From Gammaproteobacteria bacterium (lineage in GTDB: Bacteria; Pseudomonadota; Gammaproteobacteria; Chromatiales; Chromatiaceae): 64,000 nucleotides of DNA. The position numbers and the translations under genes are program-made. The notes beneath the pieces were generated by a model, which searched no databases, was not told the origin of the DNA, and saw nothing but the letters and a program-made list of their open reading frames with translations. Shown here piece after piece: positions 1-64,000 of this stretch; positions within the stretch are counted from its first letter, which is position 1, and every line of letters begins with the position of its first letter. The stretch lies in the NCBI GenBank assembly GCA_021773975.1, contig JAJFJN010000012.1, positions 299-64,298 of the forward strand, written 5' to 3'.

Positions 1-48
1 CGCACCTCGTGGACAACTCTCTTAAAATCGCACTGTGATGTGGCTTGG

Positions 49-951
49 TTACCTGCTGAAAATATCCTGACGTGCGGCTTGACTGACAGCCAGCACGGCG
101 GGGTGTTTCAATTTGCGTTCTGCGGATATGGCATAGAAGCGTTCTTGTATCTCCCCCGTGCGTCCAATAATCTCCACGTTGTACTGCCTTCGCACTTCCT
201 GCTCGATCACGGTCGGTGCGCTAAAAATCCCTACCCCTGCCTGTCCGAAGGCCTTCATCAGAGCACTATCATCAAAGGTCCCGGCAGCAATCGGGACAAC
301 CTGGATCTTCTCGAACCACTGCATCAGCGAGCTATATAGCGTGGTGTCATCACTGGGAAGCAGCATAGGCGCACGATCAAGGGAGTGGGGGAAGTTATCA
401 CGATAGGTGGCAGCCTGGCTCTTTGCTGCAAAGAAACTTACACCACACTCACCCAGTAGGTGATTAAAGGCCCGCACGCTCATGCCCGGAGGGATGGGGC
501 TATCGGTAAGGATCATGTCCAGTTTATGTATCGCAATATCGGCCAGCAGTTTGTTGAGCTTGTCCTCCCGACAGGATATATGAACCCGCTCGGAGAGCTG
601 GAGCGCCGGCTCAAGAAGCCGGTAAGCGATCAATTTGGGCACCACTTCGGTGATCCCGACACTGAACTGTACCGGGCGGCCGCTCGGTTGACCGCGAAGC
701 ACCTCTTTCAGCTCCAGACCAAGGTGAAAGATCTCATCCGCATAACTCAATACCATTCGCCCGGCCTCGGTCAACACCAAGCCTCGTCCAGCTCGCTCAA
801 ACAGCTTCACCTCCATACTTTCTTCCAGCAGGGTGATCTGGCCGCTAATGGTCTGGGGTGTCAGATGCAGCAACTTGCTGGCGTGGACAATACTGCCCTC
901 CCTGGCGACAACCCAGAAATAATGGAGATGTTTGTAATTGATATCCTTCAT
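49..951 (-). CDS. nhaR: LysR-family transcriptional activator, NhaR-like
   Basis: 300-aa ORF. The N-terminal winged HTH (HLHYFWVVAREGSIVHASKLLHLTPQTISGQI) and the overall layout resemble NhaR. It is divergent from an nhaA remnant. Confidence 0.8.
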   Translation of the reverse strand: MKDINYKHLHYFWVVAREGSIVHASKLLHLTPQTISGQITLLEESMEVKLFERAGRGLVLTEAGRMVLSYADEIFHLGLELKEVLRGQPSGRPVQFSVGITEVVPKLIAYRLLEPALQLSERVHISCREDKLNKLLADIAIHKLDMILTDSPIPPGMSVRAFNHLLGECGVSFFAAKSQAATYRDNFPHSLDRAPMLLPSDDTTLYSSLMQWFEKIQVVPIAAGTFDDSALMKAFGQAGVGIFSAPTVIEQEVRRQYNVEIIGRTGEIQERFYAISAERKLKHPAVLAVSQAARQDIFSR

Positions 952-1046
952 GACTATATGTTAGCTCGATAATTTCGAATTAATTTCACTTCAATTTAAT
1001 TTAATTTAATCTGAGCATAGAGAGGTTTGCATTTATCATCAAGCCC

Positions 1047-1283
1047 ATGTCTATCTTCATTGCCGAACTGGCCTTCTCTGGGCAGACAGAGAATCTGCTG
1101 ATAGCCAAGACCAGCATCCTGGCCGCCTCAGTGCTGGCGGGTATCTGTGGTTGCGCATCTGCAAAATCTCCATATAATGACCCTGTTTCTAGCCTAATGG
1201 TAGGTATTGGCGGATCATTGAAGCGTGGTATTGATATCACTCATGGCGCCAATAGATCGGTATTTTCGAGCAAACAGATCTGA
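1047..1283 (+). pseudogene. nhaA: 3' remnant of the Na+/H+ antiporter gene nhaA
   Basis: The first ~38 codons (MSIFIAELAFSGQTENLLIAKTSILAASVLAGICG) resemble the last TM helices of NhaA. Similarity is lost just upstream of 1047 and the frame closes at 1002-1004. Only ~95 bp separate it from the nhaR start, so roughly 340 N-terminal codons are absent. Confidence 0.55.
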
Positions 1284-1464
1284 ATATCCGAATTTATTTT
1301 CGCTCAAAATGATGTGAGCATTGTGGATTGTTACGCTTAACACTCAGCTACGCTGTCACCTTTCATCACCCCACTGTAGATCCTATCAGCCACAAAATTA
1401 GGAGTATCCGATGACCCTCTCTGCTTTTACTATTCTTCTGAATTAGATAGACCGCTCCCTCAAG

Positions 1465-1941
1465 ATGAAATCTTACAGCTTTGCTGCGCTTCTGTTCCTG
1501 TTCTGGATCTTTTTATCAGGACACTTTGACCCCCTCCTGCTGGGGTTTGGAGTGGCATCTGTCGCGCTCACGGTTTTTCTATCAAAGCGGATGAATGTCA
1601 TCGATCATAAAAGCTATCCGTTGCATCTCTCATCGAAACTCCCAGGCTTTTTTGTCTATATATTCAGGGAGATTATAAAAGCAAATGTTGATGTTATTAC
1701 CCGGGTTTTAGGCTGGAGGGGGGCGTCAATCAGCCCACAATTGATTGATATTCCACTGCTGCAAAAAACGGATCTGGGGGCGGTGATTTATGCCAATGCC
1801 ATTACATTAACACCTGGCACGGTCAGCATTGAGTTATCCAAAGAGACAATAACAATTCATGCCCTCACAAAGGAAGCAGCTGACGAGCTTCTTACAGGGA
1901 GTATGTCAAACGAGATTTCCAACCGGGTTTTCAAACAATAA
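1465..1941 (+). CDS. mrpE: Mrp/Mnh cation:proton antiporter subunit E
   Basis: 158 aa with an MnhE-type signature (ANAITLTPGTVSIEL). First gene of a translationally coupled operon. Confidence 0.85.
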   Translation: MKSYSFAALLFLFWIFLSGHFDPLLLGFGVASVALTVFLSKRMNVIDHKSYPLHLSSKLPGFFVYIFREIIKANVDVITRVLGWRGASISPQLIDIPLLQKTDLGAVIYANAITLTPGTVSIELSKETITIHALTKEAADELLTGSMSNEISNRVFKQ

Positions 1942-2240
1942 TGTTTATTGCAGCCTCACTGGCGATCCTCATCACTATGGGGCTGGCGCTGGCACGCGCC
2001 CTCGCAGGACCTACAACCTATGATCGCATTGCGGCGGTCAATATGTTTGGCACCAAGACAGTGCTGCTAATTGCTGTTTTGGCCTTTTTATCAGATCGTA
2101 ACGACCTACTGGATATAGCTCTGGTCTATGCACTCATTAATTTCATAGGGGTTGTCGCGGCACTGAAACTGGTCACTCAGGGTGATTTTTACTCCTCCGA
2201 CAGAGATAAAAGAGAAGCTGAAAAGGAGGAGCCAGAGTGA
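1941..2240 (+). CDS. mrpF: Mrp/Mnh antiporter subunit F
   Basis: 99 aa, 3 TM, MrpF-like (PTTYDRIAAVNMFGTKTVLLI). Its start overlaps the mrpE stop. Confidence 0.85.
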   Translation: MFIAASLAILITMGLALARALAGPTTYDRIAAVNMFGTKTVLLIAVLAFLSDRNDLLDIALVYALINFIGVVAALKLVTQGDFYSSDRDKREAEKEEPE

Positions 2241-2557
2241 TTATCGACATCCTCAGTTGGATCTGCCTGTTGGCTGGTGGGGTGCTGGGTATTATTGGTG
2301 GTATTGGCATCCACCGTTTTCCCGACTTTTATAGCCGCCTGCACGCCGCCGGAATAACAGATACCCTCTGCGCCATGCTAATTCTATTGGGCCTTGGGCT
2401 ACAGGCTGGCTGGAGTATTGCTGCCTTTAAATTGGCCTTGATTTTTTTGTTCCTCTTTTTTACCAGCCCAACCGCTTCACACGCATTGGCAAATGCGGCG
2501 CTGCATAGCGGCCTCACGCCCAAGCTGGATAGGGATAGTCGTGGGGCTAAATCATGA
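2237..2557 (+). CDS. mrpG: Mrp/Mnh antiporter subunit G
   Basis: 106 aa with an MnhG motif (FPDFYSRLHAAGITDTL). GTG start overlapping the mrpF stop. Confidence 0.85.
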   Translation: MIIDILSWICLLAGGVLGIIGGIGIHRFPDFYSRLHAAGITDTLCAMLILLGLGLQAGWSIAAFKLALIFLFLFFTSPTASHALANAALHSGLTPKLDRDSRGAKS

Positions 2558-3144
2558 TTGATATTTTTATTAACGTCACCTTGCTGGCCTTTCTGGCGAT
2601 CACCTCAGTGGCCATTGTGCGCATGACAAACCTGTTTGCCATCGTCATGCTGTATGGGATTTTCAGTCTGTTGTCAGCCGGCCTGTTTGTGGTTATGGAT
2701 GCCCCGGATGTGGCCTTTACCGAGGCGGCAGTAGGTGCGGGGATCTCAACGGTATTGATGTTAGCCACCCTGGCACTGATCAGAAACCAGCAAAAACCCT
2801 ACTACGCAGAGGCTCCACAGGCCCACCGCCCATGGCTGCCGTTGATTGTGGTGGCAATAACCGGTGCGGCACTGGTTTATGGCACCTGGGATATTCCAGG
2901 CTTTGGTGACCCTAATGCGCCTGCACAAACGCATGTTGCCCGCTACTATATCGAAAATGCACTCCCTGAGACTGGCGTGCCCAATATCGTTACCGCCGTG
3001 CTAGCCAGTTATCGCGGATTTGATACGTTGGGTGAGGTCACGGTTGTCTTTACCGCAGCTGTTGCCGTATTGCTGTTAATAGGCGGGAGGCGCCCAAAAC
3101 CAGCGGTTAAGCTAAAGGATAAAGGGGAGCAAGATGAAGCCTAA
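2554..3144 (+). CDS. MbhD/MbhE-like membrane subunit (equivalent to the C-terminal part of MrpA; DUF4040 plus an MnhB-related segment)
   Basis: 196 aa, multi-TM. Contains the MnhB-family motif NIVTAVLASYRGFDTLGEVTVV. It occupies the position held by MbhD/E in Mbh-type gene order. Confidence 0.7.
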   Translation: MIDIFINVTLLAFLAITSVAIVRMTNLFAIVMLYGIFSLLSAGLFVVMDAPDVAFTEAAVGAGISTVLMLATLALIRNQQKPYYAEAPQAHRPWLPLIVVAITGAALVYGTWDIPGFGDPNAPAQTHVARYYIENALPETGVPNIVTAVLASYRGFDTLGEVTVVFTAAVAVLLLIGGRRPKPAVKLKDKGEQDEA

Positions 3145-3553
3145 TCTTATCCTGCATGTTGTCGCAAAGTTCCTCATCCCGCTGATCATTCTGTTTGCAC
3201 TCTATGTGCAGTTTCATGGTGATTTTGGGCCGGGTGGCGGCTTTCAGGCTGGGGTGATTTTCAGCGCTGCGCTCATTCTTTACTCCTTGGTGTTTGGCCT
3301 TGATGCCGCAGAGCAGATCATCCCTCCACAATGGTTACGCATACTGGCTGCACTGGGTGTGGTGATCTATGCCGGGGTTGGGGTGATTACGTTACTGCTA
3401 GGCGGCAACTATCTCGATTACAGTCTGCTGGGAAGCAGCCAGATAGCCGGTCAACATCTGGGGATTCTGCTGGTGGAGCTGGGCGTTGGTATTACGGTGG
3501 CGGCGGTTATGTTGATTATCTTTTTTGCCTTTGCAGGCAGGGGCCGGACGTAA
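3134..3553 (+). CDS. mrpB: Mrp/Mnh antiporter subunit B
   Basis: 139 aa with an MnhB signature (HGDFGPGGGFQAGVIF). Confidence 0.8.
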   Translation: MKPNLILHVVAKFLIPLIILFALYVQFHGDFGPGGGFQAGVIFSAALILYSLVFGLDAAEQIIPPQWLRILAALGVVIYAGVGVITLLLGGNYLDYSLLGSSQIAGQHLGILLVELGVGITVAAVMLIIFFAFAGRGRT

Positions 3554-3909
3554 TGGATTTTTTTGTTGGGCATTATAACTACTGGGTAGTGATTTTTTTG
3601 ATGCTGGTAGGACTCTACACGGTGATAAGCCGTGGCAACCTCATTAAAAAAATAATCGGCCTGAATATTTTTCAGGTCTCGGTATTTTTTCTCTACATCA
3701 GCATGGGGACCGTGGAGGGTGGAGCTGCACCTATTATTGCTGAAGGTGTCAAGCTCTACTCAAATCCGCTACCCCATGTGTTGATCCTCACCGCCATCGT
3801 AGTGGGTGTTGCGACGACTGCGTTGGCGCTTGCTTTAGTGGTGCGCATAAAGGAGTCCTACGGCACCATTGAAGAGGATGAGATTCACGATCTGGATCAC
3901 TCGCTGTAA
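3553..3909 (+). CDS. mrpC: Mrp/Mnh antiporter subunit C (NuoK-like)
   Basis: The ORF track opens at 3331. The ATG at 3553 overlaps the mrpB stop (TAATG) and gives a 118-aa NuoK/MnhC-like protein (MDFFVGHYNYWVVIFLMLVGLYTVISRGNLIKKIIGLNIFQ). Confidence 0.8.
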   Translation: MDFFVGHYNYWVVIFLMLVGLYTVISRGNLIKKIIGLNIFQVSVFFLYISMGTVEGGAAPIIAEGVKLYSNPLPHVLILTAIVVGVATTALALALVVRIKESYGTIEEDEIHDLDHSL

Positions 3910-5384
3910 TGGGAAATAATATTAGCCTGTTGTTGGTGGTTATACCGCTTATTGCTGCCCCTGTTGTTGCTGTCTTGCCTCGTGGCCGACTGCCATGGGC
4001 CGTTGCTCTACTGGTTACCTCACTGTGTGCCGTGCTTGCTGGTATGCAGTTGTGGGCAGTGCTTTATGATGGTGTGATCAGCTATGAACTGGGTGGATGG
4101 GCACCGCCCTGGGGAATTGAATACCGCATCGATGCGGTCAATGCCTTTGTGGCATTGATTGTTGCCGCTATCGCTGCGATTACACTACCCTATGCGCTGC
4201 TTAGCGTAGAGCAAGAGATTCCTGAAGAGAAGATTCCGCTCTTCTATAGCGCCCTGTTGCTCTGTCTGACGGGGCTGCTGGGGATCACCCAAACCGGCGA
4301 TATCTTTAATGTCTTCGTCTTTCTGGAGATCTCAGCGCTCTCTTCGTATGCGCTGATTAGCCTTGGAAGGGAGCGACAAGCACTCACCTCTGCCTACCAA
4401 TATCTGATCATGGGTACGATTGGCGCTACCTTCTTTTTAATTGGTGTCGGTCTCATCTACTCACAAACCGGCACGCTGAATATGCAGGATATGGCAACCA
4501 TTCTGCCCGGGGTGGCCCACCTTAAAACGGTGGATACCGGCTTTGCATTTATCATGATTGGCATTGCGCTAAAGTTGGCGCTGTTTCCTCTGCATCTTTG
4601 GCTGCCCAATGCGTATACCTACGCACCCTCTGTGGTCACTGTTTTCCTTGCAGCAACAGCTACCAAGGTGGCCGTTTATGTGATGCTGCGCATACTGTTT
4701 ACGGTTTTTCCACATAGCTTTGCACTGGCAACTCCTGCTGAAGAGCTTTTTATCATGGCTGGTATTGCCAGTATTATCGTCGCTTCTACCTATGCCATCT
4801 ATCAGGTGGATGTTAAAAAATTGCTGGCCTACTCCAGTGTGGCGCAGATTGGCTATATGGCACTGGGGATTGGATTTGCATCGGCAACAGGTGTCACTGC
4901 GGCACTGATCCATCTGTTCAATCATGCCTTGATGAAAGGTGCACTGTTCATGGCGGTTGGCGCTATTATCTACCGTATCGGTGCATGCCGCATGGATCAG
5001 ATTCATGGCCTGGGTAGAGCGATGCCCTGGACCTTTGGCGCCATTGTTATTGGTGGGCTGAGCCTTATTGGGGTGCCAGGTACAGCCGGGTTTATCAGTA
5101 AATGGTATCTGGTTTCAGCTGCGCTGGAGCAGGAGGCCTGGATCTCTGTTGCTGTTATTTTGTTTGGCTCTCTGCTGGCCGTGGTCTATATGGGCAAGCT
5201 GATAGAGGCGCTCTACTTTAAGCCGGCCACTGACTCTGAAAAAGAGGTGACAGAGGCGCCGCTACTATTGTTGGCGCCCACTTGGGTGTTGGTATTTGCC
5301 AATATCTATTTTGGTCTGGATACGAATTTAACCGTGGGGCTTGCTGAAACAGCAGCAGCCACTCTGGGGGTTGTGAACCCATGA
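3909..5384 (+). CDS. MrpD/NuoN-type proton-conducting membrane subunit, copy 1
   Basis: 491 aa, ~14 TM, with a complex-I antiporter-like core (HLWLPNAYTYAPSVVTVFLAATATKVAVY). Confidence 0.85.
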   Translation: MGNNISLLLVVIPLIAAPVVAVLPRGRLPWAVALLVTSLCAVLAGMQLWAVLYDGVISYELGGWAPPWGIEYRIDAVNAFVALIVAAIAAITLPYALLSVEQEIPEEKIPLFYSALLLCLTGLLGITQTGDIFNVFVFLEISALSSYALISLGRERQALTSAYQYLIMGTIGATFFLIGVGLIYSQTGTLNMQDMATILPGVAHLKTVDTGFAFIMIGIALKLALFPLHLWLPNAYTYAPSVVTVFLAATATKVAVYVMLRILFTVFPHSFALATPAEELFIMAGIASIIVASTYAIYQVDVKKLLAYSSVAQIGYMALGIGFASATGVTAALIHLFNHALMKGALFMAVGAIIYRIGACRMDQIHGLGRAMPWTFGAIVIGGLSLIGVPGTAGFISKWYLVSAALEQEAWISVAVILFGSLLAVVYMGKLIEALYFKPATDSEKEVTEAPLLLLAPTWVLVFANIYFGLDTNLTVGLAETAAATLGVVNP

Positions 5385-6847
5385 GTGCAGAGATACTACT
5401 GCTGACAACACTCCTTCTTCCACTGGTTGGAGCAGCAGGGATTATCATTGCCCGCCGCATACCCGATGTTAGAGAAGGCGTAACCCTGGTAACCGCTTCA
5501 CTCATTGCCATTCTAGTGGTGCTGATAGCCGCCAGATTTATGGGTGGTGAGGCGTTTGCACTGACGCTTATTGAACCGCTACCGGGTATTGCCATCGCCT
5601 TTGAGATTGAGGCGCTGGGGATGCTATTTGCGTTGGTTGCCGGGCTGCTATGGGTTGTCACCTCAATCTATGCCATCGGCTATATGCGTAGCCATAATGA
5701 GCCAAATCAAACCCGGTTTTTCGCTGCATTTGCGGTCTCTATCGCTGCGACGATGGGGATTGCCTTCTCGGCCAACCTGTTCACGCTGTTTCTCTTCTAC
5801 GAGCTATTGACCCTTGCCACCTACCCACTGGTCACGCATGCAGGCACCCCGGAGGCAAAACGGGGCGGCCGAATCTACCTAGGTATCCTATTGGGTACAT
5901 CCATTGGCCTCTTCCTGCTGGGGATTCTGATCACATGGTCTCTCACCGGCAGTGTTGATTTTCAACACGGTGGCATACTGGCCGGACATATTGATCCCGC
6001 ATGGGCTGGTCTGCTCTATGCACTGTTTCTGTTTGGAATTGGCAAGGCGGCCGTGATGCCTTTTCACCGCTGGTTACCTGCGGCGATGGTGGCACCTACC
6101 CCGGTCAGTGCCTTGCTGCATGCGGTGGCAGTGGTTAAAGCTGGCGTGTTCACGCTGCTTAAAGTGACTATCTATATCTTTGGCGGTGATTTTATCCTCT
6201 CCAATGATGTGACGGGTGGTCTGATCTGGGTGGCAGCGGCCACCATATTGATCGCATCCCTGATCGCGATGACCAAGGACAATCTCAAGGCGCGGCTCGC
6301 ATACTCCACGGTGAGCCAACTGAGCTATATCGTGCTGGGGGCGATGCTGGCCAGCAAGGCGGGGCTGATTGGTGCCTCCATGCATATTGCGATGCATGCC
6401 TTTGCCAAGATCACCCTCTTTTTTGCCGCTGGAGCCATCTATGTTGCCAGTCATAAAAAATTGGTCAGTGAGTTGAATGGGTTGGGGCGTGCAATGCCTA
6501 TTACCTTTGCTGCCTTCTTTATTGGCACTTTAAGCATCATTGGACTGCCACCTTTCGGTGGCATGTGGAGCAAATGGTATCTGGGATTAGGTGCGGCTGA
6601 GACCGCACAGATGTGGCTACTTGCGGTGCTGATGATCAGCTCACTGCTCAATATTATCTATCTGCTACCTATCCCTATCCGCGCCTTTTTCAGTAAGCCA
6701 GAGAGTGGTCAACACTATACGGAGATAGCAGAGGCACCAAAGCCGATATTGCTGGCGATGATCATCACCTCAACCGCTTGTGTCTTCCTCTTTTTCTACC
6801 CCGATCCTTTCTATCAACTGGCAAGTTTAGCCGCTGGAGGCTCCTGA
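5381..6847 (+). CDS. MrpD/NuoM-type proton-conducting membrane subunit, copy 2
   Basis: 488 aa with the motif HRWLPAAMVAPTPVSALLHAVAVVKAGVF. Overlaps copy 1 by 4 nt. Confidence 0.85.
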   Translation: MSAEILLLTTLLLPLVGAAGIIIARRIPDVREGVTLVTASLIAILVVLIAARFMGGEAFALTLIEPLPGIAIAFEIEALGMLFALVAGLLWVVTSIYAIGYMRSHNEPNQTRFFAAFAVSIAATMGIAFSANLFTLFLFYELLTLATYPLVTHAGTPEAKRGGRIYLGILLGTSIGLFLLGILITWSLTGSVDFQHGGILAGHIDPAWAGLLYALFLFGIGKAAVMPFHRWLPAAMVAPTPVSALLHAVAVVKAGVFTLLKVTIYIFGGDFILSNDVTGGLIWVAAATILIASLIAMTKDNLKARLAYSTVSQLSYIVLGAMLASKAGLIGASMHIAMHAFAKITLFFAAGAIYVASHKKLVSELNGLGRAMPITFAAFFIGTLSIIGLPPFGGMWSKWYLGLGAAETAQMWLLAVLMISSLLNIIYLLPIPIRAFFSKPESGQHYTEIAEAPKPILLAMIITSTACVFLFFYPDPFYQLASLAAGGS

Positions 6848-6848
6848 T

Positions 6849-7103
6849 ATGTCAGATGAAAAAGAAAAGAGCTACTTATTTGACCGGCCGGAAAATGTTG
6901 AACGGCTACTCAAGGGGTTCTATGCCATCTGCATTCTATTGGTGCTGGCCGATTTTGTTCTCCACCGCCACATTGGTTTTGGTTGGGAGGAGATACCGGC
7001 CTTTTACGCCATTTACGGCTTTGCCGCTTGTGTCGTGCTGGTCGTCATCGCAAAGAAGATGCGCAATGTTGTGATGCGGAAGGAAGATTATTACGATGAG
7101 TGA
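6849..7103 (+). CDS. Small 2-TM membrane protein embedded in the mrp operon
   Basis: 84 aa with two hydrophobic helices, tightly packed between two antiporter-like subunit genes. No family recognised. Confidence 0.5.
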   Translation: MSDEKEKSYLFDRPENVERLLKGFYAICILLVLADFVLHRHIGFGWEEIPAFYAIYGFAACVVLVVIAKKMRNVVMRKEDYYDE

Positions 7104-8802
7104 GCTATCACCATTTGTGCTCTATTTTGTGACGGCACTGTTAGTTGGGTTCACCCGTGGCCTGCCACGCCAGGTAATATTGCTGGCAGCCCCCGTGGTT
7201 ACCGGACTGCACCTATGGTTAAATGTTGAGATTGGAAGCACCATCACTCACGCCATAATGAGCTATGAGTTAATCATCCTACGGGTGGATAAACTCAGCC
7301 TGCTATTCGGCTACCTCTTCTGTATTGCCAGCTTTATAGCAAGCATATTCTCTCTCCATGTAAAAGATACAAAACAACATATTGCCGGTGTGGTGTACGC
7401 AGGCAGTGCGTTGGGAGCTGTATTTGCAGGCGATCTCATTACCCTATTTGTTTTTTGGGAACTGCTGGCAATAAGTTCAGTGTTTCTTATCTGGGCACGT
7501 GGCACTGAACGAGCATTGAAGGCGGGCATGCGCTACCTGGTGTTTCAGGTGCTGTCAGGGGTGCTGCTGTTGGCTGGTGCACTGGTCTACTATCACAACA
7601 CAGGCTCACTGGCATTTGATCACATTGGCCTGGAAGCCGGTGTTGCGGGTTGGTTGATCTTTATTGCCTTTGGCATTAAAAGCGCCTTTCCATTTCTGCA
7701 CAGCTGGCTTACGGATGGTTATCCTGAAGCAACGGTTACTGGCACAGTCTTTCTCTCCGCCTTTACCACCAAGGTTGCCGTCTATGCCCTGGCTCGTGGA
7801 TTTGCGGGTGAAGAGATCCTGGTCTATATCGGCGTTAGCATGGCCTGCTTCCCGATTTTTTACGCAGTTATCGAGAACGACCTACGCAAAGTACTCGCCT
7901 ACAGCCTGATCAATCAGGTCGGCTTTATGGTGACAGGCATTGGTATTGGTACGGCACTGGCACTCAATGGAGCCATCGCCCACGCCTTTAGCGATGTAAT
8001 CTTTAAAGGGCTGCTGTTCATGTCGATGGGGGCTGTACTCTATCGGGCTGGCAATATTAATGGCTCAGATCTGGGCGGGCTCTACAAGTCCATGCCAAAA
8101 ACCACCGTACTCTGCATTATCGGCGCACTCTCCATCTCTGCATTTCCACTCTTCAGTGGCTTTGTCAGCAAGTCGATGGTGATGACCGCACTGATGCATG
8201 GGGATTATGGTTATTTGTGGTTGTTGATGCTGTTTGCCTCAGCTGGTGTGTTCCACCATGCTGGGATCAAAATCCCTTACTTCGCATTTTTTGCCCATGA
8301 CTCTGGTATTCGTACTGAAGAAGCACCTAATAATATGTTGATTGCCATGACCATAGCTGCCGTGCTTTGCATTTTTATTGGTACTCAGCCCCAATATCTC
8401 TATGCACTACTGCCTTGGGAAGTGGAGTATTGGCCCTATGATCTGACTCATGTTCTGGCCCAACTGCAATTGCTCTTTTTCTCTGCCCTGGCTTTTGTCT
8501 GGTTGAATAAAAAAGGGCTCTACCCACCTGAGCTGCCTTCCGTCAATCTGGACATGGAGTGGTTTTATCGCAAGCTATTGCCCGTGGGTGCACAACAAAC
8601 AGTAAATTTTTTGCACTGTGCAAAAAAGTCTACGCTGACCACAATAATGGCACCTATGCAGGGCATTCAAACTAAACTCGCGCAGTCTTCAGTGGCCAAA
8701 TACTATCTCTCAGAAAGCTGGCCTACCGGTAGCATGGTCTTCTGGATTTCAGCTATTCTTGCTGCTTTTATGTTGCTGGATATCTTTGGGCTGGGGCATT
8801 AA
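7096..8802 (+). CDS. MrpA/NuoL-type proton-conducting membrane subunit (N-terminal MrpA module only), copy 3
   Basis: 568 aa with a NuoL/MrpA-like core (HSWLTDGYPEATVTGTVFLSAFTTKVAVY). It lacks the MrpB-like C-terminal extension of canonical MrpA. Confidence 0.8.
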   Translation: MSELSPFVLYFVTALLVGFTRGLPRQVILLAAPVVTGLHLWLNVEIGSTITHAIMSYELIILRVDKLSLLFGYLFCIASFIASIFSLHVKDTKQHIAGVVYAGSALGAVFAGDLITLFVFWELLAISSVFLIWARGTERALKAGMRYLVFQVLSGVLLLAGALVYYHNTGSLAFDHIGLEAGVAGWLIFIAFGIKSAFPFLHSWLTDGYPEATVTGTVFLSAFTTKVAVYALARGFAGEEILVYIGVSMACFPIFYAVIENDLRKVLAYSLINQVGFMVTGIGIGTALALNGAIAHAFSDVIFKGLLFMSMGAVLYRAGNINGSDLGGLYKSMPKTTVLCIIGALSISAFPLFSGFVSKSMVMTALMHGDYGYLWLLMLFASAGVFHHAGIKIPYFAFFAHDSGIRTEEAPNNMLIAMTIAAVLCIFIGTQPQYLYALLPWEVEYWPYDLTHVLAQLQLLFFSALAFVWLNKKGLYPPELPSVNLDMEWFYRKLLPVGAQQTVNFLHCAKKSTLTTIMAPMQGIQTKLAQSSVAKYYLSESWPTGSMVFWISAILAAFMLLDIFGLGH

Positions 8803-8820
8803 GCCTGCGGTCACTGCAAA

Positions 8821-10587
8821 ATGGCATGGGAAGGCTGGTTTACCCTCGGCGTTATCGCCCTCTGTTTTAGTCTGCTGGCTTTAGGTAAGGCATCAGCCGA
8901 CATCATTATGGTCGGTGGCCTGTTGATCCTGCTGCTAGTCGGCATCCTTGATCCACAGGAAGCATTGATCGGCGCAGGCAACGAAGGCGTGGTGACGATA
9001 GGACTGCTCTTTATTGTTGCTGCCGGCCTGCGAGAAACCGGTGCCATTGCCTGGATTGCAGCTGCCATCCTGGGTCATCCAAAGAGCCTTGCGGCAGCTC
9101 AGCTGCGCTTGATGGCTCCAGTGATGGGTATGAGTGCATTTCTCAACAATACCCCTGTTGTTGCGATGATGATTCCAGCCGTCAATGATTGGGCCAGACG
9201 TCTTCAGATATCGGTGTCCAAACTGATGATCCCGCTGAGCTATGCCTCTATTGTTGGTGGCACCCTGACACTGATTGGCACCAGCACCAATCTGGTTGTT
9301 AATGGCCTGCTGATTTCACACACAGGCACCGGCATTGGCATGTGGGAGATTGCCTGGCTGGGTCTGCCTGCACTGCTTATCGTACTGGGTTATACCGTCA
9401 TTGCCAGCCGCTGGTTGCTGCCGGAGCGGGTGCCTGCGATCAGTCTATTCGACAACATGCGTGAATATACGGTGGAGATGGTGGTTGCCGATGATGGCCC
9501 ATTGGTGGGCAAGAGTATTGAAGAGGCAGGGCTGCGTCATCTGCCTGGTATGTTCTTGACCAGTATCGACCGTGATGGGCAATCGATGCTGGCAGTATCG
9601 CCCAAGGAGCAACTACAAGGCAGCGACCGTCTTATTTTTGCTGGGGTGCTTGACTCAGTGGTCGATCTGCAAAAGATCCATGGTTTGAACAGTGCCAACA
9701 ATGAGGCTAGTTGGCTTGACTCACCTCAGCATCAGCGCAATCTGGTTGAGGTGGTGATCTCTGATACCAACCCCTTTGTGGGCAAGAGTATTCGTAAAAG
9801 CCGTTTTCGCAGTCATTACAACGCAGCGGTTATTGCAGTGGCACGCAATGGAGAACGCCTCAATCAAAAACTGGGGGATGTGGTAATTACCGCCGGTGAT
9901 ACTTTGTTGTTGGAAACAACCGAAGGTTTTACCAATACACAGAAGAACTCACGGGACTTCTATCTGGTCAGCCTGCTGGAAAATTCTGGCCCTGTTCGTC
10001 ACGACCGAGCCTGGGTCTCACTTATGATACTGCTGGTTATGGTTGGCAGCGTGAGCTTTGAACTGCTCACTATGTTCAAGGCCTCCTTTCTGGCCGCTGG
10101 TCTTATGGTGCTGACAGGGTGTCTGCCTGGTGGTGTGGCTCGCCGCAGCGTGGTGTGGCAGGTGTTGATCGTAATTGCCGCCGCCATTGGTATTGGGACC
10201 GCCCTCACCAAGACGGGTGCTGCCACAGTGATCGCTGAAGAGCTGGTAGGCCTAGCCCAAGGTGATCCTCTGATGACGCTGGTGATTGTTTACCTCTTAA
10301 CCGTGCTCTGCACGGAGTTGATTACCAATAATGCAGCCGCTGTTTTGATGTTTCCCATTGCACTGACCAGTGCGCAACAGCTTGGTGTAAATCTGCTGCC
10401 TTTTGCTATCGCCATTATGTTTGCTGCCTCTTGTAGCTTTGCCACCCCGATTGGTTATCAAACCAATCTGATGGTTTATGGACCCGGTGGTTATCGCTTT
10501 GGTGATTTTCTGCGTTTTGGATTGCCGTTGACATTTCTGCTTGGCGCAGTGGCGCTGTTGATTATCCCGCAGGTGTGGCCTTTTTGA
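8821..10587 (+). CDS. SLC13/DASS-superfamily permease with two central TrkA-C (RCK C-terminal) domains
   Basis: 588 aa. Multi-TM halves flank two TrkA-C-like segments (PLVGKSIEEAGLRHLPGMFL... and NPFVGKSIRKSRFRSHYNAAVIAV...). Confidence 0.75.
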   Translation: MAWEGWFTLGVIALCFSLLALGKASADIIMVGGLLILLLVGILDPQEALIGAGNEGVVTIGLLFIVAAGLRETGAIAWIAAAILGHPKSLAAAQLRLMAPVMGMSAFLNNTPVVAMMIPAVNDWARRLQISVSKLMIPLSYASIVGGTLTLIGTSTNLVVNGLLISHTGTGIGMWEIAWLGLPALLIVLGYTVIASRWLLPERVPAISLFDNMREYTVEMVVADDGPLVGKSIEEAGLRHLPGMFLTSIDRDGQSMLAVSPKEQLQGSDRLIFAGVLDSVVDLQKIHGLNSANNEASWLDSPQHQRNLVEVVISDTNPFVGKSIRKSRFRSHYNAAVIAVARNGERLNQKLGDVVITAGDTLLLETTEGFTNTQKNSRDFYLVSLLENSGPVRHDRAWVSLMILLVMVGSVSFELLTMFKASFLAAGLMVLTGCLPGGVARRSVVWQVLIVIAAAIGIGTALTKTGAATVIAEELVGLAQGDPLMTLVIVYLLTVLCTELITNNAAAVLMFPIALTSAQQLGVNLLPFAIAIMFAASCSFATPIGYQTNLMVYGPGGYRFGDFLRFGLPLTFLLGAVALLIIPQVWPF

Positions 10588-10656
10588 CTTGGGGTTATTC
10601 GCACAGAACAAGCAATCCTTGGCAGGTAAAGCAGAACGTTAGTCCGTTAGTTTTAT

Positions 10657-11346
10657 TTATACATCCCAGGGGATGGGGGATAAAATCCCAAGAGATTTGA
10701 GGTGCTCTTCTGCTGATCCACAGAAGTAACCGGAGATATCAGAAAGTGAAGTTAAACTGTTGTATACATTGTTTTCTCGAAATATTTTCTCCTGCCTGGT
10801 TACAGCCAATACCAGTTTTGGTGTTCTTTTCCATTCGCATCTACTCCCGTTGAGAATGGTATGCACCGAAGCGTGCAAGGAAGAGAGATGTGCAGCGTAA
10901 TCTTTCAGATCGCCATCGAATCTTTCTAGTTCTATTGTTTTGCCGTTCCAAACAGATCGGCGTACTTTGCTATCATCAATTTCCGAACGTGGGGGATTCT
11001 TAAGGCCACGGTACTGATATCCATCTTTGTAGAACAGTAATTCGGGATCGCGATCAATAAAAAAACCCCACTGTGCGGTTCTGGGTTCCCATCCTTCAAA
11101 GAAAAAGAGGCCGTTTTTATCTGTCTGTGTCTCCATGATGTTCAGATGAGCAGCAGGTATGTGTCCTCCGATGGTGCTTTTGTGAAGCTGCCAATTAGCA
11201 ACGACAAGAACACCTTCAAGAGGTTTTTTTGTATCGGCGTCTATTACCCATCCTTCAATAGGAGCGGCTGAGTAGTGGTTGCATGCTGCTAGAGCAAAGA
11301 CTGCTATACCCTGCATTACAATCCGGGCTTTGATTCTTACTGCCAT
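10657..11346 (-). CDS. Hypothetical exported protein or lipoprotein
   Basis: An internal Met gives MAVRIKARIVMQGIAVFALAAC, a signal peptide with an LAAC lipobox. A possible carboxypeptidase-regulatory-like beta segment is present (VIDADTKKPLEGVLVVANW). No function assigned. Confidence 0.5.
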   Translation of the reverse strand: MAVRIKARIVMQGIAVFALAACNHYSAAPIEGWVIDADTKKPLEGVLVVANWQLHKSTIGGHIPAAHLNIMETQTDKNGLFFFEGWEPRTAQWGFFIDRDPELLFYKDGYQYRGLKNPPRSEIDDSKVRRSVWNGKTIELERFDGDLKDYAAHLSSLHASVHTILNGSRCEWKRTPKLVLAVTRQEKIFRENNVYNSLTSLSDISGYFCGSAEEHLKSLGILSPIPWDV

Positions 11347-11774
11347 GTTTTTCTCTATGATATCAATGCGCTTATTGGAGGCTAAATGGAATAACAATCT
11401 CCTGCTAAATCCTCTGATTTTCGCTCAGCTTTCTTGTCCTGTGAAAGCAAGGTATTGATCCGTAATTTATACATCTGGCTGAAGAAGCAAAGAATAGAAT
11501 GCCAAAAGATTTAACCACTGTGCAGCGTTATGCTAAGCAGATAAAAACATTATTAAAAGTAGATTATTATTTCCGTATTGCTCGTATTTTACGAATGCTC
11601 AGATGTTAGTTTAAATTTGCTGAAAGTCTTTTAGATTGGCTGCTTATCTCCTTGAGATAAGCCGCTAGTGGGGGGATATTACCTATTGCGGACAAGCTGG
11701 TTACGGTGCTGTTGACGTTTACCGTACTCTGTTGGATTCTGATATGTGACAGGCGCAGTGGCTGCGGCTATAAA

Positions 11775-12593
11775 CTAACGCTGCAATAGCGTCTTGATCT
11801 CCTGGATTTCGCTGCGCAATGAATTGATCTCACTATGTAGCATTTGAGTGTCTTCATCCAACCTGGTTGTAACAACCTGCTGGCTTGCTTCAAGCTCATT
11901 GTGCTGCTCCAGCTGTACCGCATTGACGATGACAGCGATAAAAAGATTCAGCATGGTAAAGGTGGCAATCAGGATAAATGTAATAAAAAAGAGCCAGGCA
12001 TTTGGATAAACTTCCATCACTGGCCGGACAATGCCCATCGACCAGGACTCTAGCGTCATCACTTGAAACAGGGTGTAGCCCGTGGCTGCCAGGCTACCAA
12101 ACCAATCTGGAAACTGCTCACCAAAAAGGTTGGTTGCAATAACGGCTGAGACATAAAAAATAACCAGCATAATGGCCATGACAGATCCCAGCCCTGGGAT
12201 TGCCGCCATCATGCCACCGATGACTCGGCGCATTGAGGGAACCATGGTGAGCAGACGTAAAACCCGTAGCACGCGCAATGCACGCAGTACGGCCAAAGGG
12301 CCGGATGCAGGCACCAAGGCGATAGCAACTACTGTAAAATCAAACAGGCTCCAAGGATCACGAAAAAAGCTCAGACGATGCACCAGGATGCGCAACACAA
12401 TCTCAACTACAAAAACCACCAGAATTATTGCATCAATAGCGTGCAGTAACCCTCCCCACTGCTGCATCAGGCTCTGACTTGTCTCTAACCCAAGGATAAT
12501 GGCATTAATGATGATCAGTGTAATAATGAATCGCTGAACGGGCGTGGATTCAATAAAAACAGCTGATTTCTCAGACCAGTTATGGGATTCCAC
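11775..12593 (-). CDS. Bacterial voltage-gated sodium channel (NaChBac/BacNav family)
   Basis: 272 aa, 6 TM. S4 carries Arg every third residue (LRALRVLRVLRLLTMVPSMRRV). The pore filter LFQVMTLESWSMGIVRP matches the NaChBac TLESW filter. A C-terminal coiled coil is present. Confidence 0.85.
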   Translation of the reverse strand: MESHNWSEKSAVFIESTPVQRFIITLIIINAIILGLETSQSLMQQWGGLLHAIDAIILVVFVVEIVLRILVHRLSFFRDPWSLFDFTVVAIALVPASGPLAVLRALRVLRVLRLLTMVPSMRRVIGGMMAAIPGLGSVMAIMLVIFYVSAVIATNLFGEQFPDWFGSLAATGYTLFQVMTLESWSMGIVRPVMEVYPNAWLFFITFILIATFTMLNLFIAVIVNAVQLEQHNELEASQQVVTTRLDEDTQMLHSEINSLRSEIQEIKTLLQR

Positions 12594-12602
12594 TAAAGTT
12601 AC

Positions 12603-13586
12603 TCATCGGTTTTTTTGCCGCTCCAGTTGTGACATCAGCCAATAGACAGCACCGAGTACACCCAATGCAACAACCAGGAACCACTGCGCCTCAAGTGCAT
12701 CACTCTTGAGTGAGGTGATTAGTAACTTGCGTATGACGGCTACCAATGCAACACCAACAAATACCTTGATGGCAAACCTTTTTGCCCCCTGCAGGTGCTC
12801 AACCTCAGTATCTACCAACTCAATGACCACCCATAACATCAAGAGTGCACCCAACGTCGCCAGTACCCCTTTTTCCAGGTCACCTTTAAATATTTCAATT
12901 ACATCAACGGTAAACAGGGCCAGAACAATAACCCCCAGGAAAACCAAGCCAAATACCAACAGCAGATTAAGCCCGTAGGAAAAACGTTTAGCAAAACTGA
13001 TCAGCTTGCCTTCTGTTTTTTTAGATATAAAAAAGTGGTTTAGCTCTTCTCTAATATAGGATGCTGTCAAAATATCCAGGTTAATATCCAACATCTTGCC
13101 CAATGCTGCCAGCATATCTCCCCGCTCGCTGCAATCTGAAACCTCACTGTTAATCAGGTTTGTGCAGTAACTACGTACAAAGCTGATGGACGAATTAACA
13201 TAATGCGAGGGCAACCCTACCTTTACATGAGCGTAACCGATCCCTTCCAGATAACGCAGATAATCATCATCAAAAACATCAAAAAGTTTAACAAACCAGC
13301 TTTTTAAGGCACGTTTGTGCCTTTGGATAACCTGATCATTCTTCAGATATTTTGAACCACTTTTATACTGTAGGGTGTGCTGGTAGAAGGCTTCAATAAA
13401 GTCCTCTTTATGCCCTTCCATAAGGGGAGCCATTTTAATCAGAATGGTCTCATCCCAATCAGTAAGCCCATAGTGTTTTATATACCGCTGCTTATTCTCT
13501 TCGGCCATAGTGGTCACATCAATAATAGGGTCAGTTGCAAAGTGAATGGAGCCAAACGGCCATCCAGCATGATGGTATATTGTCAT
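12603..13586 (-). CDS. Globin-coupled-sensor (protoglobin) domain fused to a PsiE-like 4-TM membrane domain
   Basis: The N-terminal part has the GCS globin signature with a candidate proximal His (LEGIGYAHVKVGLPSHYV). The C-terminal 130 aa resemble PsiE (LLMLWVVIELVD...KVFVGVALVAVIRKLLI). The gene ends 9 nt before the BacNav start. Confidence 0.65.
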   Translation of the reverse strand: MTIYHHAGWPFGSIHFATDPIIDVTTMAEENKQRYIKHYGLTDWDETILIKMAPLMEGHKEDFIEAFYQHTLQYKSGSKYLKNDQVIQRHKRALKSWFVKLFDVFDDDYLRYLEGIGYAHVKVGLPSHYVNSSISFVRSYCTNLINSEVSDCSERGDMLAALGKMLDINLDILTASYIREELNHFFISKKTEGKLISFAKRFSYGLNLLLVFGLVFLGVIVLALFTVDVIEIFKGDLEKGVLATLGALLMLWVVIELVDTEVEHLQGAKRFAIKVFVGVALVAVIRKLLITSLKSDALEAQWFLVVALGVLGAVYWLMSQLERQKNR

Positions 13587-13952
13587 GCTTGATTACACAG
13601 TGTCAATATGTGTTGTCATACAGCCAAGTGTAATAATCTAAATGACACCTTTAACCACAGGCAATGCACATCTCTCTGGAACTCTCTCATTATTATGGAA
13701 CTTTCTCAATCACTGCCTAAGAGAGGGCCTGCTGAATGGCAACGTGGAGTTACTATTGTTCCATTGCTTGGCTCAGCAAAGTTACTGCTACACGATGAAC
13801 TTTTTATCTCCTGCAATTGAAGGCAAATCTGCAGAGGCTGTAGGTTATTCTGAATATTTCCCAGCTATTGACACTGATGTCAGTACTATTCCAGTGAGTT
13901 GTGATGCACCACTTTGAGGTATATTAATGACTAAAGCCCCATGTACGCAGTG

Positions 13953-14585
13953 CTATACAATGGGTTGAAAAGCGCCCTCAACAGGATCAAGAGATAAAAG
14001 ATTGCCCGCTTCTAAATCATAGTGCCAACCGTGTAGCTGGAGCCTGCCACACTCCACCTCTTTTGCAATCCATGGGAAGGTTTGCAGATTAAGCAATGAT
14101 GTCTCTATCGACTCCAGCTCACAGGCATGGCACTGTTCGTCAAATGATTGAAGATCTGTACGATGCAAAATCCGCTGACGGGCATCATCTGCGATACTTA
14201 TCCAGGAGGCAATGAAATCCTTATTAGCATCTGCTGGCTTGGGCTGTTGAAGGAGCGCCTTGATCCCACCGCACTGGCTATGCCCCAATACAATAATATG
14301 TTCCACTTGCAGATTACATACGGCAAACTGCAAAGCGGCACTGGTGCCGTGCCAAACGCCCTCACTCTCATAGGGTGGCACCAAATTGGCTACATTACGT
14401 ATTACAAACAGTTCACCGGGTGTACTTTGGGTGATTATGGCGGGGTCGAGACGGGAATCGCAGCAGGCAATAACAGCGACTTTGGGTGATTGACCCTGTT
14501 GGGCCAGTTCGATCAGACGCTCACTATTCTTCTTATAGTAGCCATTTCTAAAGCATCGGTATCCTGTAATGAGTCTCTCAATCAT
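13953..14585 (-). CDS. can: Beta-class carbonic anhydrase
   Basis: 210 aa with the zinc-ligand motifs CCDSRLDP and GHSQCGGI. Confidence 0.85.
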   Translation of the reverse strand: MIERLITGYRCFRNGYYKKNSERLIELAQQGQSPKVAVIACCDSRLDPAIITQSTPGELFVIRNVANLVPPYESEGVWHGTSAALQFAVCNLQVEHIIVLGHSQCGGIKALLQQPKPADANKDFIASWISIADDARQRILHRTDLQSFDEQCHACELESIETSLLNLQTFPWIAKEVECGRLQLHGWHYDLEAGNLLSLDPVEGAFQPIV

Positions 14586-14638
14586 TTGGGTTCCTTTTTT
14601 AGATTTTGATATTCGTTATTTGCATTAAATATCGCTAG

Positions 14639-14672
14639 AAAAAAAGGCACATCCCAATCCAGTGGATGCACC
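14639..14672 (-). terminator. Rho-independent terminator downstream of icd
   Basis: On the minus strand a 9-bp stem forms (GGTGCATCC / GGATGTGCC, including two G-U pairs) with a 9-nt loop, followed by TTTTTTT. It lies 31 nt after the icd stop. Confidence 0.6.
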
Positions 14673-14702
14673 TTACCGTGGGAACTTATAGACACATAGC
14701 GG

Positions 14703-16943
<2,241 letters not shown>

Positions 16944-17038
16944 TCAGTGAAAAAGTTTTGGGAAAGTGCAATAGTCCCTGCCTTCAAGAATGTTGTGGTC
17001 TATTGCACTTACTGTTGCTGTTATGCCGCACTCAGGTA

Positions 17039-17746
17039 TCAGTCATCCCCACCCAATACACCGAGTAGATGCAGCAGGCTGGTGAAGAGATTAAAAATGG
17101 AGACATACAGGGTCACAGTGGCCATGATGTAGTTGGTCTCTCCGCCGTGAATGATCTCACTGGTCTGATACAGAATTAGCCCTGCCATCAGGAGAACAAA
17201 CATGGCTGAGACGGCTAGGGAGAGTCCAGGCATTTCAAAAAACAGAGCGCCTAGTCCAGCCAGAAAGGCCACCAGGATACCCACCATCAAAAAGCCCCCC
17301 ATGAAACTGAAATCCTTGCGACTGGTGAGGGCATAGCCAGACAGCCCCAGGAAAATAGCGCCAGTAGCGCCCAAGGCATTCATCACGACCTGTCCACCAT
17401 TGGGCAGACTAAGATAAGCGTTGAGTATTGGGCCGAGTGTGTAACCCATGAAGCCGGTTAGAGCAAAAACAAAAGCCAGACCCAGTGTGCTATCACGGAA
17501 TTTTGAGGTCAAAAACAGCAACCCGAAATAGCCGCCAAGGGTGAGCAATATCCCTGGATGAGGAAGGTTCAAAGCCATTGATGTGCCTGCAGCTAATGCA
17601 CTAAACAGCAGGGTCATGGAGAGTAACATGTAGGTATTGCGGATGACCTTGTTGGTGGCCAGCACCCCAGTCTGCGCACGGGCCGCAGCAGTTGCAGCCG
17701 ATTGTATATTCATGATGGAAAAACTCCTATTTGATTCAAGATTCAT
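17039..17746 (-). CDS. Bax-inhibitor-1/YccA family membrane protein
   Basis: 235 aa, 7 TM, with a BI-1 type C-terminus (IIHGGETNYIMATVTLYVSIFNLF). Confidence 0.85.
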   Translation of the reverse strand: MNLESNRSFSIMNIQSAATAAARAQTGVLATNKVIRNTYMLLSMTLLFSALAAGTSMALNLPHPGILLTLGGYFGLLFLTSKFRDSTLGLAFVFALTGFMGYTLGPILNAYLSLPNGGQVVMNALGATGAIFLGLSGYALTSRKDFSFMGGFLMVGILVAFLAGLGALFFEMPGLSLAVSAMFVLLMAGLILYQTSEIIHGGETNYIMATVTLYVSIFNLFTSLLHLLGVLGGDD

Positions 17747-18094
17747 TCAGGGCAAGCTTGCGTTGGGTGACAGTCCCCCACTACGCTCCATTACCTGTCG
17801 GCGCCTGAGGCGGCGGGCCACAGCACGTCCTGCGCGGCCCGTACCCCGACTGATGGCACTGTAAAGATCACTCTCCGTATCCTCGATTACTACGTCGGGC
17901 AGGCCTTCAAGTACAACTTGGATTTGGCAGCGTTTATCCGAGCCGCCGCGTGGTCCATTGATATCGGACAGCCGCACCATCACACGCTGAATATGATGTG
18001 CGCTGGAAGTGAGCGCAAAGCGCAACCGCCGCTGGATGTGGCTGCGCAGTGCATTGGTCAGGGAAAAACTCCGAGCCTGGATATTTATCTGCAT
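17747..18094 (-). CDS. HPF/RaiA-family ribosome-associated protein (short form)
   Basis: From the internal Met the protein begins MQINIQARSFSLTNALRSHIQRRL, an HPF-like N-terminus. An Arg-rich tail follows. The stop abuts the next gene's start. Confidence 0.6.
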   Translation of the reverse strand: MQINIQARSFSLTNALRSHIQRRLRFALTSSAHHIQRVMVRLSDINGPRGGSDKRCQIQVVLEGLPDVVIEDTESDLYSAISRGTGRAGRAVARRLRRRQVMERSGGLSPNASLP

Positions 18095-18240
18095 GGCATT
18101 CTCCAATAGGTTTAACTAAGGAGTCATACTAAGCAGATACAAGCACCTGAAAAAGTCGATTATTTCTTAGTTACTCTTCGTATTATACGAACAATTGAGT
18201 GCACATAATAAGTAAGACACAGCTTCCTCGAGAGTGTTGA

Positions 18241-18450
18241 CGATATGATGGTGCAGCTGCCAAAGAGACGGAACGCCTGGTGCACAGTACCAAATCGGCT
18301 GGTGCAAATGTCTGTGCTACAACCCTGTTGGAGCTAGCGCAACTGATGGAAAGGTGGGCGAATAACAGTGAGTTGGAGAGAGTAGAGAAACAGCTGGATG
18401 CACTTGAAGCTGAATTTGAGCGGATGAAAAAAGCATTGGCAGCAATGTAG
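18241..18450 (+). pseudogene. Start-less fragment of an Hpt (histidine phosphotransfer) domain
   Basis: A 69-codon open frame begins immediately after a TGA and has no ATG/GTG/TTG. It encodes ...ERLVHSTKSAGANVCATTLLELAQLMERW..., matching the Hpt pattern H-x-x-K-G/S-x-x-x-x-x-G/C-A-x-x-L. Confidence 0.45.
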
Positions 18451-18919
18451 CTGCTTTTATTAAGGCCAAAGCATTGCTTGATTATTTCCGAAATGATGAA
18501 AACATCCAGGTAAAAATACCAGGAAATACCGGCTGTATAGAATCACAGCCAGCATCTAACAACTGCCGCCAAAAGTGGCATCGATAGAGTGACAGGGATG
18601 TAACTGCGTGATTAATGCAGGAAATTAAAGTCGGGGAACGCTTTTGCCCGAACCTTTTGCTAGCTTTTGTGCCAATTGAGTGCAATCTTGAATACTGATG
18701 AATGAAAGGCTGCTTAGGGTTGCTGACAGCTAAACTCCATCTGAATCTGAATGTCTCCTGTGTGTATTCAGCTGCCATACATCAGTATTTAATGAATGGC
18801 TCTTTCTGACAGGTTCTTGCTTATTCCCCCCTTTGGTTTAACTAAATTACCGCCCAAGTCAACCACGGCGCTATAATCTACCGATTCATTCAACTCAAAA
18901 AACAATCAAGAGTACCGCC

Positions 18920-20893
18920 ATGCAAAACCGCTGGAATGACCAGGATGCCGCCCTTCATACAACAGACCTTGCCTTACGTGTCTATACCTCTCGCTTATTA
19001 GGTCAGGACACAACCTTAGTGCTGCATGGTGGAGGAAACACCTCGGTAAAGGTCACAGAGACCAACCTGGTTGGTGATGAAGAAGAGATTCTTTATGTAA
19101 AGGGTAGTGGTTGGGATTTAGAGACTATTGAGGAAGCCGGCTTTGCTCCAGTACGCATGGCACATCTATTAAAGTTGGCGCAGCTTGAGCGCCTAACTGA
19201 TCCACAGATGGTTAATGAACTGAAGACCAATATGACCCTGGCTTCCGCTCCCTCCCCTTCAGTTGAGACTATTCTGCACGCCGCCCTGCCCTATAAATAT
19301 GTTGACCACACCCACGCTGATGCCGTAGTCACCATCACCAACAGTCAGAATGGGCTGGCACGCATCCAAGAGATCTACGGGGAAGATATGGTCATCATCC
19401 CCTACGTAATGCCTGGTTTTGACCTGGCTAGACTCTGTGCAGAACACTTTGCGGCCAATGCAACAGAGAAAACCATCGGCATGGTTCTAATGAATCACGG
19501 CATCTTCTCTTTTGGTGAGACAGCTAAAGAGTCCTATGACCGTATGATTGAGCTGGTTGGTCGCGCTGAAGATTATCTCAAAGCCAATGAAGCATGGGCA
19601 CTCCCAGCCCCAAAAGCCGCAGCAACAGACAAATCACTTCGAGAAGAGATCAGTAAACTACGCCATGAGATCTCTGCAGCCGCTGGTTTCCCCCTATTAC
19701 TCTCCTGCGACATGACATCTGCCTGCCTGGCCTTTGCCCAGCGTGATGATGTTGCAACCCTTTCGCAGCAAGGGCCGGCTACACCAGACCATGTTATTCG
19801 TACAAAACGCCTACCACTTTTAGGGCGTGATATTGAAGGTTATGTAGCGGCCTACCGCAGCTATTTTGAAGAGAATGCAGCCCAGGCTAAAGATGAGAAA
19901 ACCATGCTCGATCCAGCACCCCGCATGGTACTTGATCCTGAGCTTGGTCTCTGTAGCATTGGCCGCCGTGCCAAGGATACTGCCATTATTAACGACATCT
20001 ATCATCACACCCAGGAGATCATCCAGCGCGCTACTCTACTGGGGGGATATCAGGCGCTGCCAGCCAGCGATATCTTTGATGTGGAATATTGGGATCTAGA
20101 ACAAGCCAAACTACGCAAAGGGGGGAAGCCAGCACAGTTTAGCGGTGAGGTGGCATTGGTAACAGGTGCTGCATCCGGCATCGGCAAGGCTTGCGTAGAG
20201 ACACTCTTACAGCGTGGTGCAGCTGTGGTCGGGCTGGATATTGATACTAACATTGAGCAACTCTACCAATGCCCGGACTTTCTCGGTTTGATCTGCGATG
20301 TAGCGGATGAAACGCAAATAACCCAAGCCCTGGAAAGTGCTGTACGCCATTTTGGTGGCCTGGATATGCTGATTCTTAATGCAGGCATTTTTCCTGGTGG
20401 CTGCCGCATTGATGAGCTGACAACGGAACAATGGCGCAAGGTAATCAACATCAACCTGGATTCCAATCTGATACTGATGCGCGAATGCTATCCACTATTA
20501 AAATTAGCGCCTACTAGCGGCAGGGTCGTTGTTATCGGATCTAAAAATGTGCCCGCTCCTGGCCCCGGTGCGGCAGCCTATTCTGCTTCAAAAGCCGCCC
20601 TCAACCAGCTTGCCCGTGTTGCTGCGCTCGAGTGGGGCAGCGATGGCATCCGTATCAACTCTCTGCACCCAGATGCCGTATTTGATACCGCCCTCTGGAC
20701 AGATGAGGTGTTGCAGAGTCGAGCAACTCACTATAACCTTACTGTAAAGGAGTATAAACATAAAAATCTTATGCAGGTTGAGGTTTGCAGCCACGATGTG
20801 GCTAATCTTGCAGCTGAGATGTGCGGCTCCTTATTTGCCAAGACCACAGCAGCACAGGTTCCAGTGGACGGCGGCAATGACAGAGTCATCTAA
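18920..20893 (+). CDS. Bifunctional class II aldolase/adducin-domain plus short-chain dehydrogenase protein (rhamnulose-1-phosphate aldolase/alcohol dehydrogenase-like)
   Basis: 657 aa. The N-terminal aldolase_II region is followed by an SDR with TGAASGIGKA and YSASKAA motifs. Confidence 0.85.
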   Translation: MQNRWNDQDAALHTTDLALRVYTSRLLGQDTTLVLHGGGNTSVKVTETNLVGDEEEILYVKGSGWDLETIEEAGFAPVRMAHLLKLAQLERLTDPQMVNELKTNMTLASAPSPSVETILHAALPYKYVDHTHADAVVTITNSQNGLARIQEIYGEDMVIIPYVMPGFDLARLCAEHFAANATEKTIGMVLMNHGIFSFGETAKESYDRMIELVGRAEDYLKANEAWALPAPKAAATDKSLREEISKLRHEISAAAGFPLLLSCDMTSACLAFAQRDDVATLSQQGPATPDHVIRTKRLPLLGRDIEGYVAAYRSYFEENAAQAKDEKTMLDPAPRMVLDPELGLCSIGRRAKDTAIINDIYHHTQEIIQRATLLGGYQALPASDIFDVEYWDLEQAKLRKGGKPAQFSGEVALVTGAASGIGKACVETLLQRGAAVVGLDIDTNIEQLYQCPDFLGLICDVADETQITQALESAVRHFGGLDMLILNAGIFPGGCRIDELTTEQWRKVININLDSNLILMRECYPLLKLAPTSGRVVVIGSKNVPAPGPGAAAYSASKAALNQLARVAALEWGSDGIRINSLHPDAVFDTALWTDEVLQSRATHYNLTVKEYKHKNLMQVEVCSHDVANLAAEMCGSLFAKTTAAQVPVDGGNDRVI

Positions 20894-20905
20894 CCTCAGC
20901 GAGTA

Positions 20906-21823
20906 TTGATCATGCCTTCAGTGAGTGAAAATCGTCCAACGCTAGAAGATGTCAGCAATGCACTGGATGGTTTAAACAATGCCATCATCGACCATACCAA
21001 ATGGGTTGCATCCTGGAGCCGCAGTGCCATCTGCAACACCCCCATGTCCAAAGAGTACATTTCTGGTCACTCCAGTCATGAATGCAAATTTGGTCAATGG
21101 TATTACAGCCCTCATCATGATTTTCTAAGAGAGAACCCCGCGTTTATCGCATTAGAAAAACTACACGATGTAATGCATGACTGCGTACGGAAAATTATCA
21201 GTAAAATATCCACTGGCAAGACCCTCGCATCAAGGGAATATGATAAATTTTTAAGGCATGAGGTTCATTTCGCCACGACATTGGCGAAATTACGAGATGA
21301 GCTACTTGGCCTCTCTCACTCATACGACTACCTCACTGGCACCCTCAACCGCCAAGCTTTTTTTCAACTATTAAGCCAAGAGCATGCCCGCATTAAAAGG
21401 ACAAGTGAGTTTTGCTGCCTCATGCTGGTAGATATTGATCACTTCAAAAAGGTTAATGACAAATATGGGCATAAAGCTGGGGATCTTGTTCTGCGCCACA
21501 TTGCAGATTTCCTCAATAATAATTTACGCCCCTATGATCTTACCTGCCGGTATGGTGGCGAGGAGTTTCTAGTCTGCCTGCCTAATACCACAGCAGGCAT
21601 TGCCCGAACTGCAATTGAGCGGCTTCGAGAGAAAATTAGTCAAACAAACATATCGGTTACTGATGATATTACAATTAACGTGACCGCCTCATTTGGGATC
21701 ACACTATTATCTGCAGATGAAGATTGGAGCATGTCGATTGAACATGCAGATGCAGCCATGTATCAGGCCAAAGCCAGAGGCAGAAATCGAGTCGTTGTTT
21801 GGAAGGAGAAGTTTGAAGAATAA
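20906..21823 (+). CDS. Diguanylate cyclase with an N-terminal CZB (chemoreceptor zinc-binding) domain
   Basis: CZB motif HECKFGQWYY...LHDVMHDC, then a GGDEF domain with an intact RYGGEEF active site. Confidence 0.8.
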   Translation: MIMPSVSENRPTLEDVSNALDGLNNAIIDHTKWVASWSRSAICNTPMSKEYISGHSSHECKFGQWYYSPHHDFLRENPAFIALEKLHDVMHDCVRKIISKISTGKTLASREYDKFLRHEVHFATTLAKLRDELLGLSHSYDYLTGTLNRQAFFQLLSQEHARIKRTSEFCCLMLVDIDHFKKVNDKYGHKAGDLVLRHIADFLNNNLRPYDLTCRYGGEEFLVCLPNTTAGIARTAIERLREKISQTNISVTDDITINVTASFGITLLSADEDWSMSIEHADAAMYQAKARGRNRVVVWKEKFEE

Positions 21824-21824
21824 A

Positions 21825-22370
21825 CTAAGGCTTGTTAGCACAAGCCTCATCAAAAATAGCTTCTAATTTTTGATTAATACCACGCAACTGATCAATCACC
21901 TGTTTGGCCCAATCAAAGTAATCACGCTTTCTTTGTAGACTCCAATCTGGCGGCGGGCAATCTGCAACATCTCTTAGATTACAGATCTTATCAGCAAGCT
22001 TTACCAGCTTAGCCTGATCACTGATATGGGCAGCATGCTCAATCTGCAATCGCTTTCTATCTGCTTTTGGTAGATTAAAATCATCTGTAACCTCCATAAC
22101 AATCTGGCTGATGCGCTTTCCAAACGCCTGCTCTAATTCCTCTTGGGTGGTTTCAGTGTCTTCCACAGTATCATGCAGTAGAGCGCTGCAAATTGTCTCT
22201 ATATCTATTATGTCAGCCTCACAGCTGAGAATTTCAGCAAGCGCAATAGGATGATTAATATAAGGTGAGGCGGCTGGATCTTTACGGCGTTGATCGCGGT
22301 GTTTTTTTGCTGCAAACGCCAGCGCCTTGAAAACTATTGCTAGGTGCTCTTGTTCTACTTTACCAATCAT
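21825..22370 (-). CDS. HD-domain (p)ppGpp hydrolase-only protein (Mesh1/SpoT-hydrolase-like)
   Basis: Motifs AAKKHRDQRRKD...PYINHPIALAEIL...LLHDTVEDT. The internal Met at 22370 removes the 70-nt overlap with the upstream gene. Confidence 0.75.
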   Translation of the reverse strand: MIGKVEQEHLAIVFKALAFAAKKHRDQRRKDPAASPYINHPIALAEILSCEADIIDIETICSALLHDTVEDTETTQEELEQAFGKRISQIVMEVTDDFNLPKADRKRLQIEHAAHISDQAKLVKLADKICNLRDVADCPPPDWSLQRKRDYFDWAKQVIDQLRGINQKLEAIFDEACANKP

Positions 22371-22371
22371 A

Positions 22372-23115
22372 TTAATGAATTGTTTTAGGAATACCGCAAC
22401 ATTTGCTGAACAGTTTCTCACTACCACATGGGCAAGGCTCATCTGGATCTATATATGTAGCTGATGCTTCCTCTTGGTCATCTTGATCCAATTCCAAATA
22501 TGCAAGGTATAGAGCACGCCCCATGCGACCATAACTTGCCATTGCTTCATCAAATATCTCAAGAACACTCTCAGCTAATTGCTCCATTGAGCGCTCTTCT
22601 GTTCGTGCATCTTCCTGATATGCCTCAGCTAACTTTATATCTGCAAAAAAACTTAGCACCATCAAACATGAGTCCAACTCATCTTCCCACTCTTCTTCCT
22701 GCACAACTGCATCCCAAACATCCTCAAGATATGAATGCCCAATCAAAAAACCATTTGCCCATTGATGCAGCGGAGATTCATCTGAAAAATTCTCCATTGG
22801 CGGTGATATAGGAGCACAACTAAGCGGGAGAACAGCATTACCATCAACAATCTGCTGGTTACATTGATTGTAGATAATCATAATTGTTTCAATAATGGTG
22901 TTAGCTTCATCACTATCACGATAATTCGCCTCATCATTGGCAAATATTACGGGCACCCAATCACTTGGCGGTATCATTTCCGGTGAGCTGGCTATTGTAA
23001 ACAAAAAACCTAGCAACTCATTGTAGCTAAATGTGTCTACTGGTCGATCTGTTGACTCTAAAAAAGACCTGAGTCTATCAAAGGCCTCAGGGCTGGTTTT
23101 TTCAGAAAATATCAT
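22372..23115 (-). CDS. YecA/UPF0149-family protein with a C-terminal SEC-C metal-binding motif
   Basis: 247 aa, acidic, with a C-terminal PCPCGSEKLFSKCCG. Confidence 0.75.
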   Translation of the reverse strand: MIFSEKTSPEAFDRLRSFLESTDRPVDTFSYNELLGFLFTIASSPEMIPPSDWVPVIFANDEANYRDSDEANTIIETIMIIYNQCNQQIVDGNAVLPLSCAPISPPMENFSDESPLHQWANGFLIGHSYLEDVWDAVVQEEEWEDELDSCLMVLSFFADIKLAEAYQEDARTEERSMEQLAESVLEIFDEAMASYGRMGRALYLAYLELDQDDQEEASATYIDPDEPCPCGSEKLFSKCCGIPKTIH

Positions 23116-23178
23116 GCATCTCTCTTCAATAACATAGGGGGAATAACTTACAGTGAATGGTTTTGGGTGGTTCTAATA

Positions 23179-23466
23179 CTATTGAGCTTTATCCCATTCT
23201 TGACTTTCAATCTCATTAATTTCTGATGTAAGCAAGCTTAGCTTTTCAACACGAGACTGCTTTTTTATTGCCGCCTCTCTGCAACTTGCAGAACTACGCG
23301 TGTGGCTATTCTCAATATACACCACTCTTTTAGGTGTATGTCCACGAAAGAATTTAGCACCCTGCTTATTAAGATGCTGGGAAAAACGCCTTTGGATATT
23401 ATTGGTAATTCCTGTGTACAGCGAATCATCAGTGCATTGAATGATATAAACAGACCAATTTGTCAT
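23179..23466 (-). CDS. GIY-YIG nuclease-family protein (UPF0213/YhbQ-like)
   Basis: 95 aa with VYIIQCTDDSLYTGITNNIQRRFSQH. Confidence 0.8.
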   Translation of the reverse strand: MTNWSVYIIQCTDDSLYTGITNNIQRRFSQHLNKQGAKFFRGHTPKRVVYIENSHTRSSASCREAAIKKQSRVEKLSLLTSEINEIESQEWDKAQ

Positions 23467-23622
23467 CTTTTATAAATCACCTTATTATCTTAATAGTTAA
23501 TAAGTTACAGCATAGAATATGCTTTTTTAGCCTTGCAAAACATCCACACTTCAGTTGCTCGTCGGCTTTTATGATGACACATTGTAAAAATGAAAAAAGT
23601 CAGTTTATCTGAATAATTTTGA

Positions 23623-24036
23623 TTAAACCATTAGATCATCAAACCAACTTCTTACCTGCTCCACTCGCTCATTTAACTTACACTCCAGATAAGGTTTCAC
23701 GGGTACTGCCCCCCAAATAGGCGCTGGCCATGCTGCATCATCCCGATATCGCACAACGTGGTGGATATGCAATTGAGGAACCATATTCCCAAGTGCTGCA
23801 ATATTGATTTTATCCGCCTCGAATCCAGTAGCGATAATCTCTGCCAACTGGCTAGACTCCCTCATCAGCTGCTGCTGATCTTGGGCTGACAACTGAAAAA
23901 TCTCACCTATCTCATCCCGATCTGGCACCAAAATAAACCAGGGGTAATTGGCATCCTTCATAAGAAGCAGATGACACAGTGGGAAACGCCCAATAACAAC
24001 GCAATCCTGTTTTAATTGAGGATGAATTTCTGCCAT
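23623..24036 (-). CDS. HIT-family (histidine triad) hydrolase
   Basis: 137 aa with the histidine triad PQLHIHHVV. Confidence 0.8.
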   Translation of the reverse strand: MAEIHPQLKQDCVVIGRFPLCHLLLMKDANYPWFILVPDRDEIGEIFQLSAQDQQQLMRESSQLAEIIATGFEADKINIAALGNMVPQLHIHHVVRYRDDAAWPAPIWGAVPVKPYLECKLNERVEQVRSWFDDLMV

Positions 24037-24155
24037 TTTGGATGCCCTGTAGTTTTCTAATATGAAAGGTTCGTTTCAAGGAATTTCCTGGCTATAATCC
24101 CACATCTCATATAATTGGCAACCAGCGATAATATCTGCCCAAATAGCAATTCAAT

Positions 24156-24956
24156 ATGTTTAATCTATTCAGCAACAAACCCTTACTTGATACAGAAACA
24201 ACACAATGGCTATTTGATGCCTATGCCTGGGCACTAGAGAGCTTTGGCAGTGATTTTTTCAATGAAGATACAACCCTAATCACACCGACCAAGGAGCACT
24301 TTCCTACCGAGGTCAACAGTCGTAGCTCAATGGCTAATAGCATTTTTGACCAGATGGTTCGCTATGCTGGCATGCAAAACTGGCCATTGGAACTCATTGA
24401 ACTAACGCCAGAATATGAATCAACCTACCCATCAAGCACCCGCTACAACGGTATTCCTCGGGGAGCAGCAACAGCGCTCTCTCTTGAAGGTGACACACAA
24501 GCATTCCATATTGCCTACTCACCAGACCTAACAAGAGATCCCAGCGTTCTAACCACCGTTATTGCCCGTCAGCTTGCCACCCACTTAGCCAGTGCAAGCA
24601 ACACTCCCGGTCCTGGTGGTGAAGAGCTGCACGGTCACCTTATTGACCTGCTGGCAATATTCATGGGGTTTGGCCTATTTCTAACAAACAATGCTGTCAT
24701 GATCCAACGAGGGTGTTCTGGATGTGGCAAATCAGTGCAAGCAACCGGATTTCTCTCTGAAGATCAGATGATCTATGCACTGGCTATTTTTTGCTGCTTA
24801 AAAAAGATACCAAACAAGGCTATTCTGGCTCACCTAAAAAGCCCACTGCGTCCGGTATTTAAAAAAGCCCTTAAAGAGATTAGTGGTAACAGTAGCAAAA
24901 TAGAGCAGCTTACCCAAATCACCTACTCCATTAAATCAACATCGAGTACGACTTAA
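24156..24956 (+). CDS. Hypothetical protein
   Basis: 266-aa ORF with coding-like composition and one predicted hydrophobic segment. No family recognised. Confidence 0.5.
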   Translation: MFNLFSNKPLLDTETTQWLFDAYAWALESFGSDFFNEDTTLITPTKEHFPTEVNSRSSMANSIFDQMVRYAGMQNWPLELIELTPEYESTYPSSTRYNGIPRGAATALSLEGDTQAFHIAYSPDLTRDPSVLTTVIARQLATHLASASNTPGPGGEELHGHLIDLLAIFMGFGLFLTNNAVMIQRGCSGCGKSVQATGFLSEDQMIYALAIFCCLKKIPNKAILAHLKSPLRPVFKKALKEISGNSSKIEQLTQITYSIKSTSSTT

Positions 24957-24957
24957 C

Positions 24958-25314
24958 ATGCGAAAACATCTTCTATTGATACTGGTTGTTTTTTTTCTTA
25001 CTGCTTGTGGTTTCTCCCCAGACAAAGCAGAGGTTAAAACACTCATCAATCAGGCCTTAAATATTGACTGCCCTAGCAACTTCACCATATTAAAAAGCTA
25101 TAACGCCAGAGCAATGGATGATTATCTGGAAGCTGTTGTTATTGAATTTTCTAAAGAGGAGTTCATATCGCTAACAAACCAAATTAATCTAAGCGAGTGG
25201 GAACAAAACAATAATGAATATACCTATTCAACAACATTAAGTGATCGCTATAGCGCAATGCTCACAGTCAATACTGATAACTACAAACTACGTTATGAGC
25301 GGCTGCACAAATAG
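24958..25314 (+). CDS. Hypothetical lipoprotein
   Basis: 118 aa with a signal peptide and lipobox (FFLTAC). Starts 2 nt after the previous stop. Confidence 0.5.
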   Translation: MRKHLLLILVVFFLTACGFSPDKAEVKTLINQALNIDCPSNFTILKSYNARAMDDYLEAVVIEFSKEEFISLTNQINLSEWEQNNNEYTYSTTLSDRYSAMLTVNTDNYKLRYERLHK

Positions 25315-25389
25315 CTGAACAAGCCATTGTTAATTCTAAAGCACTGCATTTAGCAAAGAACATTGTGACCTCTGATTCCCAACCCAACG

Positions 25390-25973
25390 GTGAACGGACG
25401 ATTGCTGCTGGTGCTAGATGACTTTATCAACCCCAAAACAGGCAAAAAGATTTTTGGGTGCGCCTCATTTTTCGATCATGCCGCCAAAGTCAACCAATCA
25501 AAATACCCTTGGTCTCAGAATGTTGTCTCTATCGGTTTGTTAAAGGTCGCCAAAGGAAAGGCCGCTGGGCATGTTTACCTTTAGCCTTTCGCTTCTATCA
25601 TATGAAAAAAGACATTGATGCTGGGAACGTCAAAATTGATGGCAAAACGTTATCCTTCCAAACTAAGTTCGAGCAGGCCATTGAGATGCTGTGCAACGTA
25701 TCAGAAGCGTTTCGTGCCCCCCCTATATTGGTCGTCACGGACAGTTGGTTTGGAAATGATGGCTTATTCAAACCCATGCGTACTATCGTCGGTCAACATG
25801 GTCATATCCTCTCCAGGTTACGCGTCAATGCTTCACTATTTGATTCACCGCCCATACGGTGTAAAAACCAACGAGGTCGGCAAAAGCTACGGAGAAATTT
25901 GGCGGCAATATGGGGGGTGGGAATCAAATTATGTCACCCATACCCACATAGCTCATCATTGATCCAACATTGA
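25390..25973 (+). mobile_element. Degraded DDE transposase gene (IS4/IS701-like), truncated at both ends and frameshifted
   Basis: Two frames together read ...LLLVLDDFINPKTGKKIFGCASFFDH... and ...PPILVVTDSWFGNDGLFKPM..., the first two acidic motifs of a DDE transposase. A frameshift lies near 25560-25590. No N-terminal region or third catalytic motif is present, and no terminal repeats were found. Confidence 0.6.
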
Positions 25974-26042
25974 AGACCTTTATGCTGAATTATGCACTTC
26001 AGCAGGGTTAACTTATTTTTTTAGGTTGTACTAATACGGTCA

Positions 26043-26116
26043 TTGATTATGCGACACATAGAGGTTAAAAACACGGATATTCACTGCTGAAATAGAATGC
26101 AATGTCGCATAATCAA
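26043..26116. repeat. 14-bp perfect inverted repeat (TTGATTATGCGACA ... TGTCGCATAATCAA) with a 46-bp spacer
   Basis: Read directly: 26043-26056 is the reverse complement of 26103-26116. The right arm supplies the apparent ATG of the truncated sigma54-activator ORF. Confidence 0.7.
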
Positions 26117-26677
26117 CGTACTTATAGTAGCTTATTAATGGAGGGTCTACTCAGTCGACTTCAACTGGTGGCTAATAGTGATGTTAGTGTCTTTATTAGT
26201 GGTGAAAGTAGGACAGGAAAAGAGCTGCTGGCTCACGCTGTTCACCTGGCTAATCCAAGAGTCAACAACCCATTCCTAGCGGTTAACTGTGGTGCTATGC
26301 CGGAACAGTTATTGGAATCTGAGATATTTGGCCATAGTAAAGGGGCATTTACGGGCACCACATCAAATCACCAAGGGCTGTTTGAGGCGACTCATGGAGG
26401 GACTCTGTTTCTGGATGAAATTGGTGATATGTCTTTTAGTTTGCAAGTCAAGCTATTGAGAGTGTTATAGGAACATGAAGTGCGTCCTGTTGGTTCTACC
26501 AAAAGCATCTCTGTGGATATTAGGGTTGTCTCTGCCACTCACCGTAACCTGGAACGGGCAATGGCTGCGCGGGATTTTCGTGAGAATCTGTACTATCGAT
26601 TAAATGTGCTTGCTCTGGAGATACCCTCGTTGAAACATTTACTAGACTGTTCAATGCATTGTTTATTCATTCATTAG
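26102..26677 (+). pseudogene. Sigma54-dependent transcriptional activator remnant (AAA+ core only)
   Basis: The fragment reads VFISGESRTGKELLAHAVH...GAFTG...LFLDEIGDM...LLRVL*EHEVRPVGS...IRVVSATHRNL. There is an in-frame TAG at 26468-26470. The receiver/sensor and DNA-binding domains are missing. The Walker A motif reads GESRTGKE instead of GESGTGKE. Confidence 0.75.
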
Positions 26678-27071
26678 AAATAAATGACAAATTAAAAAAC
26701 ATTTCTCTCAACTTTAATAAGGGGAAATTTTCTTTAGCAATTGGGATTATTTTTAACCTCTCATGCATTTCTAAAACCACCTGTTCTTCTTCTTTTATGC
26801 TGGAGTAAACAGGACTCATTTCATCTATTTTCTTTTCTTTATATCCAAGTTTTAAAATTGCGAGTCCCTTTTCTTTTATCATAATTTTTTCTTCAATTAA
26901 TATTGCCGCCTCTTCTGAAAACTCCTGAATCTCTTCGGTTAATTTAACAGAAAATTTATGTATTCCCCTTGAACGCTTGATGTGTTTTTTGCATTCATCC
27001 CTAAATTGTTGTGATTCAGCTAAAATATTTCTTATTCTATCAGCAGCTGATGATTCGTTTTTAATACCCAT
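26667..27071 (-). CDS. Hypothetical protein (AT-rich, predicted helical)
   Basis: 134-aa ORF rich in Lys/Glu/Ile. No family recognised, and it could be non-coding. Confidence 0.4.
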   Translation of the reverse strand: MGIKNESSAADRIRNILAESQQFRDECKKHIKRSRGIHKFSVKLTEEIQEFSEEAAILIEEKIMIKEKGLAILKLGYKEKKIDEMSPVYSSIKEEEQVVLEMHERLKIIPIAKENFPLLKLREMFFNLSFISNE

Positions 27072-27493
27072 GATTAACCTTTTTCGCTTAATATTGATAA
27101 CAGTTGCTATGCGAACCCATTCGGACCGTATAGTTAAAATAAAACGTTTCTAATATTGATATTTCATTGATTAAAAAACAGATCGTAGTATTCCTGTCTC
27201 ATTATCAAATTGAGCAAATCGGAGTCCAGGTTTGCGGTTTACAATTCACCTCAGTAAACTCAATGAGGTCAGTTTTGGTGCCAACCCTCAGTTGGCTAGG
27301 TCGAGCATATAATCGAACGGTTGCTTTGAGTCGGAGACAACCAACTTCATCTTGATTATAAATCATGCCTTTTGTATGGAAGTGTCATTGGACTGAATTG
27401 GTCTGCGCAGCTGTGCACCTTTCTGGGCTTGAGAAGTTTTGACACTGCCTGTCAAATCAAATCTAAAGTACTGCATTTTTAGTTGGTAGCATT

Positions 27494-28153
27494 CTACTTC
27501 TTATTATTAGCCACCCAAACCGCTGCTTCTAATCTAGATCGTAAATTCAGCTTTTTTAGCAGGTGTTTTACGTGCACTTTCACTGTTCCTTCTGTTATAT
27601 CCAGCTTACGCGCAATAAGTTTATTACTATAGCCATTAGCAATGAGTTTTAATATCTGCTCTTCTCTTTGCGTAAGCCCGGCTTTTGATGGGGTTTTTGG
27701 TGCAGCATCCTCACGTAAGGCATGCGCCATTAACTCAGTTAGCTTATCGCAAATCACAAACTGACCATTTGCTGCAGTTTGCAGTCGTTCCAAAATATCC
27801 TCCGGCTCCATATCTTTAAGAAGATAACCATCTGCGCCCGCGCGCAATGCTGCAACTACATTTTCTTCATTATCCGATACCGTTAACATAATGACACGTG
27901 AATCGACGTCTGTAGCTTTAATTGCTTCAAGCGTCTCAATGCCACCCATGCCTTTCATGTTCATATCAAGCAAAATCAAATCTGGATTAAGCTTTACCGC
28001 TAATTCTAATCCTTCTTGACCCGACGCAGCCTCCCCCACTAGCGTCAATGAATCTACCAATGAAATAAGGTCAGCAACTCCTTTTCTGAACAAAGGGTGG
28101 TCATCAATTGCTATAATAGTATTTGTTTTTTTATCATTCATCATTAGACTCAT
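27494..28153 (-). CDS. narL: NarL/FixJ-family response regulator (REC plus LuxR-type HTH)
   Basis: 219 aa. The receiver carries DLILLDMNMKGMGG. The C-terminus carries LTQREEQILKLIANGYSNKLIARKLDITEGTVKVHVKHLLKKL. It overlaps the kinase gene by 4 nt. Confidence 0.85.
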   Translation of the reverse strand: MSLMMNDKKTNTIIAIDDHPLFRKGVADLISLVDSLTLVGEAASGQEGLELAVKLNPDLILLDMNMKGMGGIETLEAIKATDVDSRVIMLTVSDNEENVVAALRAGADGYLLKDMEPEDILERLQTAANGQFVICDKLTELMAHALREDAAPKTPSKAGLTQREEQILKLIANGYSNKLIARKLDITEGTVKVHVKHLLKKLNLRSRLEAAVWVANNKK

Positions 28154-30147
28154 TTATTTTGTGCATCTTTTACAACTGCGGTATCTACGATAACGTCTTG
28201 TGAGATCACCTGCTTAAAATCTACGATATTCTTAGCATCTGTTGAAAATTCCAACTTTACTCGTGTTCCACCCTTTTCACGTCGTGATAGCTCAATTTCC
28301 CCCCCGAGCCTACCTGCTCGCTCATTTATTATTGCTAAGCCATAATGATTACGGCGCTGTGCTAACTCTGATATTCCAATACCATCATCCTCAATACTAA
28401 TTGTGACTCGGCAACTATTACTATCAAAAAGCAACTTAACTTGAACGTTTTCTGCTTTCGAATGATTAACTGCATTAGACAATACTTCTCTCACCACCTG
28501 CAGGACATGAATCTCTTGATGTGCATTTAACTGACATTCATCTAATTCATTTTCTAAAGTAATATTTATTTCACTTCGTTTTCGCCAATCTTCAACTGTA
28601 TTCTCTACAGATTGAATCAAACCACTGCCTTCCATTTTAATACGAAAGGTTGTTAACAACTCCCGCAGCTGACGGTACGCTGAGCTAATACCTTCTCGCA
28701 TTTCACCTATAATGATTTGAACTTCCTGCTCTGTATCGGGCTTAGCTATAGTCATATCCAGACGTGTTGCTTGAATTTTCAGATATGACAACGACTGTGC
28801 TAACGAATCATGCAATTCACGTGCAATCACACTGCGCTCCTCCAACAATGCTAAGCGCCTGGATTCTGTAACACGTTGGGTCAGATTCAGTGCCATACCG
28901 ACATGACGGGCAACTGTTTCTAACATTTGTGTTTGTCGCTCTTCTACTCCACCACCAGGCAACACCTCCATAAATAACACACCAACCTGTGCATCTTTAT
29001 CTTTAATAGGAGTCGAGACAAGCTCTACCTCATGATCACCCGTCGTTGCCTTAAATATGTGGGTAGCACCATCAGCGTAACATTCATTACAATTAAGGTG
29101 AGAGCAGACATCAGGGATATCATCTACAGCATCCCTGGTAGAGGCCAACACAAGCTGGCTGGTAAGCGCATTTTTCCCTAAACAAATTGCACCCGGTCCA
29201 AATCCAAGTGGCTTCTCAATATCTTTTAATAGGTTTTCATACGTTGCATCTGACAGTGGAGCCTCACTCAAACGCCTAATCGTGTTATACAATAACTCTA
29301 ACGATTGGTTGCTACGCTCTAAATCAATTGTTTTATCTTTTACCCTTGCTTCTAAGTTCGCATACATCTTAGATAGATCTTCAGACATCTCATTAAAAGA
29401 AGCGCCTAACTGGCCTAATTCATCGTTAGCAATGTAATGAGTTCTAACAGAAAAATCCCCCATCCTTGCACTATTAGCACAAACCAATAACCTATCTAAC
29501 GGTGCCAGCACCTTTCGTGCAAGCAAGATAACGCTAAACAGCGCAGCACACAGCGTTAAAGCAAGAGAGACAATCATAGCCAGCTTCAAACTTTGAATCT
29601 TTGCCTCAGAGGTCTCTTCCAGTAGAGTTACAAAATTATCTATATCAAAAACAAAATCATTTATCACTGAGAGATATTCTTGCCTGACATTACTACGCAG
29701 ACCAGGGGAACTATCACCATATAGATTCCTAAGATCTTCCTTATATTTACGAGATTCAGCATAAGCCAAAAATGTGGGTTTAATCTCGCTGTTCCATCTT
29801 TGACTTAAGCGCCAATATGCATCTTGTAACTTATCCTTAGGGTTAACCGGAAGTGCCTCAACCAGCGCAGGATGAGTAAGACGATAATCAAATTCTAACA
29901 GCTCTGCCTCAATAGCCCGTGCAATCGAAGCGTTCTTACTCCTGATATCCTGATCTAGATCAATAACAGAGAGAATACGAAAGGATTGCATGCGTAAAGT
30001 ACCAGCCTGATTAATAGCACCTGCATCTCCACGAATAATCTCAGTTGTAAATACAGAACTCAACATGCCTACAAATGCCAAGGTTGTGATGGCCGCCATA
30101 GCCATACCAAGCCGCCGTAAGGTGGGCTTTTTATACAACCCAATCAT
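28150..30147 (-). CDS. narX: NarX/NarQ-type sensor histidine kinase
   Basis: 665 aa. The periplasmic domain carries a NarX P-box-like AINQAGTLRMQSFRI between two TM helices. It is followed by HAMP, a central Cys-containing GAF-like module (CSHLNCNEC), HisKA_3 (RELHDSLAQSLS) and HATPase domains. Confidence 0.8.
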   Translation of the reverse strand: MIGLYKKPTLRRLGMAMAAITTLAFVGMLSSVFTTEIIRGDAGAINQAGTLRMQSFRILSVIDLDQDIRSKNASIARAIEAELLEFDYRLTHPALVEALPVNPKDKLQDAYWRLSQRWNSEIKPTFLAYAESRKYKEDLRNLYGDSSPGLRSNVRQEYLSVINDFVFDIDNFVTLLEETSEAKIQSLKLAMIVSLALTLCAALFSVILLARKVLAPLDRLLVCANSARMGDFSVRTHYIANDELGQLGASFNEMSEDLSKMYANLEARVKDKTIDLERSNQSLELLYNTIRRLSEAPLSDATYENLLKDIEKPLGFGPGAICLGKNALTSQLVLASTRDAVDDIPDVCSHLNCNECYADGATHIFKATTGDHEVELVSTPIKDKDAQVGVLFMEVLPGGGVEERQTQMLETVARHVGMALNLTQRVTESRRLALLEERSVIARELHDSLAQSLSYLKIQATRLDMTIAKPDTEQEVQIIIGEMREGISSAYRQLRELLTTFRIKMEGSGLIQSVENTVEDWRKRSEINITLENELDECQLNAHQEIHVLQVVREVLSNAVNHSKAENVQVKLLFDSNSCRVTISIEDDGIGISELAQRRNHYGLAIINERAGRLGGEIELSRREKGGTRVKLEFSTDAKNIVDFKQVISQDVIVDTAVVKDAQNK

Positions 30148-30599
30148 TTAGAACACCAAAACCCATAACACTTAATCAACCAAGTCCGTGTATTTAAAAA
30201 AACAAATGTAACCATACAGCCCCCATTTTATTACTGTATAAATGAGAAGTTAATAACTCAATCACCTATAAAATTTAAGACCAAAAAAAGAATATATAAA
30301 AAACAACTCAAGACATATCGCTGTCAATTATTTGTTATTTATCATTTATCCAGCAATGCTCAATTAACTTAGTTAATAGTATTATATAGGCATCATATCT
30401 AACATATTTCTATTCTTTAACTATGACAACTAAAGACCTTACCTTTTCTGCCATAAAAAAATGGTAGAAAAACCTTATATTTGCTCTTAAAAAAGCTATA
30501 CCCCCAAATAACTCATTAGCATATTACACACCATAAACAGCATCAGATTAATAAGAACTTTCACAAGTATTTTCAGTAACTTACAAAACACTACCCAAG

Positions 30600-30615
30600 T
30601 ACCCATAAAGAGGTA
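30600..30615. promoter_or_regulatory. Candidate NarL/NarP 7-2-7 binding site (TACCCAT-AA-AGAGGTA)
   Basis: Both heptamers fit the NarL consensus TACYYMT; the second reads TACCTCT on the other strand. They are inverted with a 2-bp spacer, 126 bp upstream of the operon ATG. A third near-consensus heptamer, TACCCAA, lies at 30592-30598. Confidence 0.5.
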
Positions 30616-30740
30616 TCATTCAACCGAAAAACAGTCCCATTGAAAAAAGCCAGCGTAAATATTCCTTGCCAAAAGGGGGTGTTATTCATATCGTAGCGAC
30701 ACCCAAATTTCAGTGCTCAAAACTGCAAACGGGAGTCTAA

Positions 30741-31619
30741 ATGTCATCAGAAAATAAACATGAGAGTTCCACTCACCATCTGCGTGAGTATGGAGTTCAA
30801 ACGCCGGGGACAAAGGGTATTCCTGGCAAAAGACGTTACTCAATGGTCATCGACCTCAGGAAATGCATTGGGTGCATGTCCTGTGTAGTAGCTTGCAAAG
30901 CCGAATATGGCGTTCCTCTAGGAGTCTGGCGAACCTGGGTTATGGTCGCAGATAAGGGGAGGTATCCAGATAGCAGACGCATCTTCATGCCTCGCCTGTG
31001 TAATCACTGCGATTACCCAATCTGCGTACGCAACTGCCCCACACAAGCCACCTTCAAACATGCAGAAGGCTTCGTGCTACAACGGTATAACCGTTGTATC
31101 GGATGTCGGACCTGCGTCATAGCCTGTCCATACAACGCCAGGCATTTCCTTCCAGCAAAACGCACCAACAACAACCTTCCCAAACTGGTTGTCGATAAGT
31201 GCACCTTCTGTATCCATAGGGTTAAGAAGGGATTGGTACCTGCATGCGTACAAGCCTGTGTTGGTGGCGCACGCATCTTTGGTGATGTTAACGATCCCAA
31301 GAGCGAAGTAGCAAAACTTACTGCAAAAGAGAAGGTTACAGTACTAAAACCTGAACTAGGCACAAGTCCATCCGTCTACTACATTGGTGGCGACTGGGAG
31401 ATTATGGATGAAACCCATAACTACAAACATCGCTCAGCTCAGCAGAAGGCAGAGTTCAATACCTTTAAACGCAATCATCACGGAGATGCATTCGCTGATA
31501 TCGTTGAAGGTGAGAACACCATGCACCATGTAGGCAAAAACATGTCTGACTTCCTGGCGTCAATACCACACAAGTTCCATGATGTGGTTGCTGCGCTCAA
31601 GAAGCTGCTGTTTGCATAA
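30741..31619 (+). CDS. Four-cluster [4Fe-4S] ferredoxin subunit of a complex iron-sulfur molybdoenzyme (PsrB/DmsB/TtrB-like)
   Basis: Four Cys groups are present: CIGCMSCVVAC, CNHCDYPICVRNCP, CIGCRTCVIACP and CTFC...ACVQAC. There is no signal peptide. A C-terminal extension of ~80 aa is His-rich. Confidence 0.85.
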   Translation: MSSENKHESSTHHLREYGVQTPGTKGIPGKRRYSMVIDLRKCIGCMSCVVACKAEYGVPLGVWRTWVMVADKGRYPDSRRIFMPRLCNHCDYPICVRNCPTQATFKHAEGFVLQRYNRCIGCRTCVIACPYNARHFLPAKRTNNNLPKLVVDKCTFCIHRVKKGLVPACVQACVGGARIFGDVNDPKSEVAKLTAKEKVTVLKPELGTSPSVYYIGGDWEIMDETHNYKHRSAQQKAEFNTFKRNHHGDAFADIVEGENTMHHVGKNMSDFLASIPHKFHDVVAALKKLLFA

Positions 31620-31631
31620 GGGGGGGCAACA

Positions 31632-32537
31632 ATGGAAACCTTAATTACATATAACGCCGTCCACCACAATCCGTGGGGGACACCCATTACCATTTACTTC
31701 TGGCTGGTTGGCGCCAGTGCCGGTTCATTTGTACTCTCCGCTTTTGGCTGGGTATTCGGCATCAAACGCTACAAACCACTAGCTCTGAGCGCATCAGTAT
31801 TGGCTATTGGCATGCTGATGATCGTTCCAGTGCTGCTGATTTGGGATCTGGGTAAACCATTCAGGTTTATCTACCTCATGCTACCAGGATACTGGCACGG
31901 CACGGCTCCCATGGCCTGGGGTTCTCTGCTGATCTTAAGCTACCCAGTCTCGATGTTTGTCTATACCTACTTTGTCATTAAAAATGACCAAAAATGGGCG
32001 AAAATAATAGGCATCATCGCTATTGTTCTAGCGCTCTCTACACACTGGTATACCGGTGTTGTTATGGAGCTGAACCCTGGCCGCTACATCAACCATACAC
32101 CGCTTGCTCCACTGTTATTTTTAACAGGTGCATTTATATCGGGTATCGGCTTGATGATCCTAGTGCTCTGGATCAAGAACTTCTTTATGAGTGAGGAGAA
32201 GAAGATCAAGTGGGCGCTTATGGAAGAGATGGCTCAATATATGATGTATGGCATCGTATTTGACTGCTTCCTGCTCTTTCTCGACTTCATGCAAACACAG
32301 TACGGAACCGCAAGCGAAAATATAGGGCATCATGAAGTATTGATGAATATTTTCTTCACTCCGTACATAATGCTTGAGACTGTTATCGGCCTGCTTCTTC
32401 CACTAGTTATTCTGTGTTCACCACTCAAACGCACAAGACTTGGCGTATATGGCGCCTCCCTCTTGGTCGCTGGCGGTGTATATGGCATGCGTATCTGGTG
32501 GGTTATGGGCGGCCAATACATGCAGTCCTTCTATTGA
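31632..32537 (+). CDS. NrfD/PsrC-type integral membrane quinone-interacting subunit
   Basis: 301 aa with about 8 TM helices, lying between the FeS and molybdopterin subunit genes. SD GGGGGG is upstream. Confidence 0.85.
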   Translation: METLITYNAVHHNPWGTPITIYFWLVGASAGSFVLSAFGWVFGIKRYKPLALSASVLAIGMLMIVPVLLIWDLGKPFRFIYLMLPGYWHGTAPMAWGSLLILSYPVSMFVYTYFVIKNDQKWAKIIGIIAIVLALSTHWYTGVVMELNPGRYINHTPLAPLLFLTGAFISGIGLMILVLWIKNFFMSEEKKIKWALMEEMAQYMMYGIVFDCFLLFLDFMQTQYGTASENIGHHEVLMNIFFTPYIMLETVIGLLLPLVILCSPLKRTRLGVYGASLLVAGGVYGMRIWWVMGGQYMQSFY

Positions 32538-32553
32538 TTTGGAGAATAGAATA

Positions 32554-34902
32554 ATGTCAAAAATCAACAGACGAGACTTCTTAAAAGCAGGCGCAGTTGC
32601 AACTACCGCAGCAGCAGTTCCCGGTGTGGGATCAGCTATGGAGCTAAAACTCGGTGGCGCCGACTTTCATCAAATCAGGACCTTTCATGAGCGCAAAAAG
32701 ACACCATATCTTTGCACCATGTGTCCCTATTTTGATGGCGGATTCTGCTACGAAGAAGCCGGTGAAATTGTTAAGGTCGAGGGCAACCCTGACCATATCG
32801 CATCCCGCGGTAAATTCTGTACCAAAGGACTAGCATCATTCTTCGGCGCATCTGACCCCGACAGAATCCTCGCTCCTATGAAACGCTCAGGTCCACGTGG
32901 CTCAGGCCAATGGAAAGAGATCAGCTGGGATGAAGCCATCGCTGAGGTTTCTTCAAAGGTACAAGCCGCTGTCGATGCCAATCCAGACAGCGTTGTCCTA
33001 AACGAAGGCGCCTTCAAAGAGGGTGGCACAACCCGTTTTATGGATACACTGGGTTCAAGCTCAGTCATCCGTAGTCGGGTTCCATCCATCAGCAGCGTGG
33101 CTAAACAGGCGGTGCTTAAAAAGACCTTTGGTGTGGACTCCACACTGCCGGACTTTGAAAACACCAAGTATGTCCTAAACTTCGGCGAAAACATTATTGA
33201 GACAGCCCTTCCATTTGCTCAACGTCTCACAGATGGCATCGTCAACAACCGCTTGAAGCTTGTCACCTTTGACGTGCGTATGTCACACACTGCAGGAAGA
33301 AGTAGTGAATGGATACCTGTATTTCCAGGTAGTGACGGTATTATCGCACTGGCTATGGCCAATGTGATCATGGAAAAAAATCTGGCAAATGTTGACTTTA
33401 TAAATAGCTGGACTAATACCACTGCAAGTGAGTTGGCTCAGCAATTGAAAGCCTACACACCAGCCAAGGCTCAAAAGGCGAGTGGTGTCTCAGCAAAGGA
33501 TATCAAACGTCTTGCCATTGAGTTTGCCAAAAGCAAACCAGCAATAGTCGTTAGTCAAAATGGCCTGAGCTTCCATAAAGGTGGTGTAGATGCAGAAGCA
33601 GCAGCTCAGCTTCTGACCATCATAACTGGCAATATTGATATTGAAGGTGGTAACTGTCTGCCACGCCAGTTTGATATCGCTTCAATCCAACCCGCTCCTG
33701 CTGCTTCAGGCAGTGCCTCACGCCAGCTGAACCACACCTTTCCATTTGAGGTAAAAGGCGGCAAACGTAAGGTACAGGTAATGTTCAACCATATGAGCAA
33801 TCCAGCCTACTCATCTCCTGCAGCAAGCGTCTGGCGCGATGTGCTAAAAGAAGAGAGCCTGATTCCATATCTGGTTGATTTCAGCCCCTTCATGAGTGAA
33901 ACATCTGCATTGGCAGATATCATCCTTCCTGATGTGGTTCCAACAGAGCGGCATGATGTTGGCAGCAGTCCAACAGCACTGCACCCATGGCTCACCAAGA
34001 CCATCCCTGGTGTTAAAGCTCGAGGCCAGGCACAGGATGTTCGTGAAACCCTGAAAAAGATTGTCGAAACCATCGATGCAGATGGTAGCCGTGGCATGAA
34101 AGAGTTTTGGTCCTTTAAAAATGCCAAAGACTGGGTCAAACAAGAGGTGGCTGGTATCGGGCTGGATAAAAAAGCTCTCAAAGCACTCGAAAAAGGTGTT
34201 TATCCGGCCTACGGTAAGATTGACCCCAACACGCGAAAGATTGTCAAAAAAGGCGAGCCTATCCCTGCTGATTACAAAACCTACGAATCAGCTGGATTTG
34301 CAACACCCTCTGGCAAGGTTGAGGTCTCTACACCAACATGGACAGAAAACTCACGACTCTCTAACATTAAGTCAAATGAGTTTGTTTTAACCACCTTCAA
34401 GGTGAGCTATCAAAGCCTCTCTCGCACATCCAATCTGAAATTATTGTCAGAGTTATGGCATGCCAATCCACTATGGATCAATAAAGAAATTGCTCTAAAA
34501 CTGGGAATCGGCGATGGCGAACTGGTTAGAGTTAAGAGCGAGGTGGGTTACCTGGTAACTAAAGCCTGGCTGACTCAGGGCATTCATCCTCAGGTCATCG
34601 GGTTCTCTACCTCTGTAGGGCGCTCTGCCTATGGTCGTGTTGCTCAAGCTGATCCTACTGCAAAAACACCACTTGCAGATGACTCACAGGCAGATGAGGA
34701 TATTCTTGCCAACCTCTGGTGGAGAGATGGTGGTATCAACCCCAACGACATCATCCCACTAGCCATTGATCCAGCATCTGGAGCACAGGCCTGGAATGAT
34801 ACGGTGGTAACGATCTCACCTTCAGAATCAGGCGACAAATATGGTGACATCAAAGTCGATAACGCCAAACATGAAGCCATATATAAGAGACAAATGGGTT
34901 AA
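32554..34902 (+). CDS. Tat-exported molybdopterin (bis-MGD) oxidoreductase-type catalytic subunit, substrate unknown
   Basis: The start is set at the ATG at 32554 (SD GGAGA 9 nt upstream), giving the twin-arginine signal MSKINRRDFLKAGAVATTAAAVPG. An N-terminal FeS motif CTMCPYFDGGFC-x23-C is present. Typical CISM segments occur (GNPDHIASRGKFCTKG, KEISWDEA). 782 aa. Confidence 0.85.
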   Translation: MSKINRRDFLKAGAVATTAAAVPGVGSAMELKLGGADFHQIRTFHERKKTPYLCTMCPYFDGGFCYEEAGEIVKVEGNPDHIASRGKFCTKGLASFFGASDPDRILAPMKRSGPRGSGQWKEISWDEAIAEVSSKVQAAVDANPDSVVLNEGAFKEGGTTRFMDTLGSSSVIRSRVPSISSVAKQAVLKKTFGVDSTLPDFENTKYVLNFGENIIETALPFAQRLTDGIVNNRLKLVTFDVRMSHTAGRSSEWIPVFPGSDGIIALAMANVIMEKNLANVDFINSWTNTTASELAQQLKAYTPAKAQKASGVSAKDIKRLAIEFAKSKPAIVVSQNGLSFHKGGVDAEAAAQLLTIITGNIDIEGGNCLPRQFDIASIQPAPAASGSASRQLNHTFPFEVKGGKRKVQVMFNHMSNPAYSSPAASVWRDVLKEESLIPYLVDFSPFMSETSALADIILPDVVPTERHDVGSSPTALHPWLTKTIPGVKARGQAQDVRETLKKIVETIDADGSRGMKEFWSFKNAKDWVKQEVAGIGLDKKALKALEKGVYPAYGKIDPNTRKIVKKGEPIPADYKTYESAGFATPSGKVEVSTPTWTENSRLSNIKSNEFVLTTFKVSYQSLSRTSNLKLLSELWHANPLWINKEIALKLGIGDGELVRVKSEVGYLVTKAWLTQGIHPQVIGFSTSVGRSAYGRVAQADPTAKTPLADDSQADEDILANLWWRDGGINPNDIIPLAIDPASGAQAWNDTVVTISPSESGDKYGDIKVDNAKHEAIYKRQMG

Positions 34903-34943
34903 CCCTGGTCTCTTAAATAGATACGATAACGGAGGATGGAAGA

Positions 34944-35609
34944 TTGAAGACAACAACTAAAGCCATGCTTTTGATCATTGGTGCAATCGTCCTGGTTCTG
35001 CTCTTTTCTGCTCTGAGCTGTACCAGTGATCGATTCCAACGAATCAGCGCATGCACCGTATGCCATGAAATATTTGTTGATTATGACGAATACAAACCCA
35101 TCGGCATCGCAAGTGAAGAGATTGAAGACTACAAACCAAGAGAAGTCTTTGAGCCCGGTGCATTCGACGTAACAGTTGGCTGCGCAGAGTGTCATGCCTA
35201 CCCTTACGAGGAGTACCGTGAATCACCTCACTATGACAATGAGCTTGAGGTACGTCCTGGCTGCGTTGGCTGCCACGAACCACACAGCGTACGTGAGATC
35301 CTGCACTGGAAGTTTATTTACCTGAACCAAGGTGTTGTAGGAGAAAGCCCATTCCATGCTGTCTCTAACAGCTTGCGCGATATCGAGATGTGGGAAGAGG
35401 AGCTTCGACCTAAAATGGCTGCAAAAGTACGTCAGCAAATGGTTGAAGAGAAAAGTGAAAAGTGCCAGGTCTGCCATAAGACTGAAAGTGAGTGGTGGCA
35501 GGATATAGGCCAGCACAAAACCATGAAGGAAAAAGGCGTCTCCTGCATCAACTGCCACTACAACCTTGTTCACGCAGAGGTTCCATGGCCAGAGATGGAA
35601 GAGGAGTAA
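34944..35609 (+). CDS. Membrane-anchored NapC/NirT-family cytochrome c with five haem motifs
   Basis: TTG start 7 nt after SD GGAGGA, and an N-terminal TM helix. Five CXXCH motifs: CTVCH, CAECH, CVGCH, CQVCH and CINCH. The last four align with the NapC pattern (C..CH..YxEY...HY, C..CH.PH, C..CH, CI.CH....H). Confidence 0.8.
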   Translation: MKTTTKAMLLIIGAIVLVLLFSALSCTSDRFQRISACTVCHEIFVDYDEYKPIGIASEEIEDYKPREVFEPGAFDVTVGCAECHAYPYEEYRESPHYDNELEVRPGCVGCHEPHSVREILHWKFIYLNQGVVGESPFHAVSNSLRDIEMWEEELRPKMAAKVRQQMVEEKSEKCQVCHKTESEWWQDIGQHKTMKEKGVSCINCHYNLVHAEVPWPEMEEE

Positions 35610-35775
35610 CCACTAAATGTGTAGCCTAGCTGTGGCTATGAACTTATCCATAGCTGGGTTACTCTAAAGCTCTATTCATCATAGATACCTTATGCTGAAT
35701 ATAGTATTAACCAGCGGGGGCTTACCCCTAACAACTTGTATTTCTTCGAACTATCAAGTATCCGTGGAGGAAACC

Positions 35776-36168
35776 ATGAAGCGATTGAAAAAGAGTATCA
35801 ACATAGCAGCAGCAATTGCAGTAGCTTTAACTATGGGCTTAACTACCGGCCTTGCTGTCGCAGCTGACTGCGATGATGAAGATGCCGTCAAAACTGTACA
35901 GAAAAAGGTCTACAAAAAGAGTTGTAAAAAATGCCATGGTTCCAAAGGCAACGGCAAAGGTCCAGGTGCTAAAGGCATGGATCCTGCGCCACCTGATTGG
36001 ACTGCTGGCACAGAAAAATCCGATGATGATCTTTACCAGATCATTATGGAAGGCAGCAAAGACACCGAAATGAAGGGTTGGAAAGCTGGTGTCGCTAAAG
36101 CAGGTAAAGAGGTCTCTGAAGATGAAGCGCATACTCTGGTATGCATCGTCCATGGCTTCAAAAAATAA
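35776..36168 (+). CDS. Periplasmic monohaem class I c-type cytochrome
   Basis: Start set at the ATG at 35776 (SD GGAGG 5 nt upstream). The signal peptide reads ...GLAVAA. A single CKKCH is present, with a Met-containing segment downstream (IIMEGSKDTEMKGW). Confidence 0.75.
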   Translation: MKRLKKSINIAAAIAVALTMGLTTGLAVAADCDDEDAVKTVQKKVYKKSCKKCHGSKGNGKGPGAKGMDPAPPDWTAGTEKSDDDLYQIIMEGSKDTEMKGWKAGVAKAGKEVSEDEAHTLVCIVHGFKK

Positions 36169-36180
36169 TTAGCCACAATA

Positions 36181-36214
36181 ACATTCAAGGGGGCTTTAAA
36201 GCCCCCTTGAATGT
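36181..36214. repeat. 34-nt perfect palindrome (17-bp arms, no spacer) between the monohaem and first hexahaem genes
   Basis: ACATTCAAGGGGGCTTT/AAAGCCCCCTTGAATGT, read directly. It starts 13 nt after the cytochrome c stop and ends 36 nt before the next ATG. It is followed by only a weak T tract (TTGC). Confidence 0.75.
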
Positions 36215-36250
36215 TTGCACCATAATAAAATTATCCGGGAGGGTAGAGTA

Positions 36251-37264
36251 ATGCTGAATAAGCGTAGCACATGGCTGCTGTCGGTAATGCTGACTGCAAG
36301 CCTATTCTTGTTTACAGGTGCAGTACATTCTGCAGCAAAAGCAGCGCCGGCACCGGCCCCTAAAGCAGCGGCACCCGCTGCTCCCGCAGTAGATGACGAC
36401 ACCGTAAATCTCGTATATGGCGATATCGTCATGACCAGAACCAGAGAAGGTATGGAAGAGGGCGAAGTAGAAGCTGTCGTGTTTCCACACTGGTTCCACC
36501 GAATTCGTTTCCGCTGCAAGGTCTGCCATGAAGATACCTTTGTAACCAACAAAGGCGAAAATATTGTCGACATGGATCAGATCAGTGCTGGCGAGAAATG
36601 TGGCATGTGCCATGATGGCTCCGTTGCATGGGACCCACTTGAGTGCGAAAACTGCCACTACTATCCAATGGAACAGCTAGATGCTGAAGCAGCGCCACCA
36701 CCTGAAGAGACCAACCCTGCCAACCTGCTATTCGCTGGTCGTGGCGGAAAGATAGCTGGCAAAGGCGATCGTCGTAAACCATCAGGTTCTGCCTTCAAAT
36801 GGGGCGGCGGCTGGCAACCACGTGCTTTCTCCATGGCGGGTCTTCCAAAAGATAAATATGGTCTCGTAGATTGGATCAAGATCACCAAAAACGGCATGCT
36901 TCTACCAAAGGGTTCAATCGATCCAGAAGCCCCACTGTATGAATCTCCTGTTCACTATGAATTTGATGCGGACGGTGAAGAGGACATCGAAGACATGGTG
37001 ATCAAAGTAAAGAGCAAGAGCATTGCTGAAGTGCTCTTTCCTCACACCTTGCACACTTGGTGGCTAAACTGTAAAAGCTGTCATCCACACCGTTTTGTCC
37101 GTACCGCGGGTGATACCCCAATGACCATGAGAGAGATGGCCAAAGGCAAGTACTGCGGCGAGTGTCACGGTAAAGTCGCATTCCCGCTTGAGGATTGCGG
37201 TAAATGCCACAACAGAGAGAAAGTTGCCGCATGCAAAGCAAGCGATAACTGCACATTTGACTAA
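36251..37264 (+). CDS. Periplasmic hexahaem cytochrome built from two c7-type trihaem domains
   Basis: Start at the ATG at 36251 (SD GGGAGGG). Signal peptide, then an Ala/Pro-rich linker (AAKAAPAPAPKAAAPAAPA). Two units of the pattern FPHxxH..C..CH...M....G..CG.CH.G..A....C..CH are present, giving CKVCH, CGMCH, CENCH, CKSCH, CGECH and CGKCH. Confidence 0.8.
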   Translation: MLNKRSTWLLSVMLTASLFLFTGAVHSAAKAAPAPAPKAAAPAAPAVDDDTVNLVYGDIVMTRTREGMEEGEVEAVVFPHWFHRIRFRCKVCHEDTFVTNKGENIVDMDQISAGEKCGMCHDGSVAWDPLECENCHYYPMEQLDAEAAPPPEETNPANLLFAGRGGKIAGKGDRRKPSGSAFKWGGGWQPRAFSMAGLPKDKYGLVDWIKITKNGMLLPKGSIDPEAPLYESPVHYEFDADGEEDIEDMVIKVKSKSIAEVLFPHTLHTWWLNCKSCHPHRFVRTAGDTPMTMREMAKGKYCGECHGKVAFPLEDCGKCHNREKVAACKASDNCTFD

Positions 37265-37294
37265 ATTGGCATAGTAAACGTAGTGGGAGTGGTC

Positions 37295-38491
37295 ATGATG
37301 AATAAAATATTGAGATGTATAACCATCGCCTTGTTCTTATTCTCATGTACCACTCCTTTTGCTTTTGCCGAGGAGAGAGTTCTTCCCAAAAAGATGACAC
37401 CTGCCAAGTTGGAAAAGTCAGTCCATCGCCAGCTTAAATATATTGATAAACGCCTTCTTGCAGGTAAAAGTGCCGATCAAATCCTAAATAGTGGAAACGA
37501 TAAAGCCATATTCATCCTGAATGAAAGCAAGAAAAAGCGCGATATTATTGCCAAACAGATCGAAGAAGGAGAGATGGAACCAGCCTATTGGGCATTAAAA
37601 GATCTTGGCAATGAACTTCGTGCTGCCTCAAAACTTGTACGCGCAAAAAACGTATCCGCAAAAAAGATAAAGGATGACCTAGACCTAGCAAAAATTAAAA
37701 GTGATGCATACGAAGAACGCGCCAAGCAACGCGGCATTCATGATGGTAGCGGTGGCAAAGAGGCGCACGACCTATTTGAACAAGCTGAAGAAAAGCGCAA
37801 AGAAGCCCGCCAACTTGAAAAAAACAAGAAGTATAAAGAATCCACCAGCGCCTATCTCAGCTCAACTGAATTTATAAAAAAAGCCATTGCCACATCAAAA
37901 CGGCAAGGATATAGCAGCAGCAAAATCAATAAAGAAGAAAAAAGAGTACTGCCTAAAGGGATGACGCCAGAAAAATTGAAAAAATCCGTAATCAGGCAAT
38001 TCAAATATATAGACACCCGCCAGCTTTCAGATAAAAGTCACCAAAAAATAAAAGATAGCCAGAATAGTGAAGCTATAACCATTTTTAACCGGGGACGTAA
38101 ACGCATTAACACTATTGCAAGCAAGATTGATGAAGAGCAGTATGAAGAGGCTTATTGGGCGCTACAAAAACTTGCCAGCTCCTTAAAAGACGCCATGAAA
38201 CTAGCTCTAGCTAAAAAAACTGAAGCTAAAAACGACAAGAACGAAATGGATAGTGCTCGCATCACAAGTGATGCCTACCTCGAACGTGCAAGACAGAGAG
38301 GCATTCATGAAGGCAAAGGTGGTGCCGAAGCCCTGGAGCTTTTTAAACGCGCAGAAGCTGAGCGCACTGATGCCATCAACGCACAATCAAAAGAACAATA
38401 TAAATGGGCATCAAAAGGCTACCAGCTTTCAACTGAATTCCTAAAGAAATCCATTACATCAGCAAAAGAGTGGCAGAAATCCAACGAATAA
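37295..38491 (+). CDS. Secreted helical protein made of two tandem ~185-aa repeats, unknown function
   Basis: The signal peptide MMNKILRCITIALFLFSCTTPFAFA has a possible AFA/E cleavage site or LFSC lipobox. The halves starting at nt 37370 and 37934 align end to end (RVLPKKMTPAKLEKSV../RVLPKGMTPEKLKKSV.., AYWALKDL/AYWALQKL, SDAYEERAKQRGIHDG/SDAYLERARQRGIHEG, LSSTEFIKKAI/LSTEFLKKSI). Confidence 0.7.
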   Translation: MMNKILRCITIALFLFSCTTPFAFAEERVLPKKMTPAKLEKSVHRQLKYIDKRLLAGKSADQILNSGNDKAIFILNESKKKRDIIAKQIEEGEMEPAYWALKDLGNELRAASKLVRAKNVSAKKIKDDLDLAKIKSDAYEERAKQRGIHDGSGGKEAHDLFEQAEEKRKEARQLEKNKKYKESTSAYLSSTEFIKKAIATSKRQGYSSSKINKEEKRVLPKGMTPEKLKKSVIRQFKYIDTRQLSDKSHQKIKDSQNSEAITIFNRGRKRINTIASKIDEEQYEEAYWALQKLASSLKDAMKLALAKKTEAKNDKNEMDSARITSDAYLERARQRGIHEGKGGAEALELFKRAEAERTDAINAQSKEQYKWASKGYQLSTEFLKKSITSAKEWQKSNE

Positions 38492-38563
38492 ATCACATCG
38501 AAGAGGCATTAAAAAACATACATTGACCATGGCAAATCCTGATTCACTGCGCGAGTCCACTGC

Positions 38564-39748
38564 ATGAAGCAACTCAAGTTACTTCATGCATTACTGTGGC
38601 TTTTTACTGCCCTGCCCTTCACCCTATTTCTTTCAACAGCAAGCTATGCTGAAGACACACCTTTCCGCATTAATTTCGTTACGAACTATAAGTCATTTCA
38701 ATTCAAAGCACAGGAAGAACTCATAAAAAGTAGCAAGGCAATCATGCCTGGTGAAATAGAAGCGCTTATTAACGATGCAATGTCGGCAGAAATCAGCCTA
38801 GGGCAAAAAATGTTTATGCTGGATGCTGCCAATGCTATGGCCAGCGGTTACAACCACTATCATGGTGGGGGGAAAAAATTACTTCGCAAAATCAACAAAC
38901 TCATAAAAGAAGAGCTAGAAAAAGAGAAAGCAAAAAATGCAGAATTAATGAAGTGGAATGATGAAGAGCGTTTTCTTGGTAACTTTGTCATGAAAACCCG
39001 TGAAAAAGAGATGGCCGAAAAAGGACTCGCTCCTGTCATCTACCCTCATTGGGTGCATCGTATCTGGTTTGAATGCAAAGTCTGTCACCAAGACATCTTT
39101 ATTATGAAGCGGTGGCGTAATGACATCACCCAAGCAAAAATTGAAGCCGGACAGCAATGCGGAAAATGCCACAATGGTGAACTTGCCTTTGGCGTTAAAG
39201 ATAACTGTGACCGCTGTCACCTCGCAGGAAAGCCAGAAGCTGACAAACTACATAATGCAAAGCGTGTTGACCATAAGGCTATAAAAGAAGTTGCTAAAAA
39301 AGTAGGTGCCGAATGGAATTTTGACAAACTTCCCAACGGCCAGCTTCCTGTCGATCGCTTTGGATTTATCGATTGGTTAAATATGAAAAAAGTGGGGGTA
39401 TTCAAACCAATACACTCGCTAAATGAAAATTATAAACCTGAAACCAGGGACAATATAATTCTCTTTGAATCTAAAAGTAAGGCGAAAAATGTTCTTTTTA
39501 GCCACGACGTACATTCAAGCTGGATCAAATGCTCATCCTGCCATCCTGAAGTTTTTACTAAAACATTAACCAACAATGTAAAAATGGTCAGGATGTCAAA
39601 GGGACAGTACTGCGGCCACTGCCACGGCAAGGTCTCTTTTACATTTGCAGACTGCACACGCTGTCATATGCAGGAAAAAGGAGTCATGGTTGACGGCGCC
39701 CTACTTCATAAAGGAAAACCTAAAAAGAAGAAAAAGAAGAAACCCTAA
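38564..39748 (+). CDS. Periplasmic hexahaem cytochrome: N-terminal helical domain plus two c7-type trihaem domains and a poly-Lys tail
   Basis: Signal peptide ending SYA/E. Six motifs: CKVCH, CGKCH, CDRCH, CSSCH, CGHCH and CTRCH. The C-terminus reads KGKPKKKKKKKP. Confidence 0.8.
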   Translation: MKQLKLLHALLWLFTALPFTLFLSTASYAEDTPFRINFVTNYKSFQFKAQEELIKSSKAIMPGEIEALINDAMSAEISLGQKMFMLDAANAMASGYNHYHGGGKKLLRKINKLIKEELEKEKAKNAELMKWNDEERFLGNFVMKTREKEMAEKGLAPVIYPHWVHRIWFECKVCHQDIFIMKRWRNDITQAKIEAGQQCGKCHNGELAFGVKDNCDRCHLAGKPEADKLHNAKRVDHKAIKEVAKKVGAEWNFDKLPNGQLPVDRFGFIDWLNMKKVGVFKPIHSLNENYKPETRDNIILFESKSKAKNVLFSHDVHSSWIKCSSCHPEVFTKTLTNNVKMVRMSKGQYCGHCHGKVSFTFADCTRCHMQEKGVMVDGALLHKGKPKKKKKKKP

Positions 39749-39772
39749 ATTTCACACAACGAGGTCATTATT

Positions 39773-40195
39773 ATGAGCGACACAATCAACCATCCAGAAG
39801 ACATCCGCTTCTACAAAAAACTTATACGACTAACTGACCAACAACTTGCATCGATCCATAAGAATCTTGCAAGAGATGCTAGTTTCTTCCATAAACATCT
39901 ATTTCTATTTCGAAATGTTCTTTTCAAAAAAACCATTCTTAAACTGCTAACTCAGAAAGAAGCTCGGGTCGATGAAAAAGAAGCACTTAATGAAATGATG
40001 GCCGAACTAAAGTTTATAGAAGCAGATAATAATGAATGGAAAACGCATGGCAAAGATGAGATTGATTACATTCGGATAATGGTTCATGGTTTGCGTGATA
40101 TCTCAGGTGAAGAAGTTAAAGAAGAAACCGAAACAAAAGGAGAGAAAAAAGCAAGCAAGCTCACATACCGGCTCAAGATCAACGAATGTAGTTAA
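39773..40195 (+). CDS. Hypothetical protein without a signal peptide inside the cytochrome operon
   Basis: 140 aa, SD GAGGT upstream, no Cys-rich or haem motif, acidic/basic helical C-terminus. No family recognised. Confidence 0.5.
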   Translation: MSDTINHPEDIRFYKKLIRLTDQQLASIHKNLARDASFFHKHLFLFRNVLFKKTILKLLTQKEARVDEKEALNEMMAELKFIEADNNEWKTHGKDEIDYIRIMVHGLRDISGEEVKEETETKGEKKASKLTYRLKINECS

Positions 40196-40227
40196 GTAAC
40201 GCTAACAAACAAATATTCAAGCATTTT

Positions 40228-41181
40228 ATGCTACATGCCACAAAATTCCTGTTTAGTTGCCTAATCCTATTATCAGCTAATGCCTACGCTGAATATGGCG
40301 ACATCATCTTAAACAGAACAGCTGATGCCATGCGTGAGGCAGAGGTTGATGATGTAGTCTTTCCCCATTGGTTCCATCGTATACGTTTTCGTTGCAGTGT
40401 ATGCCATGAAAATATATTTAAAATAAAAGCTGGCTCGAATGAAATTTCAATGTCTACCATCACAGAAGACAAACAAGCTTGCGGCGTATGCCATGATGGA
40501 CTGGTTGCTTGGGAACCACTTGAATGTGAGCGCTGCCACGCACTAGAAGAGGGCTGGAGTTCTGGTGCTATTCAGCATTCCATCCGAGAAGATGAAAAAA
40601 AGAACATTTTACTTGGAATTGTTGGAACAGTTGCCAAGCCCTACTCAAAATTCATGGAAATTGGCACGGGCTGGCATCCTTTGGCTCTAGCTAAAAGTGG
40701 GTTACCACTCGACAAATATGGCCTTGTAAACTGGGCCGATGCCGTACGCAAAAAAATAGTTAACCCACTATGGAGCCTCAACCCAGAAGATGATATTTCA
40801 GAGCACGAGCTAAGAGATACAAATATTCTATTTACAGCTAAAGGAGATAGCATGCCTGATGTTATCTTCCCGCATGACATCCATAGCTATTGGCTAGAAT
40901 GTAAAATTTGTCACGGCACACAAGATGGCCCTATGTTTATTAAAGAATTAGGAGCCAATAATGTAACCATGATGGAAATTGGCCAGGGAAAATGGTGTGC
41001 CAGATGTCATGACAAAATTGCATTCCCCATAAGCGATTGCAATCGCTGCCATAACCACCCAAAGGGCAAACCAATTTCCAATAGCGTATTAATACGCCCT
41101 CTTAAGGTAGCTCCACCCCCTACTCTTCCCCCCATTGATGAACCTGCACAGCAAAATTCTGTTGATAGCGATTTTTTCTAG
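40228..41181 (+). CDS. Periplasmic hexahaem cytochrome (two c7-type domains), paralogue of 36251-37264
   Basis: Signal peptide ending AYA/E. Six motifs: CSVCH, CGVCH, CERCH, CKICH, CARCH and CNRCH. It shares VVFPHWFHRIRFRC.VCHE with the first paralogue. The C-terminus is Pro-rich (KVAPPPTLPPIDEPAQ). Confidence 0.8.
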   Translation: MLHATKFLFSCLILLSANAYAEYGDIILNRTADAMREAEVDDVVFPHWFHRIRFRCSVCHENIFKIKAGSNEISMSTITEDKQACGVCHDGLVAWEPLECERCHALEEGWSSGAIQHSIREDEKKNILLGIVGTVAKPYSKFMEIGTGWHPLALAKSGLPLDKYGLVNWADAVRKKIVNPLWSLNPEDDISEHELRDTNILFTAKGDSMPDVIFPHDIHSYWLECKICHGTQDGPMFIKELGANNVTMMEIGQGKWCARCHDKIAFPISDCNRCHNHPKGKPISNSVLIRPLKVAPPPTLPPIDEPAQQNSVDSDFF

Positions 41182-41259
41182 ATCAAAAAGTACAAAAGCC
41201 ATACAATGTCCCGCTTATAATCATCCAACAGCCATCTTTAGTTACGAGAAATACACATA

Positions 41260-41604
41260 ATGACCAGAGTATTACAGTCCATAGCGCTTTTCGTAGCTTT
41301 AACTACCCAAGCATTAGCAATTGATACAATTAACATTATCTTTGACTCAAAGGTAAGTAGTATGAAAGAAGCGGGCTTAGGAGCTGTCACATATCCGCAT
41401 AAGTTACACGAAGAACTCTATCAGTGTGATGATTGCCACCCAAGAATATTCATCGAAAAAAAGGGCGGGAATGACGTCAATATGCAAAAAAACATGACTG
41501 AACAATATTGTGGTTTTTCAGGGTGTCACAATAGCGCATACGCTTTTCCATTATATCTTTGTGACTACTGCCATGAGGTTTTACCAACTGCAGGTAAGAA
41601 ATAG
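41260..41604 (+). CDS. Periplasmic single-domain c7-type trihaem cytochrome
   Basis: 114 aa with a signal peptide ending ALA/I. The pattern is VTYPHKLHEELYQCDDCH ... YCGFSGCH ... CDYCH. The middle site is CX4CH rather than CXXCH. Confidence 0.75.
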   Translation: MTRVLQSIALFVALTTQALAIDTINIIFDSKVSSMKEAGLGAVTYPHKLHEELYQCDDCHPRIFIEKKGGNDVNMQKNMTEQYCGFSGCHNSAYAFPLYLCDYCHEVLPTAGKK

Positions 41605-41848
41605 ATATAAAAACCACTTACACGATAAACCTCTAGAATCGCATAATAATGCTCACCAACGCCTACACTTCGCTATATTTCGCCATTTCAAATAGACTTG
41701 GTTTATAACCTCTAATATCATTTCTTAGCATTCCCCCCACCTCTCATTCATCGCTACACCCCTGGTACTTAGCTCTGCTTAACTTACTATCTACAACAAC
41801 CCGCCTTATTAATTATGAATTTCTGGTGTTTTTTCATAAACAAACCTA

Positions 41849-42517
41849 ATGAATAATAACAATCCAATGCTCAATAAATCAGATTTAATGATGTTTTTTC
41901 AAACGTTACTAGATGCCTATGGTGCTCAAGAATGGTGGCCAGGTGAAACGACATTTGAAGTAATAATTGGAGCCATTCTGACTCAAAACACAGCTTGGCC
42001 AAATGTTGAAAAAGCAATCAAAAACCTAAAGCGAGCAGATATCTTTTCTGAGGCAGCTCTGCTTGTTGCTTCCCATGATGAAGTAGCTCAACTGATTCGC
42101 CCCTCTGGTTACTTTAACATCAAGGCAACTCGCCTTAAGACATTTTGCACCTTTCTTCAGCAACAGGGAGGAGAGCAAGCCTTGAGACAACTGGAGACAA
42201 CAGCATTACGGAAGTTACTACTTAGCGTAAAAGGGATAGGCCCTGAAACAGCAGATGATATTCTTTTGTATGCATTTCAACGCCCAGTCTTTGTGATTGA
42301 TGCTTATACCCGCAGGATCTTTTCACGCCTTGGCAAAGTGGCGGGGGGTGAGCCTTATGAAGAACTGCGCGCAGAGTTCGAATTAGCGCTAGAGCCTGAT
42401 TCTGCCCTATTTAATGAATATCATGCATTAATTGTTTGTCATGCAAAACGCTTTTGTAAAAGCAAGCCAACGTGCATTGACTGTCCATTAAAAAGCTTAT
42501 GCACTATCCCTGAATAA
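41849..42517 (+). CDS. Endonuclease III-related HhH-GPD DNA glycosylase-family protein
   Basis: 222 aa with an HhH segment (LLSVKGIGPETADDILLYAF) and a C-terminal FeS loop CKSKPTCIDCPLKSLC. Confidence 0.75.
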   Translation: MNNNNPMLNKSDLMMFFQTLLDAYGAQEWWPGETTFEVIIGAILTQNTAWPNVEKAIKNLKRADIFSEAALLVASHDEVAQLIRPSGYFNIKATRLKTFCTFLQQQGGEQALRQLETTALRKLLLSVKGIGPETADDILLYAFQRPVFVIDAYTRRIFSRLGKVAGGEPYEELRAEFELALEPDSALFNEYHALIVCHAKRFCKSKPTCIDCPLKSLCTIPE

Positions 42518-43436
42518 CCTGATTACGCCCGCTGTTTTTTGCCTTATATAAGGCTTTATCTGTACGTTCAAACAAGCTGCTTAAGTTATCATTTTCATTA
42601 ACTGCTGACACGCCAAGGCTTGCCGTAATTTGCAATGTTCTATGCGGCGCAAATGAAAGTGCCTCTACTTTTTTTCTAATGCGCTCTGCTAACAGAGTGG
42701 CACCTTCCATCTCTGTGCAGCTAAGCATAATGAGAAACTCTTCTCCGCCGAAACGAAAGAACATATCACTGCCACGAATAGTTTCACTGACACATTGAGC
42801 CACTGCCTGTAAAACAAAGTCGCCACCGGCATGACCAAAATTATCATTTACTAATTTAAAGTGATCAATATCCAACAACATAATACACATTGGAGCGTTG
42901 TGGCGGTGTGACAGTTCTATCTCCCGCTTTAGCGCTGCATCCATTCCAGCTCGATTTCTAGCGCCTGTTAATGGATCAACAAGTGCCGATTGGAGTGCGC
43001 TATGGTAGAGAGTGGCATTGCGAAGTGGATAGACCAATGCACACAGTAAATTCTCAATAACTGCTAGCTCTTCTGTATTAAAAGGTGTTTTGCTAAAAAG
43101 TGTTAGCTCACCCAGCGAGTTATCTTCAATAACTAATTTGTAAGTACATTTGTGAGCTGATCGCTTGCCAATGAAAGTCTCTATTTCTTTGGCACTATTG
43201 TGATAGTGCATGCCCCGCTGTTGAATATCATGACTGAGTTCATCAGCAAACAGGGAGATAAGCTCCTGAACATCCAGGGTGGTTTGTAGCTTGCCACTAA
43301 GCTCTAGAGTCCGATGACCCAGTTGTGCAGCTAAGGCAGGCTCCATGTTCTGACTGGCATTAAGTGCAGCAACCGTACCCTGATAGCCTGAGGTAGCATG
43401 TGTTTGAATAGCCATATAATCGATCCTTTTCTCCAT
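42504..43436 (-). CDS. Diguanylate cyclase (GGDEF) with an N-terminal sensory (GAF-like) region
   Basis: 310 aa with the active site RFGGEEF and a DPLTGARNR linker. Confidence 0.8.
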   Translation of the reverse strand: MEKRIDYMAIQTHATSGYQGTVAALNASQNMEPALAAQLGHRTLELSGKLQTTLDVQELISLFADELSHDIQQRGMHYHNSAKEIETFIGKRSAHKCTYKLVIEDNSLGELTLFSKTPFNTEELAVIENLLCALVYPLRNATLYHSALQSALVDPLTGARNRAGMDAALKREIELSHRHNAPMCIMLLDIDHFKLVNDNFGHAGGDFVLQAVAQCVSETIRGSDMFFRFGGEEFLIMLSCTEMEGATLLAERIRKKVEALSFAPHRTLQITASLGVSAVNENDNLSSLFERTDKALYKAKNSGRNQVIQG

Positions 43437-43658
43437 CGAGTAAGTTTACATCTTGGGAAAAGAAATACAATATGCATGCCAACATCAATAAATCAATTAT
43501 TTTCAGTTGGTTAGAGTGGGAGTTTAATTCCGAGACAAATAAATGCCGCTTATTTTGATTGGTTAACGCGCATTACTGTTGTAGTAATGCCTAAAAAATG
43601 ACGCTCCTGTAAGGGAACTACTAAGAAAATTAGGATAGATATTTGAGAGACTTGATCT

Positions 43659-44417
43659 CTATTTTTGGAATTCCCATGTTTCAGCCTCTATTGCCTCTCC
43701 ATGTGTCCCAATGCTCTCTTGCCCCATTAACCATAGATAGAGCGGCATAAGTGCTTCTGGAGTCTTGACTGTATTTGGGTCTTCCCCAGGATATGATCCA
43801 GATCTGAGTAGGGTTCGAGTTGGACCTGGATTGATGCTATTCACACGGATATTACTGCTATCACGGGTCTCATCTGCCAACACCTGCATAAACCCTTCAA
43901 TACCAAATTTTGAGATGGCATAAGCGCCCCAATAAGCCTTGCCTTTACGACCTGTAGCGTCTGAAGTAAAAACTACAGAAGCATCTTTTGCTTTACGAAG
44001 TAACGGCATACAAGCCTGGGTAAGCATGAAGGGGGCATTAAGATTGACTTGCATCACTTTATAATAAGCCTTCAAGTCATAATCATCGATTCGAGCCAAT
44101 GCAGGTGACTGAGCTGCATTGTGAAGGATGCCTTCTAGCGAGCCGAACTCCTTCTCAACTGTTTCTGCCAGTTTATAACAATCAGTATCTTTAGCTGTTT
44201 CAAGATTCAATGGATAGATTGCAGGTTGTGGCCCTCCGGCATCATCAATCGCATCGTAAACCTTCTCCAATTTTGGAATGGTATGACCAAGCAAGATAAC
44301 CGTTGCGCCATACTTACCAAAGGTTTCAGCAGCAACGCGGCCAATGCCATCACCCGCTCCTGTTACCAAAATGGTGCGTCCGGCAAGTAGATCTTTTGGG
44401 GGATTGTAATTATTCAT
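43659..44417 (-). CDS. yciK: YciK-like short-chain dehydrogenase/reductase
   Basis: 252 aa with the N-terminus PKDLLAGRTILVTGAGDGIGRVAAETFGKYGATVILLG, typical of YciK. Confidence 0.8.
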   Translation of the reverse strand: MNNYNPPKDLLAGRTILVTGAGDGIGRVAAETFGKYGATVILLGHTIPKLEKVYDAIDDAGGPQPAIYPLNLETAKDTDCYKLAETVEKEFGSLEGILHNAAQSPALARIDDYDLKAYYKVMQVNLNAPFMLTQACMPLLRKAKDASVVFTSDATGRKGKAYWGAYAISKFGIEGFMQVLADETRDSSNIRVNSINPGPTRTLLRSGSYPGEDPNTVKTPEALMPLYLWLMGQESIGTHGEAIEAETWEFQK

Positions 44418-44461
44418 AGGTCTTATTCTAACGATACTGGAGTAAAGGTTCGAGTGATGAA

Positions 44462-45295
44462 TTATCTATATTGTCGATACATACGCCAGCTAACCCACAG
44501 TTTTTGCAGTGGGATTAAACTTGTGTGCTGAGTCAGTACGGAAAAATTTGTTCTTTCTAACTTAGATAACAGGCTGTTATGTGATGCAGCCAATGCCAGT
44601 GCAGGAATTAGAGCTGGATACTTATTGTCTAGCAACTCATTATGTATCGATATATTCCACTCTTTTGCAACTACAGCAAGCTTTATTAGAGTGGCCTGCA
44701 ATGCTTTTTCATTTTCAGGCTTAGCAAGTTGTGTGGGCTGAATCTCGTGCTGCTTCATTATATCAAGTGGCAGAAAACAGCCTCCCAGTTGAAAATCCTG
44801 TCCAACATTTTTAATTATCTCTATAAGCCGAATATAAGCACCCAGTTGCCTCGAACACATCAACTCCTGCTCATTGCCTCCACATATTCTGGTAACCAGC
44901 TGTAGTAGATTGCCACTGCCTAGTTGTCCATAATCTTTTAGTGCAGATATATCCTTTGGAATAACACCCCTAATTTCCATCTCTACCGCATCTGCCATCT
45001 CAATGAATGCTTGGGGTGGCAACTGAAAAGAGTTCGCAGCCTCTGCAAGCAGGATAAGCAAAGGGTGTTGTGTCTGACCATTTAGCGCCCTGGATAATTC
45101 ATCCCGATACCATTGAAGCTTAGTTAGAGCTACCCCTGGATCAGTGCCGCGATAATAGATAGATTGCAGTTCCCACTGCCATTCAAATATTAATGCAACA
45201 TGATTGCGTAGATTAGCAGGAGCCATACGAACAGCGTAATAACGGCTTGAGCCAGGTGCTGTTGCCCTAGCTGAAAAGCAATATCCATCATTCAC
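44462..45295 (-). CDS. Squalene/phytoene synthase-family protein
   Basis: 277 aa, all-helical, with an N-terminal SSRYYAVRMAP...ALIFEWQWELQSI pattern like the trans-isoprenyl diphosphate synthase head-to-head family. Function not assigned. Confidence 0.6.
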   Translation of the reverse strand: MNDGYCFSARATAPGSSRYYAVRMAPANLRNHVALIFEWQWELQSIYYRGTDPGVALTKLQWYRDELSRALNGQTQHPLLILLAEAANSFQLPPQAFIEMADAVEMEIRGVIPKDISALKDYGQLGSGNLLQLVTRICGGNEQELMCSRQLGAYIRLIEIIKNVGQDFQLGGCFLPLDIMKQHEIQPTQLAKPENEKALQATLIKLAVVAKEWNISIHNELLDNKYPALIPALALAASHNSLLSKLERTNFSVLTQHTSLIPLQKLWVSWRMYRQYR

Positions 45296-45995
45296 TAGAA
45301 TGACCTATATCCAGCCACTCTAATATCTGCTCTGGATGATCTACAGCACCATCTGCACCCCACGTTTCAGGCTGATCATCAGACCCAAGATACCCAAAAA
45401 GAGCAACCAGTGTGGCAGTGCCTGCATTAATACCTGATTCAATATCACGCTGCGCATCGCCAACATAAAGGCATTCCCTGGGATTGTGTCCGCCTGCAAG
45501 TTTGCAGCCATAAAGAATTGGTTCTGGGTGTGGCTTACTGTTAGCCGTTGTATCACCACTGACAACACAAGCGGCACGATCCATCAGCCCCATACTTTTA
45601 ATCAGAGGGTCAGTAAATCTAGCGGGCTTGTTTGTAACAATACCCCAGGCAATGTCCTGTTGTTCCAGCTGTTGAAGCACCGCCTCCATGCCGGGAAAAA
45701 GCGTAGTCTCCCGATGAATATTTGCACTATAGGTCTGTAGCAAATCCTGTAATAACGGATCAAAACCTTCATTATCTGAGGTAAGACCAAAGCCCAAACG
45801 AATTAATGCTGAAGCGCCATGGGAAACCTTTGGTTTTATTTGCTCATAGGGAAGAGGGCTTCGGCCATGCTTCTCCAGCGTCTGATTTAATGCATAAGCT
45901 AAATCAGGGGCCGTATCAGCAAGAGTGCCATCCAGGTCAAAAAGGACGACACGTATCTGTTTTGCTGTTGTCACAGATAAAGTGTTACTCATCAA
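45288..45995 (-). CDS. gph: Phosphoglycolate phosphatase (HAD superfamily)
   Basis: 235 aa with [21 protein letters not shown] and the [10 protein letters not shown] motif. Confidence 0.8.
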
Positions 45996-46701
45996 TATTT
46001 TTACGGCAACTCACCATGTAGTTAACACTGATATCAGGGCCAAGGCTATATTTTTGACTGAATGGGTTATAGACCAGCCCGGTAATTTCATCTGTATCTA
46101 ACTCCGCTGCACGTATCCAAACATCCAGCTCCGCAGGGCGTATGAATTTTGAAAACTCATGTGTGCCTTTAGGGAGTAGTTTGAGAAGGTATTCAGCACC
46201 AATAATGGCAAATAGATAAGCTTTGGGGTTTCTATTAAGGGTAGAGAAAAATAGGTGCCCGCCAGGTTTTGTCAGTTTTGCGCAGGCTTTAATAATCGAC
46301 TCTGGATCAGGCACATGCTCTAACATCTCCATACAGGTGACGATATCAAATGATTCTGGTAGCTCTTCTGCCAGTTGCTCAACCGGGATACGTTTGTAAT
46401 CAACATCCACACCAGACTCCAATAGATGCAAACGTGCGACCTCCAGTGGTGCTTCACCCATATCAATGCCGCTTACGGTAGCGCCCCGCTGAGCCATGCT
46501 TTCAGCAAGAATGCCTCCGCCGCAGCCAACATCCAAAACCTTCTTCCCCGTTAGCTTTGCAGTTTGATCAATGAAATTCAGGCGAAGCGGGTTGATCTCA
46601 TGCAGTGGTTTGAATTCACTATTGGCATCCCACCAGCGATGGGCAAGCTCTTCAAATTTCTTGATTTCTGCTTCATCAACATTGATGGCGCTGTTGCTCA
46701 T
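45985..46701 (-). CDS. ubiG: Ubiquinone biosynthesis O-methyltransferase
   Basis: 238 aa with [10 protein letters not shown]...[15 protein letters not shown] and the SAM motif [13 protein letters not shown]. Confidence 0.9.
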
Positions 46702-46804
46702 GATCTCTACTGCCTATGCCTGAAAAATGCGAAATTATACCTGTTTGGAAGGCGTGTTGGACAATATTTAACCCTGTAGTAGTAACAGATTACGATAAAC
46801 AACC

Positions 46805-47374
46805 CTACCCTGCTTTAGCTGGCTTTACTTTCACTCCATTGGCAAACTTTGCAACCAGCACACCTGCAGCCATGCCTGAAGCATGCCCAATCCACGAAAT
46901 ATGTGGCCTGACATCCACTAAACCTATGATTAAACCGCCATATAAAAAGACGGTTACTGTAGCCAGTATTATATTTTTAGGGGAGCGCGAATAGTAGGCA
47001 TCAGCCAGGAGATAGGCCCAATAGCCAAACACAACGCCACTGGCACCTGCATGGTAAGCACTGGAGCCAAAGCCCCAAGTCCCCAGGCCGCCAACAATAA
47101 CCAGTAGGAGCGTAACCTCCCAAAACAGTACGCGCCCTTTACTTTGGATTAACCAGCCAAGTAGAAGGAATGGCACAGAATTGCCCAACAGATGCCAAAC
47201 TCCATGATGTATCCAGGGTGCAAGAACTATGTGCCATAGCCCACCTGTGGTGCGTGGAACAATACCGTAGGCTCCAAGCTCAAAACCCAGGAAGGTTTGT
47301 GCAACCTGAATTACCCACATCAATATCAGTAGATAAAATGCATCAGGGATGCGCAGGGTAGCTATTTTAGACAC
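46805..47374 (-). CDS. Rhomboid-family intramembrane serine protease
   Basis: 189 aa, 6 TM, with HLLGNSVPFLLLG and the catalytic GASGVVFG. Confidence 0.75.
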   Translation of the reverse strand: MSKIATLRIPDAFYLLILMWVIQVAQTFLGFELGAYGIVPRTTGGLWHIVLAPWIHHGVWHLLGNSVPFLLLGWLIQSKGRVLFWEVTLLLVIVGGLGTWGFGSSAYHAGASGVVFGYWAYLLADAYYSRSPKNIILATVTVFLYGGLIIGLVDVRPHISWIGHASGMAAGVLVAKFANGVKVKPAKAG

Positions 47375-48459
47375 GCCATAACCTGTTCATCTGTGATTGT
47401 TTGGTCATCTGTAAGCAAGGTAATAATGGCATCACCACTACATACGGTGGTGCGCTCAGGATTACACCGTACTTCACCATCAGCAACATAGGCCATTGGT
47501 ATCCCAATACCTGAAGTCACAAATTTACAGATAAGATCTTGCCAACATTGATTATGAAAGCTGATATCACAACGATGCATATGGGCATTGTCATGTGTAA
47601 AGAAATCCTCTAGCACCTCTTCTGTTCCCGGTGCAACCAGCGAGCGTACTAAAAACCCAGGATAGGCACGGATTGGACGTACTACAATATTTGCCCCCGC
47701 CCTTTGCAGACGCTTTCTATTATCATCATTGATTGCTTCTGCCAAAACCATAGCTTTAGTACCAATCTCCTTGATACGATCCAGCACATCAAACGTAAGG
47801 CTATCAGAGTGCTGATCAGTATGGTCACTTGCAACAACAATGATATAAGTGGCATCAGATACATTCACAGCAGATAGATTATCTGAATTTTCTGCATTAC
47901 CGGAAAAATGCACTACACCCAGCTCTGCAAGCTCTTTAGGAAGTGCCTCTTTAAATTTATCTGTCAGGATTTGAACTGGGTATTCTGACAGCGTGGGGGT
48001 AGCCCTGATTTGCTGAACCAGTTTACGTAGGTAATTATCTGAATCAATCGTTGGGGTATTGATAATCAGGATATGATCGTTCATATTCCATCTCCATCTG
48101 CCATATTTTTTTTCTGCACTAATCCACAATCGATGCTCAATAAACTCTGAAATAATATGAGCTAAAATAGAGATCCCTAAAGCATAGAGACAAACAACTG
48201 TAACGATACGTCCACCCGTGGTACTGGGGCTTATATCGCCATAGCCCACTGTGGTGATGGTTGTCACACCCATCCATAACGCATCACCTAATGACTGCCC
48301 TTCAAAAAACATCATGCCTGCTGCATCAACAAAGACAAGCAGAATCAAAAGAGCAACTAATTTTATAAGCCTGACAGAAAAGTCTGGCATGTTATGATCA
48401 GTATATTTACTGTAGCGACGTTTTTTCCAACGTCTATCCAACAAGTGAGAAAAGATCAA
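47362..48459 (-). CDS. 2-TM potassium channel with a cytoplasmic RCK/TrkA-N domain
   Basis: 365 aa with the selectivity filter TTITTVGYGDISP, followed by a Rossmann-like RCK region (HILIINTPT...). Confidence 0.8.
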   Translation of the reverse strand: MIFSHLLDRRWKKRRYSKYTDHNMPDFSVRLIKLVALLILLVFVDAAGMMFFEGQSLGDALWMGVTTITTVGYGDISPSTTGGRIVTVVCLYALGISILAHIISEFIEHRLWISAEKKYGRWRWNMNDHILIINTPTIDSDNYLRKLVQQIRATPTLSEYPVQILTDKFKEALPKELAELGVVHFSGNAENSDNLSAVNVSDATYIIVVASDHTDQHSDSLTFDVLDRIKEIGTKAMVLAEAINDDNRKRLQRAGANIVVRPIRAYPGFLVRSLVAPGTEEVLEDFFTHDNAHMHRCDISFHNQCWQDLICKFVTSGIGIPMAYVADGEVRCNPERTTVCSGDAIITLLTDDQTITDEQVMACLK

Positions 48460-48788
48460 CGAGGCTTGTCCTCATGAGTTTGGTAAAATTGATTCACTTC
48501 CTCTAATACTTTGCATTTAATCTCTGCCTCATCAGCTATCTCCAGGCCATAATGCTTGGCCAGCTGAACCAGCTCTTCCTGATTAAATGACAATCCAATG
48601 CGTGGCCGCTGTACTTTCACATAGGGCAATCCAATAATTTTGCGGACAATATCACTGGGCACTATAGATGCATCTGCTGCGTCATAACGGATTTTACGCA
48701 GCGTATCCTGCTGGAAGGTAAAGTGCATTTGTAGCTTGCGGAGAACACTCTTCTCCTTTGACCATTTGTTATTCACTTTACTGCTCAC
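48456..48788 (-). CDS. Hypothetical protein
   Basis: 110-aa ORF overlapping both neighbours by a few nt, which suggests translational coupling. No family recognised. Confidence 0.45.
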   Translation of the reverse strand: MSSKVNNKWSKEKSVLRKLQMHFTFQQDTLRKIRYDAADASIVPSDIVRKIIGLPYVKVQRPRIGLSFNQEELVQLAKHYGLEIADEAEIKCKVLEEVNQFYQTHEDKPR

Positions 48789-49407
48789 TGGGCCACATCT
48801 CCTCTATGACATCAACGGGGCAGAAAGCAACCAAAGAAACATCAGTATCACCGTCCCCCCATATTTCAACAGAGAGATAACGTGAATCTACATCGCCCAC
48901 GCATTCGTGATAACGCAGCTCTTCACCTTCATCATCTTCAGGGACTACTCCGCCACAATCTTTATTGTAGTAGTAGGCCTCACCCTCTTTCATGCGCTGG
49001 GTGTAACTATCTGCAAGCCAGCTTGCCAGCTCTGCGGGCTTCTCTTTTACGGTCAATGTAACGAACTCTTCACCCCAGAGTTCTGAAAACTCATTTTCAT
49101 CAAACAGGGTAAACAGTTTTTTCTCTGGCAGTTTAATAGAGAAACAGAGCAGTGGGTCACCATCATTATCATCAACAGAGAGATAGTAGGTTTTGCTGTC
49201 TTCACTACGCAGAGTAAGCTCTTTGGTAATCTCTGTTTCAGAGTATTGATAACCAGCTACCTTGGTAACTTCAAGCTGTTGACCCTGCAACTCATCTGGC
49301 AATGAACGGCGCTGTTTAAAGGCAATAATATCACCCACTTGCAACTGACTGGGTTCAGTTAATGCCCGAGGCCCACTTTTATCGCCACCAAAGATTTTTT
49401 TAAACAT
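48778..49407 (-). CDS. Hypothetical acidic protein associated with the PspA cluster (possibly YjfK/DUF-type)
   Basis: 209 aa lying immediately downstream of the pspA-like gene. The family assignment is a guess from position only. Confidence 0.45.
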   Translation of the reverse strand: MFKKIFGGDKSGPRALTEPSQLQVGDIIAFKQRRSLPDELQGQQLEVTKVAGYQYSETEITKELTLRSEDSKTYYLSVDDNDGDPLLCFSIKLPEKKLFTLFDENEFSELWGEEFVTLTVKEKPAELASWLADSYTQRMKEGEAYYYNKDCGGVVPEDDEGEELRYHECVGDVDSRYLSVEIWGDGDTDVSLVAFCPVDVIEEMWPSEQ

Positions 49408-49456
49408 TCATCTCACCTGAAAAGACAAAGGCGCCTTTCGGCGCCTTATAGGTTTG

Positions 49457-50155
49457 TTAGCCCACTTTCTGTTTTGCTTTAAGCTTCTCAAGAATAGAAC
49501 TCTTCTTGGAACCAGCAGAGCCGCCAAGGCCACTCTGTTTTAGACGGGCATCCAGATCATCGCCCTGCTCTTGCGTATCCATCCACTCACCGGCTTCCAT
49601 ATTGTCACGCCAGTTCTGCTGCTTGGCTTTGACTCTATCCAGGGCCTTTGAAACACGATGCTGACTGGAGCTGGTAGCGGCAACGTTATCAGAGATACTT
49701 GTCGTTGCCTTTTGCACCTCCTTTATAGTCTTTACCTTTTCCAGCTCGCGCTTGTTTTTCTGAATGATCTTTTCACGTGAACGGATCAGTTTATTGATGC
49801 CATTCACTTCACTCTCAAGCGTACTGTGCTCAGCACTTTTTTCATCACGTTCAGTGGCGATCTCTTCCAGGCGTCCGGCAACCTCTTCAGCCAGCGCCTC
49901 TTCACCCATATTCAAGGCTTCAATCGCTTTGGCTTCATAGTCATCATAGTCAGTGTTCAGACTATTGATTTCACGCTTCAATTTAATCTCAGAGCTTTTT
50001 AGACGGGTTAGGCTCTGTTTTGCTTTTGCGATGGCACTCTCTGCATCACGGACTTCCTGCTCAAGAATACGTATGGCATTGGCATCAACAATTGCCTCAC
50101 CAGCTTCACTGGCACCGCCACGCATGGCAGTAAAAATATCTTTTAGAATACTCAT
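49457..50155 (-). CDS. PspA/IM30-family protein (YjfJ-like)
   Basis: 232 aa, long coiled coil, with a PspA-like N-terminus (SILKDIFTAMRGGASEAGEAIVDANAIRILEQEVRDAE). Confidence 0.8.
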   Translation of the reverse strand: MSILKDIFTAMRGGASEAGEAIVDANAIRILEQEVRDAESAIAKAKQSLTRLKSSEIKLKREINSLNTDYDDYEAKAIEALNMGEEALAEEVAGRLEEIATERDEKSAEHSTLESEVNGINKLIRSREKIIQKNKRELEKVKTIKEVQKATTSISDNVAATSSSQHRVSKALDRVKAKQQNWRDNMEAGEWMDTQEQGDDLDARLKQSGLGGSAGSKKSSILEKLKAKQKVG

Positions 50156-50168
50156 ATTAAACCTCAGA

Positions 50169-50606
50169 TTATGCGAGTAAGGATTGGATGGCTTCTAAAA
50201 CATCAATCGTGTTTTCTGCCTGAACTTCCAATTCATGAACAATAATTTCAAAGCTGGTACCCAAGGCCATAGCACCAAACAGAATGTAGGTATCATCCTG
50301 CAAACCAAAAGCACTTAGCGGCACAGCTGGAGCAAGTTGCAATAACACTTTGTTGAGGTTATCAACTTCATTGGGTATCACCTCACTCACATTAAACAGC
50401 GGAGTAACAGCCAATAGTTGCGTATCCGTCTGTGCCAAATGAAGTGGAAACTCATCATTATTTGAGCAGACAACTTCCAGCACACCATTGTCCATCAGCA
50501 AGGCATCAAAGGAGGTGCCTTCATCCGTTACATGGTCGTTTAAACGAAACGCCAACTCTTCAAGCGTAATGGTCATACAATGCTCCTGTGTAGTATCGGC
50601 TGCCAT
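50169..50606 (-). CDS. Hypothetical cytoplasmic protein, in the YjfI-like position upstream of the pspA-like gene
   Basis: 145-aa acidic ORF. The family was not verified. Confidence 0.45.
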   Translation of the reverse strand: MAADTTQEHCMTITLEELAFRLNDHVTDEGTSFDALLMDNGVLEVVCSNNDEFPLHLAQTDTQLLAVTPLFNVSEVIPNEVDNLNKVLLQLAPAVPLSAFGLQDDTYILFGAMALGTSFEIIVHELEVQAENTIDVLEAIQSLLA

Positions 50607-50656
50607 AATATGGCAGTTACCCTGAAAGATATGTCATATTATGACATGCGTCAAAT

Positions 50657-52381
50657 CTAATTTTTCATATTTGCAAAAAAAACGCCATTCTGTTTTGCCC
50701 AGGCCTCATGGTGATACTGATAAACTTGATGGCTCCCCAGACGATTAATCTCAATGTTTTCAGCGCCTTCAAAGTAGGAGGGTGCAAAAATAAATGCCGC
50801 CTCTAATATCGCCTTTGAGAGCCAGGGATTTATTACCGGCAGTTCACTGATCTGAGCCATCCGTTGTGATGGCATCATCCCCCGGACTGTTCCAATCGTC
50901 CAGCCCCACTCCCCAAAGGTCGGCACATTAGTATGATATTGCTCGGTTAAATAGCCCGCCGCACGCATTGTTTTCCCAATAGAAACAAAGGCTTTCTTTG
51001 CATGATAGGGTGATGTCGACTGCACGACTATCGCCCCATCACCTGAAAGCAGCTCTTTAAGACGGGCATAAAAGAAATCGGAATAGAGCTTATTCAGATC
51101 AGGATGACTGGGGTCAGGAAGATCAACAATAATGCTGTCAAAATGACGCCCTTCCGAGACCAGTTTCTCCACCTCAATAAAGGCATCACCAATAATGATC
51201 GATACCCTTGGATCATTAAAGGCATCCTGATTCAAACTCAACAACGCCTGCTCAACATCAGCCGGTGCATCAGGATCTTCTCCTTTGAAGAGAGAGACCA
51301 TGCCTTCGTCCAAATCAATCAGCGTTACACGCTTGGGATTCCAACGCAAGATATCCCGCACCGCCATACCATCACCACCGCCTATCACCAGCACATTGTC
51401 ATGCCGAGCAGATGAGAGCAGGGCAGGATAGGTCAGATAACTGTGGTAGATATTCTCATCACTGCTGGAAAACTGTAGCCGCCCATTGATATAGAGGCTC
51501 AACAAGCTGGGCAACCCCTGCCCTACATGGCGACGGGTCACTGTAAGGTGCTGATAGGGTGTCACCTTACTGTAGATCGGTGTGTCCTTAAACAGGGTGT
51601 AGTTCATCTGTAGAACCCAACCACTGCCATTCAAAGCCAACACAAGCAAAACAATAGCCAGCCCTGCATGTACAATCCAGAGCCGAATAGGCCGAATAAT
51701 TTCTGACTGATAACGCCAGAGAAAGATCAGGCCAACGACCAGGTTAACGGCTGCTGTCCCTATTGCCGCCGTCATAATCGGAATATTGAGACAGACGCCC
51801 ACCCAGATCGCTGCGCCAATCCCAGCACCAATATAGTCAGCACCATAGATGGTGCCGATATTGTGAGCCAAGTGTTTGCCATGAACCTGCTCACGTATTC
51901 GTGCAATCAGTGGGATCTCCATCCCGATCATTGCACCTAATATAAATCCAGCAACAAAGGGGGTATAGAAGGCAATATTTTGCAGTGCAGCAATGACACC
52001 ACCGTCTGTAGTAATCGAAGGGTGCAGCCCATAGATCTGCTGCAACCACACCGGCAGGGTGTATGTGAGGGCAAGCATCCCTGCCATTATTAGAATGGAG
52101 CAGCCACCCAATAGACCGATGCCTACCTCAAGCCAGGCAAAGCCGGTAAAGGGGCATTTAACCCATCGAGCCAGAAAGGCGCCAATCCCCATCGCCACAA
52201 TCATGATGCCAATCATGGCGTAGATGGTGCTCTCTACCGCACCAAGAATGCGCCCTGCATAGTGCGCTAATAGATACTCATAAATCAGTCCGCATCCGGC
52301 CAAGATCAGCATACTGCCGATCAGCAGTACATCATGGCCTAATAACCGCCTGGGTGACGGAGCAGTGGCTTCCATAGTCAA
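50657..52381 (-). CDS. Membrane-fused spermidine/spermine synthase-like aminopropyltransferase
   Basis: 574 aa. About 7 N-terminal TM helices are followed by a SpeE-type domain (VLVIGGGDGMAVRDILRW, IIVDLPDP). Confidence 0.8.
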   Translation of the reverse strand: MTMEATAPSPRRLLGHDVLLIGSMLILAGCGLIYEYLLAHYAGRILGAVESTIYAMIGIMIVAMGIGAFLARWVKCPFTGFAWLEVGIGLLGGCSILIMAGMLALTYTLPVWLQQIYGLHPSITTDGGVIAALQNIAFYTPFVAGFILGAMIGMEIPLIARIREQVHGKHLAHNIGTIYGADYIGAGIGAAIWVGVCLNIPIMTAAIGTAAVNLVVGLIFLWRYQSEIIRPIRLWIVHAGLAIVLLVLALNGSGWVLQMNYTLFKDTPIYSKVTPYQHLTVTRRHVGQGLPSLLSLYINGRLQFSSSDENIYHSYLTYPALLSSARHDNVLVIGGGDGMAVRDILRWNPKRVTLIDLDEGMVSLFKGEDPDAPADVEQALLSLNQDAFNDPRVSIIIGDAFIEVEKLVSEGRHFDSIIVDLPDPSHPDLNKLYSDFFYARLKELLSGDGAIVVQSTSPYHAKKAFVSIGKTMRAAGYLTEQYHTNVPTFGEWGWTIGTVRGMMPSQRMAQISELPVINPWLSKAILEAAFIFAPSYFEGAENIEINRLGSHQVYQYHHEAWAKQNGVFFANMKN

Positions 52382-52391
52382 CTAGAGAGCA

Positions 52392-53279
52392 CTACCCAAG
52401 CAGAGAGCTTACAATCAACCCAACTGCAATAAAGAGCGAAGCCTCAATGCAGGCCACACCGACATTCTGCTGATCATCCACCTCTTCAACCACATTAATA
52501 TTGATCAACACAGCATGACGGGCAAGTGCAGCAAGCCCACTGATCAGTGCTGTAATAACCAAAGCAACAAACAACCAGTTGAAGACCAGCCCAACTATTG
52601 CAAGCGAGTGAAAAGCAACCAAACCAGAAGCAGCTTTAACACCAAATGCTGCACTCATAAGGTGTCCAAAATAACGAATGGCCAGCGCACTATTACCATT
52701 CTCAAGTGCCTGTTGCAGAACCTCTCCGTTATGCCGTTTCTCGTAGATTCGGCCACGCAAGCGGGTAACTGCCAGCAGTACAATCTGCGCCACAAAGAAG
52801 ACCAGGATCACAGAAAAGACACCTGTCCATGTATCAGACTCAACCCAATGAGCTGCGGTATTGATGATCAAACCCAGTGCAATCAGATTGGCCGCCTGCA
52901 CAATACCCGCCGCAATATTATTTTCATGCACCTGCTGTTTCAGTGAGAAGTGATGGAAGATCACCTGATCATTAATGATCGTTCCTACCTTCAATAACAC
53001 AATACCAACAACGGCATAAATGAGTACATTCCAGGCCTCAGCCAACAGTCCGGCAGATGCCTCACCACTCACTGCACCTGCTAAAACCAAAGCCAATGCC
53101 AAGGTGCCACCCGCCACCGAGATGCCAAAGGCGTAGTTGTCTCGCGTTGCCAGTTCAGTTGTTGTATCCACACCTGCCAGCAAGCCTTGAAGGTAACGCA
53201 ACGCACAGATAGCACCCACGGCAATAAGCAGATCAATAAAGATAATACCAACCGCCCATAGTGAAAAATCATTATTCAT
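52392..53279 (-). CDS. Multi-TM membrane protein, likely a duplicated DUF350/YjfL-type domain
   Basis: 295 aa with about 8 TM helices. The position and composition resemble YjfL-family proteins. Assignment is tentative. Confidence 0.5.
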   Translation of the reverse strand: MNNDFSLWAVGIIFIDLLIAVGAICALRYLQGLLAGVDTTTELATRDNYAFGISVAGGTLALALVLAGAVSGEASAGLLAEAWNVLIYAVVGIVLLKVGTIINDQVIFHHFSLKQQVHENNIAAGIVQAANLIALGLIINTAAHWVESDTWTGVFSVILVFFVAQIVLLAVTRLRGRIYEKRHNGEVLQQALENGNSALAIRYFGHLMSAAFGVKAASGLVAFHSLAIVGLVFNWLFVALVITALISGLAALARHAVLININVVEEVDDQQNVGVACIEASLFIAVGLIVSSLLG

Positions 53280-53299
53280 TTTGTTTCTCCGGTACTAAA

Positions 53300-54298
53300 T
53301 TATTTTCCGCCACTAAAGCTGCGGCTGGTGCGTGAATATGAGCTACGAGCACTTGATTGGCTGGAACGGCTTTTGGCAAATTTACTCGGTGTTTTAAAGC
53401 TGCTCCGTTTGCTCTTGCTTGAAAACTTGTTTGCAGATTTAACAGCGCTTCGCTTAGCCGTAGTCGATCCACCTGCCCTCGTTTTGGCATAAGGGCTTTT
53501 GAATGACTTGCCACTTTTTTGAAACTTCTGTTTTGTCTTGGTCGCCTGAGCCTGCTGACCCTTACGCTGTGAAGGTGAGGTGTAGTAATTACGCCCGTAA
53601 TCGCTGTAGTAACTATAGCCACGGTTACCTGCCCAACTACCATAATGGATAGGCGAGCTAAAGAGATTACTGAACATAGCGTACATGCCATACCACTCCC
53701 AAAAGGAGCGTCCCTGGCTGTCTTGCTTCCAACCACCATAATTGGGATTACCTACCAACTGGCTGCCTGGCCCATAATCACCGGCTTGATTGGCCTGAAG
53801 CGTGGCTTCCTTACTCATCGCCTCAACACGCGCCAACTTGCCCTTCGACATATCGGCCAACACATTGATGGGATCGGTCAGCATCATGCCAAACAGCACC
53901 GGATCAGCTGCCACTTGAATCGCATTCAACTCCTGCTGTAGCTCAAGCACTGCTTTTTCACCCCCTTTGACCGCTTGGGGGACAGCCTTGGTTGCACTCT
54001 CCAGCCGCTCTTGTAATCCTTTTACAATAGGGCCATTCACTGTTGCATCAGTTGCCAATGTATCAACAATCTCACGTAGATCTGGAGATTGCTGTTTTAC
54101 AACATCCGCATAAGATTTCAGCAACTTGGTATTTCTAATAGATTGCTGATCAATCTTAACCACTAGCCGCTTTACTTCAGCCGCTGCTTCAGATGCCCCT
54201 GACTGAAGCGACTGTTGCCACAGCTCTTCATCCGAAGTACATCCACTGAGTCCAAGCTGGACAAGCAAAAGGACGCACATCATCGAGATAATTCTCAT
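53300..54298 (-). CDS. Lipoprotein with a helical N-terminal half and a basic Ser/Lys/Arg-rich C-terminal tail
   Basis: The internal Met gives MRIISMMCVLLLVQLGLSGC, with an LSGC lipobox. The C-terminal ~110 aa are low complexity (KSFKSPYAKTRAGGSTTAKRSAVKSANKFSSKSKRSSFKTPSKFAKSRSS...). It may be YjfM/DUF1190-like. Confidence 0.55.
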   Translation of the reverse strand: MRIISMMCVLLLVQLGLSGCTSDEELWQQSLQSGASEAAAEVKRLVVKIDQQSIRNTKLLKSYADVVKQQSPDLREIVDTLATDATVNGPIVKGLQERLESATKAVPQAVKGGEKAVLELQQELNAIQVAADPVLFGMMLTDPINVLADMSKGKLARVEAMSKEATLQANQAGDYGPGSQLVGNPNYGGWKQDSQGRSFWEWYGMYAMFSNLFSSPIHYGSWAGNRGYSYYSDYGRNYYTSPSQRKGQQAQATKTKQKFQKSGKSFKSPYAKTRAGGSTTAKRSAVKSANKFSSKSKRSSFKTPSKFAKSRSSQSSARSSYSRTSRSFSGGK

Positions 54299-54315
54299 AG
54301 CTCTCCCGTAGATCA

Positions 54316-54753
54316 TCATGAATTTTGTATCGCTACCTCACCCAGCACTGAAGGAGTCAGACTGAAGTTGAGAAGTTGAGAAGTTGAGAGGTTCGCAGGA
54401 ACATTCCCTGCATTGATAGGCAGACCGCGTTCAATGCTTTGCACCGAGGTCACGGCATCTGGACAGGCAGCGGTAATGACATCAGCCGCCTGCATAGGCT
54501 TGCAGTCGCCACACATAAAAATGTCGAAGGCGGCATAATCATGCTCAGGCCAGGTATGCACCGTAATATGAGACTCGGCCAAAAGCACAACCCCGGTTAT
54601 GCCCTTGCCTGCGCCAAAGGGATGAAAATGAGCCTGCAACACAGAGGCACCACCCGCTTCTGCTGCAGATACAAGCAGTGTCTCCAGCTCCTGCTCACTG
54701 AGATGGGCATGCCGGCCCTGACATTCAATAATTAGATGATGACCAATATTCAA
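54316..54753 (-). CDS. speD: S-adenosylmethionine decarboxylase proenzyme (small, pyruvoyl-dependent bacterial type)
   Basis: 145 aa with the self-cleavage/active-site motif LLAESHITVHTWPE. Confidence 0.8.
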   Translation of the reverse strand: MNIGHHLIIECQGRHAHLSEQELETLLVSAAEAGGASVLQAHFHPFGAGKGITGVVLLAESHITVHTWPEHDYAAFDIFMCGDCKPMQAADVITAACPDAVTSVQSIERGLPINAGNVPANLSTSQLLNFSLTPSVLGEVAIQNS

Positions 54754-54832
54754 CAGTTACCTCACTTTGCCTGCGTCATAATATGACGTAGGGTATAGCT
54801 AACCAGCGATTTGTCAATCAATAGACTAAAGT

Positions 54833-55303
54833 CTATTCCTCTAAAAGCACCACCGCGTAACTGGCAATCCCCTCCCCGCGCCCGGCAAAACCCATCTTCT
54901 CCGTCGTCGTGGCCTTAATATTGACATGAGATTCGCCAATCTGAAGATCAGCAGCAAGACGTTCCCGCATGGTAGGAATGTGCGGAGCAAGCTTGGGCGC
55001 CTGCGCCACAATGGTGGTATCCACATTATGCACCCGCAGTCCCATCCCGTGCAGCAACTCCACCACCCGGCGCAGCAGGATACGACTATCGATATCTTTA
55101 AAATCATCGCTGTTATCAGGAAAGTGCCGACCAATATCACCCTGCCCCGCCGCACCCAGCAGCGCATCACACAGAGCGTGAATCAGAACGTCACCATCCG
55201 AATGAGCAGCCATTCCCAGACCATGTTCTATCTCAACCCCACCCAACACCAACCGCCGATCGGCAGCAAAACGGTGTGCATCATAACCCTGACCGATGCG
55301 CAT
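54833..55303 (-). CDS. ispF: 2-C-methyl-D-erythritol 2,4-cyclodiphosphate synthase
   Basis: 156 aa with MRIGQGYDAHRF...HSDGDVLIHALCDALLGA. Confidence 0.92.
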   Translation of the reverse strand: MRIGQGYDAHRFAADRRLVLGGVEIEHGLGMAAHSDGDVLIHALCDALLGAAGQGDIGRHFPDNSDDFKDIDSRILLRRVVELLHGMGLRVHNVDTTIVAQAPKLAPHIPTMRERLAADLQIGESHVNIKATTTEKMGFAGRGEGIASYAVVLLEE

Positions 55304-55910
55304 AACTCTTTACCTGTATTTAAAAGCCGGAGGGTGATTATCCTTAAAAGTGGGGAAAGTTGCATTAGTGTTGATTTGTTTGAGCCAACACTTTGTTTTT
55401 AATGGCACAAGCCCCAGATAAGTGACGGAGATACTTTAGCGATAAAACAGGAAGCAGTAGAACGGGAATTGATAGAAAGGGCTAAAAACGCCTTTCAGGC
55501 GCCTTCAGGGCAACGCATCGGAAATGTGGTCTTTGCTGAATTGGTCAAGGCTGTTGAAGTAGTAAAACAATCAAGGGAATAAACAAAAAAGGGGAAAATT
55601 ATAAAACTATAACGCCCCCGATAGCATTAGCTACCTTTCACGGTCATCGGCTCTTCAGCCTGTACCGCATATCCAAATTATCATGCAGATAGAAAATTAC
55701 ATAGAGAAAAAATAGAAGGATATTACTGGTTCTGAATTAAATTCAAAATAAACCACAAAAGCACTTCCCCCTGAAGACGCTTTTTCGTATCCTCTCAGGA
55801 AGATTAGAAATCCTGCTCACCTACGCCAATAGATGAGCAGGGTGTGGGTATCATTTTAGAGGCGACTCCCCACTTGTGTCTTAACTAACGACACCGTCAA
55901 TATAGAATAT

Positions 55911-55930
55911 GTTTGCATTCCAATGCAAAC
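55911..55930. repeat. 20-bp palindrome GTTTGCATT-CC-AATGCAAAC
   Basis: Perfect 9-bp arms with a 2-bp spacer, read directly. It is followed by TTTTGCATTG, which repeats half of the motif. It lies in an ORF-free region ~70 bp upstream of a small SD-preceded ORF. Confidence 0.6.
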
Positions 55931-55997
55931 TTTTGCATTGATTAATTCTTGGTCGCCTCGCTTTTAATTGATTTCTAACGAAACCAGGAGGTGATAT

Positions 55998-56096
55998 TTG
56001 GCAGTTGATAAATCCAAACCTAAAACCCCACGAAGTTGGGGATTCTGGCTAAAGTGGCGGAGTTTCTCTTTCCGCTTCCGTAGAAAATCCAAATAA
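55998..56096 (+). CDS. Candidate 32-aa highly basic, Trp/Phe-rich small protein
   Basis: A consensus SD AGGAGG (55986-55991) lies 6 nt before a TTG start. The product is MAVDKSKPKTPRSWGFWLKWRSFSFRFRRKSK. An in-frame TGA sits immediately upstream, and a hairpin plus T-rich tract follows. There is no homology evidence. Confidence 0.3.
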   Translation: MAVDKSKPKTPRSWGFWLKWRSFSFRFRRKSK

Positions 56097-56110
56097 ATTT
56101 TAAATTTTGG

Positions 56111-56152
56111 CTCCCCCCCTCTGCAAATTAGCAGGGGGGTTAGCTCCTTTTC
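56111..56152 (+). terminator. Candidate intrinsic terminator after the small ORF
   Basis: The sequence GCTCCCCCCCTCTGC-AAATTA-GCAGGGGGGTTAGC forms an imperfect GC-rich stem (CCCCCC/GGGGGG plus TGC/GCA). It is followed by TCCTTTTCTTT. Confidence 0.4.
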
Positions 56153-56208
56153 TTTGCAAGGATTATTGCGAGATACAAAGCTAACCCCACTATCACAAGA
56201 CTAAGCCC

Positions 56209-56321
56209 GTAGGTTGATGAGATGGCCTCCTCCCCCCTTCTAATTCGGCGTCGTAATGCGCCATGATGGAGATGTAAACAACCATCAAACAAAAGTGGAG
56301 GAGACCATCTCATCAACCTAC
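56209..56321. repeat. 25-bp inverted repeat (1 mismatch) enclosing 63 bp
   Basis: GTAGGTTGATGAGATGGCCTCCTCC (56209-56233) pairs with GGAGGAGACCATCTCATCAACCTAC (56297-56321). The single mismatch would be C-A in a plus-strand RNA and G-U in a minus-strand RNA. The repeat ends 80 bp upstream of the next gene. Confidence 0.7.
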
Positions 56322-56400
56322 AAACTTAACTAGCCAGGAACCAACAGAGAAAAAACCAGTCTAGCATTAACACTACACCCCATTATCCGGATGAAGAACA

Positions 56401-56823
56401 ATGACAACACCACAAAGCACAGATCAGAAAAACCCCATAGTGAAAAAACTACTGGTGATTCTATTTTCAGCTATCGTTATCCTGGCCTTTTCCTGGGCCA
56501 TGCTGCCCCAAGGCTACAGCACTGATATCACAAAAATTGGAAAAGGAAAGCCCGCTGTTGTCATTATCTATGACGCTAATAACGCAGGAAGCGATCACAT
56601 CATGGGAAGCCTTACTCAAGTACGAGGCGAATTTGAAGGCCAGGTTGAATTCATTATCGTTGATGTCAATGCACCTGGAGGACAAGTCTTCGCAAATACC
56701 AACGCTGTTCCTGCAGCTAGTGCGCTATTTTTATCTCGCGAGGGAAAGCGGATAACAGTGGTATATCCACCTCAGGAAGCAGCTGAGTTCAATCAAACAA
56801 TACGCCAGGCATTCAACTTATAG
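56401..56823 (+). CDS. Hypothetical membrane-anchored protein (thioredoxin-fold-like, no CXXC)
   Basis: 140 aa with one N-terminal TM helix and a soluble alpha/beta-looking domain. No catalytic motif is present. Confidence 0.45.
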   Translation: MTTPQSTDQKNPIVKKLLVILFSAIVILAFSWAMLPQGYSTDITKIGKGKPAVVIIYDANNAGSDHIMGSLTQVRGEFEGQVEFIIVDVNAPGGQVFANTNAVPAASALFLSREGKRITVVYPPQEAAEFNQTIRQAFNL

Positions 56824-56992
56824 CCCTGCCGTTGGCATTTTGGTTAGACCAAACGCTTCAACACCTGCTTAGTATATGGTGCAATCTCATCAAACCGCCC
56901 TTCCCTCACCTTGTTCACTCATTCTGGCTCAGCCTGCAATGCACGTCCTACAGTACCATAGCTAAAATCAATACTAGAATTTTATTATCAGC

Positions 56993-57781
56993 CTAGTTTT
57001 TAATTTGGGTATTTACGTATGCTCGCGTTATCTCATCCATGCTTTTTAAGATTTGATCTGTAATACTCAACACACTTACTGGAAGGCCTCCTTTCTCAAT
57101 ATCAAGAAAGAATTTACTAACAAGCTTCCAAAGCATATCTACTCTAGATAGCATGCTAGATATTTGTGAAGTATTTTGCTTTGATTGAACGAGTATTTTA
57201 TGTGCTTCTTCAAACTCTTTTACTGCCAATTTAAGCTGAGTTACTGTATTTTCATCTTTAAACCCGGCTTGGTATGCAATGTAATATTTTGCAATTCTCT
57301 GGGAGAGCATGCGCTGCCGACCAGAAACGTTAATGATTTTTTCTTTCTTGAATTTTGACATGGATTCAAGTCTTTTAACTATGGCATTGCTGCTTTCTAA
57401 TATTGTCTCACTTAAGTCAAGAGCTTCAGCTCCACCATTCTTATCATACGGTTTAGTCACAATATCCGAATACAAGCCAAGCATTTGTTCAAGGAATGCA
57501 AGCATATCTTGAACTTCCGCATCTGAGATTGATCGTTTCAGGTAAGCATGGTTTTTTTGAAATAGCTTAAGACTTTCTTCTAACTGACCACTTGATTTAT
57601 CTGCTCTAACACCCATACCAAGAAATAAATATGCCTTTACAATTCGCTGAGATAGCATCCTTTGCATACCTGCAGTATTGATTGCTGATGATAAATCACC
57701 TTGACTCTCTGCATAAGCGTTAAAAGGCAGCAATAGCGCAATGAGCAAAGAAAAGAAAAGCTGTTTTTTTAAATTAATCAT
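56993..57781 (-). CDS. Stand-alone periplasmic protein with two NarX/PilJ-type (P-box) sensor repeats
   Basis: The internal Met gives the signal peptide MINLKKQLFFSLLIALLLPFNAYA. Two P-box-like segments are present: AINTAGMQRMLSQRIVKAY and INVSGRQRMLSQRIAKYY. There is no TM or output domain. Confidence 0.7.
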   Translation of the reverse strand: MINLKKQLFFSLLIALLLPFNAYAESQGDLSSAINTAGMQRMLSQRIVKAYLFLGMGVRADKSSGQLEESLKLFQKNHAYLKRSISDAEVQDMLAFLEQMLGLYSDIVTKPYDKNGGAEALDLSETILESSNAIVKRLESMSKFKKEKIINVSGRQRMLSQRIAKYYIAYQAGFKDENTVTQLKLAVKEFEEAHKILVQSKQNTSQISSMLSRVDMLWKLVSKFFLDIEKGGLPVSVLSITDQILKSMDEITRAYVNTQIKN

Positions 57782-58171
57782 TATGTATTCCAAGTGCATA
57801 TAGTCTTTAACGCCTTCATATTACTATGCCATTAAAGAAGTTTAATTGACTTTGCTTGTTATTAATTATCAGTCTTTATATGAAGAGCGGAATAATAACA
57901 AAAAAACAAGTTTAAGAAAATAGCGCACATAGTGCACATAAAGTTAAACATAAATGTCTCACTCACCAAAAGCCAGCAGCCCACGAATTACGATTACAAT
58001 CTATTAACCAAAGATCTTTGCACGAACAACTATGTTAGCGATTAATCAACCAATAACTGAGTAAATACATCCACCTAACAAGATAAAGAGAACATACTAA
58101 TCGAGCGACTCGCTATCGCATAGCGATCCACTCGGGGGCGATGATCCAATACTAATATCCAGCTCTACAAT

Positions 58172-58549
58172 TTATTGTTCTTCCTTCTTACCATGGTTGA
58201 GCATGTCAGCCAGTCCAGCAAAAGGATTGGAGGTGGCGCTCTTCTGCTCCGCTTTAGCCAAACCATCATGACCGCGCACATGGTTTACATAGCGCTGATG
58301 TTCATTATCATGACAATAGAGGCATAGATTCTCCCAGTTACTGCCATCTGATGGGTTATTGTCATGATTATGATTTTTGTGGTGCACAGTCAGCTCATGA
58401 AGATTCGCTCGAGTGAACTCTCGACTACAGCGGCCACATATCCAGGGATGAATTCGGAGAGATTGCTCTCGGTAAGTCAGAGAACGCTCCTCTGCTGCAC
58501 GCCGTGCATCAATAACTATTTGATCAAGTTTTGACGTATCTTTTGACAT
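58172..58549 (-). CDS. yajD: HNH endonuclease-family protein YajD
   Basis: 125 aa with CGRCS...HHKNHNHDNNPSDGSNWENLCLYCHDNEH. Confidence 0.85.
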   Translation of the reverse strand: MSKDTSKLDQIVIDARRAAEERSLTYREQSLRIHPWICGRCSREFTRANLHELTVHHKNHNHDNNPSDGSNWENLCLYCHDNEHQRYVNHVRGHDGLAKAEQKSATSNPFAGLADMLNHGKKEEQ

Positions 58550-58591
58550 ACTTAACTCTTTAAAAAAATTTATGGTCAGGACATATTCTGT

Positions 58592-59245
58592 CTATATTAG
58601 CTTCAATAAGTCACGGACAGTATTCTCTGCGCCCTGCGCAATCTGACTGATGGAGGCATCCAGCATATAGCAGGGCGATGTCACCAACTTGTGTTGCTCA
58701 TCAACAACCACCTCAGCATGAGTAACTTGCTGATGAGTACCACCCATCGCTTCAATAGCACCAATGGTTCCTGCATCACTGCCAATTGTCACCTTAGCCC
58801 CTTTTAGAATTTTGGCAAGCACGGCTGGTGCAATGCATAGTGCGCCGATAGGTTTAGCTGCATTGACCATTGCATTAACAGCATTTGAAACATCTGTATT
58901 GACCGCACAACCAGAGCCATCAAAAGCCAGGGTTGAAAGATTTTTGGCTACCCCAAACCCACCAGGAAGGAGCAGAGCATCAAACATTGTTACATCAAAT
59001 TCACTTAAGGATTTTATATCACCTCGTGCAATCCGTGCTGACTCTACCAATACATTTCTTGATTCTGGCATCTCATCACCTGTTAGGTGATTGATAACAT
59101 GGTGCTGCGCAATATCTGGTGCAAAGCACTGATACTTTGCCCCCTGACGATCCAACGCTAACAAAGCTAAAACCGACTCATGAATTTCAGCTCCATCATA
59201 AAAGCCGCATCCCGATAAAATAACCGCTACTTTTTTATTTGACAT
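58592..59245 (-). CDS. elbB: ElbB (DJ-1/PfpI-family glyoxalase-like protein)
   Basis: 217 aa with KKVAVILSGCGFYDGAEIHESVLALLALDR. Confidence 0.85.
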   Translation of the reverse strand: MSNKKVAVILSGCGFYDGAEIHESVLALLALDRQGAKYQCFAPDIAQHHVINHLTGDEMPESRNVLVESARIARGDIKSLSEFDVTMFDALLLPGGFGVAKNLSTLAFDGSGCAVNTDVSNAVNAMVNAAKPIGALCIAPAVLAKILKGAKVTIGSDAGTIGAIEAMGGTHQQVTHAEVVVDEQHKLVTSPCYMLDASISQIAQGAENTVRDLLKLI

Positions 59246-59259
59246 GACACTCTCCTCGA

Positions 59260-61083
59260 TTATTCGCTATCACTCCACAGCAGATCATGCAGGCCTGTGG
59301 TTCTAGAAAGTTTTCGCTGAACTGCAGTCGACAATATTTCATCTTTGGCATAAAGCTCAAACCGATTACGTGCCCGTGTTATTCCAGTATAAACAAGCTC
59401 TCGGCTGAGTAATGGATTATCCTCATCTGGTAGAACCAACAACACCTGTTCAAATTCAGAACCCTGGCTTTTATGCACGGTCATGGCATATACCACTTCA
59501 TGCTCAGGTAGAGAGGCCGGTGCAATCTTCCGAACTACACCATCACTTCCTTGAAAACAGGCACGCAAACGGCCATTACATTCTGGATCTGGCAGCAGCA
59601 AACCAACATCACCATTATAGAGGCGCAAACCATAATCATTGCGGGTAACCATAATGGCTTGCCCTGCATAATGATCTCTTCCATCCTGAATAAAATGACG
59701 CGATGCAAGCACCTTTTCAATCTTTTCATTCAAAGAAGCAACACCATAAGGCCCACCCCGAATCGCACACAAAACCCTAAAGCTATTGAACGCAGTGAAG
59801 ATACAATCTAACGCCTCTCCTCGCTTCAGACATTGAAGATAACGTTGATACCCATCAGCCGCCCGCTCAGCAATAGCATCATAATTTTCATGCAGAGAGA
59901 TATCAGCCATAGCCTCATTTTTTAGTAATGAAATTGCCTGTTTACCCTCTCCCTGATTAACTGACTTGGCCAGCTGCCCAATACCACTTTCATCTGTAAA
60001 GCGGTAGCTCTGATGCAGTAGCATAATCGAATCTGCCATAGGCCATGGCGGCTCTTTTTTGGATGGCAAATCTTCCCCGATCAATCCTGTTAACTTGATA
60101 CGAAAAGCTTCAGAGAATACCTGTTGATTACCACAAATGTCCCCCAGTACAGCACCAGCTTCAACCGAAGAGAGTTGATCCTTATCACCTAACATAATAA
60201 GTCGAGTCTTCTCAGGCAGTGCCCACATCAGTTTAGCCATCAGAGCAATATCCACCATGGAGGCCTCATCCAATATCAACACATCAATGGGCAACGGGGT
60301 ATCCTGATTATGGCGAAAATAGACAGAATGCATGCTGGCACCCAGCAAACGATGCAATGTAGTAGCCTGTTCGGGTATAGCATCACGAATTAATTCATCC
60401 ACAGGCAAGGCCTCTTTTGCCTGATGAATGGCTTCCTGCATACGCGCAGCAGCCTTACCTGTTGGCGCAGCTAAAGCAATTTTAAGATCCAACCCATTGG
60501 GTTGCTGACGTAACAATGCCAGGATGCGAATCACCGTACTGGTTTTTCCCGTTCCTGGGCCACCAGAGATAACAGTAAATCGATTAAGCAGTGCAGCAGC
60601 AGCGGCCACTTTTTGCCAATTTGTTTTTGTAGATGATGCAGGAAACAGTTGCTTCAAACCTTGCTGAAGTTGAATCTCATCAACTGATGATACAACTGCA
60701 CCCGACCGCTTGATCAGCGCTTTAGCAATATCCTGTTCATATTTCCAGTATCGATAAAGATAAAGCCTGCCAGACTTATCAAGAATAAGCGGGCAATAGT
60801 CACCCGGCTTACCTAAGACTGACATCTTTTGCAGTGCCACTATCCACGTTTTATATTCAGGTAACTGAAAAGATACCGCATCCTCAACAAGGTAGAGCTT
60901 TTTGCCTGCTTCACAATGCAAATCAAGACAGGCATGGCCATTAGTGGTGGCATTACTTACTAATGCAGCGGCCAATGACAGCTCATTGGATTCATTTTCA
61001 GATAAACGACACATCAATTGAGCAAAGCTTACATCTAATGAAGTCAATTGCCCTTGTTTTTGCAATGCTTGTAGTTGTTTCAT
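59260..61083 (-). CDS. recD: Exodeoxyribonuclease V alpha subunit
   Basis: 607 aa with Walker A ISGGPGTGKTSTV, DEASMVD, and C-terminal SF1 motifs (MTVHKSQGSEF, YTGITRAR). Confidence 0.9.
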   Translation of the reverse strand: MKQLQALQKQGQLTSLDVSFAQLMCRLSENESNELSLAAALVSNATTNGHACLDLHCEAGKKLYLVEDAVSFQLPEYKTWIVALQKMSVLGKPGDYCPLILDKSGRLYLYRYWKYEQDIAKALIKRSGAVVSSVDEIQLQQGLKQLFPASSTKTNWQKVAAAAALLNRFTVISGGPGTGKTSTVIRILALLRQQPNGLDLKIALAAPTGKAAARMQEAIHQAKEALPVDELIRDAIPEQATTLHRLLGASMHSVYFRHNQDTPLPIDVLILDEASMVDIALMAKLMWALPEKTRLIMLGDKDQLSSVEAGAVLGDICGNQQVFSEAFRIKLTGLIGEDLPSKKEPPWPMADSIMLLHQSYRFTDESGIGQLAKSVNQGEGKQAISLLKNEAMADISLHENYDAIAERAADGYQRYLQCLKRGEALDCIFTAFNSFRVLCAIRGGPYGVASLNEKIEKVLASRHFIQDGRDHYAGQAIMVTRNDYGLRLYNGDVGLLLPDPECNGRLRACFQGSDGVVRKIAPASLPEHEVVYAMTVHKSQGSEFEQVLLVLPDEDNPLLSRELVYTGITRARNRFELYAKDEILSTAVQRKLSRTTGLHDLLWSDSE

Positions 61084-61085
61084 AT

Positions 61086-64000
61086 CTATTGTGCAATCAG
61101 GTAGTGATCCATTGCCTCAATCAACTGTTTTGAGGGTTTATCCCAATAGACACCGCATGCCGATCCGGTGGACGGATTCATGCCTCGTACAAATAGGTAG
61201 AATGCACCACCAAAGTGCAGATCATAATCATAATCTGGAAGGCGCAAACTCAGGTAACGGTGCAATGCCAAAATGTAAAAAAGATATTGAAGATAGTAGT
61301 TTTCATGCGCCATTGCCTGCACCAAGTGATCACTCGAATAGGCACTTGGATCATCACCCAACCAATTAGATTTATAGTCAGCCAGATAGAAGCATCCGTC
61401 AACCTCAAAAACCAGATCAATAAACCCCTTCATAAAGCCATTGACATCCGCAAAATTAATACGCTCAATGGCTTGGCGCATTACATCTGCAGATGCAAAC
61501 TCATATTCCAATAAAAGAGTACGCAGCCCTTCTGCATTAATAGCAGCTAAAGGATAGTAAAACTCCAGCTCAACTAGGCGCTGTTTTACACCAACTGATT
61601 TAAGATACAGTATTTTACCTGTATCCAATGGAGTAGATAAAACAGACTCTACCATGTCAGCAATCACCAGCATCCAGTCTGTTTCAAAGCCATTGGCTAT
61701 CAACACATCTTCAACCAGCAGTTCAAGCTTTTCTCGCTCATAGGTTGCAAAGTCAATCTGCTCAAAGATGCTATGAATACAACAACCAGCACGTGCTCCT
61801 CGTGGAAATCCAAAGATGTCATGTGCCGCTGGTCTATCTATCCGTGCTGGCAATTGTTCATCATAATCTGGCTGATCACCCACTTTCTCCGAAGTTAGTG
61901 CAGTAAAACTGGTCACACGCGACCGCGTATCAAATCGTCTGCTAAATAATCTGACTGAGCCTGTTTCATATTGGCTGTTGCATGACTGAACTACCTTCCC
62001 ATCCTCTTCAGGGATAGAGCCGACCCAAACTCCGTTATCAGATTTTTTTACCCACTCAGAAAGCTCCGCTTGCGAATTGCTCGCATCTGCCGAACTCTTA
62101 TCTGAATGCAGCAGCCATGCCAAGGCTGATTGTTCTGTGCCACTAATATTGCCCCAGGTTATATAGCAGCGATATTGCGCACGAGTCATCGCCACATAGA
62201 GTAGACGCAGGTTTTCAGCTCGCTCTTCCTGAATAGCAAACTTACGGTCCTCTTCAAAACGTTCTGATCCTAACTCTAATACCGGCTTATAACTCTCTTT
62301 TTCATCATGGAAAAAGAAGGGTCTTTTTTTACTCTCTGCATAAGTTTTATCTGCCCATACAAAAGGGCAAAAAACGATGGGGTACTCCAGCCCTTTACTC
62401 TTATGAATGGTAATGATCTGCACAAGATCCTCATCACTCTCAAGACGTAGCTCCTGTTCTTCGCTTGTCTGCACTCTGTTTTGACACTGGCGTGATAGCC
62501 ACTTTACCAATCCTTCCATCCCGGATTGAGTCACACTATCATGTTGATGAACCAGTTCACCCAGATGCTGTAAATTGGTATAGCATCGCTCCCCATTCGC
62601 TCTGCTCAATAGTCGTTTAGCTATCTGTTCATGCGACAGTAGTTGGTGAAACATTCTGACAAAGCCTCGCTCTTGCCAGAGTTGATGATAATTTCGAAAT
62701 GATTCCAATTGTAGTTCAAGCGCCTGTTCATCCACTTGCAGATGCTCAATATCGTGGCCATCCAAGCCCAGCATATCAGTTACCAAAGCTGCCTTAATAC
62801 GTGTCTGCTTTGCAGGCTCTGCAATCGCAGTCAGCACACATAGCAGCTCCATTGCTTCATGTGAATGAAAAATATTCTCTCGTGATTGCTGAACGCTATA
62901 GACGCCTAACTCACTCAACTGCTGAGCAATGATTGTTGCCTGCCGGTGCTCATGCACCAGTACTGCAATATCTCCACCACTTAATTTTCGGTCACCAATT
63001 CGAACTTGCCCCTCCTGCCCCTGTTTCAACAATCGAGCAATCTCTACTACTGTGGCACGGGCTGCCAACTGCTCAGCATCTGCCTTAGCTACGCTCTCTT
63101 CACCCTCAATAAGCCACACCCTAAATGGCGCATCCAGATAAATTGAGTCATGCAGATCGTCTCGTTGTTTTGCAGCTGCTTCAACTTCATAAAAAGGAAT
63201 CCAGTCATAGAAAAAGCTGGCATGTGATTGCTTAAAGAGCGCGTTAACCGCCTTAATTAATTTTGGATCAGAGCGCCAATTGGTTTTTAGTGTGTAGCAA
63301 TTTTTGGCATCCTTACGGGCATCATGGTAAGCAAAAATATCAGCACCACGAAAACTGTAAATCGCCTGCTTTGGATCACCAACTAAAAAAACCGGCAGTT
63401 CACTATCGTGAGTAATCATTGAGAAAATATGATATTGGATAGGATCAGTATCCTGAAATTCATCAATCAATACAGCAGAGTAACGCTGGCGTATGGCCTC
63501 AATCAGCACAGCACCATGTTCACCAGACAAGGCGCTATCCAAGTCCAGCAGCAAATCATCAAAGGATTGAATACGTGCCTTGGCCTTACGGACAGATAAC
63601 TCTTGATTGCAGTAGGTCAGTAGATTCTGCTTCAGAGTAACCAGTGCCTGAGCATAACCGAGCGCTAATGCACCCCATATTTCTGCCAACGCTTCACAAG
63701 CGTCAAAGAAGACATGCTTAGGGGGGGGCTTACCTTTTTTAACCGAAGCTGCCAATTCACTAGATGTGAATTTGATGAACTTATCGAAGGGTGTACCCGA
63801 CTGTGAATTCAGATAGTCATTCATCTGCTGAAACCAGTTCACCAGTGATGATTTACGATACTTATTACCATTCAAACTGGCGTCAGATTGCAGCAGATCT
63901 TGAATATCCTGTCGAGTATCTGCCCAGATGCTCCGCGCCTGCTTATAGGCGTTGAGAAACATTGCCTCCTGTGAAGCAAGATCAGCTGGCAATGCCATAC
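61086..64000 (-). CDS. recB: Exodeoxyribonuclease V beta subunit (partial; the N-terminus lies beyond the window edge)
   Basis: UvrD-type motifs (VLIDEFQDTDPIQYHIF, FLVGDPKQAIYSFRGADI) and the C-terminal RecB nuclease motif (GFIDLVFEVDGCFYLADYKSN). The open frame runs to the end of the window. Confidence 0.9.
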   Translation of the reverse strand, partial: MALPADLASQEAMFLNAYKQARSIWADTRQDIQDLLQSDASLNGNKYRKSSLVNWFQQMNDYLNSQSGTPFDKFIKFTSSELAASVKKGKPPPKHVFFDACEALAEIWGALALGYAQALVTLKQNLLTYCNQELSVRKAKARIQSFDDLLLDLDSALSGEHGAVLIEAIRQRYSAVLIDEFQDTDPIQYHIFSMITHDSELPVFLVGDPKQAIYSFRGADIFAYHDARKDAKNCYTLKTNWRSDPKLIKAVNALFKQSHASFFYDWIPFYEVEAAAKQRDDLHDSIYLDAPFRVWLIEGEESVAKADAEQLAARATVVEIARLLKQGQEGQVRIGDRKLSGGDIAVLVHEHRQATIIAQQLSELGVYSVQQSRENIFHSHEAMELLCVLTAIAEPAKQTRIKAALVTDMLGLDGHDIEHLQVDEQALELQLESFRNYHQLWQERGFVRMFHQLLSHEQIAKRLLSRANGERCYTNLQHLGELVHQHDSVTQSGMEGLVKWLSRQCQNRVQTSEEQELRLESDEDLVQIITIHKSKGLEYPIVFCPFVWADKTYAESKKRPFFFHDEKESYKPVLELGSERFEEDRKFAIQEERAENLRLLYVAMTRAQYRCYITWGNISGTEQSALAWLLHSDKSSADASNSQAELSEWVKKSDNGVWVGSIPEEDGKVVQSCNSQYETGSVRLFSRRFDTRSRVTSFTALTSEKVGDQPDYDEQLPARIDRPAAHDIFGFPRGARAGCCIHSIFEQIDFATYEREKLELLVEDVLIANGFETDWMLVIADMVESVLSTPLDTGKILYLKSVGVKQRLVELEFYYPLAAINAEGLRTLLLEYEFASADVMRQAIERINFADVNGFMKGFIDLVFEVDGCFYLADYKSNWLGDDPSAYSSDHLVQAMAHENYYLQYLFYILALHRYLSLRLPDYDYDLHFGGAFYLFVRGMNPSTGSACGVYWDKPSKQLIEAMDHYLIAQ

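Follow-up and report, generated by a model that had tools for sequence, protein, structure and literature searches.

A so far uncharacterized respiratory complex is encoded by the first four of eleven co-directional genes (30741–41604, + strand) in the window, the whole 64-kb stretch of DNA that was analyzed. A first-pass annotation had taken these genes for a single unit, whereas in evolution they divide into a conserved four-gene core and a c7-type cytochrome train that was added in one lineage. The annotation had also left the substrate and the direction of electron flow open, and genomic context now ties the core to nitrite/nitrate respiration. In appearance the complex is a molybdenum enzyme that reduces sulfur compounds, but the catalytic residues of such an enzyme are gone. 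We propose that it acts as a quinol:cytochrome c oxidoreductase under nitrate/nitrite control, with a scaffold of the Psr type whose Mo site has degenerated, a claim for which we consider the case about evenly balanced.

Gene content and composition

Pfam and NCBIfam profiles upheld the genes, strands and domain assignments of the first-pass annotation, and its B-C-A order of FeS, NrfD and Mo subunits was correct; its count of twelve co-directional genes fell to eleven (Table 1). Intergenic gaps, previously put at about 12–80 bp, measured 12–82 nt; with Met29 as the start of the monohaem gene, one gap would widen to 166 nt. All 27 reported haem motifs were recovered, as 26 CxxCH and one CX4CH (CGFSGCH, in the trihaem protein). 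No convincing + strand terminator was found within 30741–41604.

Composition, computed as GC content across the window, gave no support to the suggested horizontal acquisition. The GC content was 0.51 in the mrp genes, 0.48 from FeS to c7A and 0.41 from Hel to c7D, with a window mean of 0.456. The cytochrome half is no compositional outlier, because the downstream chromosomal genes have a GC content of 0.448 and a similarly low GC3, and its marked AT-richness had been overstated. The transposase and pseudogene debris described at the left border was confirmed in part: the truncated sigma-54 activator is clear, while the transposase match falls below threshold.

Table 1. Features of the operon, its control region and its left border, in window positions
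Feature	Position	Strand	Evidence
DDE_5 match	25458-25973		sub-threshold, 23 bits vs cut-off 27
Truncated sigma-54 activator fragment	26102-26470		clear match
NarL-type response regulator, REC + GerE/LuxR HTH	27494..28153	-	Pfam Response_reg 1.9e-27, GerE 1.1e-20
NarX-type sensor kinase	28150..30147	-	Pfam PilJ 1.3e-10, HAMP, HisKA_3, HATPase_c
Divergent control region	30148..30740	.	593 bp, 31% GC
Perfect NarL 7-2-7 inverted heptamer site (predicted)	30600..30615	+	TACCCAT-AA-AGAGGTA
Sigma-70-like promoter candidate	30666..30694	+	TTGCCA-17-TATCGT; consensus scan, 9/12 positions; weak match
Four-cluster FeS subunit	30741..31619	+	Fer4_11 8.8e-21; 16 Cys, four motifs
NrfD/PsrC-type membrane subunit, 301 aa, 8 TM helices	31632..32537	+	Pfam NrfD 1.6e-31, residues 11-296
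Mo-bisPGD-fold subunit, 782 aa, predicted Tat export	32554..34902	+	Pfam TAT_signal, Molybdop_Fe4S4, Molybdopterin, Molydop_binding
NapC/NirT-family pentahaem (c5), membrane-anchored	34944..35609	+	Cytochrom_NNT 2.8e-25; five CxxCH
Secreted monohaem class-I cytochrome c	35692..36168	+	Pfam Cytochrom_C; likely start Met29 at 35776
c7-type hexahaem A (c7A), signal peptide	36215..37264	+	TIGR04257 1.1e-37, 2 stretches; six CxxCH; likely start 36251
Secreted helical protein (Hel), function unassigned	37283..38491	+	internal duplication
c7-type hexahaem B, poly-Lys C-terminus	38564..39748	+	TIGR04257 5.3e-39; six CxxCH
Small cytoplasmic helical protein (Sm)	39773..40195	+	no signal or TM segment
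c7-type hexahaem C	40228..41181	+	TIGR04257 3.5e-31; six CxxCH
c7-type trihaem D (c7D)	41260..41604	+	Pfam Cytochrome_C7 4.5e-10; 2 CxxCH + 1 CX4CH

Core subunits and the altered active site

Read from the ATG at 32554, the Mo-fold subunit has the length of about 780 aa given previously, and the Cys described as absent from the Mo-ligand position is indeed missing: Ser180 aligns with Cys173 of PsrA, and Asn336 stands in place of the catalytic Arg. None of 114 orthologues has Cys at the counterpart of Cys173, which is occupied by Ser (57), Gly (54) or Asn (3), and 113 carry Asn at the counterpart of Arg332. A sister group with 40–47% identity, an outgroup of only 12 sequences, keeps the Cys in 10/12 and the Arg in 12/12. 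Columns conserved in the outgroup and relaxed in the ingroup include 153, 181–185, 335 and 343–347, which flank the lost residues, as well as 483–492 and 620–624, with the fold motifs kept. These comparisons indicate that the loss of the Cys belongs to a wider remodelling or decay of the Psr-type active site that affects the whole family. Consequently, a Ttr/Psr/Arr-like oxyanion reductase is unlikely.

The classic MGD-binding motifs, the FS0 motif (C54-x2-C57-x3-D61-x27-C89, whose third ligand is a conserved Asp) and Lys91, which bridges FS0 and the pterin, do not vary among the orthologues. The ingroup keeps 162 of the 264 outgroup-conserved columns, the subunit is constrained as much as its partners (59–65% identity between Gammaproteobacteria and Magnetococcales), and near-invariant new residues, Glu151 and Asn336, occupy the former active site. 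Taken together, these points speak for retention of the Mo cofactor and count against our proposal.

In line with the first-pass label of a candidate undescribed island, the subunit is claimed by none of the characterized families; its best NCBIfam matches are far under their cut-offs (bits/cut-off: PhsA 254/694, QrcB 169/440, TtrA 98/1750). Among known structures ArrA and PsrA come closest, with about 19% identity, and an AF2 model (pLDDT 85) gave ArrA (TM 0.73) and PsrA (0.71) as best Foldseek matches. For the FeS subunit, the best NCBIfam matches were TtrB (215 bits, cut-off 416) and DsrO (204 bits, cut-off 200); scanning it revealed neither a Tat signal nor a hydrophobic segment. The helix count of the NrfD subunit comes from a hydropathy scan and reading of the sequence, and the pentahaem has an N-terminal TM helix at 8–26. 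A 2021 catalogue of NrfD-containing complexes lists none of such composition (PMC8076601), and our search for a characterized clade whose members routinely carry c7 neighbours found none.

Distribution, neighbours and regulation

The FeS-NrfD-Mo-c5 core occurs in 48 non-redundant orthologous loci of Gamma-, Alpha- and Deltaproteobacteria and Magnetococcales, and the pentahaem gene follows the Mo gene in all 44 with enough downstream sequence. All carriers but one are uncultured. We found nirS, encoding cd1 nitrite reductase, within 3 kb of the core at 27 of the 38 loci that were informative; a small cytochrome c is its usual companion, and nirF/DLGH/J are often present too. In two loci (L017, L022) the core is placed between nirS-cytochrome c and nirF, the slot of nirT and nirB in P. 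stutzeri. The other neighbours, too, encode periplasmic carriers or N-oxide reductases: a cupredoxin in L026, L029 and L001, and in L023 an Otr/Hao-type octahaem, the latter also represented by BOGUAY_2386 (PMC6449678). Flanks vary among close relatives, the sole hint of mobility.

The c7 train adjoins the core in only seven loci, essentially a derived Sedimenticolaceae-like clade; in a neighbour-joining tree without support values, these form a derived clade among nirS-linked loci. Trains were also found without the core. Each of the three hexahaem proteins comprises two c7/TIGR04257 domains, two triheme domains in the case of A; the B family has 201 database matches, and C matches Geobacter GSU1996 (3ov0) at 9e-33. 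The monohaem protein is homologous to a nirS-adjacent small cytochrome c of L004 (34% identity, E 1e-13). Two further annotations held: the halves of the helical protein are 50% identical over 177 aa, and the small protein (140 aa) has neither a signal peptide nor a hydrophobic segment. The helical protein had no match in Pfam, NCBIfam or PDB, and its homologues occur only in c7-train loci (L001, L002, L005, L006, L027, L028). Homologues of the small protein, whose AF2 model (pLDDT 57) is unusable, lie between c5 and nirS in L012 and L054 (52–54% identity) and adjoin the core in L011, L018, L021 and L044 (25–28%).

The divergent NarX/NarL-type pair, whose genes overlap by 4 nt, and the AT-rich control region of about 590 bp were both borne out. 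The sensor has two TM helices (15–33 and 191–209, hydropathy scan), and its periplasmic PilJ/NarX-type domain carries AINQAGTLRMQSFR, a motif resembling the P-box of E. coli NarX. Scanning the 64 kb for NarL 7-2-7 sites with one mismatch tolerated returned a single match (0.27 expected per window), located 141 nt 5′ of the FeS start codon (30741) and about 50 nt 5′ of the −35 of the promoter-like site, itself a weak match that is by itself no evidence. The perfect predicted site strengthens the link between NarXL and the operon. A NIT-domain protein is encoded upstream, in divergent orientation, in a 92%-identical relative (L001), a NarXL-like pair adjoins nirS in L012 and L054, and FNR/Dnr-like boxes (≤1 mismatch) precede the core in about 15 loci, where we estimate about 0.016 expected per locus. 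These features point to nitrate, nitrite and anoxia as candidate signals.

Proposed electron flow and its alternatives

In the proposed mechanism, a conserved, periplasm-facing four-subunit complex (30741–35609) would serve denitrification specifically, as its quinol:cytochrome c oxidoreductase; in most lineages NirS and a small cytochrome c share its operon. The quinone pool would exchange electrons with the 8-helix NrfD subunit, the 4x[4Fe-4S] subunit would wire them onward, and the membrane-anchored pentahaem would pass them to soluble periplasmic carriers. The signal-less FeS subunit may cross the membrane with the Mo-fold subunit, which, having lost the Psr-type catalytic residues, most likely turns over no substrate now; a non-catalytic subunit would be worth keeping because it bears the consensus Tat signal that its FeS partner lacks. 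The remaining genes (35692–41604) would supply a Sedimenticolaceae-specific output stage: a NirM/NirC-like monohaem c, four c7-type cytochromes and two accessory proteins may distribute and store electrons in the periplasm, as a network leading to reductases whose genes lie elsewhere. Nitrate or nitrite would turn on the whole operon via NarX/NarL at the predicted site.

The main rival explanation takes the complex for a Mo/W enzyme that is active without the ligand, on a substrate not yet named. The near-invariance of Glu151 and Asn336 where the active site used to be might reflect new chemistry instead of decay, and 8-TMH, all-[4Fe-4S] subunits normally accompany true molybdoenzymes, which counts against a degenerate site. 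A NapC-type cytochrome alone can oxidize quinol, so the NrfD and FeS subunits look redundant in a pure quinol dehydrogenase, a point against that part of our proposal. Dedication to denitrification is likewise weakened by nirS, which was looked for within the window and is absent.

The proposed oxidoreductase does have counterparts. QrcABCD and ACIII likewise combine a Mo-like protein, there cofactor-less, with FeS, NrfD and penta-/hexahaem cytochrome subunits, but are of the 10-TMH, [3Fe-4S] type, unlike the 8-TMH, all-[4Fe-4S] core described here (PMC6303296); NrfBCD delivers electrons to nitrite reductase (PMC8076601). By analogy, the complex would function as Qrc, ACIII or NrfBCD do, yet it is a member of none of them. 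The core lies beside nirS in most bacteria and, therefore, probably feeds electrons into nitrate/nitrite respiration.

Gene content and control region of the eleven-gene set

ORF listing and translation resolved eleven co-directional genes on the + strand (30741-41604), rather than the twelve reported in the first-pass annotation. They diverge from a gene pair on the - strand (27494-30147, 4-nt overlap) across 593 bp with 31% GC. The first four genes encode the FeS, NrfD, Mo-fold and pentahaem proteins and are called the core here (30741-35609). The others encode a monohaem cytochrome, the hexahaem cytochromes c7A, c7B and c7C and the trihaem c7D (together the c7 train), the secreted helical protein Hel and the small protein Sm. 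The earlier count of 27 haem motifs was correct (26 CxxCH and 1 CX4CH), and so was the B-C-A gene order shared with ttrBCA. A scan of 30741-41604 found no convincing + strand terminator inside the eleven genes, and their sequence makes a single nitrate/nitrite-controlled transcription unit plausible.

Genes of the eleven-gene set, with coordinates along the whole stretch
Feature	Coordinates	Strand	Description
FeS subunit	30741-31619	+	Fer4_11; 16 Cys in four motifs; without Tat signal or hydrophobic segment
NrfD	31632-32537	+	301 aa; eight TM helices by hydropathy scan and sequence reading
Mo-fold subunit	32554-34902	+	782 aa; TAT_signal, Molybdop_Fe4S4, Molybdopterin and Molydop_binding
c5, NapC/NirT-family cytochrome	34944-35609	+	N-terminal anchor; five CxxCH
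Monohaem cytochrome c, class-I	35692-36168	+	Pfam/NCBIfam assignment
c7A	36215-37264	+	Two TIGR04257 c7 triheme domains
Hel, secreted helical protein	37283-38491	+	Two halves 50% identical to each other
c7B	38564-39748	+	Two TIGR04257 c7 triheme domains
Sm, 140-aa protein	39773-40195	+	Without signal
c7C	40228-41181	+	Two TIGR04257 c7 triheme domains
c7D	41260-41604	+	One c7 domain; two CxxCH and one CX4CH

Base composition had been read as setting the cytochrome half apart as AT-rich, in a way that fits horizontal acquisition. The GC content is 0.41 from Hel to c7D, 0.48 in the first six genes, 0.51 in the mrp genes and 0.456 in the whole window, while the downstream chromosomal genes have 0.448 and several of them an equally low GC3. 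The contrast was therefore overstated and, because low GC3 also occurs in the downstream chromosomal genes, composition is silent on horizontal transfer. The debris described at the left border consists of a truncated sigma-54 activator fragment (AAA+, 26102-26470; PF00158 at 1.8e-43, profile positions 7-117 of 168) and a sub-threshold transposase match (DDE_5 remnant, 25458-25973). A 134-aa ORF without family assignment follows (26667-27071), and the stretch as a whole (25458-27071) marks a local rearrangement scar adjoining narXL. Elsewhere in the window, the GC-richest part (1465-10587, +; 0.51) is a series of strongly hydrophobic ORFs on one strand, the mrp genes of the first-pass annotation; judged from the first ~50 residues of each ORF, it looks like an Mrp-type multisubunit cation/proton antiporter operon. 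Searches of the window for tRNAs and Rfam families returned no matches. Its six-frame ORF listing contains neither nirS nor NrfA, while a monohaem homologue of the nirS-associated small cytochrome c is present.

The kinase of the divergent pair (665 aa) has the NarX layout, with a PilJ/NarX-type periplasmic domain between two TM helices, HAMP, HisKA_3 and HATPase, and its partner regulator combines REC and GerE. In the control region, TACCCATAAAGAGGTA (30600-30615) is a perfect NarL 7-2-7 inverted heptamer pair, located 141 nt 5′ of the first ATG and just 5′ of a weak promoter-like site. It is the sole match in 64 kb, even with one mismatch permitted (0.27 expected per window). By these features (sensor, HAMP and HisKA_3 kinase; REC and LuxR regulator; heptamer operator), the 27494-30147 pair would be classed as a NarX/NarL system. 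It resembles that system in its domain architecture, in a P-box-like motif of the periplasmic domain and in the perfect 7-2-7 operator of the target promoter, but the 665-aa sensor has a longer central region than E. coli NarX and its target lies outside nar, nap, nir, nrf and fdn.

Exact 7-2-7 sites were absent from the other 65 loci compared with the window, with near-matches only in L001 and L002. NarL control would therefore be specific to this genome's arrangement. The window's control region contains no FNR box; FNR/Dnr-type boxes lie 5′ of the core in ~15 loci, compared to ~0.016 expected per locus by our own estimate. These boxes fit the same kind of regulation, as do a NIT-domain protein encoded divergently 5′ of the operon in L001, a 92%-identical relative, and NarXL-like pairs that adjoin nirS in L012 and L054. 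Farther along the window (56993-57799, -), a 268-aa secreted protein is built from two PilJ/NarX-N-terminal sensor domains (Pfam PilJ 8.4e-24, two stretches) without an output domain, and may be a stand-alone periplasmic nitrate/nitrite-binding protein.

Distribution and synteny of the core and the c7 train

The Mo-fold subunit has >100 database relatives (55-95% identity, all ~785 aa), all of which carry generic names or are called 'thiosulfate/polysulfide reductase'. A one-genome-per-species scan returned 61 loci, nearly all from MAGs; the scan was built on two peptide patterns and consequently under-samples the family. The hosts include the window's own lineage (Sedimenticola and Ca. Polarisedimenticolaceae, 88-92% identity), Thiohalophilus, Chromatiaceae, Arenicellales, Halieaceae, Halobeggiatoa, Marithrix, Thioploca, Rhodospirillaceae, Magnetococcales and a few Deltaproteobacteria. 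Among the Magnetococcales is strain FCR-1, the sole cultured carrier found, whose paper does not discuss nitrogen metabolism.

ORFs were predicted in every locus and matched against two sets, the proteins of the window and the nir genes of L004. FeS-NrfD-Mo-pentahaem is the constant four-gene core across the loci compared, and the pentahaem gene follows the Mo gene in all 44 loci with enough sequence. The gene for cd1 nitrite reductase, nirS, lies within 3 kb of the core in 27 of 38 informative loci, usually next to a small cytochrome c and often next to nirF, nirDLGH and nirJ. The window's monohaem cytochrome is homologous to this small cytochrome (34% identity, E 1e-13), and in L012 and L054 homologues of Sm (52-54% identity) separate the pentahaem gene from nirS. 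The c7 train occurs at seven loci, with Thiohalophilus L010 the only one to have both the train and nirS, and the core stands alone at five loci (four Beggiatoaceae and one other). On an NJ tree of the Mo-fold subunit, drawn without support values, the c7-train loci form a derived clade among the nirS-linked ones. We conclude that the window's eleven-gene arrangement elaborates, in one lineage, on a wider core that is associated with nirS and uncharacterised.

Other genes follow the core in some hosts. In a Thioploca MAG (L023:6355-9951, -), these are a 490-aa Otr/Hao-type octahaem protein (PF13447) and a 660-aa multihaem-cytochrome b561 fusion. This layout appears to be that of the BOGUAY_2381-2386 region of the orange Guaymas Beggiatoaceae, where the core genes are annotated as thiosulfate/polysulfide reductase subunits (PMC6449678). 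In Halieaceae-like MAGs, genes for a PBP_like_2 periplasmic binding protein, a plastocyanin/azurin-type cupredoxin and a pentapeptide-repeat protein come after the core (L026:3848-6579, with L029 and L063 judged by sequence similarity). The flanks on the operon's other relatives also differ: a Crp/FNR-family regulator (L028:4577-5371; cNMP_binding 3.9e-18) lies ~2.8 kb 5′ of the operon in an 88%-identical relative, and in others the operon is flanked by HtpG or NIT-domain genes. Closely related genomes therefore carry the operon in different surroundings.

All four c7 proteins pass the c7 triheme family threshold, with scores of 128, 132 and 107 bits on TIGR04257 for c7A, c7B and c7C (cut-off 40; two stretches each) and of 39.6 on PF14522 for c7D (cut-off 24.8). 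They share with Geobacter PpcA and the dodecahaem GSU1996 (3OV0) the stringing of triheme c7 domains in secreted proteins, and c7C matches GSU1996 (3ov0) at 9e-33. Unlike the Geobacter proteins, those of the window have two domains each with linkers of ~130 aa, their host is a gammaproteobacterial sulfur oxidiser, and the trains are tied to nitrate/nitrite sensors instead of metal reduction. One c7D haem also differs in its use of CX4CH, as the middle haem site (within 41318-41574) reads CGFSGCH in place of CxxCH; two CxxCH motifs are likewise found in all c7D homologues of related loci. The C-terminus of c7B carries a run of eight lysines (GKPKKKKKKKKP, 39722-39745), in c7A an Ala/Pro-rich linker follows the signal peptide, and the tail of c7C is Pro-rich, all of which may be tethering or interaction segments. 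Sm belongs to no Pfam or NCBIfam family, has only 19 close homologues and yields an AF2 model with a pLDDT of 57, while Hel has no Pfam/NCBIfam family and no PDB match.

Hexahaem c7 trains without the core occur in Thiolapillus, beside a NIT-domain signalling protein, and in one deltaproteobacterium. The stand-alone train of the Thiolapillus MAG (L066:10001-21206) contains an NHL-repeat protein together with a multihaem protein of 784 aa and adjoins a NIT-HAMP-PAS-GGDEF-EAL signalling protein, which makes it a second c7 train paired with a nitrate/nitrite sensor.

The Mo-fold subunit and the closest known systems

A PDB profile search placed PsrA (2VPW, 196 bits) and ArrA (6CZ7, 178 bits) at the top, and the AF2 model of the Mo-fold subunit (pLDDT 85) matches the folds of ArrA (TM 0.73) and PsrA (TM 0.71). 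ActB of ACIII (6lod) was matched over a short stretch in the same profile search (E 2e-7) and is absent from the top 50 fold matches. When aligned to PsrA, the Mo ligand Cys173 corresponds to Ser180, His145 to Gly152 and Arg332 to Asn336. Among the 114 orthologues, 57 have Ser, 54 Gly and 3 Asn at the ligand position and none has Cys, which bears out the earlier observation that the expected Cys is missing; the Arg332 position is Asn in 113 and the His145 position is Gly in all 114. The even mix of Ser and Gly, together with some Asn, therefore indicates an absence of side-chain selection at the ligand position.

As an outgroup we used 12 sequences of ~860 aa with 40-47% identity (Nitrospirae, Deltaproteobacteria and Nitrospinota), called the sister group here, where the Cys is present in 10 of 12 and the Arg in 12 of 12. 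Of 264 columns conserved in the sister group, the family keeps 162. The relaxed columns include some that flank the old active-site residues (153, 181-185, 335 and 343-347) and further stretches at 483-492 and 620-624. Invariant in the family are the Tat signal, Lys91, the motif C-x2-C-x3-D-x27-C of the FeS cluster FS0 (Cys for Asp in 8 sequences) and the dinucleotide-binding motifs FDVRxSxTAxRSxEW..FPGxDG, NxxSNPxYSxPA, ADIILPD and the T.K...H..S.T.N block. The third FS0 ligand, residue 61 (~32734-32736), is Asp in 106 of 114 family members and in 10 of 12 sister sequences, with Cys in the rest, which suggests an Asp-ligated [4Fe-4S] or a [3Fe-4S] cluster. Judged from these alignments, the family no longer has the ancestral enzyme's catalytic residues, while the scaffold that would hold FS0 and the pterin is preserved; such a sequence would fit a bound cofactor or an empty site.

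The sister group is itself an uncharacterised family. Its own loci (L045-L052, L058 and L060, all MAGs) usually have an FeS gene, and an adjacent NrfD gene is often absent. Tetra- or pentahaem cytochromes are sometimes nearby, and L052 has c7-type cytochromes as well.

We compared the module with characterised respiratory complexes. PsrABC/PhsABC (T. thermophilus 2VPW-2VPZ) and ArrAB (6CZ7) are nearest in large-subunit sequence and fold, and they share a Tat-exported A subunit, a B subunit without its own signal and an 8-TMH anchor. The Psr/Phs architecture is thus found in full (Tat-exported A, 4x[4Fe-4S] B and 8-TMH PsrC anchor), but in the order B-C-A instead of A-B-C. The module further differs from PsrABC/ArrAB in its ~19% identity, its Asp as third FS0 ligand, its obligatory NapC-type pentahaem and its context of nirS and nitrate sensors, not sulfur or arsenic. 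The PhsA model NF012032 gives 253.8 bits against a cut-off of 694, with the N-terminal half alone aligning, and Psr/Phs membership was rejected on this score and on the absent Cys, Arg and His residues. Arr/Arx membership was rejected on its scores (ArrA 113 versus 1600, ArrB 184 versus 450) and on the absent Cys ligand, with ArrA being the best structural match at 19% identity. TtrBCA-TtrSR has the same gene order, and TtrB is the best HMM match of the FeS subunit (215 versus 416; TtrA 98 versus 1750), but the window's FeS subunit has no Tat signal, the Cys ligand is missing and a NarXL-type regulator stands in place of TtrSR. Ttr membership was rejected on the TtrA and TtrB scores, the absent Cys and the regulator; the gene order alone agrees. 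The TtrC anchor is predicted to have 9 TMH (PMC8076601).

QrcABCD, the cytochrome c3:menaquinone oxidoreductase of sulfate reducers, combines a non-catalytic, Tat-exported Mo-like subunit with a four-cluster FeS protein, an NrfD-type protein and a membrane-anchored multihaem c, and partners class-III multihaem cytochromes (PMC6303296). By analogy it is the best functional counterpart of the module, with electrons probably flowing in the opposite direction. However, QrcA is a hexahaem not of NapC type, the window's FS0 and MGD motifs are intact and its hosts and context are those of denitrifiers with nirS. QrcD has 10 TMH and QrcC a [3Fe-4S] cluster (PMC6303296), whereas the window's NrfD has 8 TMH in 301 aa and its FeS subunit has four Cys in each of four motifs. 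Qrc membership was rejected on the scores (QrcB 169 bits versus 440, QrcC 128 versus 400), the 8 TMH and the lack of a [3Fe-4S] motif. On the further Qrc criterion of a Mo-like subunit devoid of Mo/W-pterin, the window's subunit has lost the catalytic residues and kept the MGD and FS0 motifs. ACIII (ActABCDEF) is likewise a quinol:cytochrome c oxidoreductase with Mo-like, FeS, NrfD-like, pentahaem and monohaem parts, its genes often adjoin a terminal reductase, and the window's pentahaem and monohaem cytochromes would correspond to ActA and ActE. In ACIII, however, ActB is fused and cofactor-less, there are two 10-TMH NrfD-like subunits (ActC/F), a [3Fe-4S] cluster and ActD, and the partner is an oxygen reductase. 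Membership was rejected on the unfused FeS and Mo-like genes, the single 8-TMH NrfD and the marginal ActB match.

In E. coli NrfABCD, NrfD and NrfC (8 TMH, four clusters) deliver quinol electrons to the pentahaem NrfB and on to nitrite reductase, but NrfB is soluble and not NapC-like, a Mo-fold subunit is lacking, and here cd1 NirS would be served instead of NrfA. We rejected membership on the scores (NrfC 148 versus 378, NrfD 39 versus 348, NrfB 20 versus 167). DsrO scores just above its cut-off (203.6 versus 200) and is outscored by TtrB, while DsrP gives 63 versus 350; DsrMKJOP was rejected, with DsrJ, DsrM and DsrK not in the cluster. The pentahaem c5 passes at the NapC/NirT/TorC family level (PF03264, 89.5 bits versus 24.1), with a TM helix at 8-26 and five haems in 221 aa, but it is an orthologue of neither NapC/NirT (47 versus 311) nor TorC (53 versus 478), and a PDB sequence search with it gave no informative match. 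In P. stutzeri the NapC-family cytochrome whose gene adjoins nirS is NirT, and NapGH passes electrons to NapC; both NirT and NapC have four haems instead of five.

On its sequence, the module matches broad families only: the CISM (DMSO-reductase-type molybdoenzyme) fold, NrfD, NapC/NirT, c7 and NarXL. None of the fifteen types in a 2021 catalogue of NrfD-containing complexes has this composition (PMC8076601), and a full-text literature search found no paper describing the module. A 'novel complex' of Ferrigenium has no Mo-like subunit, and the nrfD operons of Deferrivibrio are ordinary Psr/Ttr.

A putative quinol:cytochrome c oxidoreductase and its alternatives

On comparative evidence throughout, the most economical reading, to which we give about an even chance, is that the module is a periplasm-facing quinol:cytochrome c oxidoreductase. 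NrfD would provide the quinone site, the four [4Fe-4S] clusters the wire and the pentahaem c5 the exit to soluble carriers. The Mo-fold subunit would be retained because it is structural and because it carries the sole Tat signal, for itself and for its FeS partner. Qrc and ACIII share this design (PMC6303296), and NrfBCD likewise feeds nitrite reductase (PMC8076601). The pairing of nirS with a NapC-family cytochrome is reminiscent of P. stutzeri NirT. In the window's lineage, the output stage would be controlled by NarXL and comprise the monohaem cytochrome c and 21 c7-type haems, which we infer to spread electrons to, or buffer them for, reductases whose genes lie elsewhere. We tentatively extend this to a joint reading that falls somewhat short of an even chance: the core would be an unrecognised, widespread respiratory complex, serving denitrifiers that oxidise sulfur or are magnetotactic as a dedicated quinol-to-NirS entry; it would represent a surviving intermediate from true Psr-type molybdoenzymes to the cofactor-less Qrc and ACIII, with FS0 and the pterin scaffold kept, the catalytic residues lost and a cytochrome gained; and in Sedimenticolaceae it would have been reconnected to a nitrate-controlled c7 network of 21 haems. 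In a further variant of this reading, the ligand-less Mo site would be active with new N-/S-oxyanion chemistry coupled directly to nitrite reduction.

As the principal alternative, the Mo-fold subunit could be an active Mo/W-bisPGD enzyme that oxidises or reduces some N- or S-oxyanion, sharing electrons with NirS or the c7 cytochromes via the pentahaem and with the quinone pool via NrfD. Arsenite oxidase similarly holds its metal without a protein side-chain ligand. The invariant Tat signal, FS0 motif (C-x2-C-x3-D/C-x27-C), Lys91 and MGD motifs argue for activity, as do the newly fixed Glu151 and Asn336 at the active site, the nearest folds (ArrA and PsrA, not ActB) and the hosts, mostly sulfur-oxidising nitrate reducers. 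An 8-TMH NrfD with a 4x[4Fe-4S] partner is also typical of true CISM enzymes and favours activity, because cofactor-less complexes have 10-TMH anchors and [3Fe-4S] clusters (PMC6303296). We nonetheless consider an active enzyme rather unlikely: the ligand position is under no side-chain selection, the catalytic Arg is gone with adjacent pocket positions relaxed, the loci examined showed neither a gene for a TorD/NarJ-type chaperone nor one for cofactor biosynthesis, no candidate substrate fits both the nirS adjacency and the stand-alone Beggiatoaceae loci, and an invariable pentahaem is needless for a Psr-/Ttr-type quinol-to-substrate reductase. Far less credible is a genuine thiosulfate, polysulfide or tetrathionate reductase for sulfur-compound respiration, even though PhsA and TtrB are the best sub-threshold HMM matches, the gene order is that of ttrBCA and the BOGUAY homologues were read so (PMC6449678). 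The PhsA, TtrA and TtrB scores all fall far under their cut-offs, the PsrA Mo-ligand Cys and catalytic Arg are absent in all 114 orthologues, TtrSR genes are lacking, and the obligatory pentahaem, nirS synteny and nitrate sensors are foreign to Psr, Phs and Ttr.

Electrons could also run in the direction of Qrc: periplasmic oxidation of sulfur, hydrogen or formate would charge low-potential c7 cytochromes, which would in turn reduce the quinone pool via the pentahaem, FeS and NrfD proteins and provide quinol for nitrate respiration. Qrc has a similar subunit make-up (PMC6303296), the c7 domains are class III (c3-like) with a weak match of the c7C C-terminal domain to QrcA (E 1.8e-6), and nitrate-sensor control fits supplying quinol to Nar. 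This direction is improbable, however, when the partner in 27 of 38 loci is NirS with a class-I cytochrome c, which are high-potential acceptors, and when the c7 train is a derived minority state; moreover, NrfD is without QrcD's two extra helices, and in the loci compared with reference proteins we noted no gene beside the core for a periplasmic hydrogenase, a formate dehydrogenase or Sox. Finally, the 27 haems in secreted cytochromes, the resemblance of the c7 domains to the Geobacter 'nanowire' cytochrome GSU1996 and the related stand-alone Thiolapillus train with its NHL-repeat and 784-aa multihaem proteins would suit an extracellular electron-transfer or electron-uptake conduit formed by the c7 train and the core. 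Yet all of the cytochromes have ordinary Sec signals, and the core's main partner elsewhere is the periplasmic NirS. No outer-membrane beta-barrel, porin-cytochrome pair or lipoprotein cytochrome was identified among the ORFs of 24958-43436 (several without family assignment), the ~20 window ORFs outside it (read only as N-terminal fragments in the six-frame listing) or the six other c7-train loci (ORFs against 19 reference proteins, and haem-motif counts), a comparison that was not a dedicated search and could not recognise beta-barrels in those six loci. Because no outer-membrane component was identified within that scope, a conduit is not supported, and we regard it as exceedingly improbable.

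In the textbook scheme, cd1 nitrite reductase is fed from the bc1 complex via cytochrome c551 or azurin. If the oxidoreductase reading is true, a separate operon-linked complex that oxidises quinol would alter the models of electron flow and energy yield in denitrification. In sediments, oxygen-minimum zones and vents, its carriers (Beggiatoaceae, Sedimenticolaceae, Arenicellales and Magnetococcales) are drivers of coupled S/N cycling, and the reading would also correct a systematic 'thiosulfate/polysulfide reductase' mis-annotation that inflates the sulfur-reduction potential inferred from metagenomes. The Cys/Arg-intact sister group, then this family, then Qrc and ACIII would provide a natural series for the origin of complex III-like enzymes from molybdoenzymes, and the c7 train would extend Geobacter-style multihaem networks to nitrate-sensing gammaproteobacterial sulfur oxidisers.

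Follow-up and report, generated by a model that had tools for sequence, protein, structure and literature searches.

Five co-directional genes in the window (the whole 64,000-nucleotide stretch of DNA that was analysed) appear to encode a PsrABC-derived complex for electron transfer that links the quinone pool with cytochrome c, analogous to alternative complex III (ACIII), Qrc and Cbc4; we give this reading a probability of roughly 55%. All five genes lie on the forward strand. The first, at 30741–31619, just 5' of the span considered in an earlier sequence-only reading, encodes a PsrB-like, four-cluster FeS protein. It is followed by genes for an NrfD/PsrC-type integral membrane subunit (31632–32537; Pfam PF03916), a TAT-exported molybdopterin-family (Mo-like) subunit (32554–34902; PF00384, PF01568 and PF10518), a pentahaem cytochrome with a membrane anchor and NapC/NirT ancestry ('NirT-like'; 34944–35609; PF03264), and a secreted monohaem class I cytochrome c (35776–36168; PF00034, haem motif CKKCH). 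The gene features described in the sequence-only reading were all found where it had placed them.

The arrangement was compared in 49 related loci, with gene order counted only where a locus allowed it to be tested. The pentahaem gene lies directly 3' of the Mo-like gene in 40/40 loci, including the window and L050, both of which lack nirS. Of 41 loci, 40 have the FeS and NrfD genes 5' of the Mo-like gene, and the one that departs carries an in-frame FeS::NrfD deletion. The FeS, NrfD, Mo-like and pentahaem genes are a fixed unit and not a chance juxtaposition. A cytochrome c gene is present in 18 of the 19 loci for which both flanks are available. No paper on this FeS-NrfD-Mo-like-pentahaem complex was found in the literature.

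The Mo-like subunit includes FS0-type ligands (C54, C57, D61 and C89) and lacks the canonical Mo-ligand Cys. Cys173, His145 and Arg332 of PsrA align with Ile179, Gly152 and Gly337, respectively, and Ile179 is flanked by Ser178 and Ser180. Across the family, the Mo-ligand position is occupied by S, N, G or C. The score against NCBIfam PhsA is 253.8 bits (cut-off 694), and that against QrcB is 168.8 bits (cut-off 440), a model with which catalytic relatives score much alike. The AF2 model (pLDDT 76) has PsrA, ahead of Fdh and ArrA, as its best fold match, and ActB chains are absent from the top 50.

The FS0 set C-x2-C-x3-D-x27-C of clade A, to which the window belongs, is also present in the Cys-ligated, presumably catalytic clade B; hence, the Asp occupies a genuine FS0 ligand position. 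Clade C, the sister of clade A with 97% support (194 of 200 bootstraps), has lost every FS0 cysteine, yet it keeps the FeS-NrfD-MoX-pentahaem-cytochrome c operon, and nirS adjoins the module in L100 and L105. Forty-four positions conserved in clade B, among them H174, C180, Y335, R336, H620, Q622 and R624, are lost in both clades A and C. The Mo-like subunit of clade C is as constrained relative to the FeS subunit as that of clade A (divergence ratios of 1.55 and 1.67, respectively).

In clade A, however, C54, C57 and C89 are invariant, as are K91, G92 and, save for Cys in a few members, D61. Were there nothing for the FS0 cluster to pass electrons to, the cluster should have decayed, as happened in clade C, and this invariance therefore counts against an electron-transfer complex that lacks a catalytic site. 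The main rival, possible but less probable, is that the Mo-like subunit is a still-working Mo/W-bisPGD enzyme with a remodelled site and another substrate, such as an oxyanion of nitrogen or sulfur. Like that of arsenite oxidase, the metal would have no protein ligand, and the site would be linked by FS0 and the four-cluster subunit to the quinone pool via NrfD and to a haem branch comprising the pentahaem cytochrome, cytochrome c, and NirS or c7 cytochromes. Consistent with this, the FS0 ligands, K91 and G92 are common to clades A and B, the fold is nearest to catalytic enzymes, and R173, S174, R175 and N336 are newly conserved polar residues in the former active-site loops, of which R173, S174 and N336 could form an alternative active site. 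The nirS and NarXL context described below would fit an N-oxyanion substrate. Against it, four different residues are tolerated at the ligand position, and the loss of the 44 clade B positions is common to clade A and the FS0-less clade C. Clade C also retains the operon and the nirS link with no route to a Mo site, and the level of conservation does not separate the two clades. Neither a Moco riboswitch nor, in the gene lists of the loci, a dedicated chaperone gene was seen.

The FeS subunit has 16 Cys in four ferredoxin motifs, with all cluster cysteines present, and has no signal peptide, whereas a TAT signal is found on the Mo-like subunit. The best relatives of the FeS subunit with solved structures are PsrB (2vpw_B; E 4.9e-50) and ArrB (E 7.5e-48). 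Its C-terminal extension of ~70 residues is common to clades A and C, whereas clades B and D have a shorter one or none; the extension is specific to the clades bearing the pentahaem cytochrome. The NrfD subunit (301 aa, no cofactor motifs) matches PF03916 (E 1.6e-31) over residues 11–296, corresponding to profile positions 7–310 of 313, and is 65–100% identical across clade A. It has about eight transmembrane helices, a number based on inspecting the sequence and on Pfam coverage of its full length, a hydropathy scan flagging six segments. The monohaem cytochrome c is 32–47% identical to nirS-adjacent monohaem cytochromes in L048 and L049.

The pentahaem cytochrome matches PF03264 with 89.5 bits (cut-off 24.1) and NCBIfam napC_nirT with 47.1 bits, far under the cut-off of 310.6. 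It has a single N-terminal hydrophobic helix (residues 8–26) and five CXXCH motifs, CTVCH37, CAECH80, CVGCH107, CQVCH174 and CINCH201. Residues 80–212 align with PF03264 profile positions 39–171 and, as the match starts at residue 80, CAECH represents canonical haem 1 and CTVCH, 11 residues past the helix, the extra haem. The sequence-only reading, which had proposed five haems with an additional CTVCH directly after the transmembrane helix, is borne out in this respect. The five motifs together with H96, H114, H138, H191 and H210 are invariant or nearly so across 33 homologues, and the haems are probably all bis-His ligated. A lipobox at the N-terminus was ruled out since Cys26 is not conserved, which makes this segment a membrane anchor. 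No more than 132 members could be detected, on contigs bearing the Mo-like family too; they are a separate subfamily seen only beside this Mo-like subunit. No sequence match to ActA was detectable, and the AF2 model was poor (pLDDT 57.7) and gave zero hits with Foldseek.

The extra haem retains the canonical helix-CXXCHE context, so the pentahaem cytochrome could oxidise quinol alone, which again counts against the preferred reading. It would fit two independent systems in one operon, an ordinary reductase of the thiosulfate/polysulfide type (FeS-NrfD-Mo) that has a quinol dehydrogenase of its own, and a separate NirT-type quinol dehydrogenase feeding cytochrome c and NirS. Such an arrangement is favoured by NirT of Pseudomonas stutzeri (nirSTBM), an anchored cytochrome of the NapC/NirT type whose gene neighbours those for NirS and monohaem cytochromes, and which is proposed to donate to NirS as the presumed electron route to cd1 nitrite reductase. 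The relatives are annotated as thiosulfate/polysulfide reductase at source (PMC6449678), and a gene between two nirS copies, presumably for the same pentahaem cytochrome, was named 'nirT' in a genome paper (PMC5728499). Nevertheless, two separate systems are improbable. The pentahaem gene follows the Mo-like gene even where nirS is missing, the Psr/Phs catalytic residues are absent and the PhsA score is far below its cut-off, and, in the phylogeny, loss of the Mo ligand goes together with the pentahaem cytochrome and the FeS extension. Unlike NirT, the pentahaem cytochrome carries five haems, one of them in an inserted segment of ~43 residues, is always encoded with FeS-NrfD-Mo-like partners, and falls far outside the napC_nirT subfamily by score.

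The sequence-only reading had likened the subunit inventory to that of ACIII, and this resemblance stands at a superficial level, but membership of that family does not, as the subunits are PsrABC-like, the FeS and Mo-like genes are not fused, and comparison with Act proteins left the FeS subunit nearest PsrB/ArrB and the pentahaem cytochrome with no detectable sequence match to ActA. That the operon is a divergent, unfused member of the ACIII family proper is highly improbable: FeS, Mo-like and NrfD-like subunits, a pentahaem cytochrome with an N-terminal helix and a monohaem cytochrome fit its inventory (PMC5928083), but there is one 8-helix NrfD in place of ActC and ActF with 10 helices each, ActD is missing from the operon, the FeS subunit resembles PsrB (E 5e-50) much more than ActB chains (only 1e-19 to 1e-23), its 16 Cys correspond to four [4Fe-4S] clusters whereas ACIII has one [3Fe-4S], and the nearest relatives are Cys-ligated Psr-like enzymes.

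Among known systems, PsrABC/PhsABC (Thermus PsrABC, PDB 2vpw) shares a periplasm-facing three-subunit core of a TAT-exported alpha, a signal-less four-[4Fe-4S] beta and an 8-helix NrfD/PsrC gamma subunit, and its alpha and beta subunits are the closest in sequence and fold. It differs in the three PsrA active-site residues, which are unconserved here, in the third FS0 ligand, which is Asp here, in gene order (B-C-A here), in the beta extension and the added cytochromes, and in a context of sulfur reduction rather than denitrification. By description, Geobacter sulfurreducens Cbc4 (CbcS/CbcT/CbcU) likewise combines an anchored NapC/NirT-family cytochrome, all bis-His and with a post-anchor linker, with a 4x[4Fe-4S] protein and a membrane-integral subunit. 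Cbc4 is a proposed quinol:cytochrome c oxidoreductase and donor to a c7 triheme cytochrome (bioRxiv 10.1101/2025.04.14.648717), and shows that NrfD-type and NapC-type quinol modules, taken in the sequence-only reading as each normally the sole one of its system, do not always exclude each other. Cbc4 has no Mo-like subunit, four haems in CbcS instead of five, and a role in metal reduction, not denitrification. ACIII (ActABCDEF) and Qrc (QrcABCD) are CISM-derived electron-transfer complexes whose Mo-like subunit has lost its catalytic role, that of Qrc having no cofactor (PMC5928083, PMC13059093). They share NrfD-type quinone subunits, a four-cluster FeS module and a multihaem cytochrome, to which ACIII adds a monohaem one. 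However, their NrfD subunits have 10 helices (two such subunits in ACIII), ActB is fused, their cytochromes are from other families, and ActB1 and QrcB are devoid of any cofactor, whereas FS0 ligands persist here. The origin from Psr-like enzymes was apparently independent of ACIII and Qrc, as judged from a tree built without ActB and QrcB.

Outside the lineage of the window, the module lies beside or within cd1 nitrite reductase (nirS) operons. Genes for NirS and monohaem cytochromes flank it in Arenicellales, Rhodospirillaceae, Magnetococcales, Halieaceae and others, and in L134 it is part of a nirS-cytochrome c-[module]-nirE-nirC-nirF-nirDLGH-nirJ-nirN operon. No nirS was found in the 64 kb window, a point against the preferred reading.

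Divergent from the operon in the window, on the reverse strand, are genes for a NarL-type response regulator (27494–28153; Response_reg and GerE; NCBIfam NarL equivalog 321.9 bits, cut-off 250) and a NarX/NarQ-like nitrate/nitrite sensor histidine kinase (28150–30147; PilJ, HAMP, HisKA_3 and HATPase_c). The kinase scores below the cut-offs for NarQ (414.7 bits; 553) and NarX (383.5 bits; 578, with a full-length match), and contains the segment GDAGAINQAGTLRMQSFRI, which we take to be a P-box like that of NarX. This kinase pairing is repeated in L052, L053, L054, L056 and L083. A candidate NarL-type 7-2-7 inverted heptamer pair, TACCCATAAAGAGGTA, lies 5' of the FeS gene at 30600–30615. It is the single match in the 64 kb window to TACYYMTNNAKRRGTA, a consensus from E. 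coli NarL, which was matched in 0 of 100 shuffles. Similar palindromes are located at -141 to -150 in L003, L004, L052, L056 and L094.

Downstream, a forward-strand cluster (36215–41604) encodes three hexahaem double-c7 cytochromes (36215–37264, 38564–39748 and 40228–41181), each with two matches to the TIGR04257 c(7)-type triheme domain, a trihaem c7 cytochrome (41260–41604), and two non-haem proteins (37283–38491 and 39773–40195). No intrinsic terminator-like site was found on the forward strand from the cytochrome c gene to 41604. The cluster is kept in Sedimenticola- and Polarisedimenticolaceae-like loci.

The earlier proposal of a machine resembling a quinol:cytochrome c oxidoreductase, feeding or fed by cytochromes, rather than a classical terminal reductase, gains comparative support from the loss of the Mo-ligand Cys, of the PsrA His145 and Arg332 equivalents and of the 44 clade B positions, the FS0-less sister clade, the separate pentahaem subfamily and the embedding in nirS operons, and is tempered by the FS0 ligands retained in the clade of the window. 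We infer that the five products form a single periplasm-facing membrane complex, descended from a PsrABC-type molybdoenzyme that would have given up its catalytic site, and that Mo catalysis, electron path and direction of flow are as follows. The 8-helix NrfD subunit would trade electrons with the quinone pool, the FeS subunit would relay them through its four [4Fe-4S] clusters, and the five bis-His haems of the NapC/NirT-derived cytochrome would be their exit or entry, with the soluble monohaem cytochrome c as onward carrier. The Mo-like subunit would take no part in catalysis, and would chiefly carry the signal-less FeS protein out by TAT export and act as its scaffold. In most lineages the complex would feed NirS, for which flow from quinol to cytochrome is favoured. 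In the lineage of the window it would be paired with the c7-type hexahaem cytochromes under NarX/NarL-type control, where reverse flow, like that of Qrc, is possible. The predicted membrane complex is widespread and so far undescribed. Its most likely task is to move electrons between quinones of the membrane and cytochromes of the periplasm in nitrate/nitrite respiration.

The window carries a run of co-directional genes on the + strand at 30741–41604, opened by five core genes. These encode a ferredoxin-type FeS protein (30741–31619, 292 aa), an NrfD-family membrane protein (31632–32537, 301 aa), a molybdopterin-oxidoreductase-family protein with a twin-arginine signal (32554–34902, 782 aa; the Mo-like subunit), a NapC/NirT-family cytochrome (34944–35609, 221 aa; the pentahaem) and a monohaem cytochrome c (35776–36168), all on the + strand. 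The family assignments of all five proteins were upheld by Pfam and NCBIfam, and no NCBIfam equivalog cut-off was reached by any of them, save a borderline DsrO match of the FeS protein (203.6 bits, cut-off 200). The Mo-like subunit scored 253.8 against PhsA (cut-off 694), and the TtrB score among the five proteins scanned was 214.7 (cut-off 416). Four cluster motifs of the CxxCxxCxxxC type account for 16 cysteines of the FeS protein, which lacks a signal peptide; in a search of solved relatives it matched PsrB of Thermus (2vpw_B) with an E value of 4.9e-50. The Pfam NrfD family spans the full length of the membrane subunit, for which sequence and profile searches gave no significant match in the PDB.

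The nearest solved relative of the Mo-like subunit by sequence is Thermus PsrA (E 3.3e-33). Its AF2 model (pLDDT 76) best matched PsrA, Fdh and ArrA, and ActB was absent among the best 50 matches; sequence and predicted structure agree on a PsrA-like and not an ActB-like protein. In the alignment, the Mo-ligand Cys173 of PsrA is replaced by Ile179 (with Ser on either side), His145 by Gly152 and Arg332 by Gly337. The nearest relatives with a ligand Cys carry it in the motif 'NH-TS[IV]C-ESSKK'; in the family, this alignment column is S, N, G or C. The FS0-type ligands, which would hold a cluster in the Mo-like subunit itself, are C54, C57, C89 and D61, the last replaced by Cys in a few members, and are invariant, together with K91 and G92, in the clade that includes the window (clade A). 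Cys-ligated relatives carry the same C-x2-C-x3-D motif; hence, the Asp is a genuine FS0 ligand position. Neither the window as a whole nor the promoter region showed a Moco riboswitch, a result that is uninformative.

The Mo-like subunits of all loci were aligned with MAFFT and placed in a distance-based neighbour-joining tree, in which clades A, B, C, A+C and A+B+C were recovered in 200, 199, 200, 194 and 200 of 200 bootstraps, respectively. Clade A proteins are 54–96% identical to the Mo-like subunit of the window, keep FS0, lack the Mo-ligand Cys and are always accompanied by the pentahaem; NrfD identity is 65–100%, and 45% in the two 54% outliers (loci L080 and L081). Clade B (38–49%) keeps both FS0 and the Mo-ligand Cys, the latter with the Arg; NrfD is 25–31% identical and there is usually no pentahaem. 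In clade C (35–43%) the FS0 cysteines are all lost with deletion of the ligand loop, the Mo-ligand Cys is lost too, and the pentahaem is always present and has five haems. The clade C operon is unchanged, with FeS, NrfD and pentahaem proteins of 52–59%, 39–50% and 32–39% identity and a monohaem cytochrome c, and nirS adjoins it in loci L100 and L105. The FeS protein of the window keeps all 16 cluster cysteines, as do its counterparts in all members of clades A and C that were inspected. Clade B has 239 conserved positions, of which A and C both retain 133; another 22 (FS0 ligands among them) are retained in A only and 40 in C only, and 44 are lost in both, e.g. H174, C180, Y335, R336, H620, Q622 and R624.

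A further clade, D (loci L117, L119, L121–L122, L125, L127 and L129–L132), comprises Psr-like alpha subunits of 35–38% identity with a canonical C-x2-C-x3-C FS0 and no Cys at the Mo-ligand position. FeS and NrfD genes lie upstream, the pentahaem is absent, and the PhsA score (414.7 bits) is below the cut-off. The FeS proteins of clades A and C have in common a C-terminal extension of ~70 residues that is missing or shorter in clades B and D; it occurs together with the pentahaem and may serve for docking.

Since the operon, its cytochromes and the linkage to nirS are kept while the Mo site decays, the simplest account is that the module functions as an electron relay. The strict retention of FS0 in clade A, where the former active-site loops have also gained conserved Arg, Ser and Asn residues, leaves room for a subunit that is still catalytic, with a Mo or W site that has no protein ligand, as is the case for the Mo site of arsenite oxidase. 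The conservation of the Mo-like subunit was dropped as an argument for catalysis, because its divergence relative to the FeS protein is 1.67-fold in clade A and 1.55-fold in clade C, so that the FS0-less clade is equally constrained. Retained catalysis is considered less likely, and the electron relay is the preferred account.

The pentahaem has a single N-terminal helix (residues 8–26) and five CXXCH motifs. PF03264 (Cytochrom_NNT) matches it with 89.5 bits (cut-off 24.1), residues 80–212 being aligned with profile positions 39–171. Thus, CAECH80, located 54 residues past the helix, is the canonical haem 1 and CTVCH37 the additional haem, in agreement with the sequence-only reading, in which an extra CTVCH motif was taken to raise the haem number of this NapC-like protein to five. 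Scores against the curated subfamilies napC_nirT (47.1, cut-off 310.6), TorC (52.9, cut-off 478.2) and NrfH (28.6, cut-off 134.2) were low, and sequence and profile searches of the PDB gave no significant match and no ActA chain. An AF2 model reached a pLDDT of only 57.7, and Foldseek with such a poor model returned nothing. The subfamily of the pentahaem is tight, with 132 detectable members that all have five haems; five further conserved His residues in it suggest bis-His ligation. Lipoprotein anchoring was rejected, as Cys26 is not conserved.

More than 100 homologues of the Mo-like subunit (54–96% identity), bearing at most generic names, were found in Sedimenticola, Polarisedimenticolaceae, Halobeggiatoa, Marithrix, Thioploca, Arenicellales, Halieaceae, Rhodospirillaceae and Magnetococcales. 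Genome and metagenome contigs yielded 49 distinct clade A loci. The pentahaem gene is immediately 3' of the Mo-like gene in 40/40 loci with enough sequence, and the FeS–NrfD pair directly 5' in 40 of 41; the sole exception, L078, has an in-frame FeS::NrfD deletion and adjoins a split nirS. The conserved synteny and the tight five-haem subfamily indicate one module and not a chance neighbourhood, and the recurrence of this gene order, with the Pfam and NCBIfam assignments, confirms the earlier observation of NrfD-type and NapC/NirT-type modules in one operon. That a Psr/Phs reductase is merely co-located with an independent NirT is improbable, because the 40/40 synteny includes loci without nirS and the Psr active site is missing.

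The L078 locus (4209–9893) is a decaying copy in which an in-frame fusion leaves only the first ~100 residues of FeS and the final 13 of NrfD. The neighbouring nirS is broken into two ORFs, and the genes for the Mo-like subunit and the pentahaem are intact. In L050 from Halobeggiatoa, a gene for a 23S-rRNA-intervening-sequence protein (PF05635; 7540–7893) is inserted between the NrfD and Mo-like genes, with no nirS, cytochrome c or c7 genes nearby.

In lineages other than the Sedimenticola-like one, nirS, encoding cytochrome cd1 nitrite reductase, flanks the module, as do genes for one or two homologues of the window's monohaem cytochrome. A complete nir operon encloses the module in locus L134 (nirS-cytochrome c-FeS-NrfD-Mo-pentahaem-nirE-nirC-nirF-nirD/L/G/H-nirJ-nirN), and the arrangement in locus L049 is similar. 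Both flanks are available for 19 clade A loci: nirS is present in 6, a c7 cluster in 12 and neither in one, and a monohaem cytochrome c in 18. The window is of the c7 type, without nirS, and the rest of its 64 kb includes no denitrification genes; 3' of the core are genes for three hexahaem 'double c7' cytochromes, one trihaem c7 and two non-haem proteins. Upstream, divergent genes encode a NarL-equivalog response regulator (321.9 bits, cut-off 250) and a kinase with the PilJ-HAMP-HisKA_3-HATPase architecture of NarX/NarQ, matched over its full length below the cut-offs (NarQ 414.7/553; NarX 383.5/578). A perfect predicted NarL-type 7-2-7 site (consensus from E. coli NarL) at 30600–30615 is unique in the window, 0/100 shuffles carry one, and five related loci have similar palindromes equally far from the start codon. 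The NarXL-type regulators and the predicted NarL-type box would still tie the window operon to nitrate/nitrite, and the genomic context of the module points to nitrite respiration.

L063 (9161–12561) is the only locus seen with both nirS and c7-type hexahaem genes after the module, and links the two context types. In the window, a secreted 402-aa protein (37283–38491) is encoded between the first two hexahaem c7 genes. It comprises two ~190-residue repeats with RVLPK.MTP.KL.KSV..Q.KYID in both halves, matched no family, and is kept in related c7 clusters at 51–84% identity. A poly-lysine tail, KGKPKKKKKKKP (39700–39748), forms the C-terminus of the second hexahaem c7 protein, and the middle haem motif of the small c7 protein (41260–41604) is CX4CH (CGFSGCH), with ordinary CXXCH on either side. 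The genes at 2554–10587 and 14703–16934, which include several Proton_antipo_M (Mrp/NADH-dehydrogenase-like) genes, a CitMHS/TrkA-C transporter and monomeric isocitrate dehydrogenase, are ordinary housekeeping genes unrelated to the operon.

The subunit inventory had been likened to that of alternative complex III (ACIII). In ACIII, ActB fuses Mo-like B1 and FeS B2, whereas here FeS and Mo-like proteins have separate genes with the NrfD gene between them. ACIII includes ActC and ActF, with 10 transmembrane helices each, and ActD, whereas a single NrfD with ~8 helices is present here, and no second NrfD or ActD-like gene was found in the operon or related loci. The membrane-proximal FeS1 of ACIII is a [3Fe-4S] cluster, whereas all 16 Cys of the four cluster motifs are present here. 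The Mo-like domain of ACIII has no prosthetic-group ligands, a feature fully shared by clade C; in the window the Mo-ligand Cys is lost, but the FS0-type ligands are invariant. Haem counts agree with pentahaem ActA and the monohaem lipoprotein ActE, but the window pentahaem is a Pfam NapC/NirT protein without an ActA match in the PDB, and the monohaem cytochrome, unlike ActE, has no lipobox. With unfused B modules, one NrfD, no ActD and PsrA/PsrB-like subunits, the likeness was not borne out, and ACIII membership is essentially excluded.

PsrABC/PhsABC have a catalytic Mo-ligating Cys and active-site His and Arg, all three of which the Mo-like subunit lacks, and a four-cluster beta and an 8-helix NrfD/PsrC gamma subunit, both of which are found in the window operon. 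The pentahaem shares the Cytochrom_NNT domain and N-terminal membrane helix of NapC/NirT quinol dehydrogenases, but these have four haems, with haem 1 straight after the helix. Qrc is defined by QrcB/C/D equivalogs and hexahaem QrcA; the window scores are below cut-off for QrcB (168.8/440 bits) and QrcC (127.9/400 bits), and similarity to QrcB was dropped as a sign of specific kinship, since catalytic relatives score the same or higher. Cbc4 combines a NapC/NirT-type cytochrome, a 4x[4Fe-4S] protein and a membrane subunit with c7 partners. Such an architecture and c7 neighbours are present in the window, with the Mo-like subunit as an extra; the comparison with CbcS/CbcT/CbcU covered architecture and gene neighbourhood. 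Of the NarX/NarL system, both the NarL equivalog and the kinase of NarX/NarQ architecture are present, as judged from sequence.

A relay logic of this kind is established for ACIII, which has a cofactor-less ActB1 and a haem wire that starts at the membrane-proximal cluster (PMC5928083), and for Qrc, in which QrcB is likewise without cofactors (PMC13059093). For Geobacter Cbc4, a path from the 4x[4Fe-4S] protein via the NapC/NirT-type tetrahaem, which has all bis-His haems and a linker after the anchor, to the c7 cytochrome PpcA has been proposed (bioRxiv 10.1101/2025.04.14.648717). The apparent paradox of two quinol modules therefore has a precedent in Cbc4, where a NapC/NirT-type cytochrome is proposed to receive electrons from an FeS protein. 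In the window operon, the NapC-type protein most likely acts as a wire rather than as another quinol dehydrogenase. Electrons would pass from a quinone site in NrfD via the four [4Fe-4S] clusters to the pentahaem, the monohaem cytochrome c and NirS. The Mo-like subunit is probably kept since the signal-less FeS protein needs a TAT-bearing partner and scaffold. In the window, the partners would be the c7-type hexahaem cytochromes, with flow either from quinol to the cytochromes or, as in Qrc, from low-potential cytochromes to quinone. The earlier idea of a quinol:cytochrome c oxidoreductase-like machine is partly supported: in likely function the complex resembles ACIII, Qrc and Cbc4, but it falls outside the ACIII family.

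Taken together, clades A and C may be the outcome of a third independent event, beside ACIII and Qrc, in which a Psr-type molybdoenzyme became a redox relay, with the window clade as an intermediate whose active site is gone and FS0 kept. With this relay, marine sulfur-oxidising and magnetotactic bacteria would have a bc1-independent path for electrons from quinol to cd1 nitrite reductase that may conserve energy; in Sedimenticola-like lineages the relay would have been re-wired to c7-type multihaem cytochromes. This joint reading is tentative, with a probability of about 0.4.

No description of the module was found in the literature. Homologues in orange Guaymas Beggiatoaceae were annotated as thiosulfate reductase subunits (PMC6449678), and a gene between two nirS copies of 'Ca. 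Venteria ishoeyi' was named nirT, its neighbours being left uncommented (PMC5728499). A review of NrfD proteins does not mention NapC-containing variants (PMC8076601). An 'ACIII-like' complex of NrfD, FeS and hexahaem proteins induced under nitrate-reducing conditions in Ferrigenium (bioRxiv 10.64898/2026.01.22.701106) is conceptually related but different, as it has no Mo-like subunit. PSRLC3, the literature of which concerns Chlorobi complexes of another family, and the Tenderiales Uet/ACIII, a genuine ACIII with a different c7 cluster, were rejected as matches.

The electron route to cd1 nitrite reductase is assumed to run via bc1 and small cytochromes, or via NirT in a few species. If the proposed role is true, a dedicated NrfD-FeS-pentahaem complex in nir operons would be a new branch point in denitrification electron transport. 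The carriers of the nir-operon complex are abundant marine sulfur oxidisers and magnetotactic bacteria, and such a branch point would have consequences for energy yield and for the turnover of nitrite and NO in sediments and at vents. Current labels of the module genes, i.e. thiosulfate/polysulfide reductase or selenocysteine-containing dehydrogenase, would mislead metabolic reconstructions of the sulfur cycle. The three clades form a natural series from a Cys-ligated enzyme, via a ligand-less form with FS0 kept, to a cofactor-less one, and would thus give a stepwise view of the change from molybdoenzyme to scaffold, a process merely inferred for ACIII and Qrc.

Follow-up and report, generated by a model that had tools for sequence, protein, structure and literature searches.

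A Psr-type MopB subunit without its cysteine ligand in a candidate quinol:cytochrome c complex encoded near nitrite reductase genes

We examined a 782-amino-acid protein of the molybdopterin superfamily (MopB), here called subunit A, that is encoded in a 64-kb stretch of DNA (the window) from a Sedimenticolaceae-type genome. Judged by alignment with its relatives, subunit A appears to be no longer a Cys-ligated molybdoenzyme. The reading we favor, with somewhat better than even confidence, is that it is the decaying Psr-type subunit of a quinol:cytochrome c complex resembling Qrc and alternative complex III (ACIII). Such a complex probably carries electrons from quinol to cytochromes instead of reducing sulfur compounds; subunit A may still hold the pterin cofactor but is probably not the catalytic site.

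Results

Subunit A is encoded with an FeS subunit, an NrfD-type anchor and a pentahaem cytochrome

Translation of 32554..34902 gave a single, terminal stop, no in-frame TGA that could encode selenocysteine and five Cys in all (54, 57, 65, 89 and 368), as the original prediction had stated. The Tat motif RRDFLK occupies residues 6-11, KEISWDEA residues 121-128 and GSSSVIRSRVPSISSVAKQAVLKKTFG residues 167-193, and the Pfam domains found were TAT_signal, Molybdop_Fe4S4, Molybdopterin and Molydop_binding. Genes for subunits B and C adjoin the gene for A, in agreement with the NrfD-anchored three-subunit scaffold proposed for it. The features of the region are as follows.

27494..28153, minus strand: NarL-type response regulator, divergent from the operon (NCBIfam NarL equivalog NF007935, 321.9 bits against a cut-off of 250)
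28150..30147, minus strand: NarX/NarQ-type nitrate/nitrite sensor kinase (NCBIfam NarQ 414.7 bits and NarX 383.4 bits, under the cut-offs of 553 and 578, with every other family scoring far lower)
30600..30615, plus strand: exact NarL 7-2-7 box, TACCCAT-AA-AGAGGTA, some 125-140 bp ahead of the gene for subunit B
30741..31619, plus strand: subunit B, PsrB/TtrB/DsrO-like ferredoxin with four [4Fe-4S] sites (Pfam Fer4_11; NCBIfam TtrB 214.7 bits, DsrO 203.6 bits)
31632..32537, plus strand: subunit C, NrfD/PsrC-type quinone-interacting membrane anchor of 301 aa (Pfam NrfD, 1.6e-31; hydropathy)
32554..34902, plus strand: subunit A, Tat-exported Psr/Phs-like MopB protein, FS0 at C54, C57, D61 and C89
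34944..35609, plus strand: membrane-anchored pentahaem NapC/NirT-family cytochrome (Pfam Cytochrom_NNT, 2.8e-25, residues 80-212)
35692..36168, plus strand: class-I cytochrome c with one haem and a signal or anchor helix (Pfam Cytochrom_C; one CXXCH)
36215..37264, plus strand: hexahaem cytochrome with two c7-type trihaem domains (Pfam Cytochrome_C7 in two stretches; six CXXCH; NCBIfam nanowire_3heme, 128 bits)
37283..38491, plus strand: 402-aa secreted, repetitive, charged protein in the operon (no significant Pfam match; conserved in Sedimenticolaceae loci at 51-83% identity)
38564..39748, plus strand: second hexahaem c7-type cytochrome, its C-terminus an oligo-lysine tail (Pfam/NCBIfam, CXXCH count)
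39773..40195, plus strand: 140-aa protein (no Pfam match; conserved in Sedimenticolaceae loci, with 50-80% identity in L001-L004 and L007)
40228..41181, plus strand: third hexahaem c7-type cytochrome (Pfam, CXXCH count)
41260..41604, plus strand: trihaem c7-type cytochrome, one site being CX4CH (Pfam, haem-motif count)

Subunit B has 16 Cys in four complete 4-Cys groups, carries no signal peptide and is 73-80% identical to homologues from Magnetococcales, Rhodospirillaceae and Arenicellales. The Pfam match of subunit C spans positions 7-310 of the 313-position NrfD profile, and its 301 residues suggest a protein of the 8-TMH size class, too short for the 10-TMH class of QrcD and ActC. The fourth gene product belongs to the NapC/NirT family (PF03264; 89.5 bits against a cut-off of 24.1) and has one N-terminal TM helix and CXXCH motifs at 37, 80, 107, 174 and 201, four of which map to the tetrahaem NapC core, the extra haem being N-terminal. 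No Rieske gene was found in the operon.

The NarL box sits in the 593-bp intergenic region between narX and the operon, and TACYYMTNNAKRRGTA had a single match in the 64-kb window with at most one mismatch allowed (0.27 expected for the whole window). Since the consensus is that of E. coli, we treat the box as a putative NarL site. A promoter-like -35/-10 pair at 30666-30694 matches the consensus weakly; scans for sigma-70 promoters and terminators gave hits no more numerous than in shuffled controls, and of the 75 hits of an FNR/Dnr-box scan (≤2 mismatches) none was convincing in the promoter region. The original prediction had mentioned neither the pentahaem fourth gene nor narXL and the NarL box, nor the nirS clusters of the relatives and the Cys-keeping sister clade described below.

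The four-gene unit recurs in relatives, often beside nirS

We found the unit of B (FeS), C (8-TMH-sized NrfD), A and a pentahaem NapC/NirT-like cytochrome conserved in Sedimenticolaceae, Arenicellales, Rhodospirillaceae, Magnetococcales, Halieaceae and Beggiatoaceae, with the pentahaem cytochrome gene directly downstream of A in every clade-X locus examined. Of 16 family loci, 10 had nirS no more than 5 kb away, and the usual order in nirS loci was nirS, cytochrome c, B, C, A and the NirT-like gene, followed by nirE/C/F/DLGH/J/N.

An NJ tree grouped the family with P0121 and with P0122, P0123, P0124 and P0129, which lack FS0, in a ligand-less clade whose sister clade retains the Cys (HTS[IV]CESS). 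The loci of the Cys-keeping clade contained NarJ/TorD chaperones (PF02613; L011, L012 and L015, with MoaC also in L011) and none had a NirT-like gene adjacent to A, the only NapC-like match in L012 being weak (28%) and some 9 kb upstream. Conversely, every ligand-less-clade locus examined had the pentahaem cytochrome and none showed a NarJ/TorD chaperone. Some members of this clade without any FS0 Cys still have NrfD and the cytochrome; since all FS0 Cys are gone while these partners are kept, A is not the redox terminus in those members.

In the literature on nirS, NrfD, molybdopterin and NirT, or on the Sedimenticola/Beggiatoa context, we found no description of a B-C-A-NirT-like module. In a Beggiatoa paper, genes listed as 'thiosulfate reductase A/B/C' stand next to one for an octahaem nitrite/tetrathionate reductase (PMC6449678), and these may be the same module.

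A variable position replaces the cysteine ligand

The absence of the canonical Cys ligand, with Ser in its place, had been proposed from the sequence of this protein. Single-sequence alignments located the ligand position inconsistently (PsrA Cys on Ile179; ArrA and Fdh Cys on Pro177), and we replaced them with a 31-sequence family profile searched against the PDB. In this comparison with characterized enzymes, PsrA Cys173, the Cys of ArrA, FdhA and FdhF and the Sec of F420-Fdh all aligned onto Ser180, bearing the proposal out. Relatives with E below 1e-30 number roughly 630. Among 116 family members (≥54% identity), column 180 was Gly in 57, Ser in 56 and Asn in 3, and Cys in none of the 116; Ser is kept in the protein's own subclade and about half of the family. 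Other ligand-less relatives carry a bulky residue here, and the restriction to small residues resembles a steric constraint around a retained metal site. With an entropy of 1.84 bits, against 1.11 on average for the protein, the surrounding loop (176-183) falls within the most variable 7% of subunit A, and the dinucleotide-binding motifs are its best conserved parts (0.37-0.62).

If Ser180 ligated Mo as in DMSO/TMAO reductases, subunit A would be a Ser-type molybdoenzyme on a Psr-like scaffold, one of the options first raised for it. Ser180 does align with the Cys/Sec ligands of five solved enzymes and persists through its subclade and about half of the family, and the S-S-V-A-K-Q that follows appears to resemble the S-T-x-A-x-Q stretch carrying the Ser ligand of DMSO/TMAO reductases. 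However, 57 of the 116 members have Gly here despite about 63% identity elsewhere and a common operon; with column 180 so split, Ser ligation is not characteristic of the family. Solved structures and profiles alike place subunit A nearest to Psr, Phs, Arr and Fdh rather than to the Ser-type clade, DMSO reductase structures align over residues 251-366 alone, and a TorD/DmsD-type chaperone gene is absent. We therefore regard a Ser ligand as very unlikely: the residue stands at the ligand position of this protein, but not as a conserved trait.

At 125 columns conserved in Cys-ligated relatives, consensus retention was 0.84 in the family and 0.83 in those relatives, as against 0.73 in other ligand-less relatives. 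The near-equality of the first two values suggests that the pterin cofactor may still be bound. We downgraded retention of the MGD motifs as proof of cofactor binding because FS0-less relatives also keep D240, R242 and D261.

An Asp takes the third ligand position of FS0

The N-terminal cluster motif had been read as CX2CX7C with a 4-residue insertion. In the same 116-member sample, column 61 was Asp in 106 and Cys in 8, and column 65 was Thr in 70, Ser in 28, Ala in 10 and Cys in 6; position 61 lies four residues past C57 and is followed by a conserved G62, matching canonical C-x2-C-x3-C-G. Since Asp or Cys fills column 61 nearly throughout and Cys65 is rare, we read the true motif as CX2CX3(D/C)X27C at canonical spacing, with Asp predicted in the third ligand position. 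The insertion thus gives way to a Cys-to-Asp substitution, and Cys65 appears peculiar to the protein's own subclade. The FS0 of subunit A, three Cys plus Asp61, is accompanied by K91, and C54, C57, D/C61, C89 and Lys91 are essentially invariant across the family; the Tat signal, the 16-Cys partner B and the NrfD anchor are likewise present. Asp at the third position is common to Cys-ligated and ligand-less members.

Near the predicted active site, R173, S174, K184, C368 and R371 are invariant or nearly so, the last two within a conserved GGxC368LPR371 motif. FS0-less relatives also have the R371/C368 motif, so it is no evidence of redox catalysis.

No characterized enzyme family accounts for subunit A

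The best NCBIfam match of subunit A was PhsA (NF012032; 253.8 bits against a cut-off of 694), and scores were also low for dmsA_ynfE (184.5 bits, cut-off 777.7), the TorA models (<31 bits) and arsenite_ox_L (29.9 bits, cut-off 359). QrcB (NF041783) scored 168.8 bits against a cut-off of 440 and relatives P0120-P0134 scored 138-248 bits; membership of QrcB was rejected, the protein and ten close relatives all falling under the cut-off. The original prediction had named grouping with a well-characterized family as what would speak against it; no NCBIfam model reached its cut-off with subunit A, and no such grouping appeared.

T. thermophilus PsrA was the best PDB sequence match (profile E 5e-55; 2VPW), and the family profile matched ActB (6LOD_B) weakly (E 1.6e-6, about 45 residues). 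An AlphaFold model (pLDDT 79.9, pTM 0.83) gave a generic MopB fold, for which Foldseek TM values were about equal (0.68-0.72) for Fdh, Arr, Psr (0.71), Nap and acetylene hydratase. Modeling, which had been proposed as a check, thus confirmed the fold but singled out no enzyme.

Source annotations call family members 'thiosulfate/polysulfide reductase chain A' or 'selenocysteine-containing anaerobic dehydrogenase'. PsrA and PhsA are the closest by sequence and share the fold, Tat signal, N-terminal FS0, 4x[4Fe-4S] partner and 8-TMH-sized NrfD-type anchor, and both the best NCBIfam and the best PDB sequence match fall among them. Yet an ordinary thiosulfate/polysulfide reductase is highly improbable: the PhsA score is far under its cut-off, the defining Cys (Cys173 in PsrA) is missing in 116 of 116 members, where Ser stands here and Gly, Ser or Asn in the family, and FS0 has Asp as its third ligand. 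The genes run B-C-A, with an additional pentahaem cytochrome gene, instead of psrABC, and the surroundings are nirS and narXL (a nir/nar context) rather than sulfur reduction.

Likeness to Qrc, ACIII and NirT

QrcABCD, the menaquinone reductase of sulfate reducers, and ACIII, a quinol:cytochrome c oxidoreductase, are both built from a MopB homologue devoid of cofactors, an FeS subunit, NrfD and a cytochrome with five or six haems (PMC6303296, PMC13059093). The inventory here matches both, and we counted this for a quinol:cytochrome c role. With Qrc it shares a membrane-anchored multihaem cytochrome c, a Tat-exported MopB protein lacking the catalytic ligand, an FeS protein with four clusters and an NrfD-type membrane subunit. 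However, QrcB is free of any redox cofactor (PMC13059093) whereas the subunit A family keeps FS0, QrcD has 10 TMH like ActC (PMC6303296) as opposed to the 8-TMH-sized anchor here, and QrcA is a c3-type hexahaem cytochrome rather than a NapC/NirT-type pentahaem one. Qrc also differs in gene order from B-C-A-cytochrome, and it reduces quinone in sulfate respiration whereas the module here sits in denitrification clusters.

ACIII likewise joins a Psr/Arr-like module, whose MopB part lacks Mo-bisPGD, to a pentahaem cytochrome (PMC5928083, PMC7439408, PMC10100899). ActB, by contrast, fuses the MopB-like part to the FeS part and contains a [3Fe-4S] cluster, whereas A and B here are separate genes and B has four complete 4-Cys motifs; ActC and ActF have 10 TMH, and ACIII has further subunits. 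The earlier option of a cofactor-less, ActB-like scaffold therefore comes close to the reading we favor, but ActB itself differs and FS0 is retained here.

The downstream cytochrome is, like NirT, a membrane-anchored member of the NapC/NirT family found in nir clusters; NirT of Pseudomonas (Stutzerimonas) stutzeri sits in the nirSTBM cluster. It differs from NirT and NapC in having five haems, the extra one N-terminal to the tetrahaem core, and in always being paired with B-C-A. In TorC the extra haem is instead C-terminal.

Discussion

We propose that the four gene products form a membrane complex of B (four [4Fe-4S]), C (an NrfD-type quinol site), A and the membrane-anchored pentahaem cytochrome. 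The Tat signal of subunit A would export the signal-less subunit B. Quinol would be oxidized at the C/B interface, and electrons would pass along the Fe-S chain to the pentahaem cytochrome, reached through contact with A or B, and on to periplasmic c-type cytochromes. Subunit A would cap the Fe-S chain, its FS0 kept with Asp as the third ligand. In most relatives the c-type cytochromes would feed cytochrome cd1 nitrite reductase (NirS); in the Sedimenticolaceae-type genome of this window, electrons would go to the c7-type multihaem cytochromes under NarXL (nitrate/nitrite) control.

We counted for this quinol:cytochrome c reading the conserved B-C-A-pentahaem unit, the nearby nirS, the upstream narXL and NarL box, the variable ligand loop, the confinement of the chaperone to the Cys-keeping sister clade, and the FS0-less members. 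Counted against it were the near-invariance of FS0 and Lys91, the strong conservation of the dinucleotide-binding motifs, the consensus retention at the 125 columns, the restriction of position 180 to small residues, and the retention of FS0 with an anchor of the 8-TMH size usual in genuine molybdoenzymes, in contrast to the cofactor-free QrcB and the 10-TMH QrcD and ActC. In addition, NapC/NirT cytochromes usually oxidize quinol by themselves, which leaves the need for B and C unexplained and also counts against it.

The main rival reading, which we hold to be rather unlikely, is that subunit A still works as a Mo/W-bisPGD enzyme and binds its metal with no ligand from the protein. AioA and IdrA are the sole known MopB catalytic subunits with Mo-bisPGD but no such ligand, with a small residue at that position and a non-standard FS0 (PMC10100899), and we counted this precedent for the rival. 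Subunit A resembles them in its small residue (Gly, Ser or Asn, alone tolerated at position 180) and its non-standard FS0. Its MGD motifs, along with FS0 and Lys91, are retained at the level of Cys-ligated relatives. The near-invariant residues around the predicted active site, a Psr-type wire complete with its usual five Fe-S clusters and the 8-TMH-sized anchor point the same way. So does the use of NapC/NirT-family pentahaem cytochromes as direct molybdoenzyme partners in the Tor and Dor systems.

On the other hand, AioA and IdrA are not close relatives, as the arsenite_ox_L score indicates, and in Aio, FS0 is a [3Fe-4S] cluster and the partner a Rieske protein, not a PsrB/NrfD module. Few parts of the protein vary as much as the loop expected to form the first coordination sphere, no family locus has the NarJ/TorD chaperone that the Cys-keeping sister clade has, and FS0 is wholly lost from close relatives that carry the same genes. 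The FS0-less relatives keep R371/C368 as well. Nor does the context name a substrate. For a ligand-free enzyme, the candidates would be N- or S-oxyanions or sulfide species in the periplasm, tied to nitrite respiration, with electrons exchanged with quinone via B and C and with NirS via the pentahaem cytochrome; in a variant, the Mo-pterin could be a mere redox relay between FS0 and the cytochrome.

To our knowledge, Mo/W-bisPGD without an amino-acid ligand is otherwise known for Aio and Idr alone. Its occurrence on a Psr-type B/C scaffold, with an Asp-ligated FS0 and a pentahaem NirT-like link in nirS clusters, is doubtful; if true, it would mean a new periplasmic oxidoreductase coupling an N- or S-compound directly to nitrite reduction, or else the first Mo-pterin used purely as an electron relay from an Fe-S chain to a haem chain.

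The 'thiosulfate/polysulfide reductase' labels of this family are probably wrong, since the defining ligand is absent and the genes lie in nitrite reductase clusters; for the same reasons, sulfur-cycle inferences drawn from them for Beggiatoaceae, Sedimenticola-like symbiont relatives, Magnetococcales and others are probably wrong as well. The module is widespread among sulfur-oxidizing denitrifiers, and as a quinol:cytochrome c route to NirS, if that is its role, it would supply electrons independently of bc1 in a way that current schemes leave out. Finally, the clade displays stages of molybdoenzyme decay: first a Cys ligand with a chaperone, then loss of the ligand with FS0 kept and a cytochrome gained, then loss of FS0. 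This stepwise decay offers a testable model of how Qrc and ACIII may have arisen.

Subunit A belongs to a well-populated family without a name

Translation of the open reading frame of subunit A gave 782 residues with one terminal stop and zero in-frame TGA codons, carrying a twin-arginine signal (RRDFLK, residues 6–11; Pfam TAT_signal) and Pfam Molybdop_Fe4S4, Molybdopterin and Molydop_binding, the three domains found in the Mo/W-bisPGD (MopB, DMSO reductase) superfamily. As originally predicted, the protein has only five cysteines (positions 54, 57, 65, 89 and 368). None of the curated models reached its cut-off against A; the top score was that of PhsA (253.8 bits; cut-off 694), and dmsA_ynfE (184.5 bits; cut-off 777.7) and QrcB (168.8 bits; cut-off 440) scored lower. 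The closest solved structure was T. thermophilus PsrA (2VPW), followed by ArrA. An AlphaFold2 model built from a 31-sequence alignment (mean pLDDT 79.9, pTM 0.83) superposed about equally well on formate dehydrogenases, ArrA, PsrA, acetylene hydratase and NapA (TM 0.68–0.72), and since these scores are nearly equal across subfamilies, the predicted fold is a generic MopB fold that does not discriminate between them.

Relatives formed at least 120 clusters among the matches listed (46–95% identity), from Sedimenticola/Polarisedimenticolaceae, Arenicellales, Halieaceae, Beggiatoaceae (Halobeggiatoa, Marithrix), Rhodospirillaceae and many Magnetococcales; the family is thus well populated, and has no name. 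Nearest among the matches listed were hydrothermal-vent gammaproteobacterial MAGs (92% identity to locus L003), and identity to Sedimenticola and Polarisedimenticolaceae MAGs was 88%. Directly after the predicted Tat cleavage site, residues 29–50 (32638–32703) follow a strongly conserved family pattern, MELxLGGxDFHQIRTFHxR, with M29, E30, L33, G34, G35 and R47 invariant, and are modeled at low confidence. Mature MopB proteins do not usually begin with such a conserved stretch, which may be a docking element.

An aspartate stands in for the third cysteine of FS0

In canonical enzymes, the N-terminal Fe-S cluster (FS0) is bound by C-x2-C-x3-C-G, the third Cys corresponding to position 61 of A. 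Across 116 aligned family members (≥54% identity), C54, C57 and C89 were invariant, Gly62 was conserved, and position 61 was Asp in 106 and Cys in 8 (exemplified by CPYVCGGF). Position 65 was Thr in 70, Ser in 28, Ala in 10 and Cys in 6, the last confined to the window's own subclade. These counts at positions 61 and 65 contradict the original reading of the motif as CX2CX7C with a four-residue insertion. Because position 61 matches the canonical third Cys and Gly62 is kept, the motif instead has canonical spacing with an Asp substitution, and because eight members carry Cys there, the two residues are interchangeable. The cluster may be an Asp-ligated [4Fe-4S] or a [3Fe-4S] cluster.

The Mo-ligand position is variable, and cofactor motifs are retained

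Single-sequence alignments disagreed among themselves on the ligand position. A family profile placed PsrA Cys173, the corresponding Cys of ArrA, Shewanella FdhA and FdhF, and the Sec of F420-dependent Fdh all at window Ser180 (P-S-I-S180-S). The proposed Ser at this position is therefore true of the window protein but is not a family trait, as column 180 was Gly in 57, Ser in 56 and Asn in 3 members (n = 116), and the following column was Asn, Thr, Cys, Ser or Gly. The eight-residue loop 176–183 had a mean entropy of 1.84 bits versus 1.11 for the mature protein, ranking 53rd of 746 windows, most variable first. Since column 180 is mixed and its loop variable, a conserved Ser-Mo bond seems unlikely in the family; with Gly in half of the family, a Ser-ligated, DMSO-reductase-like site in A is quite improbable.

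The dinucleotide-binding motifs were the most conserved parts of A (entropy 0.37–0.62). Over 125 alignment columns at least 70% conserved in 48 Cys-ligated relatives, the mean frequency of the consensus residue was 0.84 in the family, 0.83 in the Cys group, 0.73 in 60 other ligand-less relatives and 0.69 in relatives lacking FS0. Lys91 (C-x-K-G), whose equivalent joins FS0 to the pterin in known enzymes, reached 0.99 in the family versus 0.33 in other ligand-less relatives. In the family, position 180 has only small residues; the other ligand-less relatives have Tyr, Lys, Leu, His, Arg or Trp. A ligand-free cofactor is thus a possibility in A, and these signs are not decisive because FS0-less relatives also retain D240, R242 and D261.

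A conserved four-gene module is linked to nirS

Subunit A is encoded by the third gene of a tight operon (gaps of 12, 16 and 41 bp):

30741–31619, + strand: B, PsrB/TtrB/DsrO-like ferredoxin (domain/model match) with 16 Cys in four 4-Cys groups (Cys count), without a signal peptide
31632–32537, + strand: C, NrfD/PsrC-type anchor of 301 aa (Pfam)
32554–34902, + strand: A
34944–35609, + strand: membrane-anchored cytochrome of the NapC/NirT family (Pfam) with five CXXCH motifs (motif count)

The extra haem site of the cytochrome lies between its TM helix and the tetrahaem core. When window proteins were compared with 47 related loci by tblastn, B-C-A-cytochrome was conserved wherever a family locus extended far enough to include all four genes. 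In the same search, the genes 3′ of the module were confined to Sedimenticolaceae-type loci; they encode a monohaem cytochrome c, three hexahaem and one trihaem c7-type cytochromes and two proteins without an assigned family. The hexahaem cytochromes are paralogs of two c7-type trihaem domains each, one of them (394 aa) ending in KKKKKKKP; the trihaem protein has a CX4CH site, and the c7-type cytochrome genes are interleaved with those of the two unassigned proteins, which are conserved (402 and 140 aa). In Sedimenticolaceae-type loci, this set (36215–41604 in the window) takes the position that nirS has in other loci. In Candidatus Halobeggiatoa (L048 9540–9893), a 23S rRNA intervening-sequence protein gene (PF05635) sits between the NrfD and Mo-subunit genes.

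The cytochrome cd1 nitrite reductase gene nirS lay within 5 kb of the module in 10/16 family loci (Magnetococcales L010 and L049, L050, Rhodospirillaceae-type L052, L053, L054, a Halieaceae contig, Arenicellales L005 and L006, and L008), the others being five Sedimenticolaceae-type loci and Halobeggiatoa. The usual order was nirS, a small cytochrome c, B, C, A, the NirT-like gene and then the haem d1 genes nirE/C/F/DLGH/J/N, sometimes with norCB or nosR close by. In the window, the operon is flanked by divergent genes for a kinase of NarX/NarQ type and for a NarL equivalog scoring 321.9 bits (cut-off 250), and a NarX/NarL-like pair is also upstream in the Halieaceae contig. Between narX and the operon is an exact NarL 7-2-7 box (TACCCAT-AA-AGAGGTA, 30600–30615; E. 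coli consensus, putative function), the sole match in 64 kb at ≤1 mismatch (0.27 expected for the whole window), followed by a weak promoter-like -35/-10 pair (30666–30694). A near-heptamer, TACCCAA, lies just upstream of the box (30592–30598). Taken together, nirS synteny, narXL and the NarL box argue that the module is tied to nitrate/nitrite respiration and not to sulfur reduction. An ordinary Psr/Phs enzyme, the family of its top-scoring model, is highly improbable given this nir/nar context, the missing Cys ligand and the scores below curated cut-offs.

Elsewhere, the window contains:

3909–8802: three consecutive Proton_antipo_M (Mrp/complex I antiporter-like) subunit genes
8821–10587: CitMHS/TrkA-C transporter gene, following these
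14703–16934: monomeric isocitrate dehydrogenase (PF03971, 1299 bits), housekeeping
26102–26470: 122-aa ORF resembling, by eye, a fragment of a sigma-54 activator AAA+ domain (GESGTGKE-like Walker A), probably a truncated pseudogene
59260–63998: RecD and UvrD/RecB-like helicase at the 3′ end, housekeeping

Ligand loss coincides with chaperone loss and cytochrome gain

Among 1.84 billion cluster representatives searched, 634 were relatives below E 1e-30. An approximate neighbor-joining tree of 51 sequences, without support values, placed the family in clade X, all ligand-less, sister to the Cys-keeping clade Y. Clade X also holds P0121 (48% identity, Gly at the ligand position) and P0122, P0123, P0124 and P0129 (41–43% identity), which have lost all FS0 cysteines; in these FS0-less relatives (loci L055 and L056), GGxCLPR is still present, as are the NrfD gene and the pentahaem cytochrome, the latter carrying an additional fused monohaem domain in L056. 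Clade Y (L011A, L012A, P0120, L013A and P0135; about 40% identity) has the ligand motif H-T-S-[IV]-C-E-S-S. The FS0 Asp is also present there, coexisting with a normal Cys-ligated site, and is therefore older than Mo-ligand loss. A NarJ/TorD-family chaperone gene (PF02613) adjoins A in three clade Y loci:

L011 12773–13633 and 16824–17324: NarJ/TorD-type chaperone and MoaC genes
L012 12764–13618: NarJ/TorD-type chaperone gene beside the Mo subunit
L015 8530–9228: NarJ/TorD-type chaperone gene beside the Mo subunit

Locus L013 has a rhodanese-like gene (7632–8063), assigned by sequence motif only. No NirT-like gene adjoined A in clade Y loci (L012 had a weak, 28%, NapC-like match ~9 kb upstream), and the pentahaem cytochrome was directly 3′ of A in every clade X locus examined, including those of P0121, P0122 and P0123. 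No cofactor chaperone gene was seen in the clade X loci examined. Ligand loss thus coincides with chaperone loss and cytochrome gain, some lineages then losing FS0, the trajectory expected if A turned into a non-catalytic subunit.

The absent chaperone, the FS0-less relatives and the variable loop 176–183 weigh against a ligand-free Mo/W-bisPGD site of the Aio or Idr kind in A, whether as catalyst or relay. Retention of the MGD motifs, Lys91 and the 125 columns, small residues only at position 180, a full five-cluster wire and an 8-TMH-sized anchor speak for such a site, which we consider unlikely but credible.

A putative quinone-cytochrome complex

Qrc and alternative complex III combine a cofactor-less MopB homolog, a four-cluster protein, an NrfD-type subunit and a penta-/hexahaem cytochrome (PMC6303296, PMC13059093, PMC5928083). 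Our module similarly pairs a MopB relic with an FeS protein, an NrfD-type subunit and a multihaem cytochrome. From the composition, synteny, ligand loss and regulatory context that we observed, we favor, with moderate confidence, a Qrc/ACIII-like complex that links the quinone pool with periplasmic cytochromes by electron transfer, with A non-catalytic; the remaining probability falls to functions outside the four readings considered. We infer the direction of flow, the cytochrome docking site and the lack of catalysis at A: the C/B interface would be the site of quinol oxidation, with electrons running on through the clusters of B to the pentahaem cytochrome and then reaching NirS and soluble cytochromes c or, in the window genome, the c7-type multihaem chain. 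Subunit A would be the sole source of a Tat signal for signal-less B and would cap the cluster chain.

No description of the B-C-A-cytochrome module was found in the searchable literature, and it is absent from the list in a review of NrfD-type complexes. In a superfamily phylogeny, the only lineages listed without a cofactor are FhcB, Nqo3 and ActB, and the only ligand-free ones are AioA/IdrA. The ‘thiosulfate reductase’ A, B and C genes adjoining an octahaem nitrite/tetrathionate reductase in orange Guaymas Beggiatoaceae (PMC6449678) may be the same module. The type of complex, NrfD/FeS/MopB-relic/cytochrome, is already known; what appears unusual, from sequence and synteny, is that an Asp-bearing FS0 is retained after ligand loss and that the module is systematically linked to nirS.
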